Shown: one piece after another, positions 1 through 64,000 of the stretch | Layout: every line of letters begins with the position of its first letter | Numbering within the stretch: the first letter of the stretch is position 1 | Assembly: GCF_963676685.1 (NCBI RefSeq) | Contig: NC_092352.1 | Coordinates: 59,210,001-59,274,000 of the forward strand | Direction of reading: 5' to 3' | Length of the DNA stretch: 64,000 nucleotides | Source: Mytilus edulis | Lineage: Eukaryota | Position numbers and translations under genes: made by a program | Notes under the pieces: model-generated | Database searches by the model: none | Seen by the model: only the letters and a program-made list of their open reading frames with translations | Told to the model about the DNA's origin: nothing

Positions 1-1152
1 ACAAGGGAATTTCTTTTCGTCAATTCCAGCATAACGTTTTGACCCAATACATTTCAATTATACTGTAGAAAAAATGGCAAAGTGTGAATGATTGCTTTAA
101 ATCTCACGGTTAAGTCTGGTATATATCTCTTGAAGTAAAATAAAAAATAAATCTTCTGCTTAACAATTCCGACAACAACATACAGTTTTAAATAAATATC
201 TTAAAGAAAACGTGAGTTAGTATTAATTGATATGAGAAAAATCGCCTGATAGTATCTGTCAGTTATATTGCCATAACCCTGGAACGACTAACCACAAAAT
301 TTCCAAATCGGAAAGGGATTTCTTCCGTTTATCCTTAAGTTTAATACTATAAAATTAAATGATGAGAAATTGTTCCGATTTGAGTTATCGTACGACACTC
401 GTTTACAAACGAATACCATTCGCATATCATAATATGTCCCATCGATGAAGGGCTTATAACATAGACAAATGTCAAATGGTAAAGACACAGATATGAAAGA
501 GTTGTGTACGGATTTGGCAATAGCGATTCAACAAATATAGATTCAAAAGAAGTCTATTACATATTAAGTTAGCCCTTTAACACTTTCGGAATAAAGTTGA
601 TATAATATGCATACTCACACATACAGATACCAGACAAATGGCCTTTGAGCAGAGAAGATTCTTTTCTTTTGCAAAATAAAATACTACGAGAACGTACGTG
701 ACTTTAATTTTTTAATGTTATATGAATATGTTTTGTACTAGAAGGACACGCTTAAATTTCCTGTTTACAGAAAGACAGACATCTAACACTATCCTTTTCA
801 TTATTCCACCTCCGAACCCGACCATACTGAGTCTTTTAATCTCAATCATACATATAGATGAGGCGAGATACAAGCGTAGTGGCAGCAAATACAAATGTTC
901 AAGTCTTTAGTTTGACCTTGTCGGGAACCACTTGAACCAGCAACCCGAAGTGGTTCAAAATGAAAAAATAATTTGATCAAAAATTGTCCTGTGATATTGA
1001 ATATTAATTTTCCTAAATAGCTTCATTTAAAAAATCGAGCTTTTAAATCTTCAAAAATGTACGATCACATTTTGTATCGTCCACATCTTTTTACTAGATA
1101 CATTCTATCAAATTTCTCGTTTCTACCTCATGTTAATTTTAATCGTTTGCTA

Positions 1153-2280
1153 AGGGGACGACCATTTGATATTCTGGGGGGGGGGGGGGGGGGGGGGGGG
1201 CAGGAGGATTTTGAAAATAGATAACTCAGCCTTGATAATCACAAATATAAATGGTTTGTTCTGTGGTAGTTTGAAAATGAATTACCTGACCTGCAATGTA
1301 TAGAAAATAAATAACTCAGCAGGTCTAATCGAAAGTACATGTATGAGATGACACCAGATTCTTCATAAATTCATCTTTTTTCCCATAAAAAATCGGGAAA
1401 CACTTCCCAATTTTTTTAATAACAAAACTATAAATATTATTTAAATATACTTGAAATGTCTGAAAATTGGTTTCATTTAACTTGAAGTATATTGTCTCAG
1501 GAAACCTTACCTCACCTTTATTTTAACAGGGCCGTAACTACATGTAGGAAATTTCAAAACCAAACGATGGTCTCCATATCAAATTGTGTTCACGGCCTTG
1601 CAAGAAGAAAGTTCTGTTTTCCCTCAGACTTATAGCCCTGATTTTTCGGGATCAATGTTTCTTATTTATTTGTCTTTTGTTTATTGATTGCCCTTCTGTA
1701 TTCTGTTAGTGTTGCATTACTTTTGTAATCTAGTAATTTTGTTATGAACTTGATCATGAGTTTGAAAAAAAAACAGCAGCCACAGGCTTAACTATGTGAA
1801 TTCAATTTTTGCTTTATCATGCACATTGGTCTTTTGATGTTGTCCCTAGAAACTTCAGTCTTACACTGAATTTATACATTTTGCTTTGAGACCAAAATAT
1901 TGTCAAAAAATTATTAAAACAAAACTTCATTTTCAGATTATGACAGAATCTTCCGAACACCCAGAAAACATGATGTTGCATCATTTGTTCTATAGCTTCT
2001 TGGACCTTCAGTGGCTCCAAAACCCTTCAAAAAATATTTTGCCTCGCTCCGCATGCAATACATGTATATGCAGTTGGGAATTTAAAAGATTCATTTCTGC
2101 AGAGGGGATGGTTAATCTAATTAAATGGTACATAATGACTTGACTATACTATATGTATTATTTATAAACAAATCATTTAAAAAATTGCATGTTTTCGAAT
2201 ATCAAAAATATATAACCGATTAAAAACAAATCCTCCTGCCCCCCCCCCCCCCCCCCCCCCCTCCGAATATATCGTCCCCT
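1153..2280. mobile_element. Non-autonomous DNA transposon (MITE-like) with G/C-tract TIRs
   Basis: Left end AGGGGACGA..ATATTC-(G)n-CAGGAGGATTT is the reverse complement of right end AAATCCTCCTG-(C)n-..GAATAT..TCGTCCCCT; TA on both sides (1151-1152, 2281-2282); no transposase ORF. Confidence 0.75.
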
Positions 2281-2689
2281 TATATCGTCTGTGTCCCTTT
2301 CTTAAGGGGATCTATATGTATGTAAGATATTATAGCACATTCTATATTAATCTAACTGACCTTTTTGCATTGTGAAATAATTTCCTACCTTTTGCTTGCG
2401 TATTTATATAACATAAAACGATTATTAAAACAAATATTATCTCCATTATTAACCTTCAGGAAGAAGGATAAATGTCAGTCGGATGTGGTCATATTTGAAG
2501 GGAGGAAAAAATACTATGCGTAGTGAAGTAATATTCAAAACAGGTGTGATTTTAGGCTTTCCTTCTTTAGAAAAAATAAATATGTAGGTCAGCTCTCTTT
2601 TATAATTGCTTCTTATACCTTTATTATCTTGCTGGTATTTTGCTGATTTCCGTACAAAACAAGACTACAGCTTTCGAAGTCAATGTAAA

Positions 2690-3100
2690 GAACGTTTTGT
2701 GTTACCAAATTAAAAACACATCGAAGAGGGGCGAAAGATACCATAGGAGCAGTAAAACTCATAGATCGAACATAAACTGACAATACCATGGCTAAAACAT
2801 AAAAAAAAAGTAAATACAAGTTATAGTATGCAAGACACAACATAAAAAGCTAAAGACTAAGCGAGACGAATCCAATCAAAAACTGGGGGTAATCTCAGGT
2901 GCTCCGGAAGGGTTAACAGATCCTGCTCCACATTTCGCACCCATCGTGTTGGTCATGTTATTACATACTCGGTAAATACATGTAGGTTACATTCGTGAAA
3001 AGGGAACAGGATTGTGGTTACGACATAAGGAACATATCCAATAGCATCTGAATATGTCATAACGGCCAACCAACTCGTGATGGCATCCGTAAAAGATATC
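2690..3100 (-). mobile_element. Remnant of a Penelope-like retroelement-associated repeat
   Basis: Minus strand reads FYGCHHELVGRY, resembling the KFYxRHxxLxxKY segment after the RT domain, then CCTTCCGGAGCACCTGAGAT; related fragments near 11230 and 29940. Family recognised from memory only. Confidence 0.55.
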
Positions 3101-3582
3101 ACATATGTCATACCACTGACTCGATATCCTCTCTGTCTCCATGTTAAAATACGACATTTTTTTAACAGGAAAGTAAACAAATTGATGATACATAATACGC
3201 TTTATTTTTCAAAAACTAAAATCGGAAGTGTTATTATCGTACAAGTACACTGATAACAAGTATCTGTTTTAATTAATTATTAACTTTGAAGGACACTACA
3301 CCATCAAGTTGGACAAACATGTTACTATTTGTAGTTATATTACAGCTTCTTGGTTAGTATTTTTTGTTTATTTCAAATTTAAAATATTTAACATTTTATA
3401 GAAACTTTTTACTTGACGTTATAATACTTTCTTAATATAGAAATGACGACCTACTTCGTATTTTATGAAATTCATATAAACACTGTAAAAATTGTACAGT
3501 AAGTATGATATGTACTTAGTTATAAACGGAAAAGAAAGAATAGTCAAATCATGTTGACGGTAAAAAGATAGTTATATGTATG

Positions 3583-4600
3583 CTAATCGCTCGTGTATGT
3601 AACAATGTTTTAGATTTTAACGAGAGAAATTTATGTATTACTGAAAAATTATTACACCAGGGTTTTCGATATCACAAACTAGTCAAAACATTTAATAAAT
3701 TTTATCATCGGTATAAGGACATCATTCGTAAATATAGCTCAACATGCAGACTTCTTATACGTTCAGGTATTTCACATCCAATATTTTATGGAAATATTCT
3801 TTATAAAGCACAAAAATGTCAGTATTCACCTCAGAAGCTGACAAAACCTTTAGATAGACTTATTAAGAAGGGATATAGTTACGATACTGTTGTCAGGTCA
3901 TTAAAGATTGCATATTTTGGCGTTAATATTGATTCACTTATAGGGTCTTTGCATCGGAACTAAACACGTTTATTTAAAAACCAGTTGTTGGCATGACACG
4001 GGTTATGTTTTTCTCATATATGTGATGATTGTATGATACTAAACCCCTAACGGGAAGGATTGTGCCTGATATTCATATGATGAAGACATAATCTTTCAAT
4101 CAGTTAATTGAAGTGTGGGGCTGGCATGTCAGTTAACTGCTAGTAGTCTGATGTTATTTATGTATTATTGTCATTTTGTTTATTTTCTTTGGTTACATCT
4201 TCTGACATTAGACTCGGACTTCTCTAGACCTGATTTTTATTGTGCGTATTGTTATGCGTTTACTGTTCTGCATTGGCTAGAGGTATAGGGGGAGGGTCGA
4301 GATCTCATAAACATGTTTAACCCCGCCGCATTTTTTGCGCCTGTCCCAAGTCAGGAGCCTCTGGCCTTTGTTAGTATTATTTTTAATTTTAGTTTCTTGT
4401 GTACAATTTGGAGTTTAGTATGGCGTTTATTATCACTGAACTAGTATATATATTTGTGTTCGGGCCAGCTGAAGGACACCTCCGGGTGCGGGAATTTCCT
4501 CGCTGCATTGAAGACCTGTTGGTGACCTTCTGCTGTTGTCTTCTCTATGGTCGGGTTGTTGTTTTTTTGACACATTCCCCATTTCCATTCTCAATTTTAA
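3583..4600 (+). mobile_element. 5'-truncated Penelope-like retroelement (RT C-terminal region plus 3' tail)
   Basis: ORF 3580-3963 ARVCNNVLDFNERNLCITEKLLHQGFRYHKLVKTFNKFYHRY fits the post-RT region of Penelope-like elements; tail 4378-4600 recurs at about 46375-46592. Confidence 0.65.
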
Positions 4601-4927
4601 TAGTTGCAATGGACTAAATTTTTAATAGGGTCATAAACTGTAAATTGCAAAAAAAATCACATGCATTATCAACTTCAGCTATTTCAGACATTGAACGTCA
4701 ACTAACATTAGTAACACAGCAAATGTGACTGGATGTTGTTTTGTATAATAATGTCTGTCCTATAAAAGGATTTACATGTACGTTTTAACTCCATGAAAAG
4801 TGATTTTAATGTTACTGCCGAGTGAAGCGACGCTAAAACTTTTTTAACTGAGTTGTGCTAAAAATCACATCAATCGTAAAAAACATAATATTATGGTTTT
4901 TGTGTCGATCAACGGTAAAGGTCGTCT

Positions 4928-4993
<66 letters not shown>

Positions 4994-5477
4994 ATTTTTG
5001 TTTTCCCTCTCTCGATCTGCTACCGAGATACATATCGAAAGACTTAAATATTGAAATAAGAAGATCTGGTAAGTACCCATTGGTACTACTATCCACCAGA
5101 TAACAAATAACACAAATGTTAACAACTATAGGTTGCATTTCTGTAAATTTATATAGACAATGCGATTATAGGAAATCCCTTTATGGCTTAAACTGTGACA
5201 CTTTTACTATGAACTTTCGTAAAAATTATATCCTAGGAATGGAAAGTTGATATTCACTGCTTTTTATTCAAAGGTCAACACATATGGATGTGCGGCATAT
5301 TTTCAACATTTATATGCCCCGAACATGTTAGTCTAAGAATTTAAACTCTTACTAAAATTGTGTACGACCCAACCTTTACTGTTTGCCTAATTCAGAATTA
5401 ATTTTTCACCGCAATAATATGTTTTTTTATACTGTAACAGTCCCAAGTTATGTCGTTATGAGATGAATCCTATCTGG

Positions 5478-5577
5478 NNNNNNNNNNNNNNNNNNNNNNN
5501 NNNNNNNNNNNNNNNNNNNNNNNNNNNNNNNNNNNNNNNNNNNNNNNNNNNNNNNNNNNNNNNNNNNNNNNNNNNNN
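5478..5577. other. 100-N scaffold gap flanked by a ~620-650 bp direct repeat (probable contig-overlap artefact)
   Basis: About 4832-5477 is repeated at 5578-6193, differing mainly by homopolymer length and 1-nt indels. Confidence 0.85.
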
Positions 5578-5671
5578 GCTAAAACTTTTTTAACTGAGTT
5601 GTGCTAAAAATCACATCAATCGTAAAAACATAATATTATGGTTTTGTGTCGATCAACGGTAAAGGTCGTCT

Positions 5672-5707
<36 letters not shown>

Positions 5708-6304
5708 ATTTTTGTTTTCCCTCTCTCGATCTGCTACCGAGATACATATCGAAAGACTTAAATATTGAAATAAGAAGATCTGGTAAGTACCCATTGGTAC
5801 TACTATCCACCAGATAACAAATAACACAAAATGTTAACAACTATAGGTTGCATTTCTGTAAATTTATATAGACAATGCGATTATAGGAAATCCCTTTATG
5901 GCTTAAACTGTGACACTTTTACTATGAACTTTCGTAAAAATTATATCCTAGAATGGAAAGTTGATATTCACTGCTTTTTATTCAAAGGTCAACACATATG
6001 GATGTGCGGCATATTTTCAACATTTATATGCCCCGAACATGTTAGTCTAAGAATTTAAACTCTTACTAAAATTGTGTACGACCCCAACCTTTACTGTTTG
6101 CCTAATTCAGAATTAATTTTTCACCGCAATAATATGTTTTTTTATACTGGTAACAGTCCCAAGTTATGTCGTTATGAGATGAATCCTATCTGGGAACAGT
6201 ATGTGAACAAATCAAAGTATCTATAAATTATAGTATAATATATCTCCCAAAAGAGGCGTGGTTTAAGAAACAGCTGTATTTACAAAGTGCAACAATAAGT
6301 CCAT

Positions 6305-6654
6305 TAGAGAGTCGTGGTGTAGTGGTTAATGCATCGGACTACTAACACAAAGGTTCCTGGTTCGATTCCCGTTGGGATGAAAATTTCAGGAACTCAATTT
6401 TCGGCTCTCCCTTGACACCATCTGCGAGTATGGTCTTGAGGAAACGCTGATAGTCCTTCGGAAGGGGACGATAAATGGCTGACCCGTGTTAAGAGAGAGC
6501 CATATCTCTTGCACGTTAAAGACACCCTTGTAGATTCGAAAAAGAGTAGGCTAATGCTGCTACAAGGCAGCACTCGCACTCGCAAAGTGAAAAGGGATTA
6601 ATATAAGTTGCAAAACTTGTTTCCCAATCCACTATAAATAAATATGTTTAAACT
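6305..6654 (+). mobile_element. Full-length tRNA-derived SINE with a Deu/Nin-like core
   Basis: Pol III A box TGGTGTAGTGG (6318-6328), B box GGTTCGATTCC (6359-6369); core GTCCTTCGGAAGGGGACGATAAA...GCACGTTAAAGACACCC...GAAAAAGAGTAGG; perfect 14-bp TSD AACAATAAGTCCAT at 6291-6304 and 6655-6668. Confidence 0.85.
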
Positions 6655-6787
6655 AACAATAAGTCCATGTAAGGTATTCAACAATGAGCAGAACCCATAC
6701 TGTATAGTTTTATCTGAAAAACAAGACAAAAAGTAAAACATAATAAACTGGAACAATTAAATCAATTGTACTTTTATGTTTTAGTAG

Positions 6788-8715
6788 GTGTTTTGGATGC
6801 ATATAGCGACTGTACATACTACTACAGTTACGGATATAATCAGGTCGGGAGTTCCTGTACTTACTATAGCAATAGTTATTACTACACGTACTATCGCCGT
6901 GTGTACTCAATGTAAGTATAATATAATTGGATAAACGACACTATCTATACAAAAATAAGTCTTTAATTCACTATTTTAGTATTAGGGTATACCCAGCCAA
7001 GTAGTCAGCACTTCGGTGTTGAAATGATTATCAAATATTTGGTCATTTTTATAAATTTACTGGTTGCAAAAGTATATTTTTTTCGAAATGCATGTACTGA
7101 GGATGTTCTTATCCCAGCATGGATTGCCTGAGCCGTATTTGGTACAACTTTTGGAATTTTGGATCGATAATGCTCTACAACTTTGTACTTAATTCCGCAA
7201 ATATAAACAAATCGTTTCCCTTCTTCAAAAATCCTTCAGTTCAGGTTCGGAATATAAAATTTACCACAACCAGAAGGATAGTTGCGTACACAGAATGAAT
7301 CTTTAATTATTGAAAATCCCACACATACCTGAAATTGGTAGAAGCATATAGACTCTCTTTCCTAAACCAAATCAGAAAAAAGAGAAATCTCTACGAATGT
7401 GCAGCTTAAAGCACATTCGTCTCAACTCGGCCGATTCCGTACCCTCAAGGAGAGTAGCGGATTCTACCGAGGATTGCCGAATGCTTAAAGCATAGACATG
7501 GTACTGCATGTACCTTTATTTTTTCGTATTTCACAAATAAAATGTTATTTGTATCTGGAGTGTCAACAAGATTCCAATGATCCAGTTGAAATTGGCCATT
7601 CAGGTTCGAACGCATATAAGTATAATATGCGTTATGATTAATCATACCCCTAAGCACCTACAATTACTAAATAATCATATAATTGTTGTATATGTTTTAT
7701 GGCAATCAATATGTGACACTTTAATAAACAAATTTATATATATTCATTGTAAAATGGTGAATTTATATATTTTTTCCAGATCAGCTCCAATTATTGTAGT
7801 AATAGCCCTTGGGGCCCTTGTTGGACTAGGCATATTCATTACAATACTGGTGTGTGTATGCTGCAGACGTGGTCGTCGGTCAACAGGCGTGGTTGTAAGC
7901 GGCAATATTGCCCAGCCAACGACAGGGTATATCTATCCAACCAATCCAAACGGTAAGTTATTTCATACATGTGTCCCTTTCCCCTATACATAGAAACGTA
8001 AAAGACTGTTATTATTTGATAGAATATAGATGAAGCAACAAAAAAGCAGAAAAAAATTAAAGGTTCCGTGTGCTTATTTTCGAGATGTAAGCCATTGAAA
8101 ACTTGGCGGAAATTAATTCTCTCTGAATTTCATCCTCTTTTCAAAAAAGATGAAAAAATAACAAGGATTTTATAAGATTTGCAAAAAGACACTTTAAAAT
8201 ATATGTAATGAAGTTATGAAACGAACGGGACAAGACTAAGTATCTTCACATGTCTTTCTAATTCTATAAGGATGCATCACTGAAGTAAACACGTTGGAAA
8301 AAAGGTCCCAGAACAGAAACTTCTCATAAAATACACATTATTTTACATAAGGTTTTATGTTCTTTTTAAAGTGAATTGGTCTATTTTCAACATCGATTGA
8401 ATTTGAATATTATAAAAACTTTTGAATATTATAAAAACCGAGTATCATTAAAACAGGAATAGTTATCTTATTCCTACGCATCACGTATATATATTTGTTT
8501 TTACATAAGCTGGTGCTGTGTCATATCCTGGAGGTAATCCCCCTGCTGCTGGGTACTACGGCGGAAATCCGGTTCCTACTGGATACAATGCTGGCAATGC
8601 TGCTCCTGTTGGATACTATGGCGGAAACGCTGCGCCTGCTGGGAACTATGGAGACAACCAGCCAATAAATACTGGACCGAAACCACCTCCATACGACAGT
8701 GCAGTTCCATCATGA
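6788..8715 (+). CDS. Gene A: CYYR1/Shisa-like single-pass membrane protein (Tyr-rich ectodomain, TM, Gly/Pro/Tyr tail with PPPY); first exon not located
   Basis: Exons 6788-6911 (VLDAYSDCTYYYSYGYNQVGSSCTYYSNSYYYTYYRRVYS), 7780-7952 (SAPIIVVIALGALVGLGIFITILVCVCCRRGRR...) and 8510-8715 (SYPGGNPPAAGYYGGN...KPPPYDSAVPS*) join in frame via GT-AG introns (phase 2, phase 1); AATAAA at 8762. Confidence 0.8.
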
Positions 8716-8761
8716 GACTAATCTAAACTGTTCAGTTACACATCAATAGTTTTATTAACTT

Positions 8762-8767
8762 AATAAA
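8762..8767 (+). promoter_or_regulatory. Polyadenylation signal of gene A
   Basis: AATAAA begins 47 nt after the TGA at 8713-8715. Confidence 0.55.
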
Positions 8768-9739
8768 GAAACATACATTATATGTCTATTGACAATGGCC
8801 TTGCAAGTGCATATGCAATTATCATACAAACATCCATATGTATATATTCAGAAATATTTCATAACTTAAAGTTATTTAAGAAATAATTCATGGCAGCCTT
8901 AGATTTTTTTTCATTTAACCATGGGTTGGGCATTTATATTCGATTAGTTTACCCTGGGACGGTTTGAGCTAAAGGTATATATATTGTGATTATACTGGTT
9001 GACGATAATAGGTCGTCATATTAGAATTATCCTAAATCTCAAAACCAAAAGATATTAAAAATCTGTTTCTATAAATCACCTGTGTGTGTATATGAAATTT
9101 GACAAACAAACAAACAATGTGGTTTGCTCATATGGTCTACCCCTGAACATAATATACACTGTATAAAAATCTATATTTTGATTTATTTGTTTTATTTCTA
9201 CATATTAACCATGCTATCCTAAGTCATATGTTTCACACGTCTGCAAACATTTAAATCCGGCCACAGTTTGTACGTGCCAGTTCCGAGTCGGGAGCCTATA
9301 ATTCAGTGATGGTATTGTGTTACTGTTTATCATAGTTGTGTTTCGATAATTGTTTTCTACATAACTCATGTCGTTAGTTTTCCCGTTTGAATTGTTTTCC
9401 ATGTGTCATTGTGGGGCCTTTTATAGCTTGCTATGTGTTATGAGTGTAGCTCATAGTTGAAGATTGTACGTTGATCTATTTTTTCTAACATTCTATGTGC
9501 ATTGGTCTCTGGTGGAGAGATATCTCACCGGTACATGTAACCACATCTTGTTATATTTAAATCTATTAAAATTTATGACAAAATCTGAATGACTGTTTAC
9601 ACAACAGGAGTGGTATGTTTTTGTTAGTTGCGATTTGAGTAATCATAAGGCAGTGTTGTTTACAGTTTCAATGTACGAAACAAATTAAATAGTCTCAAAT
9701 GTGATTATTTTTCAAGACATAACTATTAATTATGTGTTT

Positions 9740-11738
9740 TCACAAGTTTTCATATGTATGATGTTCTATATAAGGAATTGTTTGATCATTTTCTATTTTA
9801 CCGAGGTGATCAGCTACGTCATACGTGTCATCAACTGAATGGTCGTACATATCGTCAGAGGTGGTACTCTTATGTCTGTTGAGATGCGCATGATCATAAA
9901 TGTCATCCACGGTTTCAATATACGGATCATCATCTTTGACTTCATCACATATTGGCGATGCTAGTTCATAATTATTTGCAGTAACTGTGGTTTGATTGCT
10001 TCTATCGTATCCAGTTTCTACCGGGTCAAGGGTAAAGTAAACAGCTGATGACACATGTGGTATATCGCTGTTGTTGATTTGTTCTTTGACTGTCCGGAAT
10101 GATCCGGTTTCAAGCTGATCTATCGTGAAATAACTAGACGATGGTACTTTATTTACTCCGCCATTTTTTATTTCTGAGAATGCAATATTTTGATGGCCAC
10201 AATATGTGTACGATTCAGATTTCACCATGCCATGTGTTGTATTATCTTTCTTTTGTTCAACTGTGGTGTGACAAGTAAAATATCTATAGAAAAATAAATG
10301 AAATAGCAGCTTTTACCATTCTTCAATATTCATCAATAAAATTAGCCTTATCCTTCCAACCTCAAACACACCAAAAGGGACGTTTTCGTTGATTTGACAA
10401 TGGTCAAGCCTCTGCCACACGATGGTACATAATAAACTTTGAATATAAAAAAGATGATGTGGTATGATTGTCAATTAGACCACTTTCCACAAGAGACCAA
10501 ATGAAATTAACAACTAGATGTCACCGTACGACCTTCAACAACGAGCAAAGTCAATACCGCATAGTCAGCTATGAAAGGCTTTAAAATGACAATGTAAAAA
10601 AAAAATCAAACGATAATACTAATGGCCTAATTTATATACAAACAATGAACGAAAAAAAAATATGTAACACAAGTTGGCGGGATCCAAACCCTCGTCCTAA
10701 TCTGTGACAGTGCTGTAACAGTACAACATAAGAACGAACTATAAAAAACAGTCGAAAAAGTCGAAAAAGTCATTCGATTGAAACAAATAAATAATACACA
10801 AAGTGGACGTAGCCGGGTAATTGTATATCCCAACAACAATAATACAATAAGTACAGATGTGAAAGTACTCGCAGTTACTGACAGCTAGTTCAAAGCCATT
10901 TTAAAACAACTAATAAAAAGTCATGCATCTAAGACTAGTAAGTTATCAATCAGAACCCATCCAACATCCAATGGAGTCTGCTTTCGCCTTCATGCATTAA
11001 ATGTTGACATACCAGGCCCTTTTATAGCTTAAGGGTAGTTGTATCACGGAAACATCTCTTCAGTGTTACAAATAGATAGACCAGGATAAAACTACATGTT
11101 GAGCATCTAAATCATGACGTCTGTTAACGCATTATTCAATAAATTGATAATGGAGGAGGAGGGAGCATACATTTGGAAATACGAGATGTATTTTGATTCA
11201 GTGCAACCACTTATCAAGATATGCTTACCCTTCCGAAGCATGTGAAAATTCCCTAAGTTTTCGGCTTGATTCGTGTTGCTCACTCTTTGGATTTCTATGT
11301 TGTGCTTTGTGTACTGTTGTTTATAGAAATTAGAATACGTGGCACGAGTGCAAATGAGACAAGTAAACTCTCCATCTAAGTCACAGTGTATAAAAAGTTA
11401 ACAATTATAGCCTTCAACACGGAGCCTTGGTTCTAACCGAACAACAAGCTATAAAGGACCCCAAAATTACTAGACTGAGTGTAAACAATTAAAACAAGTT
11501 TGTCTGATTGTCTGATTTATTTTTTAACTAGGTAATCATTTCATTTTTGATATACAAATGTATTGGTTTGAATGTAGCTTTGGTATTATTCACCTCTGTA
11601 TTATAACACACTTTCAAGCCTAAAAATTTACGTTGTGTTCAAAAAAATTATATCATAATTACCTTTTTGCTAAGAAAACAAACAGTGTAAAAGAAACTAT
11701 CCCTACTGCTCCACCAATTACACAGATTAGTAATATAA
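9740..11738 (-). CDS. Gene B: multi-tyrosine-tail receptor, TM exon and cytoplasmic exon (ectodomain unresolved)
   Basis: 76-nt TM exon 11738-11663 (ILLICVIGGAVGIVSFTLFVFLAKR) splices in phase 2 to terminal exon 10283-9740, which carries SSYFTIDQLETG, VYFTLDPVETGYDR, NYELASP, IYDHA, MYDHSVDDTYD and C-terminal TYENL. Confidence 0.75.
10446..10975 (+). repeat. Abundant interspersed repeat (AAGATGTGGTATGATTGCCAATGAGACAAC family)
   Basis: Homologous to 17620-18050 and to minus-strand copies at about 29430-29905 and 26680-26790. Confidence 0.7.
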
Positions 11739-12559
11739 CTGTTAAATATAAATGGTTTCATTCTATTATTGACAATTGCAAATCGGCATTTTATATTTTT
11801 ATCTAGATATATTTATAGTATTTGTTCAAGTGTCGACGTATTCTTATCCTTAGACAGAAAGTAAAACATATAAAAACAAGGGGAATACGTTATGTTGTGC
11901 ACGGGATGTAAACAAATGCAGACACGTCCAGCTGGTCTGCATCAAACGTCTTTTGAAGGAATATTACAACTGACTCTTCTCAGCTATAGGAACCATTGGG
12001 ATTTTTTAATTTCTGTACCTATGCAACATAACATAATTTTTTTCAAGTGATTGACGAAGTATCAGCCATTGTTTTCATTTTTTCATTTTATGTGTTGTTC
12101 TGATCAAAGTTGAAATGTTTATCTAGGAATGGAAAGAAAAAGACATTCGATTTCTCTTAATATGTACACTTTTCTCGGATCATATGTAAAAGAATTGAGA
12201 CAGTTTATAGTTTAATATATTGTATATCTATTATCGGAGACACGGATGCAGTTGGGATAATTTTTAAATAGCACCAAATTGTTTGACAAGTTGATTGATA
12301 TAAATAATTGTTATGCATTCAATGATCAAAAGTTTCGGGTTAATCCATTTTGAAAAGTGTTTTTATTATTGAGATATATGGCAAAAGAGGAAGCATATAT
12401 TGATAGTAATGTTTTTTTTTCGATCCAAGTGCATGCTTTTAATGCCTAGTGTACTTTTTCAAAGAACCCAGCTATTTGTGGTTGGTCTTCATTTGTTTCA
12501 TGACTTCATGCATGACTGTTTGAATTTATGAAATTGATGGAAAACTAAATGTTTCAGAG

Positions 12560-13340
12560 AGATAAAAAGTTCTGGCAGAATCAATTTGCGCCAACTGCAG
12601 TTTTCAAAAGGTATCAATTGCGCCACTATATATATTTCTGATGGTTTAATTGTGCCAATAAATAGAACCAAATTGCGCCACATTTACCTGTATATGTTTT
12701 TTTACCTATATCATACATGTTACCGTTAACCTATCCACTTTAGATTAAACTGAAATCATCAAAATTAAGAAAACTCACTAATGCATTATACTGTTCAGTA
12801 AAAGAATAGTTTTTTTCACACGGAAAGATGTCTGAAACATGTAAATCGTGTAAGACAATACAGTTCGATAACGGGAACCCTATCATCGTTATAGAAGATC
12901 AGAAATTCTGTGAGGCATTTAAGATCATTTAATTTTAAAGAAAAACGAAGTAATCTGATGGAGATCTAGGAAAAAACATTAAAACAAATTGAGAGAAGTG
13001 AGCAGATAGGAATATGTTTCTATTTTAAGTTTTTTGTTTTTGTTTAATGATGAACAGAGACATTTTATAGTTTTAACGGTATATATATGTGAGTGAGCAT
13101 TGGGATACAGCATATTTTTTTGAAGTCTGTTAACTGTCTGGAAAAAAGGAGGAGAGAAGTCAATCATTTAGTTGATATGCAAAAGTAAATATAAATAAGT
13201 TGATAAAATTGGCGCAGTTAGATGATTTTTCATTGACGCAATATATACCTATAGTTTTTAAAATGAAGTGGCGCAGAAGTAGTATTGGCGCAAATAAGTT
13301 GTGGCGCAAATAAGTTCTTTTTTGGCGCAAAAAGATATCG
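12560..13340. mobile_element. Probable non-autonomous transposon with oppositely oriented subterminal TTGCGCCA/TGGCGCAA motifs
   Basis: TTGCGCCA cluster at about 12585-12680 and TGGCGCA cluster at about 13210-13330; the same layout recurs at 25135-25850. Confidence 0.5.
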
Positions 13341-15106
13341 CCCAAAAGTTCGTATGAGCTTGTACTTACTATTGTTGTCAAGGCCAGCTGTTTCGTCAGC
13401 CAAGGCTGAAATTGTCGTGTTCCCTGCAAGACATGGGTATCGCATTGATTACATGTGTGTTCATGTTATAGTAGACGTAAATGATACGCTTACAAAATGT
13501 ATGGCTTGCATAAGTCATTAAAAATGGTATGTTCATGTTAAACTGTTTTACCTCAAATCCAAACGTTATAACAATCTTATTTCGAAGATGTGAACGCCTT
13601 TTGATCATACTTCTTAATATTAAAAGACTGTTAATCACGTGTTGTATTATACCGTAAAATATTAAACGGCGATTACAAAAAAGGTTACAGATAGTGAAAA
13701 ACAAATTTCATTACTTATTGGTAATTAATGTTCATTACACAAGTACCTCCTTTACAGGTTGTTGCTACAGACTCATTTGTCAAATAAAAGTTAGAATACG
13801 AATAATGTTTTCACAATAATCGCAATAGGTATATCGTTAAATACAGCAAATTGTACTTTTACATATGTACAAAGAGTGCACTTCTTTATAGAACTGAAAC
13901 GTACATGTTGCATACACACAATTAACGTGTAGATAACATGTAAAATCAATTTGTGAGAAACGAAAGAAATATATTCAAATATAACATTATATAACTTTAC
14001 GAAAATGGCGTACAAATCATTTGTAACTGTTTATAAGTATTTGATTTAATTAGATAAAACACAATATGGTGTCAGCTCCCTTTTTTACCACTAGTTTATC
14101 ATTTTCTCAAAGAGACGTCAACACGGCAAACATTACTTCCAAAATAGGTAGAAACAGAAGCTTCTACGTCGAAACTTTGGCGGCGAGAAAAAAATGGGAC
14201 TCAGCCCCCCCCCCTTTTTTTTGAAGTAACGAGGTTGCTCCTTTAAGAAATTCATTTTGGATGATTTGCAGTAGTTTAAATATGTCTCAATTACGCATTA
14301 AAAACGTAGGCTGCATCAGCGTGCTTACAGACGAAGAAAAAGATTTGCGATGTAAAGGATCACTACATTTCTATCTTTTCTGTTTGTTTCAAATGGTATT
14401 TTTTCTCCAAGGAGTATTTGGCAAAGGGAGGGGGTAATGTTTGTTTTATTTCTAATTGTATTTTAACGGATCTGAGATAATACACAAACAAACAATTAAC
14501 CTCACCCTTTTTCAGTAATGCATTTGTGAGTGAATCGTTGTTTAAGTAAAGACCAGTGGCAAATATTTCTGTCAGTGTGTACGTCCAGTCGATTCGAGAA
14601 GACCTTTTCAAATGAATTATATGTTCGGCAATGATGATGGATGAGTCTTGATAAGGGGTTAATATGGCTACGTAAAGTGTGTTTATAACAAATAAATATA
14701 TCCAAGTTTAGACAAATATTTCTGAAAAGAACTTATAAATTATTAATAAGTGTTCTAAGTATCAATTTTATATAAAAATCGTTTCTTTTTTAAATATACA
14801 ATGGAAAATTAAAGTTCTGAATGCCTAGTTTTGTGTACACTTATCGTACACAAGGCCTACATCGACTATCGACTGCATGTAGACAAAACATGATTTTAAC
14901 TACATGTAAACATTGAGTTTTATTAATGGGAACGTAATTATGTTTTGTTTATGTGTGTGTTATAATAACACAACACCGAGTTTAGGTCAATGTGAACACG
15001 GCCTATATAGACGCCCACTACATTGTACATTTGATAATTATAATAAAATAATTTAAACGTTACAACAAGTAAAATGTCACGACTAACAGTAGGTGTGGCA
15101 TTTATG

Positions 15107-15712
15107 TCAATGGGATCTTAATCAAAATACACTAAAAACCAATGAGACACCAAAAGGCGATGAGATCTAACCTAAAGACACTAAAAACAATGAGATTCCA
15201 TCAAAAGACACTACAAACCAATGAGATCCCACCAAAAGACACTAAAAAACAATGAGATTTGACTAAAAGACACAATAAACCAATGAGATCCAACCTAAAG
15301 ACGCTACAAACCAATGAGATACAACCAAAAGACACTCAAATCAATGAGATTTCACCAAAAGACACTAAAAACTAAAGATATCCCACCAAAAGACACTAAA
15401 AACTAAAGATATCCCACCAAAAGACACTCAAACCAATGAGATTCAACCTAGAAACCAAAAAAAGCAATGAGATCTAACCTAAAGACACCAAAACCAATTA
15501 GATCCCACCAAAAGAAACTTAAAACCCATGAGATCCCACCAAAAGACACCACAGACCAATGAGATCCCATCTAAAGACACTACAAACCAATGAGATCCTG
15601 CCTTAAACACCAAAAACCAATAAGATCCCACCAAAAGACACCAATAACCATAGAGATCAAATCTAATTTATAAAAGACACTATAAAGTGAGGGATTCCAT
15701 CAAAAACACACT
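15107..15712 (+). repeat. Degenerate ~30-31 bp minisatellite (CCAATGAGATCCCACCAAAAGACACTAAAAA), roughly 19 units
   Basis: Periodic CAATGAGAT...AAAGACAC visible throughout. Confidence 0.85.
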
Positions 15713-16303
15713 AAAGCTTCCCACTTTCTTCGAAGCGAAGAGATCCATTCTAAAAATTCAAACGAAATCCGGAAAAAAGTTGTAATTGGCATTTGAGTTT
15801 TAAGTACCACGACTCTAAAATAAAGATAACATTTAGGTCAATATGCATGATCGATTGTCGTTAGTTAGCACGTGTTTTTAAACAAGACTATTTGTTTTTT
15901 CTACCTAATACCACATATTATTCAGAATCTTACTTGCATACTTACAGTTTGAAGACATGTTTAACTTAATACATTCACCAATATATGATTTTCCTAAGAA
16001 CATATACAGAAAACCAGACGAATATAACACTATTGTATAAGATGCCATGAGAAACCTACATGTATGTGTGTTATCTAAAATGACATGTGCATGTAGTTAA
16101 CTTTTATTATATTTATCAAATTAAATAAAAATGCATTAACTTTATTACCATTATTAAATACATTACTTGTAATCACATCATGTCTGAGTAAACAAAGAAC
16201 GCTTGTAATTTTATTGAACTTTCCATAAACAGTGTCGTAAAATTTTCTGTCGTTTGACCAATTATTTGGATAATTTAAAAACTTCCTTTTCAGTATTGAA
16301 TTA

Positions 16304-16541
16304 GGGACGACATCAAAAGTTCAATGTAGGATAAAAAACTTAATTCACATAGTTTTTTCGCTGACCCCCCTACCCCCCTTCTTAACTTAATTTGGGAAAA
16401 ATTGATTTACCTATATGGATATATGTAAAATCGATTTTATATGAACAAAACTTTCAGCTATGTTGACCCCCCCCCCCCCTCACACCCCCAAACTATTCGA
16501 TTTAAGTTTTTTATCCTACATCGATCTTTTGATGTCGTCCC
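16304..16541. mobile_element. MITE of PIF/Harbinger (Tourist-like) type
   Basis: ~40-bp imperfect TIRs GGGACGACATCAAAAG..ATGTAGGATAAAAAACTTAA; TTA on both sides (16301-16303, 16542-16544). Confidence 0.8.
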
Positions 16542-17619
16542 TTAACGCAAAAGTTTAATAGAAGAAGCTTAAACATTTTATTGAAAACAGGGTACTACAC
16601 ACAGTTTATTACATTAAAGTTTATTCAAATAAATCTAAAATTTGATTTGGGGTTCAATCGACATTGGTATAACGCTGGATGTCGTTAGCCTCGTTTCAAA
16701 TACATGTAATGTGTAACAATGTCCTACTTGCTTACAAGTTAGAAAATAAAAAGGTGCAACAAAATAATAAGTCCAGAAAAAAAACCTAAAAAAAACATTA
16801 AAATAGAGACGGACGAAAAACCAAAAAATTAACAGACCGCAAACTACTACTCTCTGTCAGATACTTATCGCTGAGCAAGCCTTACACAATACCAATAGCA
16901 TTGTACAATATGCCCGGAAGTTGAAGCAGTTCATGTCCTAATGATTAAGCTGTAAAGGTGTTAAAATTTTGTCATAACGAGATCGCGTAAAGCTCACTGT
17001 TCAATGATTATTTGTTCAATGTTGCAGGTTGTGTGATGGACCTGTAATCGTTCAGATGTTCATCCTTTGGTCCTCTATATATACAGTGGACTAAAAAAAC
17101 CTACTTTTCATTTTTATGACATGAATAAAACTGAAACAGTAAACAATGTCGAATTTAAACTCAATTCATGTCTCACACCAACCAACAATAAAGGCTTTAT
17201 AGACTTGCTTGATATACTCACTGTTTCAGTATTGTGTTATGGTGATAATTCATGAACTATGTAAGGAATGCTGGTTCTCTGGTTTTTTTACTTTTGCGGC
17301 AGTAATATACCATCGCATCAACTGTCGTAGCTAGCTCCTTGTAGTCGCGAAAAGAAATTATGACTTCATGTAGCCGTTTTACAAATAATGTGTTTTTTTT
17401 TTCCATGTTTAGGAAAGCAGGCATCCTGATAAAAAATTCCGCTGTGCATGGTTTTTATCAAGTGTTATAGTTACACGGCGTACGAGCTTTAGTTACTGTT
17501 ACAGCTAAATTACGGTTTATGCGCCATTTATTTTGTTTAACCCACCAAATGTGGCGCCTGTACCAAGTCAGGATATCTTGACCGTGTGTTGTTTAATGAC
17601 AATTGTCATTAGTGTACAT

Positions 17620-18050
17620 ATAAAAAAGAAGATGTGGTATGATTGCTAATGAGACAACTATCCACAAAAGACCAAAATGATACAGACATTAACAACTATA
17701 GGTCACCGTACGGCCTTCAACAATGAGCAAAGCCCATACCGCATAGTCAGCTATAATAGGCCCCGATAAGACAATGTAAAACAATTCAAACAAGAAAACT
17801 AACGGCCTTATTAATGTAAAAAAAATGAACGAAAAACAAATATGTAACACATAAACAAACGACAATCACTGAATTACAGGCTCCTGACTTGGGACAGGCA
17901 CATACATAAATAATGTGGCGGGGTTAAACATGTTAGCTGGATCCCAAACCTCCCCCTAACCTGGTACAGTGGTATAACAGTACAACATAAGAACGAACTA
18001 TACAAATCAGTTGAAAAAGGCTTAACTCATCAGATGGACAAAAATACAAG
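17620..18050 (+). repeat. Well-preserved copy of the abundant interspersed repeat
   Basis: AAAAAGAAGATGTGGTATGATTGCTAATGAGACAAC...GGTCACCGTACGGCCTTCAACAATGAGC...CCTGACTTGGGACAGGCAC; several copies in the window. Confidence 0.75.
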
Positions 18051-19093
18051 TACGTGTGTATTTTTTGGGGAGGAGATGTACATGTGTTTTTGTGTAGTTG
18101 TTTGTTGTTGTGTCCAGTATTTTTGGCAATTCCTGTTATATAACTACTGTATTACATTTTAATCATAGCAAAATGTACAAAATGTACATACATGTGAAAA
18201 GTTTACAATTATGGAAGAATTGAAATCATTTCTGCTGTCATAGAGTTTTTTTAATAACTGACTCAGACTGTCTACTCTCATGTCTAAGGATACTAGATGT
18301 GATAGTGTTGACTGTTTCTCCAAATTTAGACAGTAATCCAACAAACAAAAGACATATAAATACCAACATGCAATCTTCAGCGATTATAATATACTGTGTT
18401 TATGCAAAATGGCAAACTAAATATCGCCTAGTGTCTTTAACGGTAACGGTGAAAAATGTATATCCCGAAGGCATAGTAAATATATAAGAAGGGGAACCAA
18501 TATAGGGAAAACGGTAGTATTACATTTTCCCAGCATTAGGTTGGCAAGACAGGCGAAGGAAGTCAACTTAGGAGCGCTGTGATTGGATGTAAGGGTACAA
18601 TATATTTTTTTCATTTATCTATGGATAACTGCAGGGTGTAAATTTACAATATAAATTTTAAAACCTATTGAAATATTTTCTAGAGAATTATTCGAAAAGG
18701 CTTCCAAATTTCATAAATTTGGTGCAAAATGACGGTTGGCATGGATAACATAAACCAGCTCCGTTGGAAATTGGTCATGATACTATTTGGCTTCAATTTT
18801 TAGAATACAGTAATAAAGTACTAACACCACACATAACTGTTTTATCCAGGTTTTTATTATAAAAACTGGTAAATTTAGAAAATGTAAGTATTGTCGCCTA
18901 TGGCAGAATAAATAGTACCATTTTCCCTATAACCAATATAAGTGCGGAAAAACAAGCAAATACGAATAAGAAGTCTCATAAAAAAAATAGTTAAACCAGT
19001 TGTACGAAAAGGCAAGAATAAGTTGCTTCGATAGCTGCTTTTTTTTTTTATCTGTGGTGCAATCATGAAAAGTTGAAATGTATTAAATTTGAA

Positions 19094-22000
19094 CTATACA
19101 TTTATTTTCTTTTGAAATAAGTCATAATCATCTGATGTCCGTTTTTCTCTACATAATTCATAATTAGCGTGATCTGCTTTTCTTGGTCCGCCATATTGCT
19201 GAGGTGTTACATAGTACACATCTTCAGAATGGCTATACAGATTGTTTTCACTTTTTGCACATTTGTTATAACTTTCACCAGCAATATTGTAGGTGTCTGC
19301 ATTACACGCACTATCACTGTTCGATACACAATTAGGGGCCTCTTTTTCACTGTCGGCTGGTTTTGCAAGTTCATACTGTTGTGGTTCATATGACGTAGTG
19401 TTTGAAATCGGTTTTGCAAGTTCGTAATTTGTCGCGTTTAAATCTTTGGTTTCACAAAAATCGTCACTTTTATATTTATTTTTAGTTGACACTTTTAAAA
19501 TTTTTGACCGATCGGACCCATCATCGGTTGAAGACAAATCGATATAATCTCCGATTTTCATTTCTTTCTTACTAATCGGAGTTTGTTTTACATGAACACG
19601 TGCATTATTCCCAAGGTCAGTAGGACGGTTATTATAGGGAGGTAACTTCGGAGGTTCCAACGAATCGTACACCGTCATATAACTATGTGGTTGATCAAAA
19701 CGAACTTGTGAGAATTCATCATACTGATGATTTCTCCCTTCGCTATAAATTCCTAGAGTGTCGTATTCTTCATTTTCGCCATTGGTTACGGTTGTCAATT
19801 GAGAATCAGTTGAGGTTACATTCCTATGTCCATTATTATTATAATGTTGATCGTATTTTCGTTTATTAAAACATGAAAATCTGTAAAAAAAATATGTAAG
19901 AAATAAAACATGGATTTTCGAAACGAGTTATGAAGTCTCGTATCAAAATCGTAGACTTAAAATGTATCAGCAGATGTTTTACATTGTCAACTACGGCTAC
20001 GGTGCTATCTACAGTACATCAAGAAAACAAACCACTTCCCCATTGCAACGATTGTAAGCTTGAGTTTACTTGTTTTACGTTGTTCTTACTTGTCAGAGTA
20101 CCAAAGTTCTTACACAGAGTACATAACCTGTTGAAAATTATATATTCCGGAATCTAAAATCGGTATCATAAAAAAGCATACATAGTCAGTACTCAGCTAT
20201 TTTTTTTTTTTTTTGGTTATTAGTCAGAGTAAAGGGTACTGATTTCAATTAAGTTTTTGATTTTTTTTTAGTACTCAGCTATTCGCAAGAAGTTACAAAA
20301 TTTCCCTCAGATTTTGTTTTTTTAACTACAGTAGTTCAAAACTAAGGTCAGGGTAAGAATTTTCGATTAGTGTAATATTCGCATGCTTACCTTCTCAGGA
20401 TGACAACACATAATATCAATACCAATAACAGAAATATCAGCCCTCCAACCACGCCTCCAAGAATACCTATAACATGATAACAAAGTTTAATTTAGAACTT
20501 GAACTAATGAATTCCACTTTAGTGTACATTTTTAGATATTGATACATTTACATGTTTTGGGAGATTTTTTATCAGCACTGATGCATGCGCAGTGACACAT
20601 ATTACACTGCATATCTGGATTCTTGACCCGTAAACCACGGCGACATCATGACTAAAGCCATCCCCTCCCACCATCCATTTGTGTTTGTAGAACTTAAACA
20701 TGTCTCCTTATTTTTCAGTGGTAAATTGAAACGTTGCTAAATTCTACATCACTCTGGTGACAATAGTTGTCTCATTGGCAATCATACATGTACCATACTT
20801 TCCATTAAAACACACTCTGTCTACCATTATGTCCATTTCTTTGTTGATTGCTTTTCATTGAAACTGGTTTTTTTTTAATAAACTTCCTAATAATTGTATG
20901 GTTATATCTAGATCATTATATAAAACTTACTAGTGACGATTGGTTGATTTGCAGTACAATCTTACTAGGTCAACAACGTTTCACCTTATATATATATATA
21001 AGCTATCGAGAATTCCCCTATTATTCTATATCAAACCGATGTCAAAAACTAACTTAGTTGAGGTCTGATTTTGATGATATTTTTAATGTTAAACTAATGT
21101 AGAATTATTTTTTTTTTAAAAGTGTTTTTTATGAAATAATAGGAGAATTTTTCAAAAGTGAAACACTGTGACTGTTGACTCAAGACTGTTCATGTACTGT
21201 AACATAAAGACTGTACATGTACTGTAACATAAAGACTGTACATGTACTGTAACATAAAGACTGTACATGTTCTGTAACATAAAGACTGTACATGTAATGT
21301 AACATAAAGACTGTACATGTACTGTAACATAACATAATAAATTAATCATTACATACCAGCTGTTAGAATTTTATCCACTTGAGAAGTTCTGTTTCCATTT
21401 GTACTATTGGTTGGGTATGTAGGTGTTGCTGGAAATGAACATTTATTTTTATTTATTTCAGTTTCAACATTTTGAGTGTACAATTTGCATAATTATATGA
21501 GATTCTGAAATTGGATCCTTCATTTCCTTACTCTTGAACTTGTTAGACCATTTTTGGCTGTTCTTAACTTATTGTTACGAAAAGCACTGTTCTCTATTCT
21601 TTATGTTTTGATGTTATTATTCTTCAGTCTTCAATTTTTATCCTTTATTTCCACACTTTTCACCCCAAGTCTCTTTTCTGTAAACCCTATTCAGATACTT
21701 GGGTATGGAAAATACAAAGGGTACATGTAGCTTTGGTACCAAAAAAATCATGAATAATTCTGGTAACGTTACTCTTTTTTTTTTTCAGAAACGAGTAATA
21801 TTCTGTATCACCTTGTTATATGGCAATTTTCAACCATTGTTTTGAAAGTTTAAAGTCTTACAATGAAATCCTCAATTTGTAATGCGAAACCAGAGACAAG
21901 TAAATTTTGCCATAAATGACCTACATGTATATTATATATATCGTCGAAAGTTTTATCTTTGTTAAAAAAACAAATGACACTACAATAACTATTTTTTGCT

Positions 22001-25000
22001 AGGAAAGGGCTGCTTTTACATCTTTTCTAAATTCAAGTGGGTGAATTGCTGGTCTGACACCATTGTCCTATATTTAGCCCCGTGATGTAATTACCAAAAA
22101 AATAAAACAAACAATGCACTTATTCCGATAAACAAGGATTTTTTAAAAGGTTATCTTTACTGATAACTTTTTAAAACAATCATGTTGAAATGAATTTATG
22201 CGTGTTGTATAACAGAATGCACTTGGCGTTATAGATCTTTAAAGATTTGTAAGTGCATACCGACTACACAAGAGGGTCTGGAAAAGGGGGGGGGTGTCCT
22301 TCAGTTCCGTATTCTGTATTTTTGTTTTTGCCATTTTCTCTACATGTTTTAGACCCTCTGTCATTAGTCTCTATTCTTTTGTTATTTCCCCCCCCCCCCC
22401 CCCTTTCTGTAGTTTTTGAACCTAGTATGTATTTTACTTGTAGATTCGTCTATTATTCGGAGCACCCTTCGAGAGCTGGGAGGGTACAGTGGAATCCATG
22501 TACATTTCCTTTTGGGATTAATGAAGACGTGTCACTAAGTTTAGGTATTTACAACAATATGTAAAAGGCCAATCCCCACCCCCGAGTGCTAGGACATCGA
22601 TAAGTATGTTATATGGGGGAGGAAGTCTATTTATTTTACGAAAGCCACATCCAGACCCTCATATATACATGTATTAACAATAAATAGTGACCACTTGACA
22701 CAAGTACACGCAATAAGGTTGTAAATAAAACAAAAGGAAATAGACACGGGTCATAAATATGTCAAGTATGATATCGCCCTCATACATGTAATCGACCGTT
22801 CTGAATATTTCTTAAGTTTATAGGATATATAAAAAAATAATTGTTGACATGCTTACTTATAAAGTTCATATGGACGTTCATATCATTCAACTTTTTGTTT
22901 ATTATAATTTCTTTTTATTTAGAATGCGCCACACAACACTTGTTACACAGTAATATAAATAATCTTTTAGAAAACAAAATAACCAATATACTAATTTCGC
23001 ATTGTTTTTAAGCATATCTGAATGTCACAGTTCTGAATCTATTTTTCACTGTTTCGGTACAGGTACTCTGAGGGAACCATTACAAAGCAAGGCAAAATGT
23101 TTACCTCCTTAAAAAAAAAAAATTACAAAAAAGAAAAATACCACATTCTGTGTTATTTTCAATTCAAATTGAATTCGTCATCATGGTCATGACTAACAGC
23201 AATATTTGCCACCTTAAGTTCAAACAACAAGGAATAAATTAAGCAATTAAACAAAGCATTATACTTTAGAAAATATAAATTGGTGAGGTATAACGTCATC
23301 GACTCTAACAGTTGTGGTCGCAATAATTATGTTCTTGACTAATAAAAAAATCGACATACCATATTTGTCTTTATCTGTAGTCTCTCTGGTTGCTCTGGTA
23401 CTCGTTTGTATCCTACCTAAGTGATAAATCAAAAATACATAAAAAAAAAATGTTTAGCATTATACCTCAATTTCATATCGACTATAAACTGACACTGAGA
23501 AAAAAATGAATCTTATTGAAAAAAAACCAACCACCATGATGATTATAGTAAATGAAAAAGTATCTTCAAATTCGTTTTTCTATCACCAATTGATATCTAA
23601 AGCAAACACACTTCTGTATGGTGTTGTTTGATGTTCTTAAACATAAAGTAAGTACTATTACTAAATCTCTTTTATTTTGCCGGTACATTTTAATTGCTAC
23701 GTCTTTAATACAACCATAATGTCAGTACAAACTATTGACCAGTCTTAAATCACAAAACCGAAGATGGAATGTCAAATGATTTTTTCTCCTTTTTCTCCAC
23801 TTTGGTTTATAGCTCTTCGTCCTTTTTATAAGCTATGGTTTTCAAGAATTTTGGCATCGAGCATCACTGACGAGAAATTGATTATCGAAATTTGCATCTA
23901 GTGCTGAAAAATTGGTATAGTTTGTTATTATTATGAAGGTGACATATTTACCTTGTGTGGTTTTTGAAAAATATCCTGGAAACCGTGTAGATCTTTTATT
24001 TGCATTGCTTGTGCTAGTTATCTTGACAGTTGTAGTAGAGAAGTCGTCATCTATGTCTAAAGATAATAAAAATATTACTGGGGGATCAAACAAATGTCAA
24101 GGTTAGCAAACATCAAAGATTTCTACATTTCTTTTTATTCAAAGCAACCAAGTCTCAGTAATCGACAAATGGCTAACAGGCAATATTTAGTCCAGAGAAA
24201 CTACATATAGGTATAAATAAAGGCAATATTAGTATTCAGTCATAAATCTATTTAACTTAAACAAATCCGGGTCACAACCAAAACTGAGAGAAACCCTTCA
24301 ACTCTAAGGGAGAAAAACCAGAACAACAGAAACACTGAACTGCTACAAAACAAACGCCAACATATACAAAGAAACGGACTATGTGATAACAACTGCCATA
24401 TTCATGACTTGGTCAATGAATAAAATGTGGGTTGAACCTGGTTTTATGGCTAGCCAAAACTCCCACTTATAATGCAATGTTAAAAATACCGCTAAATTAA
24501 AGTAATAACATTACGCAACAGGAATATACATGTTACAGTAGTACAAATCAATGCAAGAACACTCAGGACAGATAAAAGCATATATAAATGATAAAGTTCA
24601 TTTCAAAATGTAAACCACAGAATAAAGCGAACTCGATGTTCAGAAAGCTTAAATAGTTTTTACTTCGCTTGAACTCATTCTGTAAATATGTTGTGAACGT
24701 AAAGACAAGATAGTATACGGATAATTTTGTAACAACAACTTGGGAGACATTAAAAGGACATGTACTGCCACGGTCTTATCATGAATATACCATCAACCAA
24801 CAATACAAGTACAATGTTGGCTTCTAAAAAATATTTCAAATGAAATGTAAGTGGATTGAATTTCAATAGACTCTGAATATGATTTGTTAGAGTTTGCATG
24901 GACGGAATATCAACACGACTAAAAAAAAAAACAACATAAAAGACACAAAAGGACAAACAACAGTTCACAAAACAAAGCAAAGAAAAGTGATGTGCAAGGT

Positions 25001-27183
25001 ACATGTATTTCCAAAAGAAATTCGTGTACGGGGAAAATGTGACACGATAGAAAAGATTTTGAACAATTGGAAGGGGGCACAATTATCGTCCTTTTGTTTT
25101 AGAGGACCTAGTAGGTTAAGGTTTAGATTAAGGGAGAAATTTGTTTGCGCCAAAATTGCGTCCTTTTGCGCCCAAATTTGTTTCTCCAATGCTAGTAAGT
25201 TTGCGCCACCTGTTTTAAAATTACACTGTATCATTTGCGCCAAAATTAAAACATACAATTGCGCCATTTTAACGTAAAAATACTTCTCTCCTACTTTATC
25301 CGGGCAGTTTACACGGAAAATGTTTCATCTACTGAAACATGTCAACTTCTTACTGCTGATACACAATTTAATGTACAATGTACAATGTATGTAGTAGCTT
25401 GTACAATGTAGCTTCACTATATTGTCCAACAATACAAACATTGAAGGATAGGATGCATAACAGTTTATTGAAATTCTTGTAGAACGCCTCTGCCCCACAT
25501 ATGTACGTCTTGTGGTAGATGGGGTTTCAGCTCATACGGATGGTGGGAACAAAACACTGTCATCAACATATATATGGCTTAAAAATAATCAGTAAAATCG
25601 TTATTTGTTTTCTCTTTTGGGCTTTCTTGTGCATTTTAAGAAATTCTCCTTTTGAAATATCCCCGCACGTGTGATACTTTATAAGCCAAAAACAAGAAAA
25701 ATACATAATAATCCATAATATGAATGATAAATATGTGTAAATTGGCGCAAATGAGTTCTGAATATTGGTGCAATTGATACATTTGCAAAAACAAAAATGG
25801 CGCCAATGATACTCCTGAAAAAAGTAATTGGCGCAAAAGGACTCCTACCTAGATTAAGCAATTATCGCCTGTTATGTGATATTTTACTCGAGGACATTAA
25901 TCGGATTTAACAATGTAAGAATGGACAAGAACAATAATACTTCTCATTTGTTTAATAGGATCCTAGACATAATTAAGTGATTATAGCTTTAAAAGAGACA
26001 TATAAATTAACACTTATATTGTTTGTCTGGTTAATCCTTTAATGTAAAATATCGCCGTGATGATTGCCCCTAAAATTAGAAATTCAAATTTAAACGCAAT
26101 CAATTTGGCATATTCAAAACAAAATCAAGGGTCTTGTGTTTACAGTAGTGGTAATAACGTTCGCTATAAACAACATGTACATTAAAATGTACAAGTCACA
26201 TACGACGAACTTTTTAAAAGGGGTTATCATATACATCTGGTGAAATATTTAGAGAATAACCAAGAAAAATAAAAATGACAGTCACTCTTAAAGTAACTCT
26301 TGAATACTAGTCGTCTATGAACCTGATTTGATTTACTACATGTAGTACCTTTGATAAAGCAGACTTTAAACTCTGCACTGCATTTGTCAGACACCCATAT
26401 TGATCTCGTATTAAATCCATAATTTTCATTTTCTGTACACTTATTTTTCTTTTTCTCTTCTACTATTTCAATGGAGACAATCTTCCCATCTTCTGGTATA
26501 TCTTCAACCACACACGTGACAGGACGTTTATCTCTCTTCGGGTTGCATTCTTCATATTTACATTGTTGTGCTAAAGGGTTTAAAAGCAATACAGTACATA
26601 AGTGCATTGTGTACTGATACACATTATACAAAATAAAAAGTCATGCTTTGATGTCTCTGGTAAACAGTCTTTGCATAACTGACTATGCGGTATTGGCTTT
26701 GCTCATTGTTTAAGGCCGCCTGGTGACCTACAGTTTTAAATTTCTGTGTCATTTTAGTATCTTGTGGAGAGTTGTCTCATTGGAAATTATACCGCATCTT
26801 CTTTTTCTTGTTCTTTGTGTATATTTCAATTTTTATAGTATAGTGTATGCATCAATTTCTATAATTAAAATTTTCAAGATATAATTTGGTTGAAAAATAT
26901 ATTATCATAAAGATAAGAAAATGTGGTACAAATGTATGATTGCCAGTGAGACAACTATCTACCAGGGACCCGCATATATATTTTTAAAAGTGCAATCATT
27001 CGGCATATTTTCATACTATTTATATATAATTACAAATATGTACTTTAATCTTGAAATGTATTACTACGTTGTAGCTATACCTAGTAGTAATTAATTTCCT
27101 TTCGAATATTTAAAACTGCAAGACTTACCGCCATCACAATAGATTAAAACACAAATGCCTACGAAAATCCGAAATATCTCCAT
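19094..27183 (-). CDS. Gene C: type I receptor with signal peptide, ADEL/DUF3011-like lectin domain, Ser/Thr stalk, TM and multi-tyrosine tail (457 aa as modelled)
   Basis: Seven in-frame GT-AG exons: 27183-27129 (MEIFRIFVGICVLIYCDG); 26570-26349 (QQCKYEECNP...KCTENENYGFNTRSIWVSDKCSAEFKVCFIK); stalk exons 24056-23952, 23416-23360, 21428-21357; TM 20466-20391 (ILGGVVGGLIFLLLVLILCVVILRR); tail 19880-19094. Total 1374 nt, no internal stop. Confidence 0.8.
21184..21331 (+). repeat. 25-bp tandem repeat (GACTGTACATGTACTGTAACATAAA), about 6 units, in a gene C intron
   Basis: 25-bp period seen directly. Confidence 0.9.
25135..25850. mobile_element. Probable non-autonomous transposon with oppositely oriented TTGCGCC/TGGCGC motifs, in a gene C intron
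   Basis: Five TTGCGCC motifs at 25144-25266 and TGGCGC motifs at 25743-25836. Confidence 0.5.
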
Positions 27184-28297
27184 TTATCCCTTCCTAGCGC
27201 GTATACCATAAAAGTAAAGTAGGGTCGCGATTTTTCACGGGAAGTTACACACCGATAATATTAATGACAATTTCCGGTTACATTGTTTCATTGTTAAATA
27301 CATAACAGAGGTCATCATTTTCTACATTTGATGTCACTATTAACACGATTGACATGAAAAAGTGGTTTTTATGACGTATCATATGTAACAACAGAAAAAT
27401 TACATATCTTTTATTGTATCTACAGTAGGGTGTTTTACACCATCATGATTCAACAATTGATCGACTTTTATTTAAAATAACACAAGTAAATAAACAAACA
27501 AACAATCTAACAAACACACTCAAAAAATGATAGATAAAGAAATGAATGAGGAAATAAAGAAAAAGAATATTAGATAAAGAAAAAGAATATTATATAATAG
27601 TAATCAAGAAATATAGAAAAATAAAATAAAGATACTTATCATTATGATTAATAATTAATGGAATACAACACGCATGATAAGTAAGTTTGTACTGCACAAC
27701 ATACATGTATGTGCATGACAACCACTCCAAGGCATGTTTTCATACATTTCGTTTTCGACCTGTAAACCGCTAAATCAAAATAAGAAAATACATAGTCATG
27801 TACTGTAAAAACTGTACCAACAATAAGACAACTACATGTATCCACCAGAGGCAAAATGAAGTCGATATAATCAATTATAATAGTTCACACTGCGGTCTCC
27901 AACAACGAGAAAAAAGACCACTTGTTCCATACGCAACGTCAGATATTGCTACCATTTAGTGTAACAGAATTTCCAAACATAACGTTAAATTAGAAACGCG
28001 CACTATCAAGTTTTTCCTGCTTTCCTTGTTGGGAAAATGCAAAGTATAGCACACAAGTAGAAATGCCGATATATTCCATTCCAATATGATTTTATAATTT
28101 TTTACATCGGATATTACATTTTACTTCTAGTAATAATGTGTTTTTCGGGGGAATATTGCTGCATTATATAAACAACCCGAATATGATTTTATTCAAGCAG
28201 TGGAACTAGCGACAATTAATTAAATGGCTTATAGTTATGACACTGAAGTTTTCTTAACTTTTTAATCGTCTTATAGATGTGTATTTTTGTAATAATA

Positions 28298-28471
28298 CAG
28301 GGTCGGATGCAGGAATTTTCGAAAGGGGGGGGGGGGGTGCTAACCCAGGGCAAAGAGGGGGGGGGGTGCAGGGGGTGCAAAACATATGTCCCGATACAAA
28401 TGCATTGATCGGCAAAAATAAAGGGGGGGGGGGTGCGCACCCCCGGAACCCCCCCCCTGGATCCGCCACTG
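28298..28471. mobile_element. Short G-tract MITE
   Basis: Imperfect TIRs CAGGGTCGGATGCAG ... CTGGATCCGCCACTG around poly-G runs. Confidence 0.65.
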
Positions 28472-29429
28472 TAATATGCATCATTTCGTTTTGTTGAAAG
28501 TAAGACATTTACATTAAGTAGAGGAAGAAAACCACGAATGCAGTTCATGTCGTCCCATATTACGCTTGTGGCGACGTCAAATAATGTTAACGGACCCTTG
28601 CAAGACATTTTCATTAATCCTTAATTTTTATAGGTAACCATGTACATTTTGTAGTTAATCGTATTACAATTTGCTGTAATAATTTCAACTTTTAAAGTAC
28701 TTTTTATTGGTATAGTAATCAAAGCCGAAAACTTTTTTGGCAGTAAAAGTTTTGTGAAGGCAAGAAAGATTAACTCGGACATTACCGCAAGACATTGCAA
28801 ACCTTTTGTTTTGAATTGAATATTTTGCTCAATTCATTCATTAATTTGAACTTTTGGAGCTTAGTACACTTAGTACAAAACGATTGTGCTTACAATTTAA
28901 TAAATTATAGTTCAAAATTTTATTTTTTTAACTGAAATGTTTCAAGTTTCCAAAATAAATTTCCCCTGGGGCAGCCATTTATACATTTTCTTTCAAAATA
29001 TCTATGCTAATTTTATATTGAGATGGCCATGTAAACCAGTACTGAAATATATCTAGTCATAAAACATTCATGCAAAATTTAGAAGAGTTGCGTGAACATT
29101 TCGCGAATTGTTCGAGTTTGTTACATGGGACACCGCCAAGTGAACGTTTTTTCTGATAGTCCGAAGCCTATGAATATTATATTTTTATTCTTTCTCTATC
29201 AAATTGTGAAAATTTAAGAAGCAACCTTTATTTTCATACATAATTTGAAATATTCATTTCAGCAATTCTAAGAAAATTTCCTTATCAAATATTTACTTAG
29301 TGCTATTTTTCATGGTAGTAGCAATATCTAACGTTGCTTAAATATATTAAAAAGCTGGATACAATGTATGAAGCATATCAATGGGAAACAATTCAAACGA
29401 GAAAACTAACGGCGTAATTTATCACGAGT

Positions 29430-29905
29430 TGGTACACGGCCACGTCCACTTGTATTTTTGTCCATCTGATGAGTTAAACCTTTTTCAAATGATTTTTATA
29501 GTACGTTCTTTTAGTCTTCTGTTGTACATTTTTGTACTGTTATACCATTGTCCCAAGTTAGGGGGAGAGTTGGTATCCCGCTAACATTTGTAACCCCGCC
29601 ACATTTTGTATGTATGTGCCTGTCCCAAGTCAGAAGCCTGTAATTCAGTGGTTGTCGTTTGTTTATGTGTTACAATGTACATATTTGTTTTTTGTTCATT
29701 TTTTTTTACATAAATAAGACCGTTGGTTTTCTTGTTTGAATTGTTTTATATTGTCATTTCGGGAACTTTAATAGCTGACTTTGCGGTATGACTTTGCTCA
29801 TTGTTGAAGGCCGTACGGTGACCTATAGTTGTTAATTTTTGTGTCATTTTGGTCTCTTGTGGAGAGTTGTCTCATTGGCAATCATACCACATCTTCTTTT
29901 TTTTT
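29430..29905 (-). repeat. Minus-strand copy of the abundant interspersed repeat
   Basis: Reverse complement of the 17620-18050 element. Confidence 0.75.
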
Positions 29906-30339
29906 ATACTCCATGGACTATCCGTTTCACAGATGATAGCGGGTATGTTCATAATGTAGCTACAATCTTGTCCCCTTTTTTTACGAATATAACCTACCAA
30001 ATCAGGCTTTTTACCGTTTGTTTTTGTGTAATAACATGAGTGGATGAAACTATAAGTATAGTTTATTGAACCATACGGATTCAAAAAGAACAGTAAGATA
30101 GGCAGATTTGTATAAGTTCTTTTTGTTTGTCAATCTCTTTATTTGTATTGTATAATTATATTTAGTGCAATTTTGAAAATAAAATATTGTTTAAACAAAA
30201 AGAACAGTTTTTGCTAAATTATGATCAACATATTTCTTTCTGTAAAATTTAAACTACAACTGGAAAGTGAAATAATATGTTTTTACAATTACATCAAATA
30301 TTCACAAACATGTATGCAAATTAAGTTCAACTCCTAATG

Positions 30340-33300
30340 TTAAAATACATGATCATAGTCAGTTGCTATTACAGTTTGACTTCCAATGGCATGATCGTAG
30401 GTATGATCTGTAGTTTTTGACTGGTTGTTATTTCCGGATATGTCATAAACACCATCCACTGAATGACTATATAAACTACCTTCATTAAAAAATCTCCGGA
30501 TTTTGTTCAGTGTATTATATTCTCCTTCAACACAGCAGTAGTCTTCATCACCTTTAATCAAATGATTTTTCTTTTCGAGTTTTATTTGATAATTTGTTTG
30601 TTCATTTCTTGGGAGGAAACGTTTACCTTTGCTGAAACCAGTTGCCGTTGAATCTAGAATAGCATATGCGCCATTGCTGCCACTGGCTGTCAAATGAAGT
30701 TCTGTTTGTGAGGTGTCTGCAATGTGGTCCCTTTTTACTTTGCCGGTTATATCATTAACTAACTTAAAGTAGTTGTGTTGTAAGGAAGGCAACATGTTTT
30801 TGATGATTGATCTTTTATCTAGTTTATCTTGAGCATGCCCTTGGTCTGTTACGGGTTTACGGTGCACGTGGTTTGCGGTCGTACTGCATGTTTGCGGCTC
30901 GATATATCCATTTGAAATTCGTGTTGTTTTATTCGAATTTGAATTTCCGTATGTATGACATTTTTCATAGACATGCAATTCATTGGACGAACTGTCTGAG
31001 ATTGATACATTCTGATTTCCATCATACTCGTGTCCTCGTGATTCCTTTATATTAGCCTTTTGTTCTCTGAAATAAAAATAATCAATGATGATTGAGATTA
31101 TAATAAAAGTATCATATTTAATAAATTTTCAATCAATGATAAAGTAAATAAGTGTACATGTACATATATACAGTTGATAAATTCTGATATTTCATTGTTT
31201 TTTAGGCATGGACCTAGAAAATATTTTCATTTTGCAATCAGAAAATTAATTTGGGCCAGGCGTTAGGTATAATCAAAGTGTATTATGTTTAAAATGAACC
31301 ATCTTTATTACTTTTTACAATAGTTAAAGATGAAAACAATACTTTTTTGAATGAAATGAGATGAGGATAAACGTACATTGAATATTTCCAACGATTAAAT
31401 TTTATAGTGTGTCTTTTTTATGTTGTGATGTTACACTATAGTTTCAGATAAGGGTGAAGGTTGGTACGTATTAAAACAATTAAACCCGCTATAGTTGGAT
31501 GCACTTGTTCTAAGTCATTATTCTGATGTTCGGTATTGTCCTTTATTGATGTATTTCTTAAGTGTTTCATGTTACGCGTTTTTCATATAGATTAGACCGT
31601 TGGTTTTCCAATTTGAATGGTTTTACACTGTCTAGTCATTTTTGAGGGCCCTTTATAGCTTGCTCCGTGTTGAAGATTGTATTTTACAAATTGTGACTTG
31701 GATTAGAGAATTGTCTCATTGACACTCATACAACATCTTCTTATATATATGTACATTTATTTTCTTTTGAAATATTTGCTGACAAAGTAGCCTATCAATG
31801 CCGTATGCCTTTTTATTACTTAATCCGACATAAACAGCCATATTCATTTTTTTCATTAATTAGAATTTGTCCTGATTTTTATCTTTTTCGTCTTTTAAAA
31901 TAGCTTTTTACATTTATTTAGATTCTTTTGTTGTGTTTGTCTTTCTGTATACATGTACTCTTGCATGGTACCAACAGAGAACAATGAAATACTATGTATA
32001 TGATAGAACCCGGTAGGTATATATGTCATACTTAATATTAGTGAAACATGGAAATATACCTTCTTCGCCAGAACAAAAAACTGACAGCTGCTACTATGGA
32101 TAAGAACACTACTATTGTTAGCCCAATACCAATGCCTACAATTGTTTGAAATTAATAAAAACTACTTTTTAATTATCATAACAGTATTATGACGTAGTTG
32201 CTTGTTTTTTGTTTATCTTTACACTGAATAAAACTAGATGTGACAGCAAAATTTATTTTATTGTCACAATCTAATAACTACCCAAAACATTTCATCGAAC
32301 GCGGTTTTGATCTCATGAATATTATTGACGGCTAGCCTCATGCATATTAACGCCGGCTAGATCCACACTAGTGTCAACTTCACCTAGCTGTTTACCAAAA
32401 CGGTTTTAATAATGGGAGCGTGTTCAAACGTAGAAATAAGCCAATAAAAAGATAAATACCAAACTATTGTTGTAACAAAAAGTATTTACCTATAACAGAT
32501 TGACTTTGCTCCGGAATTGTTAGTGTATGTTCTGTCGTCGATACCATAGGACCTGAAAGAAGGAACAGTGCATTAATTTTGTGTAACTAAATCAAACTTC
32601 GTTTCATCGTTTATTCACCATTTTGATGGGGCTCGTGCTACTTAGTTTTTAGTTTTCTAAGTTGTGTATTGTGCACTATTATTTGTCTGTTTGTCTTTTT
32701 TTCATTTTTAACTATCGCGTTGTCAGTTTCTTTCGATCTATGAGTTTGACTGTCCCTCAGGCATCTGTTGCCCCTCTTCTATTGTCGTAAGATATTATAA
32801 TAACTTGCGGGTTTAGAAAAAAATGCAATATGGTATAAAACATTTTAAACATATTTCATGTCTCATGTTTATGATGAACTATTTGGTGCTATTGAACAGT
32901 CGAGTTATGGACCAGCTTATCCATATGACAAGTCAAGTTGCTGTTCCTCACGTTTGTCCTTGTCACTTTATGCCTTGCTTCAAACCATGATCAATGTATG
33001 ATAAATGTGAATCAATCGAGATGTACAAGGTAACAACACCACGGCATCTGCATAAAATGGATGAAAATAAAGCAAAATCAACAAAAAGTTGTTTTAATTC
33101 CACAAACATCTAAAATTGGGCAAGTTGATGAATACAAAAGAAACCTGTTTACCTATATCAGTGATATCCGACTGATTTTGTCTCGAAATTGTTGGTGTCT
33201 GTTCTGTCGTCGACAACTGAGAACCTGGTAGCAAAAAGTAAAGTATGGAAACTGAATTAATGAACACGTAGTTCAATATTGTATTGTCCTTGAGAGATAT

Positions 33301-36300
33301 CGTAATAACTTGAGAGTTAAAACACACTTGTATAATATGGGATAAAAACAATTTCTTAGTGTGCTAATTTTATGATTAACAATTACATGTACGTTAGGGT
33401 ATCCAGATTGCAAAAAATTAGATAGCTTGTCACCAACGTTGTTGGTCATTACCTTCATTCTGATCACTAGTTTCAAACCATTGAATGTCATGGCTTTTGT
33501 TAACTATTCGGTATGTATTAATTGGTTAACACATTACATTATATACAAATAACGAGTTGTGGTATGATTCCCTATGAGCCATCTATTGACCAGAGTTCTT
33601 ATGAAGTTGATTCAAGCAAACAAAGGCCACTGCTCTATAGTCGATATACCAGCTTACTAGTGAACAAACGTAAGAACAGTCTAGTGCAACATAGCTGGAG
33701 ACATAGATGATTGGAAACCATAGTTAGCTTGGAAGTTTGTTTGAGAAATAATATATTGTGTTTGTGAAATATATAATATAAATATATTGTGTTTGTGAAA
33801 TATATAATATATGATTTCAAATGATAGTCTTGAAAATCTATTGTTTTAAGTAGAATATGATGATGTTGATAAATGTCGGTCAATAAGAAAGTCTTAATTT
33901 AAGAATCAAATTACAATAAAAAAATGTAAGAAAATGTGGTATGATTGCCAATTATTGTATTACAGAGATGTCTTACACGAATTAACGAAAAGCGAAGATA
34001 AATGTCAAAGGTTAAACGAATTAACAACACTTTTCATGGATTAGATATGTCATTCTAATAATGGCGCTTTCTATGACTAAACGTCTCTTATTTTCAGAAA
34101 ATGAACTCATGGATCGGATTGTTTCGTCAGATTTGATTTAATGATAGATGTGGATGTAAATGAAATGTTGCCGCAATACTTTCATCAAGGTATAAAGAAA
34201 AGAGAGAAAGTATTGTATTATTAGAGTGCCTTCACCACCCCTCCCCCGTTCCCCTAACCCCGGGATAGATTCTCAAGGGGATAGATGAAAAATCTTGTAA
34301 GATATTTACCATGACATGCATGATGCTTGCTTCAAAAACTACTTCGACATATAGTTTTAGAAGAGGTACAAAAAGGAAACGTGTTTTAAACTTATTGTGC
34401 AGGCAATCTGCCTTTCCCAACACCATTAACATGACCGATTAATAGATGGGCTGTTGATTGCGCAAGGTCAACAGATAACTATATTTTAATCATGCTCAAT
34501 TCATGGAGAGATACCTTTTGTTTTATAAATCGGACGAAACGAAACGAATAAATGACAATGTTTTGGAAAGATTTATTTTGACACGATAAATCTACCAATT
34601 TATCAATATCGCATCTTCATTAATAGACCTCATTATTCGTTTTTTAAGCGTTCTTATTGCAGTTATTTGTTTCAAGTAAGGGTAAGTCCCCCGCGCCTTT
34701 GGAAATTTAGTTTTGATTATTGTTGTGAATGCACTGTTAAAACTTATTAAGACCGTGTATGGTCTTTGATATCAGAGTTTACTAGGCCAAGAAAGCGGAG
34801 ATAGACAGTAAACTTTCAACTTCTCAGATGGAAGTTAAAGCACTGGTCTAAAGTCTTCCCATTCTTCAAATATCCACGAACAGTAAGTTTTCTATTATCC
34901 ACGAACATTGGTGCCCACGAAAATAAATGAAGTCACAATTATAACAAAAAATCATTCAGTTTACGCATACCTCTAAAAAAAAATAGCCGACTGAAGTTAT
35001 CTCACTTGAAGATCTAATGAATAATTACCATTTATGTTTTATATGGTGTTACTGCGGTTTTTAAGAGACAAAATATGTTGTTTTTGTCTTTAATTTGTTT
35101 ATGTATTTCAAGCGATCAAATATGTACAATAGTATACTACTTGCATGCAAAAGAAAACAAAATTATACAAGAGTTTTGTCTCTGCTATTCATAATCATTG
35201 TGTTTATAATGCACTTTGCAAAGATATCATGCTATGAAAGATCATAAAAAAACATCACCTTTTCTAATTATTTTATATACAGATGCTGCCCATATGCCAC
35301 CACAATTCATTGATGGATGCCCTCTGCATTTCATATAACAATCTATCTCATGTGTTCTAGGATTCTGATCAGAACTGATGTTTGTTCCATTACCACAAAA
35401 GCAATGGTATTTTAACTGTTATTTTCAAAAAAGAGGAACACTGTATTATAGCATTTAATTTATTACTTATAACTTTTAACATTGGAAGGGTATTGGTTGG
35501 ATGATATCTATATTCATTTGGCTTAAGTGGAAACCAGTATTGATTTTAAAAATCAAATATAACCATGAGCTGTCATATTCGACTATCCTAATGTGGAAAC
35601 AACATAAGAACAGGACGTTGAATACCGTTTAAACATTGTTATAACAAGTACCATAGTTCGAAACTGTACATTTACATGCATATTTTTTTTCACGATCTTT
35701 TAAGTACAAAACAGACACACTGTTTGAAATGATATCCTTTGTGATCAGAGACAGCTGGTTTTGCACCAGATTCTTTTTAATTAAGCGATAATATTAAGCA
35801 GTATTTTAGCGCTTACATTTGAGGAAAAAAGTCTTACATGTTAATTCATGTTGAATATTAGAATGAAATTCAAAACAGTGTGGCTGTGGCCATTGATTGA
35901 CACATTAAATTCATCCATTGACTGGGACAATTTACGTGAACGTTTGTCTGTAACGACCACTGTTCACGACGTACCTACGATAGACATTTAAACTGTTGGG
36001 TCACCAAAGGTTTCTTAACGCCTTTAATTATAAAATAATTCGAAAAATTAATCAGGAATAACCTTTTTGTTTTGATTTATATAATTGTTATAAATCAAAA
36101 CATCGTGTTATTTCTGATTAATTTTTCGAATTACTTTATTAAGGTGTTGAGAACCTTTGGTGACCCCATAGTTTAAGTGTCTTTAAAAAGTACATAGTGA
36201 GCAGTGATCGTTACATACAAACCATCACCTAAATTTTCCCAGTCAATGGATGCATTTAATGTGTCAATCAATGGCCACAGCCACACTGTTTTGAATTTCA

Positions 36301-36613
36301 TTATATTAGCCACTACATTATTATAAGATGTTCGATTTTTTTATAATACAACTGCACGTATAAAAATATCTACATACAAACCAAGCTTAATGTGTTTTTT
36401 TATTTAACATATCATTCAATACTCAAATTAATATTCAATACGTATGTATGCAAACCTGGTTTATACCTTTGTTGCGAAATATTCATAGTTTTTAGGATTG
36501 CAGTGGTTGAAGCATATATTGGTTGACATTTCATTATTTGCTGTTGTGAATGGTCCAACATGTAATAGTCTTCTACTGCCACGATCTTTAAAGCATCCAA
36601 TGTAGGTGAACAT
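30340..36613 (-). CDS. Gene D: WSC-domain single-pass receptor with multi-tyrosine tail (413 aa from the Met at the WSC start; N-terminus uncertain)
   Basis: In-frame segments 36613-36467 (MFTYIGCFKD...ICFNHC...YFATK), 35415-35259 (LKYHCFCGNG...DCYMKCRGHPSMNCGGIWAASVY), stalk 33224-33153 and 32552-32490, 76-nt TM 32135-32060 (IGIGLTIVVFLSIVAAVSFLFWRRR), tail 31066-30340. All 8 WSC cysteines present. Confidence 0.8.
35861..36303. mobile_element. Foldback MITE with ~200-bp inverted repeats, in the intron that splits the gene D WSC domain
   Basis: AATGAAATTCAAAACAGTGTGGCTGTGGCCATTGATTGACACATTAAA... is mirrored at the right end and the symmetry continues nearly to the centre; TA flanks. Confidence 0.85.
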
Positions 36614-37061
36614 TTCTATGAAATGCTGAAATATTAAAATGCAACAATAGAATAAAATTATTGCATGCACTGTTTGATTTGATATTGAACATAGGACAAT
36701 CCTGAAATATCTTGTCAATAACCATATCATGTGCTTTAATATTGCATTTGCTTCTTAAGATACATTTATAAAGGTTCATTTTGCTCACGTGAATTTTGCA
36801 TGAAATTCACATGAAAAATTGAATTCGACATTCACCCCAGACTACCTTATACACGAAACTCATGTGACAATTTACATATGAATTTTACGTTTATTGAGAT
36901 TCACATAAACCAGGTATTTATAGATTATCGTTGGTTATCTCAACGAGATTAGTTTTCTCGCTTGAGCCGGTTACGGCGAAAGCGAGTAAAGCAATCGAGT
37001 TGAGATGACCAATGTTAATCTGTTTATCGCAATTTTACCTATGACGACGTTGTCAATTTCC

Positions 37062-40000
37062 TGTCAATTTGTTTAAGCAACGCCACGTGGCTCCTTAGTT
37101 TCTAGCGATAATTTTCCATCTCAAGCGAGTAGCATGATATGAAAAATTATCACAAAAAAGATCGAAGGAAAAATACACAAAATAGCGATAAATTAAGATT
37201 CTCACGAATCTCACGTGAGGATTTCCCCATGAATATAACGTGAATTTAATAAAAAGAAAATTATATTTTTCATGCTTTTATTGTAATTTGTTTTATTTTA
37301 AAAGTCCATGTGACTTTCCCATGAACAAAAGTTAGTTTTACATGCAATTCGCGTGATTGATTGATATTTATCTTGTAAAACAATTTCATTTCGACGATTA
37401 ATTTCCTTGTTTTTTTATAGCAATAAAATGAATATATTTTTATCAGAAAACTATGAAATTAGTGTTGTCTCTCAATTAACAAATCAAAAACAAACATTTT
37501 AACTCACTTCTATTGTTTCAGATCTCCACTGCGTTGCATGCACATAATTTCAATAATAAGACAGGTGAACTATGAATATGGTATTACGAAGTTGATTTTG
37601 AAAAAAATATCCGTTGCAGTTTCCTTATAAACATGTAAATTAACATCAACCTTATTTTCATCATGAATTTTTAAAGTAAAGTCACTTCCGATACGTAAAA
37701 AAACACAAACAAAAATAGTTTTCTAATTAATGTTATCGTACTTTTATTGTTAATCAAACTATATACTAATAAACAAGAACATTAACTAAACTTTTTAAAT
37801 AAGAAAACGATAAGTAAATAACGGTGTAACTGAAAGTGTTCAATTTAACATACTGCAAATCATTATATACTATTTAAATGGCAAAGTATACCATTTTTCT
37901 TACAGATCCCGCATATGAGTGGAGCATACGTGACACACAGGGGGAAAGTATATAAAAGTGCAAAACATGTCTGTATGCAGCCGACAGTGTCAGATACTCG
38001 TCTACTAAACATATTATGGACAACTAAAAAATGCTCTTCAACGTGTGTACTTCATTTAGTGTTTTTACTTTTATTCGAGAGTCGCTGATTATTCGTATGT
38101 AGACGACCCACGTCTGACGTACAAACGTATGAGCCTGATATCTTAATGAGCTTTTATTTCACTTAACTGTGAATTTATTTATTTTCGTGGGTACCAATTT
38201 TCGTGGATTAAGGAAAGCTAGCATGTTCGTCGATACGTAATTGTATGGTTTTACCGAACTCTGTATACAAGCCTATAAGAAATTTTGTCATTTGTTAAAC
38301 ATTTGATTTCGTGGTCAACCTGTACACACGAAATCTACAAAAGTTTATATCCAACGAATAACTATGTATCCGCAATATGAGATAAGACACACATAAAGTA
38401 ATTCAAACGAGAAATCTAACATACAGCAACAAAATAACTATCCATGAAAAACAGGCCCCAGACTTGGGACAGGCAGATACAGAATATAAAAGGGTAAAAA
38501 ATGTTTGAAAGCGCCAACCATCTAATGACATGGGACAGAGGTATAACAGCACAACATAAGAACTTATTATATAAAAACCAGTTTTAAAGGGCTTAACTCA
38601 TCAGATCGATACCAAACAAAAAACACATCTAGCAAAAGTACAGAAATTTCATGTCAATTTCATTAGCAACGCCACGTGGTTCTTAGTTTCTAGCGATAAT
38701 TTTCCATCTCAAGCGAGTAGCATGATATGAAAAATTATCACAAAAAAGATAAAAGGAAAAATACACAAAATAGCGAAAAATTAAGATTCTCACGAATCTC
38801 ACGTGAGGATTTCCCCATGAATATAACGTGAACTTAATAAAAAGAAAATTATATTTTTCATGCTTTTATTGTAATTTGTTTTATTTTAAAAGTCCATGTG
38901 ACTTTCCCATGAAAAAAATATTAGTTTTACATGCAATTCACGTGAAGGATTGACATTTATCTTGTAAAACAATTTTATTTCGACGATTAATTTCCTTGTT
39001 TTTTACAGCAATAAAATGAATATATTGTTATCAGAAAACTATGAAATAAGTGTTGTCTCTCAATTAACAAATCAAAAACAAACATTTTAACTCACTTCTA
39101 TTGTTTAAGATCTCCACTGCGTTGCATGCACATAATTTCAATAATAATACAGGTGAACTATGAATATGGTATTACGAAGTTAATTTTGAAAAAAATATCC
39201 GTTGCAGTTTCCTTATAAACATGTAATTTAACATCAATCTTATTTTCATCATGAATTTTTAAAGTAAAGTCACTTCCTATACGTAAAAAAACACAAACAA
39301 AAAGAGTTTTCTAATTAATGTTATCGTACTTTTATTGTTAATCAAACTATATACTAATAAACAAGAACATTAACTAAACTTTTTAAATAAGAAAACGATA
39401 AGTAAATAACGGTGTAACTGAAAGTGTTCAATTTAACATTCTGCAAATCATTATATACTATTTAAATAGCAAAGTATACCATTTTTCTTACATATCCCGC
39501 ATATGAGTGGAGCATACGTGGGGAAAGTATATAAAAGTGCAAAACATGTCTGTACGCAGCCGACAGTGTCAGATACTCGTCTACTAAACATATTATGGAA
39601 AACTAAAAAAAGCTCTTCAACGTGTGTACTTCATTTAGTGTTTTTACTTTTATTCGAGAGTCGCTGAGTATTCGTATGTAGACGACCCGCGTCTGACGTA
39701 CAAACGTATGAGCCTGATATCTTAATGAGCTTTTATTTCACTTAACTGTGAATTTATCTATTTTCGTGGGTACCAATTTTCGTGGATTAAGGTAAACTAG
39801 CATGTTCGTCGATACGTAATTCTATGGTTTTACCGAAGTCTGTATACAAGCCTATAAGAAATTTTGTCATTTGTTAAACATTTAATTTCGTGGTCAATCT
39901 GTACCCACGAAATCTACAAAAGTTTATATCCAGCGAATAATTATGTATCCGCAATATGAGACACACATAAAGTAATTCAAACGAGAAATCTAACATACAG

Positions 40001-40221
40001 CAACAAAATAACTATCCATGAAAAACAGGCCCCAGACTTGGGACAGGCAGATACGGAATATAAAAGGGTCAAAAATGTTTGAAAGTGCCAACCATCTAAT
40101 GACATGGGACAGAGGTATAACAGCACAACATAAGAACTTATTATTATATAAAAACCAGTTTAAAAGGGCTTAACTCATCAGATCGATACCAAACAAAAAA
40201 CACATCTAGCAAAAGTACAGA
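37062..40221. repeat. ~1.58-kb tandem duplication covering the upstream exon and promoter of gene D
   Basis: 37062-38644 aligns with 38652-40221, with scattered substitutions and small indels. Confidence 0.9.
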
Positions 40222-40409
40222 TCGAACCTGACGGAAAATCTATTTTGATACAATCCCTCACAACTACAAAAACACAACGTTCTGATCTGATAGTATTGGC
40301 AGTTGTCTGAGATAGAAACTGTACACATTATCAAACGTTCTTCTTCCGTTCCGCAGTACTCCATTCGACAAACGAACGCAACAATTGAATATAGACTCGT
40401 AACAAGATC

Positions 40410-41575
40410 AGAGGATCAAGAGAGCCTGATGTCGCTCACCTGCAGTTTCAGGCATTTGACTTATTTGTAGATCTCATTTTGCGGTATAATTTGGCCATTT
40501 ACACTTTCTTATTCAAACCCCTAAACAGTAACTAAATAATAAGTTGTCGAATTGGTGTCAATATTACTTAACAGGTAGATATATATCTGTTTAACCCTTT
40601 AACCTTTGTCAGTTTTGATCTTACTGCTTTAATTTTCTAAAAATAAAAAGCCAAACAGGTAATTTAGCCCCTTTGTTCTATTTTTAGAGACAACGCCATG
40701 TTTTTTTTTATATATGGATCAAATCTCTGAATACAATCTATATGTATTCTATATACCATAAGGAGCATTCTGTTAAAGTTTTAACGTATTTGGCCAAACC
40801 TGGTGACAGAGAAAAATATGAAAATTAATTAGATTTGAAAAAAAATGGAAAACTTCTTATGCGGTCAACTGACTATTTGATCATGTTGACTTTTATTTTT
40901 TTTACCTCATTTATAGTAATTTTTACTTTTCATACATATCATAATATAAAAAGTTTAGTCAAAAACAGTAATAGTAAATGAAAATATAAACTATTTTCAA
41001 CAACAACCCATCAATGGGTTGTCAAATTTGTCTAAAGTTTTCATATCATATTGATCATGACCCATTCATCATTTTAACTCGTATCACTTTCGATTTAACT
41101 GCTGTAGTGTTTATGATATAAGACAAAAACAGTTTTTACCCTATGTTCTATTTTTAGCCATGTCGGCCATGTCTAATGGAAGATCAACACTTTAGACAAA
41201 ATTTACAAACACGATACCCTAAGGTAAATTCAGTTAAAGGTTAGAAGTATGTGGCAAATTAGTTTCAGGGAAGAAGATTTTTGAAAAGTAAAAGACGAAT
41301 GAAAAATGTAAAAAGATTAAGGTCAAAAATTAAATTTGACCCCTATGATATTTTCTCACACATGGCAGCCATGTTTGTTGATGGATCAAACTTCGCATAT
41401 AATTTATAAAAATGATACCTAAGACACATTCAGTTAAAGTTTGAAGGTATTTGGCCCTGTAGTTTCAGAGTAGAAGATTCTTGAAATATTTTTTGACGAC
41501 GTTGACGGACGACGACGAACGTCAAGTGATGGCATAAGCTCACATGGGGCACTTCACACCCCTGTAAGCTAAGAA
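40410..41575 (+). mobile_element. Non-autonomous Helentron-associated (pearl/CvA-like) element
   Basis: 5' CAAGAGAGCCTGATGTCGCTCACC; internal tandem units (GGCCATGT...GATACCCTAAG...GAAGATT); 3' GACG microsatellite and AAGTGATGGCATAAGCTCAC...GTAAGCTAAG. Confidence 0.6.
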
Positions 41576-41725
41576 AAGTATTTCAATTGTAAAGATATGG
41601 TCACCGCTTTTTTTCTTCTTTTTTTATATGGATAGTACTGACAAAAGTGAAACAACAGAATGAATATAAATTAATTTACAACTAAATAAATTATTCGAAA
41701 TATGTACAAATGTATGCCAATCAAG

Positions 41726-44700
41726 TTAATATTTTATTACATTATCATAATCAGCTGCTATTACAGTTTGAACTACAGTGAAATGGTCGTAATTATTATC
41801 TGTTGTTTCTGACTGGTTATTATTTCCGGATATGTCATACACACCATCAACAGCATGACTATATATACTGTCATGATTCGAAAATCTCCGGACTTTGTTC
41901 AGTGTATTATATTCTCCTTCAACAAAGCAATAATCAGTCAAATGATTTTTCTTTTCAAGTTTTGTTTGATCACTGTTTTGTTTATTTCTAGGCAAGACGC
42001 GTTTACCTTTGCTGAAGCCGGTTTCCGTTGAATCTAAGGTATCATATGCGCTGTTGCTGCCACCGGCTGACAAATCAAGCTCTGTTTGTGATATGTCCGT
42101 TATGTGGTTCCCGTCTTCTTTGTCAGTTTTATCATTATCTAACTTAAAGTAGTTGTGTACCATGGAAGGCAACATGTTTTTAAGGATTGATCTTTTATTA
42201 AGTTTATCATGCGCATGCCCAGAGTCTGTTTCGGATTTATTGTCCATGTATTTTGCGGTCATGTTGCATGTTTGCGGTTCGATATATCCATTTGAAATTC
42301 GCGTTGTATTATTCGAATTCGAATTTCCGTATGTATGGCCATTTTTATAGACATGCAATTCGATTGATGAACTGTCTGCGGTGGTTATATTCTGATTTCT
42401 GTCATACTCGTGATCAATCATTGACGATTCCTTCATACGAGCCTTTTGTTTTCTAAAATGAAAAAGTAAAATTAAGATTTAAGAATGCCTAATTGAGATT
42501 TTAAGTTTTCAACGCTATCAACATGATCAACAATATACAGTTGATAACTTTTAATTTCATCATAAGTTCACAGGCAAAGAAACAAAAAAAAAATTAATTC
42601 TTCAAATAAGAATACATATATGTATTTAGGTAAACTCAAAGAATTGCAATGCATGGAATATAAAAACAACATAAGATGAGGATATACTTATTTCAAACGA
42701 ATAAGCGAATATTTGCTGATATAATAGCTGGCAAAATAAATTAACAATATCTTTTGCACTTTTAGTTTTCATATGTGTTTTCATGTTTTTGTTATACGAT
42801 GGCTGTCTCGGTGACAGGTATCATTCATGTCCTTTTATTACACAACCTAGCATGAACAGAAACATTAGTGTTGCCATTACTTCGATTCCGTCTTCGGTTT
42901 GTCGTCTGTAATGTGTTTGTAAATTATTTTTTTTATTCATGGTCACCGTGTGTTTTACTGTCTATTCACATATACTATTGGAGAGATGCAAGACATATCG
43001 ATCCCAACACTGCAACAGGTTTGTTATGATACTTCAATTTGAGACAGTGATATTCTACTTTTTAAAGCGCTATGCTTGTCGAGCTTTTTAAATAATTGAT
43101 TTGAGTTGATAAATATCGTAATACATGTAATACATGAGTTATAGTGGTGGTGTCTGTTTCTCGCATGAATTTTATTCATCGTTGTCAAATATTTGCAGAA
43201 CAAGTTACGTCATCAGACATAGTCGCCTTTTTTCAAAACATCACAATTGGAAATCTCAGAAGAAATCAAGAATATTTTGACGTCATAATTAAATTTTGAC
43301 CAATCAATTGCCGATTAAAGATATTTATTTCACGTCGATCAAGAAATGTCAAAATCGCTCAAAATTTTAGAACAATAACAAACCAACTAAGAACACAATG
43401 AGAATCATTAATCATTCTAATTAATAGAGTAAAATGTGAAACTAATGTACCTTCTTTTCCAGAACAAACAACTGATAACTGCAACTATGATTATGAGCAA
43501 TGCAATGGTTATTCCAACACCAATACCTACAACGGAATACATACATATAAACTATGAATTATCATAACAGAATGAAGTCAGTTAGTTTCCTAATCTTCAT
43601 ACTGAGTGTAAAACATACATACGATGGAATTGTCACTATTTTACATGGACTTTTTTTTTTTACATAATACATGTTTGCAATAGAAAAAAATGATCATATA
43701 AGTACATTGTATAGTTATACATAGACATTTAAAAAAAACTTTGAACTGATTTTGTATTTCATGTTCGATTCAATTATATCAACGCGGTACAACATGTATC
43801 ACTCTTAAAAATGCAAAATGTATGTCCTAGTCATGTCTTTAAATACACATTTCAAGACATTTGAAATATTTCGCTACAAATGAATGTTTACAAAATATAT
43901 TCAATATGCCTATAAATCATATATAAACTATGGCAATAATTATTAATTATACGGTTCCGTACAAGGAATTGCAGTTGAAAATAAGTTAATTATTTTGGAT
44001 AAAAACATGTGCAAAATGTATTATTCACACCGGGTATCTTGGCCCAGAAGTAAGGGATCCAGAATAGCAATTACAAATGACAACAAACAGTAAGACGATG
44101 CTATCTCGAGTCAATTGCTACAGAGAATTATGGTTTTTGTGAATTGAATTCAGATTTAATTCCTCCACCATTTGCAGTGTTGTAAAAATGTTTCTCGGAA
44201 TTCTGATTCCTTCAACAATTCTTGATCGGGATTCCTGGTATGTAATCATAAATGGAAAATCAACGAAATTATTAAAACGACTCCACTGATATTTGTGCTC
44301 ACATACAAATTGTAATAAGAACAAAAAAAGTGCGTGATTGTGAATACTGTGAAAGTACTTTTATTCGTGGGGTACCAATTTTCGTGGTTTTCGTGGATGA
44401 CTACATCCACGAATTTAAGTGTCCAACGAAATGGAACAACCATTGTCCAAATCAAGACATGGAAAGATCCCCCATCGGTAGGTTTGACTACTGATATGAT
44501 CTAGAGAATATATTGAATAACGCCAAATCTGAGAATATTTTAATAGCAGTCACAGAACTACAACAGCATGCAGGTTTAAACCCATTTAATTTTTAATAAC
44601 CTAAACAGTACAACTTTTGATCTTTTAATTCTCATAAAAATTATTTTTGATCGATGAAAGTCAGATTTCCGGTATTGATATGCTAGTATGATAAAGTGTT

Positions 44701-47700
44701 CTTTTTACATCCTCATAGTTCTCGTAGATATGGGAAATAATAATTTCATGCTGGGCTCGATTTTGATAAAAATTATTTGACAATTCAAGATACGTTTATA
44801 GCATTTGTTTATGTTCCTGTTTTCTTTAGGTTACATGTTTATGGCCTAATTAACACCTTTGATTGTCTTTAATCTGTTGATCACTAAGTCTTTATCATGG
44901 GTTTTCTAATTAGTGTTATCAAGACAATTGACACGGGTCAATATTTACCTTCAATCCAGACTATTTGTAACCTTCGTTTCTAAAAGGCTTCTAATATTTA
45001 TTTTTTGTTTGTTTTTGAAAACTGAAATCCACGAATTTAAAAACCCACGAACATGTAAATATTGCTCAAACCACGAAAATTGAAACCCACGAATTAAAGT
45101 ACTTTCACAGTATATAAAAAGAGGATTTACCTATATCAGAATAACTGGTACTTGGTTTTGGACCTAGAATGAAATTTTTTGTTATTGGCAACTTATTTTA
45201 AAATAGATATGCAGTTCTATATTATATTGTCATTAAATGATTATGTTATTTCTTGAGAGTTCAGGTAATCAAAGCAGTCTTAAAGTTTATTCATATTTTT
45301 TATACTAGTCTTTAATAAAATATAAAGTTTTGTAATATTACATTACACATTGTAGTCCTGTTTGTACTAAGAGATGGAAGAAAAAATAAATGCATTGATT
45401 TGAGTGAAAAAAAATTTTTTTTATATTGATGAAATTCAATAAAATAAAGCAAATCGTCAACCAGTATTTTATAAAGTTCATCAAGAAAATTAACAATTTT
45501 AACTGAAGTTTATGGCACAATTTTATGAAATTTTGGATCCTCAATGCTCAACAACTTTGTTTTTGTTTGACTTTTTAACTACTTTGATGTGAGCGTTACT
45601 GATGGATGTTATGTAGATGAAACGCCCGTCTGGCGTACTAAATTATAATCCTGGTACCTTTGATAACTATCAACTGAAGTATTACTCATTGATAAATATG
45701 ATACAATTGAATTTACAAGTACCTTTATCAGATGTTATCTGTTTCTGACTTGTTTGTGTATGATATGTTGTCGAAACATTTTGATATAAAAGAAAAATAA
45801 TGCGTAATATCATTGTGACAGAAGGTATTGTATTGCCCTGAATGGATTATGTAGTGACTTCAATATGGAAGTTAACATATAAATATGGGGGAAAAATTAA
45901 TGATAAAGCTGACATATTTTCTGATGAATATTTAGCCCTCATACGCTTATGAAAATGGATAATTTCAGTTGTTGGTATCCACATTTGCTTTCATTTTTAT
46001 AATAAAAATCAATAATTGAAAGTGAATATTTTCTGTGAAAACAATAGATTTGCATTAGCTTACAACCAATTTCAAATTGATAATATATTTTAGAGGGATG
46101 CATATTAGTTGATATATTAGACACTGAACTATTGCAAAACGCGTTACAATTTGGCGTAGCTGGGCGTATTAGTCTAAATGGAGAAGAGAAGTTTGATGCT
46201 AAAACGAAATTAAACAAGGTAGGTGGAGACACATTTTATTGATAACATTAGTAAGCCAAATTAGCTGATAAAAACAACGTCAGCCAACCAGAAAACGCGT
46301 AAATTTAAACAGTTTACCGAAATATTTTATGAACGGAAATTGTGTTTAGAATTGAATTGAAACCAACACATTATTATTTTAATTTTAGTTTCTTGTGTAC
46401 AATTTGGAAATTAGTATGGCGTTCATTATCACTGAACTAGTATATATTTGTTTAGGGGCCAGTTGAAGGACGCCTCCAGGTGCGGGAATTTCTCGCTACA
46501 TTGAAGACCTGTTGGTGACCTTCTGCTGTTGTTTTTTCTATGGTCGGGTTGTTGTCTCTTTGGCACATTCCCTATTTCCATTCTCAATTTTACATGAAGA
46601 CAAAGTTGATATAATTGTCTTAGGAGACAACCAAAAAAGACTCTTTAGTAGGTAAATGTATATGTTCTCCGTAAAATAAAAATTGCCGAAGTAAACGTCA
46701 GTGTGATATTATTGCATATTATTCAAAAATAAATGTTCCTTGTTCGTGTGTTTTTTGTATGGCTTGTTTAATTTGTTTGTCGCTATAAAATATAAAGAAT
46801 CGCATACTTTAAAAGGTATACAAACACAAAAAAGCGACAGAAGTTAAAAGAACAACGTGTATACTCACCATTGTGATTTATTTTATATACAGAAGCCCTC
46901 CAACTGCCACCACACATTTGTTTTACATGCCCTATGCATGGCAAGTTGCAATCTGTTTCCTTTTTAGACGGATATTGACTGGAATTGAGTTTATCCCCAT
47001 TACCACAGAAACATTGACTGCTGTACTGTAATTAAACGTAAGTAAACAATATAAGATGTCCTTAGATAGTCATACCTATGATACTCTTATGACTGTCTTT
47101 AGAGAAGACTTTTTATTTCATTCTAAATAATTATTGAAAATATATGTCAGCATAAAACTCTAATTCTAACACTGTTTGGTATAATATATAATTCTAGTAG
47201 CTCTTGTTTATATATTATGTATTCGTGAATGCTTTAGTACACTGAGTTACGCTTAACAAAAAACGATAAAAATTATTTTGGAAACTTTTAAAAAGATCTC
47301 TTACGACTATGACATGCCAAATGACCATCGAAAGATATGTCTCAGTCATAGTTACTTTTGTAAACCAAATCCCTTGATAAGTGCAATTATCCTACATTTA
47401 ATGTTAAGTAACTGATTTCACTTTGGTAAATAATTGGTCATACACTAGCTATGTTATGCTAAAACAAAGCAAACAGTCAGTGTATCCATTATATGCTCAT
47501 TAAAGAAGGCCAATGTGTAAACATTATGCATTTACACCAGCTATCAGATCCGATTATTTACAATCAAATCAATGGTGAATAAATCCACATTGGCCTGAGT
47601 CTTCTTTTGCAACATATTATTTTTGAATAATTGTCATCATTTTGATGTTACATACCTAGTTAAGTAGTAATAAACAACGTCGCGAGCAGTAAATGTGCAT

Positions 47701-48156
47701 TATATTGCATGAGTGTGAAAAAACACGAAAGACAACCTAAACGCATTGATATGTTATCCTATTTTTTTCTGATAATTCTCACTCTTTCAATGAAGAATCA
47801 AATTTATGCACCAACCTTTTTTCAAAAGTCTTAGTTCTTTAATCCATTTCAGGCTATCATGATGCATATGGCTAACTATTTTAGATGTAGTTAAATAATC
47901 AACTGTACGTGTATAATTATACGGTATTGAACTCTAGGTATGCATTAAAGATTAATGAAAACTTATCATAATAAGGTAACATTATTATTTATAAACTGTA
48001 CCTCTGTTGCAAAATATTGATAGTTTTTGGAACTACAATAGTTAAAGCAGATGCTGGTCGACATTTCATTATTCCATTTGGTGTATGGTCCTACAGGAAA
48101 CAGTCTTTTTGTACTATCTTTGAAGCATCCAATGTACGTATACATTTTGTGAAATG
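41726..48156 (-). CDS. Gene E: WSC-domain single-pass receptor with multi-tyrosine tail, close paralog of D (378 aa from Met 48145; N-terminus uncertain)
   Basis: Exons 48156-48002 (MYTYIGCFKD...ICFNYC...YFATE), 47025-46869 (YSSQCFCGNG...DCNLPCIGHVKQMCGGSWRASVY), 45163-45131 (PKPSTSYSDI), 76-nt TM 43526-43451 (IGVGITIALLIIIVAVISCLFWKRR), tail 42452-41726 (727 nt, same length as D). All 8 WSC cysteines present. Confidence 0.8.
44347..45110. mobile_element. MITE with TA target duplication (Tc1/mariner-like), in a gene E intron
   Basis: TIRs CTGTGAAAGTACTTT..TTCGTGGG..CAATTTTCGTGG / CCACGAAAATTG..CCCACGAA..AAAGTACTTTCACAG; TA on both sides; shorter relatives at about 38168-38375 and 39746-39955. 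Confidence 0.8.
46375..46592 (+). repeat. Copy of the retroelement 3' tail seen at 4378-4600
   Basis: Closely similar TTTTAATTTTAGTTTCTTGTGTACAATTTGG...CCATTCTCAATTTTA. Confidence 0.8.
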
Positions 48157-48739
48157 CTAAAATAGTAATCAGTGAAATAAACATTTGTATTTTGTATTTT
48201 GTGTTTGTTTTTATATTGAACAACGAAAAACCTGTACATGCATTTTCGTTAAAATAAATATACCCAAGCCTGTGCTTAAATACTGTAGTTGTCTCTTATG
48301 GGTATCGACAATTGACATATAAATATAGTTTTGTTAACGTATCAATTACTTTAAGGTTTACTGAATTAAATGTAAATAAAAAATAAGCGGCATTAATTTA
48401 AATAGCAAAACAATGACAAAAGATGAATAAGTAGAATTACTTTAACTCACTTTAATTGTGGTATGTCTTTGCTGCGTTATTTGCACTAAATTTGTAATAT
48501 GATTAGGCAAACAGACTAGTTATATGGTACATGTATTACGAACTTTATTTTGAAAAATATCCGTTGCAGTTTCCTTATAAACATGTAAACATCAATCTTA
48601 TTATCATCTTAGATTTAAACTAAGGTCACTTCCGATACGTAAAATAACAAACAAAAATATTATTATTTTTAAATGTACTCGTTTTTGATTTTTTTTCAAA
48701 CTATATATTAAGAAAATACACAAAATATTGGCAACATTT

Positions 48740-49307
48740 TTGTTGAGCCTTCGACTTTTGTCGAAAAAGCACGACATAGCTATACTACATTCCGTTGTCG
48801 TCGTCGGCGGCGAAAGCGGTCACAAATATTCACTCCTGGATTTGTACCAAACTTGGACAGAAGCTAGTTTGTGGTCATAAGATACTTCATTTTTTTCCGT
48901 ATTTTACTTGTAAATGGACTTAGTTTTTCTGCCAGGAGACAATACGTTCACTCTGTGGTTAATGTTTTAAAATTATCCTGATTTGTACCAAACTTGGACA
49001 GAAGCTTCTTTATGATCAAAAGCAAGTATCCAGAAGGAAATTTTGTTCTGTTTATCCGTATTTTGTTTATTAATGAACATAGTTTTTCTTCCATTTAACA
49101 TTACATACAATCTACAGTTAAAGGTTTTAAACATTTATTTAATTCATAAACTATCCTGAATTTTTACCAAACATGGAGAGAAGCTACGCACAATCAAAGG
49201 AGAGTATTGAAAGGACTATTTTTATTTTTGTTTGTTCCTCATTTTTATTTAGGCTGCTATTAACAGCAAAAGTACGCAAGACACTGGGTTCCGCGAAACC
49301 CTTACAA
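48740..49307 (-). mobile_element. Helentron-associated non-autonomous element inserted in the gene E upstream region
   Basis: Terminal hairpin TTCGACTTTTGTCGAA, (GTC)n tract and three internal TACCAAAC(T/A)TGGA(C/G)AGAAGCT units; it interrupts sequence that is continuous upstream of gene D. Confidence 0.6.
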
Positions 49308-50202
49308 TTGTTTTAGTTATAAAATAAAAATATTTTATATTCAGTTTAACATAGCATATTTCAAATATGTAAGTACTATTTAAATCCCAAAGTATATTAT
49401 TTTCCTTTGATATCCCTTATATCAGCGACGGCATAGTGACACACAGGAGAAAAGCTAAAATACATTTTTTAAATGTAAAATATGTGTATTTATCGCACCA
49501 CTGGTAAAATATCACGTTGTGATTGGTTTAGCGCCGTCACGTGGTGATCCCCTATGGATCCGCAGGGGGTTTGTAAAATTCATTGCTTATATTTCTTCCA
49601 ACCGCAGCAGGAAAAGTTCTGCATGTTGTAAATTCGTTATACGGTTCACTACTGACCCCCTACGAATCCATAGAGGGTGAGTAAAATTCATAGGGACCTT
49701 GGCCTACAGCCTCACTCTATTGATTTTACTAAACCTCTATGGATCCGTAGTAGGGGGTCAGTAGGAACCATATAACTTATAGTATGTTCCCAAAAGTGTC
49801 TACTTAATATGCTATGATATGATTAATAAGAAAGCTCTTTAACTTTGTACATGATTTGGCTTTTTAACGTTTTACTCGAGCGTCACTAGTGAGTCTTTTG
49901 TAGACGACACGCCTCTGACATACAACAGTATCAGCCTGGTATCTTTGATATGTCTCTGCCACATGTACGAAATATAAAACATGTTAACAGAGTCAAAGGC
50001 TCCCACTGATCATAATATGTGTTCGACTATGTGTCAGCTTCCTTTATGAAACAGTCAAATAACATAATGCAACACAATTTTTTTTTATGCTAAATGATAA
50101 TTCAACCAATGAAGACGTTGTTATCAAAATTCATAAGGTATGGAAACGTTGATATTAATACATGTTATAGTGATATTAAAATCTTGTAGTGTGAGTTTTT
50201 TG

Positions 50203-50368
50203 GAATTCTTTTATAAGGGAGATTCCATGAATGAGGAATTCGTTTATAAGGGATATTCAATGAATGAGGAATTCTTTTATAAGGGAAATTCAATGAATGA
50301 GGAATTCTTTTATAAGAGATATTCAATGAATGAGGAATTCTTTTATAAGGTATATTCAATGAATGAGG
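50203..50368 (+). repeat. 33-bp tandem repeat (GAATTCTTTTATAAGGGATATTCAATGAATGAG) x5
   Basis: Seen directly; explains the repetitive ORFs 50140-50430 and 50165-50458. Confidence 0.9.
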
Positions 50369-51612
50369 TTTATAGTTGTTTACTCTATTTATCACCCTGT
50401 CATAAAATTGTACAACACAAACATGTATAATATAAAAAAAAAGGAAAATGATTGCCAATGAGACAATTATCCACCGAAGTTCAAATTAAGTGAATGTAAG
50501 CAATTAAAGGCAATAATGAGAATAACCCATACCATATAGTCAATTGAGAAAACTGACGGCCTAATTTATAACAAAACGATTTTACGTAAATAAAATATAG
50601 AGGACGTGAACCAACAACAACCAATGAACTGCAGTCTCTCGACCTAAAACAGGTACATACATAATGGGTTCATAAACAGTTTTCATACAAGTTCATGAAG
50701 TAGGAGACGTAGCTCGCTATAATACCCAACATTTTCATCGGAAAACGCAAGTACCAAGTCAGAAATATATTGATTGCATTGATAACGTTTTATTGTTTCC
50801 ATTTTAATGAAAATCCCTTTTTACACTTACCTCAGAAATTTCTGTATTGTAAGCTCACATGACGAGGAGTTTAAGTAAACTTTTCTTGTCGTTCGTCGTA
50901 GTTTTAATTTTAAAAAAATCTTCTCCACTCATACGTTCAATTTGATGTGTTTGAGCTTTTGATTTTGTTGACTCTTTGACGTATTCCCCAGTTTCATTCT
51001 TTGTTTTGTTCTTTTATTATGATCATAAGAACTCAACGTAAATCGTAGTAACTGACATCTATTATATTTGTCAACCGAACTAAACACAACTAACTATGAA
51101 ACAATATGTATGATGTGTTTACATTGTCATAAAGGCACACACAAATGATTTGTCCATAGATTTGACCATGTACGTTATGACGGATTTTTTTCTTACAAAA
51201 ACTTGTTAGCACCGTCATTGAGTTTTGTTACAGCTGCTAATACCAAATGCGACAGATCAGACCAACAGTGCCTCTTAAACAAATATTTATCGATTGGAAA
51301 CAAATGAATTACATCGCTTTGTACTTGCTACTAACTGGTGTGCAATGTCGCACAAATAGTTTATATTTATATGTATGTGGCCGTTGACCTATCAGCTAGA
51401 AAAATATAGAGGAATAACAAAACTTACAAACTCATGTATTTATGTTATTTATATGTAAATACATGTGCATTTTTTGAAATATGATTAATTGATATATTAG
51501 TAATAAACATAATGATTTCAGTACAGTTTATGATTTTTAATCATATCACATTACGATATACAGATGTTGATGCATACACATGCGTAGCTGATTCACGAGG
51601 GTTGGTATGTGA

Positions 51613-52088
51613 TTAATAGTGCACTAAATTCGGATCCATCGATGGTGGCATTGCCTCTTCTGTTGATTTGTTTGTATTTTCACTCCATGACAAATGATTG
51701 GTAGGAATATCTCTCGATTGATGGATATATTCAACTGAATTTCGATTGTTCGATAACGAATTATAAGTGTTGCAATTGCAGTTGCTTTCTTCCTGTTGAA
51801 TAGAAGAGGACATGTTTGGTAGTTGACATTGAGTTGTGTTACATGTACTTGTGGGTCTGCTTTTATTTATCCCAGGGATAAAAATATCCGTCATTTCATT
51901 GTAAATTATATCAGTATAACTAGGTAAATCATTCCTATCTGTTATATTTTGATATTGTAGAATCTCACAAGGAGGCAAATCTTTGCCTCGCTTTCGTTTG
52001 AGGCAAACAACTAGGATGACAACAAAAGCAACAAACAATAATAGGACCAACACAGGCAAGAAAATTATTGTATATACTGAGGAATCAG
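51613..52088 (-). CDS. Intact TM-plus-cytoplasmic exon with an ITAM-like motif
   Basis: Acceptor TTTTTTTTGTAG; reads DSSVYTIIFLPVLVLLLFVAFVVILVVCLKRKRG... then YQNI-x8-YTDI, YNEM, YNSL; open to TAA at 51613. Confidence 0.65.
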
Positions 52089-55000
52089 CTACAAAAAAAA
52101 TATATTTACATAAAACAGAAACAAAAACTGCATGCCATAAATATTCATATATATGGCTAAATACAATTCATAATTATATGTTTTTGTATTCTAAAGCTGA
52201 ATAACCGAAAACAAAATGTCGTGTGTTTCAAATCAAAGACATTCATATTAGTATTTCCTGCTAAGTTCGTGTCATGAAGGAGAATAAAAGGAGAATGTCT
52301 TCTAGGTCTGTGTTGACATGAATTATCATTGTTATTGTCATAATTATAAATAAGCTATATACAACACGTTGCATTGTTTAATTACTAAGGCGTTTCTACC
52401 TCCGAAATAGATTCCCTTTGCAGTATTTGGCGAAACTGTTGGAAATGTTTGGTCCACTATGCTCGTTAACTTCCTACTTCATTTGTCCTTTTTAAAACTT
52501 TTTTGATTTTAGTGTTACTAATGAGTCTTTTGTAAAGGAAAAATGCGTCTTGCAAATGTAAAACTTCAGTCCTGATATCCATGATGAGTTTATTTACTGC
52601 GTTAAAAATTCTTGCATTGGACAAAGAAACCGTTACATTTGAGTTTTTAAGTATAAAACGTTTGTTTTTGATTACGTCATTTTTGTTGGTTCATTAAATT
52701 TAGTAAGAAAAAGTCTGAAAATTACGTTATTGGAGACAATTAAAACATATTAATACATATATATATGTTGATCTGGTAATAAATCGAAAGTAAACAAAAT
52801 CAATTACAATCGTGACCGGTGATATACATGTTACATTACTTCTCGCATTACGTTAATATGTTTATAGGTTATACGTTTATAACGCTTATTTGTAACTAAT
52901 AAGGGCAACAGTAGTATACCGCTGTTCGAAAGTCAGCAATTGATTGAAAGAAAAAAAAAACGGGTTACAAACTTAAACCAAGGAAAACCTATAAGAGGTA
53001 AACAACGAAAAAAGTGCAATAAAAAAACCGACAATGTAACACATCCAGAAACGTACTATAACAACTGCATATTCCTGACCTGGTACAAATACACGGTTTA
53101 CCTTTAACAGATTATCTTGTTTCGGAGTTGTTAGGGTATGGTTTGACGTCGATGACTGATGAGCTTGAAGTAAAAAGTATATTATGGTGAGTAAATAAAT
53201 GAAAATATAATGCAGTATTTACTTTCCTTAAATATATTAACGTAATGATTTAAGAGTCAAAATGAGAACCATTTAACGGCACAAGAAACAAACAATACAA
53301 AGCAATAAATTAAAATAACGTATGTGATATGAATTATTGGGATATGTATTGTATTCACAATCAGCCTTTCATTTTTCTTAAATATTTGTAACATATTTTT
53401 AAGAACCCAAACTGATTGTTGTGGTTTCCCTTCGATTGATAAAATATTTGCAACGCGGGGGATATTGTAACATGTTTATTGTTTTTGTGTCTGTCTGTTT
53501 ACGGCATTGGTTGTTTTAAGGAACCAAAAGGACGCAAACAGTACCACACATACACAAATGACGATGGACAAGACGTGGTGTTATCACAATTTTGCATTAT
53601 TTGAACAATACAGACTTTGACGTGTTAAACAAGCTCTAATATCTTTAAATGGACATTTTGTGAAGCAACACATGTACTCAACATATCTGTATATTTTATA
53701 AAGAGAGGCTCTCCATGTTTTACCGCATTTCATTGTAACATGACCTTTGAATAATATGTTGCAATCTTTTTCTCTTTTTCTTTTATACTGTTTGGAACCT
53801 AGTTGTCTCCAATGACCATAAAAAACATTCGTTTCCGTACTTTAATTAAACGTAAATAAAACAAAATGAACTGACTTACAATAAATGAAGATTAAGGTAA
53901 AGTAACAGTAAATGAACGCCGTCTAGCGGATTCCGCGAAATATTGCGACGTTTTGTACGAATTACGTCCCTTTGACCAGATTTTGCAAAGTAAAAATTGC
54001 ACCCGGCGACTTTTCGATGTGACAATGTCAACGGTTTTGACGGAAAGTATGTAACTTCTATGAGAATGAACTTGTTTTTCTAAAATTAAAAATTGAAAAT
54101 GATATGAAAACAGTCCTGAAGAGGATCTTCAAAATGAAAATCAGGACGTAGGGTGGTAGAGTTTGTATATCTGCCGACCAGTTAAACATGTTAAAACAAG
54201 TGTGAAAACTGTTGCTCACTACTATTTCTACATAATTGTGATGAGAAAAAACAGTGTGGTCTCGGAAGTATTCTATATGTTGTATGTCAAAACTGTCCTT
54301 TCAAAAACCCTATATTCACTGGGAAAAGACATCGTCTAGCAGCAAATAAGCAGAAGGGGTGCAAGTTTGGGACATTAATACAAAAGATTCAAAAACTTAG
54401 TATTGTACGGTAAGACTATTTCTCCCATATTTTGAAAATTATCACACCAGTCGGAACAAGGAAAAATATTTTCAAATTAGAGAAAAGGAAATGAACCACA
54501 TAAACTAATACTGGTCATAAATTCGCCGCTGCTGCCAGTCAGTCATAGATGGCACTAAACTATAATACACTTAAATTAATTAACCTTGTTCACGGCTGGA
54601 ACAATAGTTTAATATTCATACACAGTTTTTAGACTATAACAAATTAAAAATAAACAAAAATGATCTTTCACGATCATTAATCCATCGCTACATTTTGTAT
54701 TCTAACGTTGCTGTTTTTTTTTTTGTAATGGTGTTTTCTTTCACGTCCGCAATTTCGATGTTAAAAGTAGAACACAAATCTTTAAATAGATACATGTATA
54801 AATAGTATATGGTTTGAAGATTTATACATGGCTTAGTTTCCTAATAGTATTGATTCGTATGGTTGTCTTCTCAAAGGAATTGTTATATATATATATGGGT
54901 AAAAAATCTACCGAATCAAAAAAAATGTACCCTAGCTGAAAGTAGCATCTCAAATATAAGATAGAACTGTTGTCAATTCTATTTCACTCATAAAACTTGA

Positions 55001-55138
55001 AGGTTGAGAACGAGATTATATCGATCACCTCTATATCATAGTACTACTATATATACCGACTGACAAATATGCACAGTGTCACAGACTTTCAGCCCCCCTA
55101 AAGTTCAATGTAAATCCCGTAAGTAGTCAGTACTTCAA

Positions 55139-55330
55139 TGAGGGTTTCATGATCCCGAAATCTCGGACTTTAAAACATGAAACCCCGAGGTTCCGAATTT
55201 ATAGAAATTTCAATCCCGCCATCCCGAAAAGAATAGCCGGATCCAGAAAGGATCAATCCCGAAATCCCGCGTGCTTAAAAAAACCCGATCCCGGAGTCCC
55301 GTTTAAGGTTTCGTTTAAGGTCCCCCCTCA
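55139..55330. mobile_element. Small MITE-like element with repeated TCCCG motifs
   Basis: Ends TGAGGG / CCCTCA; repeated ATCCCG units inside. Confidence 0.45.
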
Positions 55331-57794
55331 TTTGTGTAGATTGACTAAATAACAAAACACAATATAACCAGTCATGTCTCAGTCTGTGTGCGATTGTTTT
55401 TTACTTGTTTTTTTTCGGTTGGGGGGGGGGGGGGGGGGTATTTTTGTAGGCATATTAAACATAAATATGTACATCTGTTTTTAGGTCATATCTCAACCTC
55501 CGTATATTTGTTTTTACACGATGTATTTTCTGGAAAATACACTGTACTACAAAGACCGTGCAATGTCTTGAGAGAAAGCAAAATTCAGAGAGAGAAGCAC
55601 ATTAATTTATTGTCACATATAATGAGATCTCAAAGCGAGTTGCAGAATAACGGATACTGGTGAATGTCAAAAATTGAACAAAAAAGTTTGCAAAATTATA
55701 AAGAATAACAACGGAAAATAAAATAATTATAAAAAGATAAAGAACATTTAGGTACACACTTCATATTGACCCTAGCTTAAAAATCGTTGGATTATCTCGG
55801 TGTTACTGGTCAGTAATGAATAAAAAATCACTGGTCAATTTAAAGGTTGTTGTAAGTGATGCAATATATTCTTATTTTCCTGTTCCCCTTACATTCCTTA
55901 TGTAACTTCCAGTTTTATTATAGTTTACATCCACCAAAGCCTTAGTTTGATTTAGTTTCCTGTCATTACTACCCCCTTTATTTGTTGCATGTTGCGTATC
56001 ATGTACTGATTCTATATATACTTTGAGCATACATATGTACACTTATGGAACAATAACCATTTAGTAAACTTTTTAAAACGTTTTTGTAGACTTGTATACA
56101 ATAAATGTGATACAGAACAAAAAATATAATAACAAAGATGACAGTTTGTCTGCGTGTTTTACTTGTTAACTTGAAGATGTATTAATAACCACACGACACT
56201 CTTTCAAAAATTTGTAGAATCCTTGATATAATGTTTGTTTATATATGCGATATTAAGCAGCAGTATATGGACAGAACACGTTGTGTACTGATAAAGTACC
56301 AAAACACAAGCTATTACATGTTCGTCATAAAAAGTGTAAACAGATGATTTACAAGATAGTCTAAGAGATTTATGAATTCGTTACCCAAAAATGACAAAGT
56401 TCATCTGTCTTTCATTAGAGCAAATATAAAAAAAGATCAAAACCTTGACCACATGCAAACAGACAGCAAAGTACGTTCCATGATTCAAACTGTAGATGTT
56501 TTGCGGAATAACTATAAACTATAAAGGGGCGGACTAACGGAAGGACGGGCGGTCAGAAATAATGACGGACGGACAGACGTACAGGGGTAGTTGAAGGGGG
56601 CATAAAAAAATATAGCTTCAATTACATCTTTTGTTGCGTCAACTTGTTGACAGTAACCCTGATGATTTCTATTTTTAAGTTTTTACCATTTTTGCGTTCA
56701 TGTACTTACAACGTATTTTTGTCTGAATTAGTAATTGTTTTAGATATGTATATTAATAATGAACATACATGTACCACATTTTTTACAACGTATAATTTTT
56801 TTTAACATGTTCCATAAAAGAGGGGTTTACGGAATACAGAATAATGGGCAAAAATTGCAGAATAAAATGCAAAAAAGAAAAAAAAAGAAAAAGTGTATAA
56901 TGGGGTGCTAAAATATAAAGAATAAAGAATATTGGTTATACTAAATAGAAATTTATGATAATTATCCAGACTCTTATGATAAAAAGAATCTATCAATACG
57001 AAACACATAATCACCGTGCATAATCAACACGAAGAACGTTGGAAATTATAAGCATGATAACTTGACGTTATGTAATAAAAATTACGACGTCACGAATTTT
57101 GATGGTTTTTTTTTGCCAAAATGTTGTGTTTGCGTCGCTTCTACAGGGAAAACGAGGTCGGTGACCATATTTTTTTTAATATCATCTAATTCGTAAGACA
57201 AAGAAAAAAAAAGTATTGATTTAAAAAAAAAATCTATGGAGCGGTTCTCGTGATTAATACCAGAAACCGAAAATTGTAGAAGGAAAATATGGATTTACCC
57301 TATATATTCAATGTAATTTAGTACCCTCTGGGACCGTTTTAAAAATGGATTTTTCTTGAAAACGAAGTCGGTGACATATACTTTTTTTACATTTTCTGAT
57401 GTATATTTTCAATATCTAATAGAGTTCTAAATTTAAAAAAAAATCTATGGACAAGTTTATTTACTGATCCTGGACCTTAAAGTTATTGTATTTATGTTAC
57501 CATTTTACTGAGTAAACTTTTTTTTTGTAACAGTGTTGGTCATACGCTGGCTATATTGACCTTTAGTGAAGTTAATATTAACATGTCAACATTTAGAAAT
57601 TTTATCAGCTGTCAAATGGTTTTAACCTGAATCGAAAAAATGTGAAAAAAAACAATATATATGTGTAAGTCTTTTTATAGTCATATTGGTCCGACTTGCA
57701 TGTTTACAGTCACAAACACAATTTAATGATTTTTTTTTTCGTTTATACAATGTACATTATGCATAAATCAAAAGTAAAGTTAATATACGTATTT

Positions 57795-59150
57795 ATAGAT
57801 ATAAGTAAAGGCAACAGTAGTATACCGCTGTTCAAAAATCGTAAATCTATGGACAAAAAACAAAATCGGGAAAACAAACTAAAACTGAGAGAAACGCATT
57901 AAATATAAGAGGAGAACAACGACACAACATTCAAATATAAAACACATAGCAACGGACTAAGCATTAGACAAAATCCGATGAGAATAACCAATAAAACATC
58001 AAAACCAAATACATGAATTTGGGATAGAAAAGTACCGTGACACGTCTTATAGTAATGTGAATTCATACTCAAATATAGGAGAAAACAAACGACAAAACGG
58101 AAACACAACGTAAAAATGTAACAATGGCCATTTTCCTGACTTGGTACAAGACATTTGTAAAGAAAAAAATGGTGGGTTGAACCTGGTTTTGTGGCATGCC
58201 AAGCCTCGCATTTTCATGGCATTGTTAAATATAACATTAAAATGACAACATAATAATACAGGACTTCAATACAAATAAATAGGAGAACGTATTAGGCAAG
58301 AAAAAGATAACAAAAGGCATCAGGTTTAAAATTCAATACGTCAAAACCGCGCCTTGTCCACACAAGACTTACCAGTGACGCCCAGAAATAAAAGTTCGAA
58401 AGTCAAAAAATGGTACAAAGTTGTACAGCTCTGAGGATCAAAAGTTGAAAAAAAAGGTTGTGCCAAATACGGCTAGGGTTTTCTGCTTGTGATAATAACA
58501 TCCTTATTATTTAGAACAATTTATGCTATTGCAATCAGTAAATTTTATCAAATGAATGTTAAAGATTTACATGATAAAACTGACGTCTTAACTAATCTGT
58601 TACAGAAAACAAAACCCGAATAAATAATACATTGAAGACCAACACAGAAAATAGACACACTCGACTTGGTCCAGGCCTGAACGCAAAAAGTCATAAAATG
58701 ACGTCACATACGAAGTAGTAAAAAGGCACAAAAATTACGTCACGCAGACATATGAATTTCTAAAACAGCACGAATTTGACGTCACATTTGAAAAACTATA
58801 TCTCAAAAATAAGATAGAAATAGGATTGATTTAAGATTATCATAGAACTAAATACTGATATTATATTTAAACACAATGCACATTGCAATACTAATTAAAA
58901 GCAATAAAATCAAAACGTTGGTGATTAATTTTCTTCACCATAACACATGAATATAATAGAAAAGACGTCAAACAATTTGACAAACTCCGATGAAAATTAC
59001 AAATATAACAAATATAACATCAAACTAAATACATGAATTTGGGATAGATAAGTACCGTAACACGTCTTATAGTAATGCGAATTCACACTCATCAAAACAG
59101 TCACAATCGGGAATAAATCACGTTCGGTAATTAAAAGATTAGACGACGTA
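57795..59150 (+). repeat. Composite interspersed repeat with an internal duplication
   Basis: Head AAAGGCAACAGTAGTATACCGCTGTTC also at about 52902 (degenerate at about 24220); ACATGAATTTGGGATAGA..GTACCGT..CACGTCTTATAGTAATG occurs at about 58010 and 59030. Confidence 0.6.
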
Positions 59151-59832
59151 ATGACAAACCACAATCTACCATGTTGTAAAAATGTCCTTAGCTAGTTTGG
59201 TCAAAGACACATCGTATGGGTCAACTAATTCGTGATGGTGTCAATTTTAATCTGTCCTCCTCATAACTTTGTTGAAGCAGTTTCTGTGTAAGGAGCACAC
59301 TTCTGTATATGAAGTCCGTATAGTGTGAAGATATGGTATGAATGTTAATGAGACAACTCACCGTCCAAGTGACGATTAGTAAAATTCAACCACTATAGGT
59401 CTTTAACGCGGAGCATTGGCTCACACTGAATAACACGCTATAAAGGACCCCAAAAAATGACTAGTGTAAAACCATTCAAACGGGAAATCCAACTGTCTAA
59501 TCTATATTTATAAAGCATGTTTATGAAAAATATCTCCTACAACCTCTGTTGCAAAATATTCCAAGTTTGTAGATTTGCAGTGGTGAGAGCAGATTTTGGT
59601 GGACATTTCATAATTTCTTGTTATAAAAGATCCGACAGGCACTAACCTTTTAGAGTTATCTTCAACGTAACCAATGTATATATAATCTGAAATTTTATTT
59701 AGCAGAAGTATATTATTCAATGAAATATATGATTTGATATTGATTATATGGAAATCACACATTGTCAAGTGGTATCTAAAATACACTAAGTAATATTCAA
59801 ATTAAAATTTAAATGTTAAACATTTCAAAGTC

Positions 59833-61136
59833 AAATTAAAATGTCAATTGTTCTTGAACAATTGAGAGGTCTTTCCTTTTTGAAATGTAAAGTACATGTT
59901 CGTATAGGCGTAGAATGCATTGAAAAGCTCTCAAACACACACAAAACCGTTAAAAATGACAAAAACAACAAATTCGATAATTTGGACATGACCTTGACTT
60001 TTGACCTTGTAACCTTTGTGAAGGTCATTGGTCCACAATGTCATTGTAAAAGACCCCATGGGTCTAGGACTTTTCGTTCAAGAGTTAAAGCTAATTTTAC
60101 CTTTTCAGAAACCGTTAACGGGGGTTATGCCCCTTAAGAATATGTCAAATCCTTTCGGTCAAAATGTAAAAAAAGTTGTGCCTCAGTCACCTAAACATTT
60201 TTCACTGTTTACTATTTCTGTAAGATCAACCATTTTGAGATATCGACTAAAAAGTTGAAAGGTCAAAGGTCAAGGTCAACCTTAAAAACATTTAAAACAC
60301 ACTAAAAATCCTTAAAATAAGGTCAAAAACACATAATTCGCTATCTGGGACATGACCTTGACCTTTGACCTTGTGACCTTTGTCAAAGTCATTAGACCCC
60401 AATGTCATTGCTGAAGACCCCATGGGACTAGGACCTTTGGTTATATAGTAAAAGCTTATTTTGTCTTTTCAGAAACCTAAATCAGGGTTTATACCCCTTA
60501 CAGAAAGGTCAAATCTCCGGTCAAAATGTAACAAAGTTGCGCATTAATGACCCAAACATTTTCCACTATTCAAAACTTAGTATAATAGTTTCTAAGATTA
60601 TCCGGTAACAAGGTGTTAGGTCAAAGGTCAAGGTCAACATACACATTTGACCTTGAGGTATTTTTCAAAGTCACATGAATTGTTGATTAATGGTGAAGAT
60701 CCTAGGTGTCTACGACTTACGGTTTCTGAGTTTTGGTGGCCAACCGACACCGGTTAATTTTAATAGGGGCATAACCCTAGCAATGAGTCGTTGAATCTTT
60801 TCGATCCAAATGTAACGAAGAACCGGGGTCTGGTCCTGAACAAATTTCACCCTACCTTTTTTTTCTACCTATTACGGTTACGGTGTTGGAACGGTAACAA
60901 GGTTTTGGGGTTTCGGAGGGATTACTTCGCACCGACAAAATTTTTCGACTCACAGGGTGAGTTCCGGATAGGTATTCATGACACCGATACAAAGTGTGAA
61001 CATGAAAGCGACACGTCTTACGGTTAAGGCTGCTAACTTCGTCAAAGTTTGGCGGAATAATAATAATAATAATAATAATAATAAACAGAAGAAATACAGT
61101 AAGGTCTTTCCCTTTTGTAAAAGGAAAGACCTTAAT
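59833..61136 (+). mobile_element. Helentron/DINE-1-like non-autonomous element in the first intron of gene F
   Basis: 5' palindrome CAATTGTTCTTGAACAATTG; two ~360-bp internal units rich in TGACCTTGACCTTTGACC; (AAT)n microsatellite; 3' hairpin AAGGTCTTTCC...GGAAAGACCTT. Confidence 0.65.
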
Positions 61137-63674
61137 TACTGTTCTGATTTCCATATTTGTTTTGTTATATGAATAGATAAAGCACTGACATATACAGTAA
61201 AATCAATTGAAAACACTTTTCTTACAAAATTGACAAGCAAATCATGCCTCCAAAAAAAATGGAATAGTTAAATACGTTTACTCATTTTGTGTGAAACATG
61301 TCAATGTTTTCATTTAAAGGATATATATATGCAGAGAGATGATACAGGGCTACCCACTTTATTTCGCCAATGTCCGTTCCATTTTCCTTCATAAACATGT
61401 ATACACATGTTAAAACTCTTTCTATTGACAATTGTGGTTTTTAAAAGGCGATTTTCCGATCAAACCACAAAACCACGTGATACTAAAGTATTTTTTAGCA
61501 GTTATTCTATCCTTCTTCAATATACTTATATGACTATTTGGTGGCTCATATATTTTATTTTACATTGTATTGGACAACGCATGACGGGGAATAAAGAAGA
61601 TGTCGAATTTCAAATCTAATATATTCAGTGTAAAAAAAAATCACATACAATAAAAAACAAAATTATAAAAAACATTAACGTGTGATACATTGTGTAAACA
61701 CTTGTCCATGATTATCCAACAAAAAATTGTTTATTTAAATTTAGAAATAAGACTATTGATTTCCGTCGTCTTAAAAAAAACCGAAGCTGTTGAAATAACC
61801 TGCCTATATGTAGTCTGATTGTACATTTCCTATTCTAATGCAGCTATTGTTTTTACAAAAAAAGAACTTTATATTTAGTAAAGCAATATCAAGTATCATG
61901 GGATGTATGAGATGCAAACACAATTCTAAAGTCAACACACACTACACAAAAATGCAGTGAAAATAAATCTTTCATAAAGCGAAATCCTCAAGATATGTCA
62001 TTTGATCTGCCTTTTACTGATACAAATCAAGTCGGGAAGGCACATAAACCACGTACACGTTGGCTTAAAAATGAGTTTTGACGGTTTTGTAAATGCAAAA
62101 TTATCCTGACAAATATAAATGGTCAATTAAACAATCAAGTATGCTGATGTCGTAGCAATAACTTTTAAAATTCAAGTGAATACAAATGAAAACTACAAAT
62201 GCATTACATTACTAAATAGTTTTTAGACAATTAAGTGGCAACTAAACGTGTGTTTGATAATAATAATGTAAAAATTATCACATAAATACAAATGTATGGT
62301 TTCCATTTAAAGCACTTGCAAGTTACTATTTGAATGTAGATCGGTAGTATGACGACGACAGACAAAGGTCGTTCTTGATTCCATGCGATACCCATTACTT
62401 CTGTATTTTTAGCTGTATTCGTCAATGCTGTTTCTATTAGCGAGACGTTAACCGAATTTTTCTTTTATACAGCTAACGATCTTAGGTTTTAAGATAAATT
62501 TAAATAAACAAAATGCAGACTAGGTTCATGTTTATTGGCATTGACACTTATACCACATTTTCTTATATTTGTATCTAATTTTCGGTGGTTCAAAACAGAG
62601 ATTTGCTTGCATGGTTAGATATTGACTTTTAATTGGCATTATAGATATCGTCCTCTATACTGTCATATATACATGCCTAGAATAAATATGGATAACAGGT
62701 TGAAAATTCAAATCATTAAAACACGTTGATTTTACCGTTGTTGTTGAAAAAGTATTTCTTTCATTACTAAAAACACGATAAAACATTTTGCTGTATAGAA
62801 ATTCCACAGAAAGCTAATTCGGGCATTGTGTACATGTATGAAATATAAAGTCTTCCCAAAGTACAGTGGCTATGATTGAGCACAGTGATGTATTTTAGTA
62901 GTCTTACTCAAATTAATATGTTCTGTTTCTAGTATGGACATTTAGTTATTTAAGTGATTGAATAACATACTCTGTGTGAACCTGCATAACAAATTTAAAA
63001 TAACGAAAAATGGATTAAACAACACACTGATTAAACATTATCAAGTATAAAACATGTGTCATTAGTTCATTTTTTTTAGAAACACAATAAAACCATGAGT
63101 ATGGGTTGCCGTACATTTTCAAAATGTCTAAATCTAAAACATTGTTTAATATAGTATTGAAGCTAAATATAAAAATGTTGTCTAACTTTTCACCATTTTA
63201 TATTTCCAAGAATTTGACAATGTATAATGACGTCACATAAAAAGTTCATAGCAAAGTCTCTTTCTATAGATCATTGAATATAACTCGAAAAATCGACTGC
63301 ATTCTTATAACCAATGATAAAAAGGTACCAACATTTTCTGCAACAGATAAGCATTTTGACAATGAAGAACTCTTCAGTGATCTCGAGGCCAAAATATTTG
63401 AAAATCCAAAATTTATAAAAAGTATTTAGAGCTATAAACCGAAAATTACAAATAAGTATAGCCAAATCCGAGCAAGGAATCAGAGCTATGCCCGAGGTAG
63501 ATACATTCCTTAATTTTAAAAAACTACAAATATTTTGTAACAGCTAATTTTAATAACACAAAATTTGTATTTTCGTTGACAGTTCAATTCAGGACGATAT
63601 GAACCAAAATGTGTAGAGACATACACACAATAAATACGCTAAAAAAATCCATGGCCATCATTGACACAATCTAG

Positions 63675-64000
63675 CTACAAGTGATCATAATCATGCGATG
63701 AATCTCCTGTCCTTGGTGATCGATTTTGATTTGTTGTGTCATACACAGCATCAACAGAATGACTGTATGTATGTTCGTTATCATCTTTTGGTCTGCATAC
63801 TTGATTCAAAATGTCATATTGACCATCCTTATTTAGGATATAATTCCCTTCTTCACTTGTTTCATGATTCTGAATAGCATGCTCTTGAATAGATTTACCA
63901 GAGTTCTCGATTTTTAATGATTGAAAATGCATGTCGTCTCTGTGTTTCGTCCGGTCAAATCCAGTCTCGGCTGGGTCAAGGACAGTATACGAATCATCAT
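63675..64000 (-). CDS. Gene G: 3' part of the tail exon of another multi-tyrosine receptor paralog (continues past the window)
   Basis: Open from the window edge: DDSYTVLDPAETGFDR...EGNYIL..DGQYDILN...TYSHSVDAVYD...DYDHL*, the same motif order as B, D and E. Confidence 0.75.
   Translation of the reverse strand, partial: DDSYTVLDPAETGFDRTKHRDDMHFQSLKIENSGKSIQEHAIQNHETSEEGNYILNKDGQYDILNQVCRPKDDNEHTYSHSVDAVYDTTNQNRSPRTGDSSHDYDHL

What the first reader, a model, noticed from the sequence alone, without database searches (positions are those of the whole stretch)
9740..64000. Conserved ordered tyrosine-motif cassette in otherwise divergent tails
Seen, in the same order: motif 1 YxxLD(P/S)xxTG(F/Y) = B YFTLDPVETGYDR, D YAILDSTATGFSK, E YDTLDSTETGFSK, G YTVLDPAETGFDR, C degenerate YIDLSSTDDGSDR; motif 2 NYELAxPI (B, C); motif 3 (D/E)GxY(N/D)xLN (D, E, G); motif 4 Y(S/D)H(S/A)VDxxYD (B, D, E, G; C has YSHSEDVYY); then terminal YDH repeats. 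The linkers between distant paralogs are not conserved. Inference: these are docking sites, and motifs 1 and 4 do not fit the ITAM/ITIM consensus, so they may be undescribed signalling motifs.
Basis: partly seen in the sequence, partly recalled or inferred. Interest (0 to 1): 0.7.

Follow-up and report, generated by a model that had tools for sequence, protein, structure and literature searches.

The report
Mussel receptors sharing one tyrosine tail
A mussel genome carries at least 50 copies, nearly all on one chromosome, of a receptor inner tail that is joined to very different outer domains and whose tyrosines keep fixed spacings and change less than the sequence between them, so the tail likely works as a portable phosphotyrosine docking module of a kind not found in the searched literature.

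Summary
The motifs are real. They lie in the single last exon of five minus-strand, single-pass receptor genes (B, C, D, E, G) of a Mytilus mussel. They are divergent copies of a cassette found at 51 or more places in this genome, almost all on contig C9, and in 122 protein clusters at 50% identity; every hit that names a species is Mytilus. The same tail sits under WSC, MAM, SRCR, SUEL-like, Kringle and DUF3011-like outer domains. Motif windows change less than linkers in 10 of 10 paralog pairs while synonymous rates are equal. ITAM and ITIM consensus are not met, AlphaFold gives no fold, and Pfam has no family for the tail. Best reading (0.6): a disordered phosphotyrosine scaffold. The pair would bind a tandem-SH2 enzyme, with SHP2 the likeliest (about 0.3): D+4 and T+8 match Gab1's C-SH2 site, but the hydrophobic -2 residue is missing. 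No binding or phosphorylation was shown.

The parts
9740..10283 (-). Gene B last exon: 180-aa tail with motif 0 (~10204), motif 1 pair (10132 and 10039, 31 aa apart), motif 2 (9973), Y-x7-Y pairs (9922, 9847)
   Evidence: contigs of runs X1 and X3 (RNA is a guess) cover 9782-10236 and 9789-10084; profile score 63.8 bits
11663..11738 (-). Gene B predicted TM exon, ending in a phase-2 donor
   Evidence: splice not shown by the listed RNA joints
13370..13423 (-). Gene B predicted stalk exon; no signal peptide or outer-domain exon found upstream before gene C
   Evidence: tblastn with P0001; sequence read; exon scan of 13430-19090 empty
19094..27183 (-). Gene C, 457 aa: signal peptide, DUF3011-like domain, S/T stalk, TM (20391-20466), 261-aa tail exon (19094-19880) with degenerate motif 1 (19546), motif 2 (19429, repeated), motif 4 (19237)
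   Evidence: six CT..AC joints in one 1487-nt contig of X1, five also in X3; open frame; close relative P0356 hits DUF3011 at E 4e-5, just under the cut-off
30340..31066 (-). Gene D last exon: 242-aa tail with motif 0 (~31026), motif 1 (30666), motif 3 (30528), motif 4 (30471), YDH (30399, 30357)
   Evidence: one 1199-nt contig of X1 holds both the WSC exon and this tail
32060..36625 (-). Gene D WSC exons (36625-36467, 35415-35259), stalk exons and TM exon ending at 32060
   Evidence: close relative P0354 WSC E 8e-17
41726..42452 (-). Gene E last exon: 242-aa tail with motif 1 pair (42151 and 42046, 35 aa apart), motif 3 (41920), motif 4 (41863), YDH (41791)
   Evidence: 69% identical to the D tail
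43451..48156 (-). Gene E WSC exons (48156-48002, 47025-46867) and TM exon ending at 43451
   Evidence: joint 47025-48002 CT..AC in X1
51613..59700 (-). Gene F: WSC-type exons, TM and a different tail without the cassette; internal negative control. Its second WSC exon looks degenerate
   Evidence: profile score 0.8 bits
63675..64000 (-). Gene G, end of its 356-aa tail: last motif 1 (63989), Y-x7-Y (63842), motif 3 (63827), motif 4 (63767), YDH (63689). Three more motif 1 copies, the TM exon and the WSC exons lie beyond the window (L007, L008)

Best explanation
These motifs are divergent copies of one exon-encoded cytoplasmic cassette, shared by at least 50 kinase-less single-pass receptor loci with different outer domains, and the cassette likely works as a disordered phosphotyrosine docking scaffold. 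Shown: the family, its location on C9, the variety of outer domains, the phase-2 TM-to-tail intron in B, C, D, E and G, constraint on the motifs and fixed tyrosine spacing. Inferred: ligand binding by the lectin-like or scavenger-like outer domain would cluster the receptor, and a Src- or Syk-type kinase would phosphorylate the tyrosines in their acidic context. The membrane-nearer YxxΦD pair, 24-25 residues apart, would then bind a tandem-SH2 enzyme. SHP2 is the likeliest (about 0.3), with the second copy folding a short helix on the C-SH2 domain as Gab1 does. The distal 8/16/8/16/12 array would recruit further SH2 adaptors in a multivalent way. Because tyrosines 8 apart are closer than two SH2 domains are known to sit, alternate tyrosines (24 apart) would be the pairs read together. 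An immune or microbe-sensing role is a guess from the outer domains and the expansion.
For: Family size: 52 rows at 51 loci in the own genome, 49 rows on C9, plus B and its paralog; 122 clusters at E<=1e-3. Outer domains: of 51 longer hits scanned, MAM 12, WSC 6, SRCR 6 (2 with SUEL), Kringle 1, DUF3011 1, TM-type only 1, none 24; no kinase or phosphatase domain. Tyrosine conservation: four distal tyrosines are kept in 105, 103, 104 and 102 of 109 aligned representatives, with Phe in at most 2 per column. Selection: over fixed column windows, non-synonymous divergence is 0.066 in motifs, 0.147 in linkers and 0.031 at tyrosine columns, while synonymous divergence is 0.244 vs 0.261; 10 of 10 pairs go the same way; 2 of 133 shifted windows are as low (the regex version agrees). 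Spacing: 97 of 99 for the 8-residue pair; 35 of 64 successive YxxΦD sites are 24-25 apart. Polarity in 33 terminal pairs: the first copy has A at +1 in 61%; the second has L+3 97%, D+4 97%, P+5 97%, T+8 91%. Gab1 pY659 uses D+4 as a possible helix cap, and T+8 and L+11 as contacts on C-SH2; the tail model's only helix of four or more residues is 17-20, right after that D. PD-1's two SHP2 tyrosines are 25 apart (abstract) and Gab1's 32. Acidic residues two before a tyrosine are enriched (402 vs 252 shuffled). SHP2 is in this genome.
Against: No phosphorylation or binding data exist here. SHP2 N-SH2 hallmarks (I/L/V at -2, F/H at +5) are not met: -2 is D, E, N or H and +5 is P or Q, and the hydrophobic residue sits at +10 rather than Gab1's +11. 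Known single-SH2 patterns are not enriched and several are depleted (YxN 78 vs 141, YxxP 26 vs 47, YxxQ 28 vs 57, YxxM 16 vs 23), so the distal array has no named reader. 52 of 122 representatives lack any YxxΦD site (some are fragments). The window's own copies depart from the 24-25 spacing, except G: B 31, E 35; D shows one copy and C a degenerate one. Shuffle z-scores ignore relatedness, and the hits were selected by a profile of these same motifs, so only the paralog-pair test is fairly independent.
Confidence: 0.6

Rival explanations
1. Same scaffold, different reader: the YxxΦD pair is an activating site for PLC-gamma, Syk or Shark/HTK16, or for a mussel-specific SH2 family, rather than for SHP2. 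This rival lies inside the 0.6 of the best reading.
For: Acidic -2/-3 residues are ITAM- or hemITAM-like: DxYxxL 29 vs 5.9 shuffled. Hydrophobic +1 to +3 after acidic residues resembles PLC-gamma sites (recalled, not checked; one search found no paper). Modelling suggests that tandem-SH2 families accept similar pTyr spacings. Exons resembling Syk, Shark and PLC-gamma SH2 domains (labels recalled), and a cluster of similar SH2 exons on C12, are in the genome.
Against: ITAM spacing is not met in the cassette, and the D+4/T+8 extension has a precedent only for SHP2 C-SH2 among the passages read.
Confidence: 0.3
2. The tyrosines are unphosphorylated sorting signals (YxxΦ for adaptor complexes), and the receptors are endocytic or phagocytic scavengers.
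For: YxxΦ is enriched (410 vs 255); YDHF and YxxL fit it; the outer domains are lectin-like or scavenger-like.
Against: NPxY (4 vs 4.4) and acidic dileucine (8 vs 14) are not enriched. The best-kept tyrosines (YDxS, YxHxV) lack a +3 hydrophobic residue. Sorting does not explain up to nine tyrosines at fixed spacing or the extension to +12.
Confidence: 0.15
3. The distal 60 residues are a small folded or metal-binding module (conserved His, Asp, Gly), and the tyrosines are structural.
For: Fixed spacings; His kept at four columns in 55-81% of rows and Gly in 79-80%.
Against: AlphaFold2 with 48 sequences gives pTM 0.18, no strands and one short helix; no Pfam family; Atlas structure hits TM<=0.27; the unit is duplicated in tandem inside some tails and truncated in B and G; Phe hardly ever replaces Tyr.
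Confidence: 0.15
4. The shared motifs are neutral leftovers of tandem duplication in a Tyr/Asp-rich tail.
For: The family is a tandem expansion and the tails are compositionally biased; linkers are themselves under some constraint.
Against: Motif columns change less than half as often as linkers at equal synonymous rates in 10 of 10 pairs; motif 1 occurs in three to five copies in 14 of 122 tails.
Confidence: 0.04

Closest known systems
ITIM/ITSM receptors and BTAM ligands of SHP2 (PD-1, Gab1; PMC8631942 passages, bioRxiv 10.1101/2024.12.23.630100 parts 1-3 of 4, PMC12905495 passages)
   Same: Two YxxΦ sites about 25-32 residues apart in a disordered tail; Ala at +1 of the first site; D+4 and T+8 at the second, as in Gab1 pY659.
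   Different: No hydrophobic -2 residue, Pro at +5, aromatic residue at +10; a further six or seven conserved tyrosines follow; no sequence homology shown.
ITAM and hemITAM receptors (consensus as quoted in PMC9546547 passages)
   Same: Kinase-less single-pass receptor, YxxL core after acidic residues.
   Different: Spacing is 24-25 or 8, not 10-13; the second tyrosine of the distal pairs lacks L/I at +3.
Hydractinia Alr and Botryllus fester co-receptor families (PMC9546547, PMC12065747; passages)
   Same: Lineage-specific clustered invertebrate receptor family with tyrosine-motif tails.
   Different: There the Ig-type outer domain is shared and the tails vary, carrying canonical ITAM/ITIM/hemITAM; here the tail is shared and the outer domains vary. 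No link to allorecognition is shown.
Biomphalaria GRC and PTC2 single-pass gene clusters (PMC7494358; passages)
   Same: Mollusc clusters of diverse single-pass proteins proposed to sense carbohydrates or parasites.
   Different: The word 'tyrosine' does not occur in that main text; no snail protein was named among the hits; no resistance link for the mussel genes.
Oyster CgNCAM1 ITIM receptor (PMC11841013; passages)
   Same: Shows tyrosine-motif receptor signalling in bivalve haemocytes.
   Different: Ig/FN3 receptor with two ITIMs and SHIP2 as partner; not hit by the tail profile.

Membership tests
ITIM receptor | [S/I/V/L]xYxx[I/V/L] in the tail | tested here: not met
   39 matches vs 44.1 in shuffles over 122 tails; in the window only B's first copy and E's second copy match
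ITSM receptor | TxYxx[V/I] | tested here: not met
   6 vs 12.0 shuffled
ITAM receptor | Yxx[L/I] x6-12 Yxx[L/I] | tested here: not met
   13 of 122 tails match (17 sites vs 4.6 shuffled), but no match lies in the cassette of B, C, D, E or G; G's one match is upstream of it
hemITAM receptor | DxYxxL, single | tested here: inconclusive
   29 vs 5.9 shuffled, in 21 of 122 tails; G has three; the sites usually come in pairs
SHP2 BTAM ligand | two YxxΦ sites within reach of tandem SH2 domains | tested here: met
   35 of 64 spacings are 24-25; PD-1 25, Gab1 32
SHP2 BTAM ligand | N-SH2 preference: I/L/V at -2, hydrophobic +3, F/H at +5 | tested here: not met
   +3 is met; -2 and +5 are not
SHP2 BTAM ligand | Gab1-type C-SH2 extension D+4, T+8, hydrophobic +11 | tested here: inconclusive
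   D+4 97%, T+8 91%, but F/Y at +10 85% and N/D at +11
SHP2 BTAM ligand | phosphorylation-dependent binding and activation of SHP2 | not testable with these tools
   needs biochemistry
Receptor tyrosine kinase or receptor phosphatase | intracellular catalytic domain | tested here: not met
   none in 51 scanned proteins or 6 tails
Alr / FcoR allorecognition receptors | Ig-superfamily outer domains | tested here: not met
   no Ig family among the Pfam hits of 51 proteins
Alr / FcoR allorecognition receptors | high allelic polymorphism linked to self/non-self response | not tested
   no population data analysed

The most novel reading that the evidence does not exclude
Mussels evolved their own class of receptor tyrosine motif, separate from ITAM and ITIM: a one-exon module built on a 24-residue ruler that has been moved under many outer domains. 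It gives a repertoire of more than 50 receptors on one chromosome a common output, possibly read by a co-expanded mussel SH2 family such as the cluster on C12.
Probability: 0.25. Interest if true: 0.8.

Novelty: new variant of a known kind. Interest (0 to 1): 0.55.

Why it matters
Bivalve genomes hold many lectin-like and scavenger-like receptors, and how most of them signal is unknown. A single conserved tail under WSC, MAM, SRCR, SUEL-like, Kringle and DUF3011-like domains groups dozens of 'uncharacterized' mussel genes into one family. It also makes their output testable with a few synthetic phosphopeptides. The design (shared tail, varied outer domain) is the reverse of the Hydractinia and Botryllus receptor families. 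If the Y-x7-Y array has its own reader, it adds a new phosphotyrosine grammar.

Tried and rejected
Complex prediction of mussel SHP2 tandem SH2 (P0244, residues 24-244) with G's 46-residue motif pair: no verdict (score 0.00; alignments not used; no phosphotyrosine; controls not folded). PDB profile search with the motif-pair alignment: 0 hits at E<=10. ESM Atlas with a tail: one feature hit at 0.84 (unnamed, mostly Mollusca), a lead only; structure hits TM<=0.27. First homolog search with B's tail gave only P0001, a model that fuses C and B. No RNA holder on record was listed for 9700-19500; contig runs are RNA by guess. Two raw-read RNA runs (6% read) gave mean depth of about 1 or less on the C tail exon and near 0 on B's, which says nothing firm on expression. 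One search showed few of the D/E joints because repeat-derived rows crowded the table. The careful tree did not finish; the quick tree (51 rows, P0100 left out, long-branch warnings) was used and no one-clade test was run. Literature: searches returned no listing that describes this family; and one search returned 0 papers. Subscription papers and supplements were not searched and could name it. Earlier scan notes by place and by sequence returned nothing. Rejected: Grb2, PI3K, Crk, STAT3, Nck, NPxY, PPxY and PxxP consensus as the basis of the cassette (none enriched).
Full report
Setting. The window is G000:C9:59210001-59274000 of a 1.37-Gb genome. Every relative that names a species is Mytilus: 47 of 48 hits (one unnamed), and 13 of 30 clusters looked up (the other 17 carry no organism).

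Gene anatomy. Gene C is spliced along six canonical joints in one contig of run X1, five of them also in X3 (RNA status is a guess). It reads as 457 residues: signal peptide, DUF3011-like domain, S/T stalk, TM helix, tail. D, E and G have WSC exons, a TM exon and a tail exon; one contig holds D's WSC exon and tail together. In B, C, D, E and G the TM exon ends in a phase-2 donor and the tail is one exon. B has stalk, TM and tail exons, but no outer-domain exon was found. F is a WSC-type gene with an unrelated tail and serves as a control.

Observation check. All quoted motifs are present in order. The five tails score 22-90 bits against a profile made without them, versus at most 9.5 for shuffles; F scores 0.8.

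The family. One short query finds 52 rows at 51 loci in this genome at E<=0.01. Of these, 49 rows lie on C9, in clusters near 36.7-37.7, 50.0-51.8, 58.6-59.9, 67.2, 72.3, 78.4-78.5 and 83.9 Mb, and 3 on small contigs (a lower bound, and some may be pseudogenes). A profile of 23 tails finds 122 clusters at 50% identity. Of the 51 longer hits that I scanned, Pfam gives MAM 12 (2 under cut-off), WSC 6, SRCR 6 (2 with SUEL), Kringle 1, DUF3011 1 (under cut-off), TM-type only 1 and none 24. Upstream exons in this genome show the same variety by eye. On a quick tree of 51 tails, WSC needs 7 changes among 8 rows, no fewer than shuffles (166 of 500 as low). MAM (7 changes) and SRCR (4) are clustered but not single groups. 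This suggests repeated exchange of outer domains; long branches, partial gene models and mosaic ectodomains weaken the point.

Constraint. In 109 of the 122 representatives (those of 110 aa or more), four distal tyrosines are kept in 102-105 rows, and many linker columns have a top residue under 30%. Because hits were selected with the motif profile, I tested close paralog pairs from this genome at codon level. With fixed column windows, non-synonymous divergence is 0.066 in motifs, 0.147 in linkers and 0.031 at tyrosine columns; synonymous divergence is 0.244 and 0.261. Ten of 10 pairs agree, and 2 of 133 shifted windows are as low. A regex-based mask gave 0.051 vs 0.151. The pairs were my choice from 20 tails.

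Grammar. The distal tyrosines are spaced 8 (73 of 92), 16 (69 of 100), 8 (97 of 99), 16 (75 of 101) and 12 (63 of 68), so alternate tyrosines are 24 apart. YxxΦD occurs 134 times in 70 of 122 tails, and 35 of 64 successive sites are 24-25 apart. In 33 terminal pairs the first copy favours Ala at +1, and the second is nearly fixed at L+3, D+4, P+5, T+8, G+9, F/Y+10, R+12. ITIM, ITSM, Grb2, PI3K, Crk, STAT3, Nck, NPxY and dileucine patterns are not enriched; YD, Y-x7-Y, DxYxxL and YxxΦ are (shuffles ignore relatedness). AlphaFold2 gives no fold: pTM 0.18 and one short helix just after D+4. Pfam has no family for six tails.

Mechanism. A kinase-less receptor with a disordered tail, constrained tyrosines in acidic contexts and almost no Tyr-to-Phe exchange is, by established knowledge of immunoreceptors and adaptors, most simply a phosphotyrosine scaffold (inferred, 0.6). 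For the pair, the closest precedent that I read is Gab1 pY659 on SHP2 C-SH2, where D+4 may cap a helix and T+8 and L+11 supply contacts (parts 1-3 of 4 of the preprint, supplements not seen). PD-1's sites are 25 apart (abstract). Against SHP2, its N-SH2 hallmarks at -2 and +5 (passages) are absent, so SHP2 gets about 0.3 and the other SH2 readers together about as much. The smallest spacing with evidence of tandem-SH2 engagement is 10 (passages), so the 8-spaced pairs are unlikely to be ITAM equivalents. Alternate tyrosines, or a domain that reads two phosphates, would be needed (inferred). Mussel SHP2 is present: one exon is identical to named Mytilus PTPN11.

Comparison and novelty. It works like ITIM/BTAM or ITAM receptor families but is a member of none by their defining patterns. 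It differs from the Hydractinia Alr and Botryllus FcoR families (passages) in sharing the tail rather than the outer domain. The Biomphalaria clusters (passages) are a mollusc analogue without a described tyrosine cassette in the passages read. The oyster NCAM1 paper (passages) shows ITIM signalling in bivalves. The Mytilisepta atlas (passages) does not describe the family. PMC12905495 and PMC8631942 were read as passages. Public records call these proteins uncharacterized or name one outer domain. Searches found no description. No oyster or scallop protein was named among the hits, but that limit rests on sensitivity and on 17 unnamed clusters.

Verdict. Observation confirmed and enlarged; interpretation partly supported; a new variant of a known kind; interest 0.55.

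Noticed in passing
window 9740-13423 and 19094-27183: B has no detected signal-peptide or outer-domain exon of its own, and its stalk exon is in the same phase as C's exons. B may be an alternative TM-plus-tail end of gene C; a public M. coruscus model (P0001) fuses the two.
   Followed up: partly
L023 / G000:C9:51017205 with L048-L049: A tail 86% identical to B's lies 8 Mb away with no B-like TM or stalk exon in the 20 kb upstream. The nearest upstream exons are a different TM and a WSC-like exon 15-17 kb away: possible recent move of the tail exon, or an orphan copy.
   Followed up: partly
window 51613-59700 and about 100000-109300 in extended window coordinates: Two WSC-type genes (F and a relative beyond the window) carry a different, cassette-free tail among the cassette genes, a paired-receptor-like layout; F's second WSC exon has lost cysteines.
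   Followed up: partly
G000:C12, about 37.39-38.36 Mb (L081, L086, L095, L101-L102): A cluster of about eight SH2 exon hits, three of them read and alike; the best PDB match of one is SHP2 C-SH2 (E 1e-10). One has a B-box-like exon upstream (label by eye). Candidate lineage-specific readers.
   Followed up: partly
extended window about 78900-79900 (L008): A D-like WSC exon pair beyond the window with a frameshift in the first exon, probably a pseudogene.
   Followed up: no
L040 (G000:C9:72.32 Mb), P0057, P0062, P0088, P0096: Tails in which the distal Y-x7-Y unit is repeated in tandem three or more times, showing that it is a repeat unit of its own.
   Followed up: partly
L050, L054, L014, L104, L110, L112: Many members share a cysteine-rich membrane-proximal domain that Pfam mostly misses and that looks SUEL-lectin-like by eye.
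   Followed up: no
window 7541-8610 (+): A plus-strand single-pass gene with a Cys-rich juxtamembrane stretch and a Pro/Tyr-rich tail, unrelated to the cassette.
   Followed up: no
window 5478-5577: A run of 100 N, an assembly gap, outside the finding.
   Followed up: no
window 50137-50485: A short tandem repeat with a period of about 11 codons, open in both orientations.
   Followed up: no

Follow-up and report, generated by a model that had tools for sequence, protein, structure and literature searches.

Among the systems described to date, the closest to the genes analyzed here each share only part of their architecture. The Aplysia egg lectins AKL/ADEL belong to the DUF3011 family, and in AKL, a secreted protein with three repeats, the DUF3011-like repeats are the presumed carbohydrate-recognition units and the protein binds galacturonic acid (PMC5484111). 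Kinase-less engulfment receptors of the Draper/CED-1/MEGF10 type appear to signal through cytoplasmic tyrosine motifs that are phosphorylated by Src-family kinases and recruit Syk-type kinases and adaptors, whereas the fungal Wsc1-3/Mid2 cell-wall integrity sensors probably place a WSC domain and a Ser/Thr-rich stalk outside the cell, followed by a single transmembrane (TM) helix and a cytoplasmic tail. Vertebrate clustered immune receptors (KIR/LILR, Siglec, CEACAM, fish NITR) seem to evolve as tandem birth-and-death clusters, pairing related heads with alternative tails. This study examined a window of 64,000 nucleotides from Mytilus edulis chromosome C9 (59.21-59.27 Mb; NC_092352.1, positions 59,210,001 to 59,274,000), in which six co-oriented minus-strand genes or fragments (designated B to G) lie in tandem. 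The genes are members of a large, unnamed family of membrane receptors that joins different outer binding domains to a shared membrane-and-tail cassette rich in conserved tyrosines, probably representing a sensing or immune receptor system.

A scan of both strands of the window for 76-nt AG..GT exons encoding a hydrophobic helix in phase 1 gave only six candidates, of which four (11663-11738, 20391-20466, 32060-32135 and 43451-43526, in genes B, C, D and E, respectively) each lie 0.5-1.4 kb upstream of a tail exon on the same strand. All four TM exons are phase 1 in and 2 out, end in ..AAG|gt and join to ag|A, which makes an Arg codon. The tail exons start 2 nt later than a plain reading of the open reading frames suggests, at 10283 (B), 19880 (C), 31066 (D) and 42452 (E). 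Homology of the tails was assessed with a profile built from 89 family tails that excluded the window's genes and their close orthologues; among all 836 stop-free segments of the window, this profile hit only the tails of D (E 1.7e-21), G (1e-20), B (2.4e-19) and E (9.5e-16). The tail of C was removed by the bias filter of HMMER in the default search, but with the filters off it scored 31.2 bits (E 1.1e-8), as compared to at most 2.9 bits for 1000 shuffles of the same tail. The tail of F does not match. The first-pass annotation, which had described a tandem array with different heads on a shared TM exon and tail, was confirmed, with several corrections.

Gene B consists of a tail exon (9740-10283, with its stop codon at 9740-9742) and the TM exon at 11663-11738. 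No head was detected between 11739 and 19093, either by tblastn with 140 family proteins or by a scan for stalk cassettes, and no database protein matched the tail at 50% identity or more, although a tail-only copy lies at C9:51.017 Mb. Gene C is intact and comprises an exon with the start codon and signal peptide (27129-27183), matching the N-terminus of the M. trossulus orthologue, a head exon (26349-26570), a Ser/Thr-rich stalk exon of 105 nt (23952-24056), two stalk cassettes in phase 1-1 of 57 nt (23360-23416) and 72 nt (21357-21428), the TM exon (20391-20466) and a divergent tail exon with stop codon (19094-19880) that is 87% identical to the tail of M. trossulus LOC134725215. The 57-nt and 72-nt cassettes are skipped in the M. 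trossulus isoforms X2 and X3, respectively. The head exon encodes one DUF3011-like six-Cys repeat (Pfam PF11218, E 5.7e-6, 26.8 bits against a cutoff of 25), but the match covers only positions 148-197 of the 197-position profile, the orthologue P0069 scores 24.1 bits, and the head has no sequence match in the PDB. Transcript contigs from three studies join the head exon, the three stalk exons and the TM exon at GT-AG sites, including the joints 26349>24056 and 23952>23416 and the link from the cassette at 21357 to the TM exon; one 1598-nt contig continues about 1 kb past the TM exon, although one raw-read RNA run showed no exon coverage of C.

Gene D, also intact, is identical in exon content to a RefSeq M. 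edulis protein (P0007), which itself carries a precomputed PF01822 (WSC) assignment. Its first WSC half-domain exon begins at the start codon (36467-36613; Pfam WSC E 1.2e-6) and is followed by a second half-domain exon of 157 nt (35259-35415; E 1.4e-5), both 98% identical to P0007, then by a 63-nt stalk cassette used in P0007 (32490-32552), the TM exon (32060-32135) and the tail exon with stop codon (30340-31066). An alternative Ser/Thr-rich stalk cassette of 72 nt in phase 1-1 (33153-33224) is similar to the doubled stalk of a M. californianus protein (P0004). Gene E has the same layout, with WSC half-domain exons at 48002-48145 (from the start codon; E 4.2e-8) and 46869-47025 (157 nt; E 1.4e-6), the TM exon at 43451-43526 and a tail exon with stop codon at 41726-42452 that is 69% identical to that of D. 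However, E is impaired, as its stalk cassette (45723-45785) is a relic with an open frame and intact donor that has lost the ancestral AG acceptor. The half-domain exons of D and E scored 25.7-33.7 bits each against the WSC profile. Only the last 107 codons of the 362-codon tail exon of gene G fall within the window (63678-64000), and the remainder of the tail, a TM exon of 67 nt (rather than 76 nt) with the same phases and two WSC exons lie 0.9-6.3 kb beyond it.

Gene F does not use the shared cassette. Its single exon at 51613-52077 encodes a TM helix plus an unrelated (type-2) tail with stop codon, for which at least 13 paralogous exons were found, all on C9, and annotated Mytilus proteins with this tail carry WSC, SRCR, MAM or SUEL heads. 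The first-pass annotation had noted this different tail exon separately but did not recognize it as a second tail family. The WSC head of F is degenerate, having lost 4 of 8 cysteines: the first half-domain relic (approximately 59541-59687) gave only a weak Pfam match (E 0.024), has its first Cys replaced and is 60% identical to a paralogue (P0150), while the second (approximately 53644-53823) gave no Pfam hit and has lost cysteines relative to P0150. A probable 5' exon of F lies at 61290-61408, where 61322-61408 is 90% identical to residues 1-29 of P0150 and 61290-61334 matches residues 27-41 at 60%.

Beyond the window, the type-1 tail profile found 130 representatives among 1.84 billion proteins, with the match always at the C-terminus. 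All 30 named representatives sampled are Mytilus proteins labelled uncharacterised or named only by their head domain, and literature searches found no description of the family. In the M. edulis genome at least 55 tail exons are present, with 64 genomic matches that were all on C9 or small scaffolds except for one weak hit; these include matches at 67.24-67.29 Mb, about 8 Mb from the window, where the 76-nt TM exon is also found. The same TM exon lies within 1.5 kb upstream of 19 of 30 tail loci genome-wide, including an SRCR gene (24/24 residues matching P0024) and a locus whose TM (20/24) and tail (88%) best match a MAM-headed protein (P0025). In a tally of 55 proteins, the heads comprised 13 MAM, 6 WSC, 6 SRCR, 2 SUEL-lectin, 1 Kringle and 1 DUF3011, while some members have only a mucin-like ectodomain, and many full-length members have clear signal peptides.

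Exchange between heads and tails was evident in the phylogenies. In the tail tree, each major head type needs at least 3 changes on well-supported branches. In the WSC-head tree, which requires at least two head-tail exchanges, the two type-2 proteins fall in different WSC subgroups, one of them pairing with a type-1 protein at 96/98 support, and none of 200 bootstrap trees unites them. Additionally, type-1 and type-2 genes alternate within one minus-strand array.

The tail is predicted to be disordered, with no secondary structure predicted (pLDDT 55.7) and no Pfam domain, including no kinase domain, found in any tail. Across 97 tails the best-kept columns are Tyr at 99, 97, 96 and 96%, and the near-invariant tyrosines are set in short motifs: a repeated YxxLDP..TGF unit, a YE.AKP unit, G.YD, IY.H.VD.VYD, TYDHF and a C-terminal DDYDI. 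In D-type orthologues the folded head is less conserved than the disordered tail (72% against 88%). The family consensus does not contain a conserved ITAM, as the conserved Tyr following the YxxL unit lies about 20 residues on and has Ala rather than Leu or Ile at +3, and the conserved close pair, 8 residues apart, lacks Leu/Ile at +3. As for the ITIM pattern, the YxxL unit itself is conserved at 71-78%, but the residue at -2 varies and fits in E but not in B, D or G.

Combined, these results suggest that the window holds six tandem members of a family of single-pass membrane proteins, found only in Mytilus among the named relatives sampled and lying essentially on one chromosome, that are assembled from exchangeable exon modules: a variable head, Ser/Thr-rich stalk cassettes in phase 1-1 that can be included or skipped, a TM exon and one long exon for an acidic cytoplasmic tail. 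Copies range from intact to decayed, in agreement with the birth-and-death cluster of modular receptors proposed by the first-pass annotation, and new head-tail combinations probably arise by unequal recombination within the tandem arrays. The most likely mechanism is that of kinase-less surface receptors in which the head binds a carbohydrate or other pattern ligand, clustering exposes the tail tyrosines to cytosolic Src/Syk-type kinases, and the phosphorylated motifs recruit SH2/PTB adaptors, with the YxxL units possibly also driving uptake. The ligands, tyrosine phosphorylation and any immune role are inferred. The outward topology of D, E and G is likewise inferred from the positive-inside rule (Arg/Lys directly follow the TM on the tail side) and from relatives, since gene models of these types in four species start at a Met directly before the WSC domain with no signal peptide, and the 11 nt (E) against 12 nt (D) between the likely acceptor and the ATG argue against an upstream coding exon in both genes. 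Overall, a probability of roughly 0.68 is assigned to this reading as a whole; its structural and evolutionary part is held with high confidence, whereas the phosphotyrosine-signaling mechanism is about as likely as not.

Alternatively, the proteins could be endocytic or scavenger cargo receptors in which the YxxL units and acidic clusters act as sorting signals for clathrin adaptors. This reading is consistent with the most often repeated tail unit beginning with YxxL, a match to the Yxx-hydrophobic sorting signal occurring in 1 to 5 copies, with the acidic tail (12% Asp and 7% Glu) and with the SRCR and lectin-type heads typical of scavenger receptors. However, it is considered unlikely because the four best-conserved tyrosines sit in YD-type motifs rather than in Yxx-hydrophobic context, and ten or so ordered motifs across 150-250 residues are far more than sorting requires, although the two functions are not mutually exclusive. 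A role as surface stress, adhesion or matrix sensors, with a WSC head on a glycosylated Ser/Thr stalk probing mucus, byssus or shell matrix and the tail anchoring cytoskeletal or GTPase regulators, would fit the layout of D, E and G and the members with only a mucin-like ectodomain, but appears improbable given that WSC is not the defining part of a family whose tail also follows MAM, SRCR, SUEL, Kringle and DUF3011 heads, and that the strong copy-number expansion and decay fit recognition receptors better than a housekeeping sensor. Finally, the tails are compositionally biased (Asp/Asn/Ser/Thr/Tyr-rich), and plain pairwise BLAST of C against D, E and G is weak (1e-3 to 4e-4), raising the possibility that the shared tail reflects similar composition in decaying or non-coding DNA and that the 76-nt exons are coincidence. 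This possibility is refuted by the spliced transcripts, the independent profile and the shuffled controls, and is further opposed by the collinear motifs, the identical exon length, phases and junction codon, the RefSeq models and a dN/dS of 0.44 for the D/E tail.

Comparing the locus with the described systems highlights both shared and distinct features. With the Draper/CED-1/MEGF10-type receptors, the family shares the absence of a kinase domain, but those receptors probably have EMI/EGF heads with NPxY and ITAM-like motifs and are conserved across animals as one or a few genes, whereas here the heads vary, the motifs differ and the family was found only in one genus, with 55 or more copies. 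The vertebrate clustered immune receptors, and transmembrane adaptors such as LAT/PAG, likewise appear to use disordered tails with several tyrosine docking sites; however, those receptor families seem to keep one head fold (Ig or C-type lectin) and vary the tail, whereas at least six unrelated head folds share a tail here. The fungal Wsc1-3/Mid2 sensors probably have the layout of D, E and G, and the animal proteins Kremen and polycystin-1 probably share the WSC domain, but in the mussel family WSC is only one of several interchangeable heads, and no tail similarity was seen insofar as no Pfam family matches the tail, without a direct comparison with the fungal sensor tails. Finally, the head of C matches the DUF3011 family of the Aplysia lectins but carries a single repeat on a stalk, TM helix and signaling-type tail, in contrast to the three repeats of the secreted AKL.

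The window is AT-rich (about 32% GC) and has one 100-nt N run at 5478-5577. To test whether the genes share a transmembrane (TM) exon, both strands were scanned for AG..GT exons of exactly 76 nt that encode a hydrophobic helix when read in phase 1, which gave six candidates in 64 kb. Four of these lie on the minus strand, each 0.5-1.4 kb upstream of a long Tyr-rich open frame: 11663-11738 (gene B), 20391-20466 (gene C), 32060-32135 (gene D) and 43451-43526 (gene E). All four end in ..AAG|gt and each tail exon starts ag|A, so that the junction always makes an Arg codon; the length of 76 nt with phase 1 in and phase 2 out, as read in the first-pass annotation, is therefore exact for B, C, D and E. 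The tails align collinearly through a series of short motifs. Because the tails are compositionally biased, a profile was built from 89 family tails after removing the window's genes and their close orthologues. Among all 836 stop-free segments of the window, this profile hit only D (1.7e-21), G (1e-20), B (2.4e-19) and E (9.5e-16). The tail of C was dropped by the HMMER bias filter, but with filters off it scores 31.2 bits (E 1.1e-8), while 1000 shuffles of C's own tail reach at most 2.9 bits. The tails are therefore homologous, with that of C being a divergent member. A search of the ESM Atlas with a tail returned only an unnamed mollusc cluster at 0.89, which gave no lead.

Exons were searched individually, and full-length comparisons used database proteins only. 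In the head exon of C, Pfam finds DUF3011 (26.8 bits against a cutoff of 25, one repeat unit only), whereas a PDB sequence search with this exon found nothing. Gene C was modelled from its M. trossulus orthologue (LOC134725215, three isoforms) and from direct reading of the sequence, giving a signal-peptide exon (27183-27129), a head exon (26570-26349), three stalk exons (24056-23952, 23416-23360 and 21428-21357), the TM exon (20466-20391) and a tail exon (19880-19097). Transcript support for this model was sought by aligning public runs to 20427-26426. Assembled contigs from three different studies show four joints with GT..AG ends on the minus strand (26349>24056, 23952>23416, 23360>21428 and 21357>20466), and one 1598-nt contig carries the end of the head exon, all stalk exons and the TM exon and runs on for about 1 kb more. 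One raw-read RNA run (X21) showed no exon coverage of C, its 34 aligned reads being repeat-like, partial matches; the splicing evidence therefore rests on the assembled contigs of the three other studies, whose RNA label is a guess but whose GT-AG joints show that they are spliced. Head, stalk and TM of C are therefore joined in RNA, and the TM-to-tail join is supported by the length of the contig, by the models of the orthologue and by the RefSeq model of D.

In both half-domain exons of D and of E, Pfam finds WSC. Gene D corresponds exon for exon to a RefSeq M. edulis protein of 389 aa (P0007). Gene E has every coding exon open; however, the homologue of D's stalk cassette has lost its AG acceptor, and no database protein corresponds to E. 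Gene E is either a stalk-less variant or an early casualty. A tandem duplication of about 1.6 kb (37098-38600 and 38686-40170), with the two copies 90-100% identical at the translated level, lies in the D-E intergenic region and is seen on both strands. Synonymous divergence between D (30343-36613) and E (41729-48145) is about 0.9-1.3 in the two WSC exons but 0.31-0.44 in the TM and tail exons (0.37 in the tail). Recent gene conversion was considered as an explanation for the low tail value, but the introns do not align at all, and large-tract conversion is therefore rejected. The contrast, which rests on small exon samples and stays unexplained, may reflect exon-limited conversion, synonymous constraint or sampling noise.

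Gene B has only the TM and tail exons. No head was found in the 7.3 kb up to the 3' end of C, whether by searching with all 140 family proteins, by a stalk-cassette scan or by comparison with its paralogue. This paralogue is a tail-only copy at 51.017 Mb (C9:51015525-51019067), 87% identical to B starting exactly at the exon boundary. No TM exon was found in the 1.5 kb scanned upstream of it and, apart from short repeat-like stretches, nothing else matched the region of B in the 10 kb aligned upstream. Gene G continues beyond the window with a 67-nt TM exon of the same phases and two WSC exons. Tandem repeat arrays lie in the introns or spacers of B, C and F at 15145-15658, 21182-21332, 50202-50368 and 59960-60637 (a 31-nt unit x16.7, a 25-nt unit x6, a 33-nt unit x5 and a 364-nt unit x1.9, respectively). 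On the opposite strand, a 138-codon ORF (7577-7993, plus strand) contains a strong TM helix followed by a Cys/Arg-rich stretch.

A 22-sequence profile of the C-terminal tail module found 130 representative proteins among 1.84 billion, and the match was always at the C-terminus. Thirty representatives from the top, middle and bottom of the list carried names; all were Mytilus (edulis, galloprovincialis, trossulus, californianus, coruscus), and all were labelled uncharacterised or named only after a head domain. In the M. edulis genome, the profile gives 64 matches, or about 55 distinct tail exons, all on C9 between 36.7 and 85.8 Mb or on small unplaced scaffolds, except for one weak hit with a stop codon on C11. 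In the other Mytilus species, the chromosome-scale hits that were sampled all lie on a single sequence per species. Pfam scans of the longer proteins show MAM (1-3 copies), WSC, SRCR (some with a SUEL-lectin domain), Kringle and DUF3011 heads, although many have no Pfam domain or only a mucin-like stretch, and many full-length members have clear signal peptides. The 76-nt TM exon lies within 1.5 kb upstream of 19 of 30 tail loci. One of these is the gene for an SRCR-headed protein (P0024; 24 of 24 residues identical), and another is a locus whose TM (20 of 24) and tail (88%) best match a MAM-headed protein (P0025). The cassette of TM exon plus tail exon is therefore a real shared module, as the first-pass annotation proposed.

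Gene F does not use this cassette. Its last exon (51616-52077, in the interval 51613-52077 on the minus strand) encodes its own TM helix and a different tail built of YES-type repeats. The first-pass annotation had, in a separate note, called the motif of F a canonically spaced ITAM; the spacing fits, but the second half lacks Leu/Ile at +3. This exon has at least 13 paralogues, all on C9 (50.29-50.82, 58.65-58.87, 59.05, 59.31, 59.54, 59.80-59.86 and 85.84 Mb) and interleaved with the first (type-1) family. Annotated Mytilus proteins with this second (type-2) tail carry WSC, SRCR, MAM or SUEL heads. The closest intact relative of F, a protein with WSC plus a type-2 tail (P0150), is encoded 36-46 kb beyond the window in the same minus-strand array, between two G-type type-1 genes. 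Compared with P0150, F has lost 4 of the 8 WSC cysteines, while its TM-plus-tail frame is still open.

In a tree of WSC heads, one type-2 protein pairs with a G-type type-1 protein (96/98 support), the other sits among D/E-type type-1 heads, and none of 200 bootstrap trees unites the two type-2 proteins. In the tail tree, each main head type needs at least three changes on well-supported branches, although head types are clustered more than chance would give. Heads and tails have thus been exchanged repeatedly; most copies, however, arise by plain duplication within a subfamily. In the window, D, E and G form one WSC clade of tails, C belongs to another clade, and B is unplaced.

The tail module is predicted to have no secondary structure (pLDDT 55.7, pTM 0.12). 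Across 97 representative tails, the best-conserved columns are four tyrosines (99, 97, 96 and 96%), followed by three more at 71-81%, mostly with an Asp next to them; Tyr makes up 6.9% of residues and Asp 11.9%. Arg/Lys follow the TM helix on the tail side. In D-type orthologue pairs, the folded head is less conserved than the disordered tail (72% against 88%), and dN/dS for the D/E tail is 0.44. This is the signature of a cytoplasmic scaffold of short linear motifs whose working residues are tyrosines. By analogy with kinase-less receptors such as Draper/MEGF10, ITAM and ITIM receptors, and LAT-type adaptors, the most likely mechanism is phosphorylation by cytosolic Src/Syk-type kinases after ligand-driven clustering, followed by SH2/PTB recruitment, although none of this is shown, no canonical ITAM is conserved, and for an ITIM the YxxL unit is conserved but the residue at -2 varies. 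The YxxL units could also serve endocytosis. The outward orientation of the WSC heads of D, E and G is likewise inferred, because D-, E- and G-type models in four species start at a Met directly before the WSC domain, with no signal peptide. About 90 nt upstream of the ATG (36614-36704 in D and 48146-48234 in E, minus strand) is conserved between D and E (75%), but with a frame-breaking length difference; the spacing between the likely acceptor and the ATG differs by one base between the two genes, so an upstream coding exon is unlikely. Insertion with the N-terminus outside and no cleaved signal is possible but unproven.

Bivalves lack adaptive immunity yet resist dense microbial exposure, and they are known for lineage-specific expansions of recognition genes, whereas how recognition is wired to the cell interior is mostly unknown. 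This family offers a concrete and testable case, combining a conserved disordered tail, with four near-invariant tyrosines, with at least six kinds of outer domain and a second alternative tail, all produced by local exon exchange on one chromosome. It provides defined peptides for finding the mussel SH2/PTB partners, a defined set of heads for glycan or microbe binding screens, and a natural system for studying how new receptor architectures arise by exon shuffling; it is probably relevant as well to presence/absence variation and disease resistance in farmed mussels. A more speculative and rather unlikely possibility is that mussels of the genus Mytilus have evolved their own combinatorial surface-receptor system on one chromosome, in which a pool of pattern-binding heads (WSC, MAM, SRCR, SUEL, DUF3011, Kringle) is repeatedly recombined with two alternative disordered tyrosine-motif tails. 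In this reading, the two tails would act as opposing or distinct signalling outputs, analogous to vertebrate paired activating and inhibitory receptors, but built from unrelated parts and using docking motifs not described elsewhere.

The tail has no Pfam family, and literature searches found no description of this receptor family. The kind of system is nevertheless familiar, as its probable mode of action is that of known clustered, kinase-less tyrosine-motif receptors evolving by birth and death, and no new principle is implied. It differs from these in sharing one tail among at least six unrelated head folds, in its motif set, in having a second interchangeable tail, and in being found only in one genus (among the named representatives sampled) and, apart from small scaffolds and the one weak hit on C11, on one chromosome.

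Follow-up and report, generated by a model that had tools for sequence, protein, structure and literature searches.

Does a lectin domain known from soluble proteins serve as the ectodomain of a signalling receptor in the mussel Mytilus edulis? The question is raised by a gene within a 64,000-nucleotide stretch of contig NC_092352.1 (positions 59,210,001 to 59,274,000, here called the window), for which a preliminary description had proposed such an arrangement. The gene encodes a protein that crosses the membrane once and combines one DUF3011 domain, a Ser/Thr stalk and a Tyr-rich tail, and we give an even chance to its acting as a phosphotyrosine receptor that is clustered by its ligand.

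Gene structure and transcripts

Seven exons with AG/GT ends and intron phases of 1, 1, 1, 1, 1 and 2 form one fully open frame, in agreement with the open reading frame claimed earlier (Table 1). The single predicted product of 457 residues is identical at 457 of 457 positions to the public M. edulis model P0005, which is annotated as uncharacterised. The signal peptide was called by eye from a hydrophobic core and small residues at -3/-1.

Table 1. Exons of the DUF3011 gene and features of its neighbours, in window coordinates
Feature	Position	Strand	Description
Exon 1	27183-27129	-	55 nt; predicted signal peptide of 18 codons plus 1 nt; phase 1; spliced to exon 2 in five runs
Exon 2	26570-26349	-	222 nt; one DUF3011/ADEL-type domain with six Cys; phase 1-1; three family-conserved positions degenerate
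Exon 3	24056-23952	-	105 nt; Ser/Thr stalk
Exon 4	23416-23360	-	57 nt; Ser/Thr stalk; missing in M. trossulus isoform P0003
Exon 5	21428-21357	-	72 nt; stalk with 2 N-glycosylation sequons; missing in isoform P0012
Exon 6	20466-20391	-	76 nt, phase 1-2; transmembrane (TM) helix, hydropathy 3.45; basic residues next
Exon 7	19880-19094	-	787 nt; cytoplasmic tail of 261 aa, 21 of them Tyr; stop codon
Tandem Tyr motif YM(T/S)VYD	19681-19658	-	common to 6/6 aligned DUF3011 receptors
Neighbour B	13423-9743	-	short stalk exon, 76-nt TM exon (11738-11663), Tyr tail; folded ectodomain not found
Neighbour D	36615-35259	-	two-exon WSC (36615-36467, 35415-35259); TM exon 32135-32060, 76 nt
Neighbour E	48156-46869	-	two-exon WSC (48156-48002, 47025-46869); TM exon 43526-43451, 76 nt

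Splicing was examined in eight of 24 listed runs, as Logan contigs or raw reads, and no listed run is recorded as RNA. Contigs from five of the eight (X1, X3, X6, X7 and X10) join all six introns, and those of X3, X7 and X10 include single contigs spanning exon 1 to the tail. X4 contigs contain five joints and miss that between exons 1 and 2; these six runs represent six separate studies. In X21 and X22, where about 6% of each was read as raw reads, no joints were found and the exons were barely covered. As the contigs join all six introns, in three runs as single contigs, the domain exon is part of a membrane-bound transcript. A separate secreted transcript stopping before the TM exon, which had been named as one of two cases that would overturn the proposal, is ruled out by the single contigs, and none of the ortholog isoforms examined by sequence stops before the TM exon. 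The fused M. coruscus models P0004/P0014 hinted that gene B might supply an alternative 3' end, which was also rejected: the joint is absent among the leading ones listed for four runs, with 17 lesser joints outside that listing, and model P0018 supplies gene B with its own start.

Orthologs are present in M. galloprovincialis, M. trossulus, M. californianus and M. coruscus, with an open frame and 81-88% identity among Mytilus species. The same layout is found in P0229, a distant full-length relative with 31% identity, and in a paralog on contig C9 at 37.23 Mb, 22 Mb away, while a further copy, at C9:37.25 Mb, has decayed into a pseudogene. This pseudogenised copy, together with the degenerate domain and degenerate family motif of the tail described below, would suit a mucin-like glycoprotein with a structural part at the cell surface, or a family member in decay that has neither specific ligand nor signal; with an open frame conserved to this extent, a full-length relative and splicing in six studies, we regard this as very improbable.

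The DUF3011 domain

Exon 2 matches exactly the pattern previously read from it, C-x5-YG-x5-IWV-x3-CSAEF-x2-C with six Cys in a 222-nt phase 1-1 exon, and contains the DUF3011 core C...[YFW]G...W..xC.[AG].F. With its flanks it scores 28.6 bits against the Pfam profile PF11218 (E 1.6e-6, cut-off 25), which bears out the similarity to DUF3011 and ADEL stated in the preliminary description; the score was 25.5 in the genome search and, for the whole protein, 24.3, slightly below the cut-off. By BLAST, the domain matches all three repeats of Aplysia ADEL, at best with 33% identity over 42 residues (E 3e-10). Weaker ADEL matches on C6 and C561 (E 0.058) were discarded as noise, as C6 was not recovered on checking and C561 had the same score.

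The AF2 model of the domain (pLDDT 93) is a small beta-sandwich with the strand order of the ADEL repeats. The structural comparison suggested earlier yielded a confident model, but Foldseek returned no match to it at E<=0.001, and a search of PDB sequences gave a single chance match (E 1.1) and no solved relative. Weak matches (Z 4.8-5.8) to H-type lectins and to glycan-binding tips of phages are among the best for the fold. The values for Helix pomatia agglutinin (Z 4.8, rmsd 3.0, 67 aligned residues) and for the ADEL model against PCSK9 (E 6.6e-4, TM 0.33) are typical of common arrangements, and the small six-stranded beta-sandwich shared with H-type lectins (Helix pomatia agglutinin, discoidin) and with the resistin/PCSK9 C-terminal modules implies neither homology nor function. 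In the ESM Atlas, the whole protein was uninformative (best 0.76); searched alone, the domain matched clusters of DUF3011 proteins (0.78-0.81), which we treat as no more than a lead.

The domain lacks Ser39, Gly61 and Arg63 of the family (profile numbering), having K at the first position and K-C-S for G-C-R. Among repeats, conservation reaches 88-89% for Ser39, 91-97% for Gly61 and, in bacterial-type repeats, 77% for Arg63, and all three residues are missing in only 2 of 645 other repeats, a redundant set. The triple loss recurs in each of the six Mytilus sequences checked, alleles and orthologs; P0229 and the paralog retain the Arg after the Cys, and the paralog has the G-C-R motif intact. 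No second DUF3011 exon was found across 114 kb around the gene, leaving a single domain only. Because three family-conserved residues are missing, glycan binding by this copy may be changed or lost.

The protein could then act as a phosphotyrosine receptor, or in adhesion, with a domain that has ceased to bind sugar and recognises a protein of self, microbial or matrix origin instead, an alternative we hold to be unlikely but worth weighing. Besides the loss shared by all six sequences, it would account for the higher variation of the domain among alleles (7 of 73 positions against 9 of 286 in TM helix and tail; Fisher p 0.026, three alleles only) and for the long branch leading to this lineage in a domain tree of 69 columns, in which the receptor-type domains form one group (87/88). 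In the literature found, moreover, lectin activity is demonstrated only for the Aplysia members. On the other hand, the PDB search gave no solved relative by which the missing residues could be placed at the sugar site, the Arg after the Cys persists in P0229 and the paralog, and the weak fold matches include glycan-binding proteins.

The cytoplasmic tail

Tails of the family to which the gene probably belongs comprise 180-355 residues with 13-21 Tyr and repeated motif blocks, and are enriched in YxxPhi (paralog p 0.001, gene F p<0.001). The tail encoded by the window gene contains YxxL motifs and six YxxPhi against 3.2 expected, which is not significant (p 0.07). Scored against a profile of the neighbouring family tails, it is equalled by 19 of 300 shuffles, again not significant, and by 211 of 300 with a profile of D and E only, while the tails of P0229 and the paralog outscore 300 of 300 shuffles with a profile of non-DUF3011 tails. 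Half of the Tyr are conserved relative to P0229 (8/16; other residues 53/180), whereas among Mytilus species they are no better conserved than the remainder (17/21 vs 182/235). The tandem motif YM(T/S)VYD is one that we take to be ITSM/ITIM-like. Of the Tyr-signalling scaffold ascribed to the gene, the TM exon and the 21-Tyr tail are indeed spliced to the domain, but neither motif enrichment nor profile score reaches significance, and it is from motifs only that we infer a putative signalling role.

YxxPhi is an AP-2 motif as well, and its enrichment in the family tails suits either use. The protein might therefore be an endocytic or scavenger-type receptor in which these motifs act as clathrin-adaptor sorting signals for ligand uptake rather than signalling. 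We consider this improbable, as long tails with so many Tyr in repeated blocks far exceed sorting needs and neighbour B retains such a tail without a folded ectodomain, consistent with an adaptor role.

A probable receptor family on C9 and the origin of the domain exon

In the position of the DUF3011 exon, D and E were said to carry a two-exon WSC module, and such pairs were found (149+157 and 155+157 nt, phase 1-0-1), those of E by Pfam (E 4e-8 and 1.4e-6) and those of D by likeness. Within the family, the set compared here, a 76-nt phase 1-2 TM exon recurs in B, C, D and E as well as in the paralog at C9:37.23 Mb. The tail motif Y-x-x-L-D-P-x-x-T-G-[FY] occurs at 27 sites, all on C9, and at none in the control; the exons upstream of it are of WSC, MAM, SUEL-like or DUF3011 type, the ectodomains of the other family genes being assigned by position, not from transcripts. 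The motif is degenerate in the window gene and clear in its ortholog P0229 and the paralog (0/300 shuffles), so that the gene's own tail is tied to the family only via its ortholog. The gene fits the C9 layout of a phase 1 signal exon, a phase 1-1 module, a stalk, a TM exon of about 76 nt and a single tail exon, and it probably belongs to an undescribed receptor family restricted to this contig. The decayed copy at C9:37.25 Mb has a SUEL exon 1.2 kb on its upstream side, which resembled a recent swap; with no clean phase 1-1 or follow-on exon and a broken copy, it is at most suggestive.

Four mosaic genes for extracellular proteins in the mussel genome also carry DUF3011 as a mobile phase 1-1 exon: P0193/P0195 on C10, P0190 on C13 and a VWD/EGF-type gene on C8. 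The earlier idea that a soluble lectin was shuffled onto a Tyr-signalling scaffold stands with regard to the module swap, which is supported by the TM exon and tail motif shared across ectodomains. The soluble donor, in contrast, is not established, because DUF3011 already exists as a phase 1-1 exon in mosaic genes and the tree leaves the donor ambiguous. A word-indexed search with the receptor alignment recovered 12 proteins, 10 from Mytilus and 2 others. Among 2834 matches at E<=0.001 in a representative search, the best 150 are mostly multi-repeat proteins; a hydrophobic stretch beyond residue 45 occurs in two of these 150, of which one, P0080, has a type I layout.

We propose a single shuffling event in a mytilid ancestor, which placed the domain exon on a receptor scaffold whose other copies on C9 would bear WSC, MAM or SUEL-like modules. 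The receptor would be clustered by a multivalent ligand outside the cell, most likely a glycan of microbes, mucus or cells, and its specificity would probably have shifted from galacturonic acid. Src-type kinases would then phosphorylate tyrosines in YxxL and YxN motifs, at which SH2 proteins would bind the tail, with the conserved YM(T/S)VYD as the presumed main site. More tentatively, and with less than even confidence, we suggest a mussel family on one chromosome that combines a shared phosphotyrosine chassis with swapped phase 1-1 recognition exons (WSC, MAM, SUEL, DUF3011 or none), in which the window gene would represent the DUF3011 type and be the first signalling receptor to use an ADEL lectin module, reading glycans via a re-tuned site.

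Relation to known proteins and significance

The closest characterised relatives are AKL and ADEL of Aplysia, which share the homologous repeat, the predicted strand order and a signal peptide; they are secreted dimers of three tandem repeats and bind galacturonic acid, as reported for the DUF3011 protein AKL (PMC5484111). The mussel protein departs from this plan: its only repeat is degenerate and is followed by a stalk, a TM helix and a Tyr tail. Its overall plan is that of the oyster receptors CgCLec-HTM and CgCLec-TM1, bivalve lectin domains with a TM helix and a Tyr-motif tail, which have a C-type CRD, a hemITAM and demonstrated Syk/ERK signalling via tail tyrosines and Syk (PMC13027682). 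They are the model on which the proposed signalling of the mussel protein is based. The mussel protein differs in its unrelated domain, with no Pfam match to a C-type lectin domain, its 21 Tyr and its putative signalling. The Mytilus mosaic proteins contain the same single phase 1-1 exon module, amid TSP1, EGF, CBM14 and sushi-type domains and with no Tyr tail seen; in P0190 and P0193 the conserved motif is intact, unlike in the window copy. The Logan protein P0080 (2xDUF3011-EGF-2xDUF3011-TM-short Tyr tail) is likewise membrane-anchored with tail tyrosines, but its four intact repeats, unrelated 71-residue tail and separate branch indicate that its anchoring probably arose independently.

The layout of lectin-like domain, membrane anchor and Tyr-rich tail seen here was absent from the literature searched. 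Receptors of the lectin-TM-tyrosine tail class are already known in oysters and vertebrates, and the principle is not new. In the literature found, DUF3011 proteins are either lectins secreted by Aplysia or bacterial proteins that are uncharacterised, and a membrane receptor form would take the family beyond soluble agglutinins to a sensor on the cell surface. The protein likely senses something outside the cell; the paralog with its intact G-C-R and the degenerate window copy form a natural pair for mapping the sugar site, and the short conserved tail motif offers a bait for a downstream SH2 partner. The C9 family is a testable case of receptor diversification via exon shuffling in a filter feeder.

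Gene C is a spliced and conserved gene

Gene C, for which a preliminary description had proposed a DUF3011/ADEL-like lectin domain as the ectodomain of a signalling receptor, is a real, spliced and conserved gene. The proposed model proved exact to the single base. Its seven exons have canonical splice ends and intron phases of 1,1,1,1,1,2, and they join into a single open frame of 457 aa, encoding in order a signal peptide (judged by eye), a 73-aa domain with six Cys, a 79-aa stalk (34% Ser/Thr), a TM helix and a tail of 261 aa that contains 21 Tyr. The public, uncharacterised Mytilus edulis model P0005 has the identical protein sequence.

Splicing was assessed in 8 of the 24 listed sequencing runs. 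All six introns are skipped at the predicted GT-AG ends in contigs of X1, X3, X6, X7 and X10, and five of the six in those of X4, the six runs belonging to six separate studies. Because the introns are skipped exactly, these contigs probably derive from spliced RNA, the run type itself being a guess. Single contigs from X3 (1598 nt), X7 (1487 nt) and X10 (1628 nt) span exon 1 to exon 7; the domain exon is thus not on a separate secreted transcript, and the proposed architecture is borne out by these contigs and the open frame. Two raw-read RNA runs, with ~6% of reads sampled, gave no gene C joints and near-zero exon cover.

Orthologs are present in M. galloprovincialis, edulis, trossulus, californianus and coruscus. 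The Logan protein P0229 has the complete layout at 31% identity, and its best match, for domain and tail alike, is the gene C locus. A paralog with the same layout, found in four species, lies at G000:C9:37.23 Mb. A decayed copy of its stalk, TM and tail exons was also observed; 1.2 kb upstream of it, a SUEL lectin exon of canonical type (58 bits) stands in place of the DUF3011 exon, possibly through a recent module swap that is not provable.

Gene C exons and other features in the window and in genome G000
Feature	Position	Strand	Remark
Gene C exon 1	27183-27129	-	canonical splice ends
Gene C exon 2 (DUF3011 domain)	26570-26349	-	canonical splice ends
Gene C exon 3	24056-23952	-	canonical splice ends
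Gene C exon 4	23416-23360	-	canonical splice ends
Gene C exon 5	21428-21357	-	canonical splice ends
Gene C exon 6	20466-20391	-	canonical splice ends
Gene C exon 7	19880-19094	-	canonical splice ends
Domain loops	26398-26411; 26524-26539		allelic differences concentrated here
Gene B	9743-16074	-	apparent signal peptide, ~30-residue stalk, TM, Tyr tail; no folded ectodomain
Shisa/CYYR1-like gene fragment	7541-8665	+	small, single-pass, opposite strand; Pfam CYYR1 E 0.093
Tandem duplication	37100-40250		~1.6 kb, upstream of gene D WSC exon; by eye
TM and 126-aa Tyr tail	51616-52167	-	one frame; by score unrelated to C9 family tails
WSC-like exon	~59678		upstream of the preceding frame
Paralog tail stop	G000:C9:37235913		321 aa vs 358-387 aa in other records; LDP motifs lost
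Decayed paralog copy	G000:C9:37250472-37253966	+	stalk, TM and tail exons
Terminal DUF3011 exon	G000:C14:41733225-41733437	-	ends in stop
Long frames	G000:C6:19654201-19684200		similar to a Polinton-like or transposon element

The ectodomain is a divergent DUF3011 module

Exon 2 matches the DUF3011 profile with 28.6 bits (cut-off 25; whole protein 24.3 bits) and aligns to all three Aplysia californica ADEL repeats, at best with 33% identity over 42 aa. Its AlphaFold2 model (pLDDT 93) has six strands in the order of the ADEL repeats. Sequence searches returned no related solved structure, and fold searches gave at most weak matches to small beta-sandwiches, including phage depolymerase tips (Z 5.4-5.8) and an H-type lectin (Z 4.8); the ADEL model matched the PCSK9 C-terminal domain with E 6.6e-4 and TM 0.33.

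The domain was compared with 653 other DUF3011 repeats, a redundant set that we sorted into 511 bacterial-type and 142 animal-type. The Ser preceding the central Cys is kept in 88-89%, the Gly of the G-C-R motif in 91-97%, and its Arg in 77% of bacterial-type and all three ADEL repeats. Gene C has Lys, Lys and Ser at these positions, a combined loss that recurs in 2 of the 645 repeats in which all three positions are covered and is common to all six Mytilus alleles and orthologs checked, while the paralog retains G-C-R and P0229 the Arg. A domain that binds a non-sugar ligand is a minority reading that we consider somewhat doubtful. A structural or decaying gene is very improbable, given the conserved, spliced frame. 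Across three alleles, 7 of 73 domain positions vary vs 9 of 286 in TM and tail; the window allele has Pro at P29, where the other alleles compared have the family-conserved Ser.

Four further DUF3011 exons lie in mosaic extracellular genes: one on C10 and two on C13 among TSP1, EGF, CBM14 and sushi-type exons (the second C13 gene by eye), and one on C8 among EGF/VWD-type exons (by eye). Phase 1-1 was checked for those of C10, C8 and the first C13 gene. The C14 terminal exon may be part of an ADEL-like protein that is secreted and has a single domain; genome searches, whose hit counts are lower bounds, gave no three-repeat ADEL. Protein P0080, whose four DUF3011 repeats are combined with EGF, a TM segment and a short Tyr tail, was probably anchored in the membrane independently. 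In a tree of 58 rows and 69 columns, with 'bacterial' labels assigned by us, the five receptor domains group together (87/88, not starred) and a long branch leads to gene C's lineage. The DUF3011 domain and the architecture proposed in the preliminary description stand; the soluble-lectin donor is unproven, as the tree singles out none.

A probable receptor family on a single contig

Genes B, C, D and E and the paralog share a 76-nt phase 1-2 TM exon; D and E, the first exon of D not being found, each carry a WSC module split over two exons, its outer ends in phase 1. The tail motif Y-x-hydrophobic-L-D-P-x-[EA]-T-G-[FY] occurs at 27 sites, every one on C9 (control matches 0), which we grouped into 16 tail loci at G000:C9 36.77-83.95 Mb with at most four copies per tail. 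Upstream of the 12 loci examined, modules assigned by position rather than transcripts are WSC (4), MAM (4), DUF3011 (1) and SUEL-like (1; E 6.7e-4, below cut-off), with none assigned in two. These receptors are probably a previously undescribed family on a single contig; the literature searched held no relevant description.

Scored against a profile built from the tails of B, D, E, F and G, the P0229 tail and two paralog tails outscore 300 of 300 shuffles, while 3 of 300 score as high as the M. californianus ortholog and 19 of 300 as high as gene C. Pairwise with B, D, E and F, the gene C tail reaches z ~3 (2-3 of 200 shuffles as high). Because its own tail scores weakly and those of P0229 and the paralog strongly, gene C's membership is transitive, via the ortholog. 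Gene B, a candidate transmembrane adaptor, resembles P0018 of the M. coruscus cluster in layout, and its tail has a near copy at C9:51.017 Mb.

YM(T/S)VYD is kept in all six aligned DUF3011 receptors. The tails of the paralog, F and G are enriched in YxxPhi (p<=0.002), and the enrichment in the gene C tail is not significant (p 0.07). An endocytic role for gene C is quite unlikely in our estimate. The Src, SH2, ITSM and AP-2 labels applied to this tail are putative and follow established knowledge.

Implications for receptor function

The accessible parts of PMC5484111, PMC8878817, PMC13027682, PMC8306185, PMC7772429 and PMC5549309 describe no membrane form of the DUF3011/ADEL family; the ADEL primary paper, other subscription papers and supplements lie outside this scope and may bear on novelty. 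PMC13027682 classes the family as secretory, and a table in PMC7772429 has a row 'Lectin ADEL' for mussel gill, whose gene is not identifiable. The gene C layout was not found in the literature searched, while receptors of the lectin-TM-tyrosine-tail kind are already known; oyster CgCLec-HTM/TM1 with Syk (PMC13027682) is a precedent in kind for signalling. Sugar binding and signalling by gene C are unproven. We give an even chance to gene C being a type I surface receptor that acts by ligand clustering: the single DUF3011 module would be raised above the membrane on a glycosylated stalk, binding of a multivalent ligand, for which a glycan is the likeliest candidate, would cluster the receptor, and clustering would lead to tail phosphorylation and SH2 docking.
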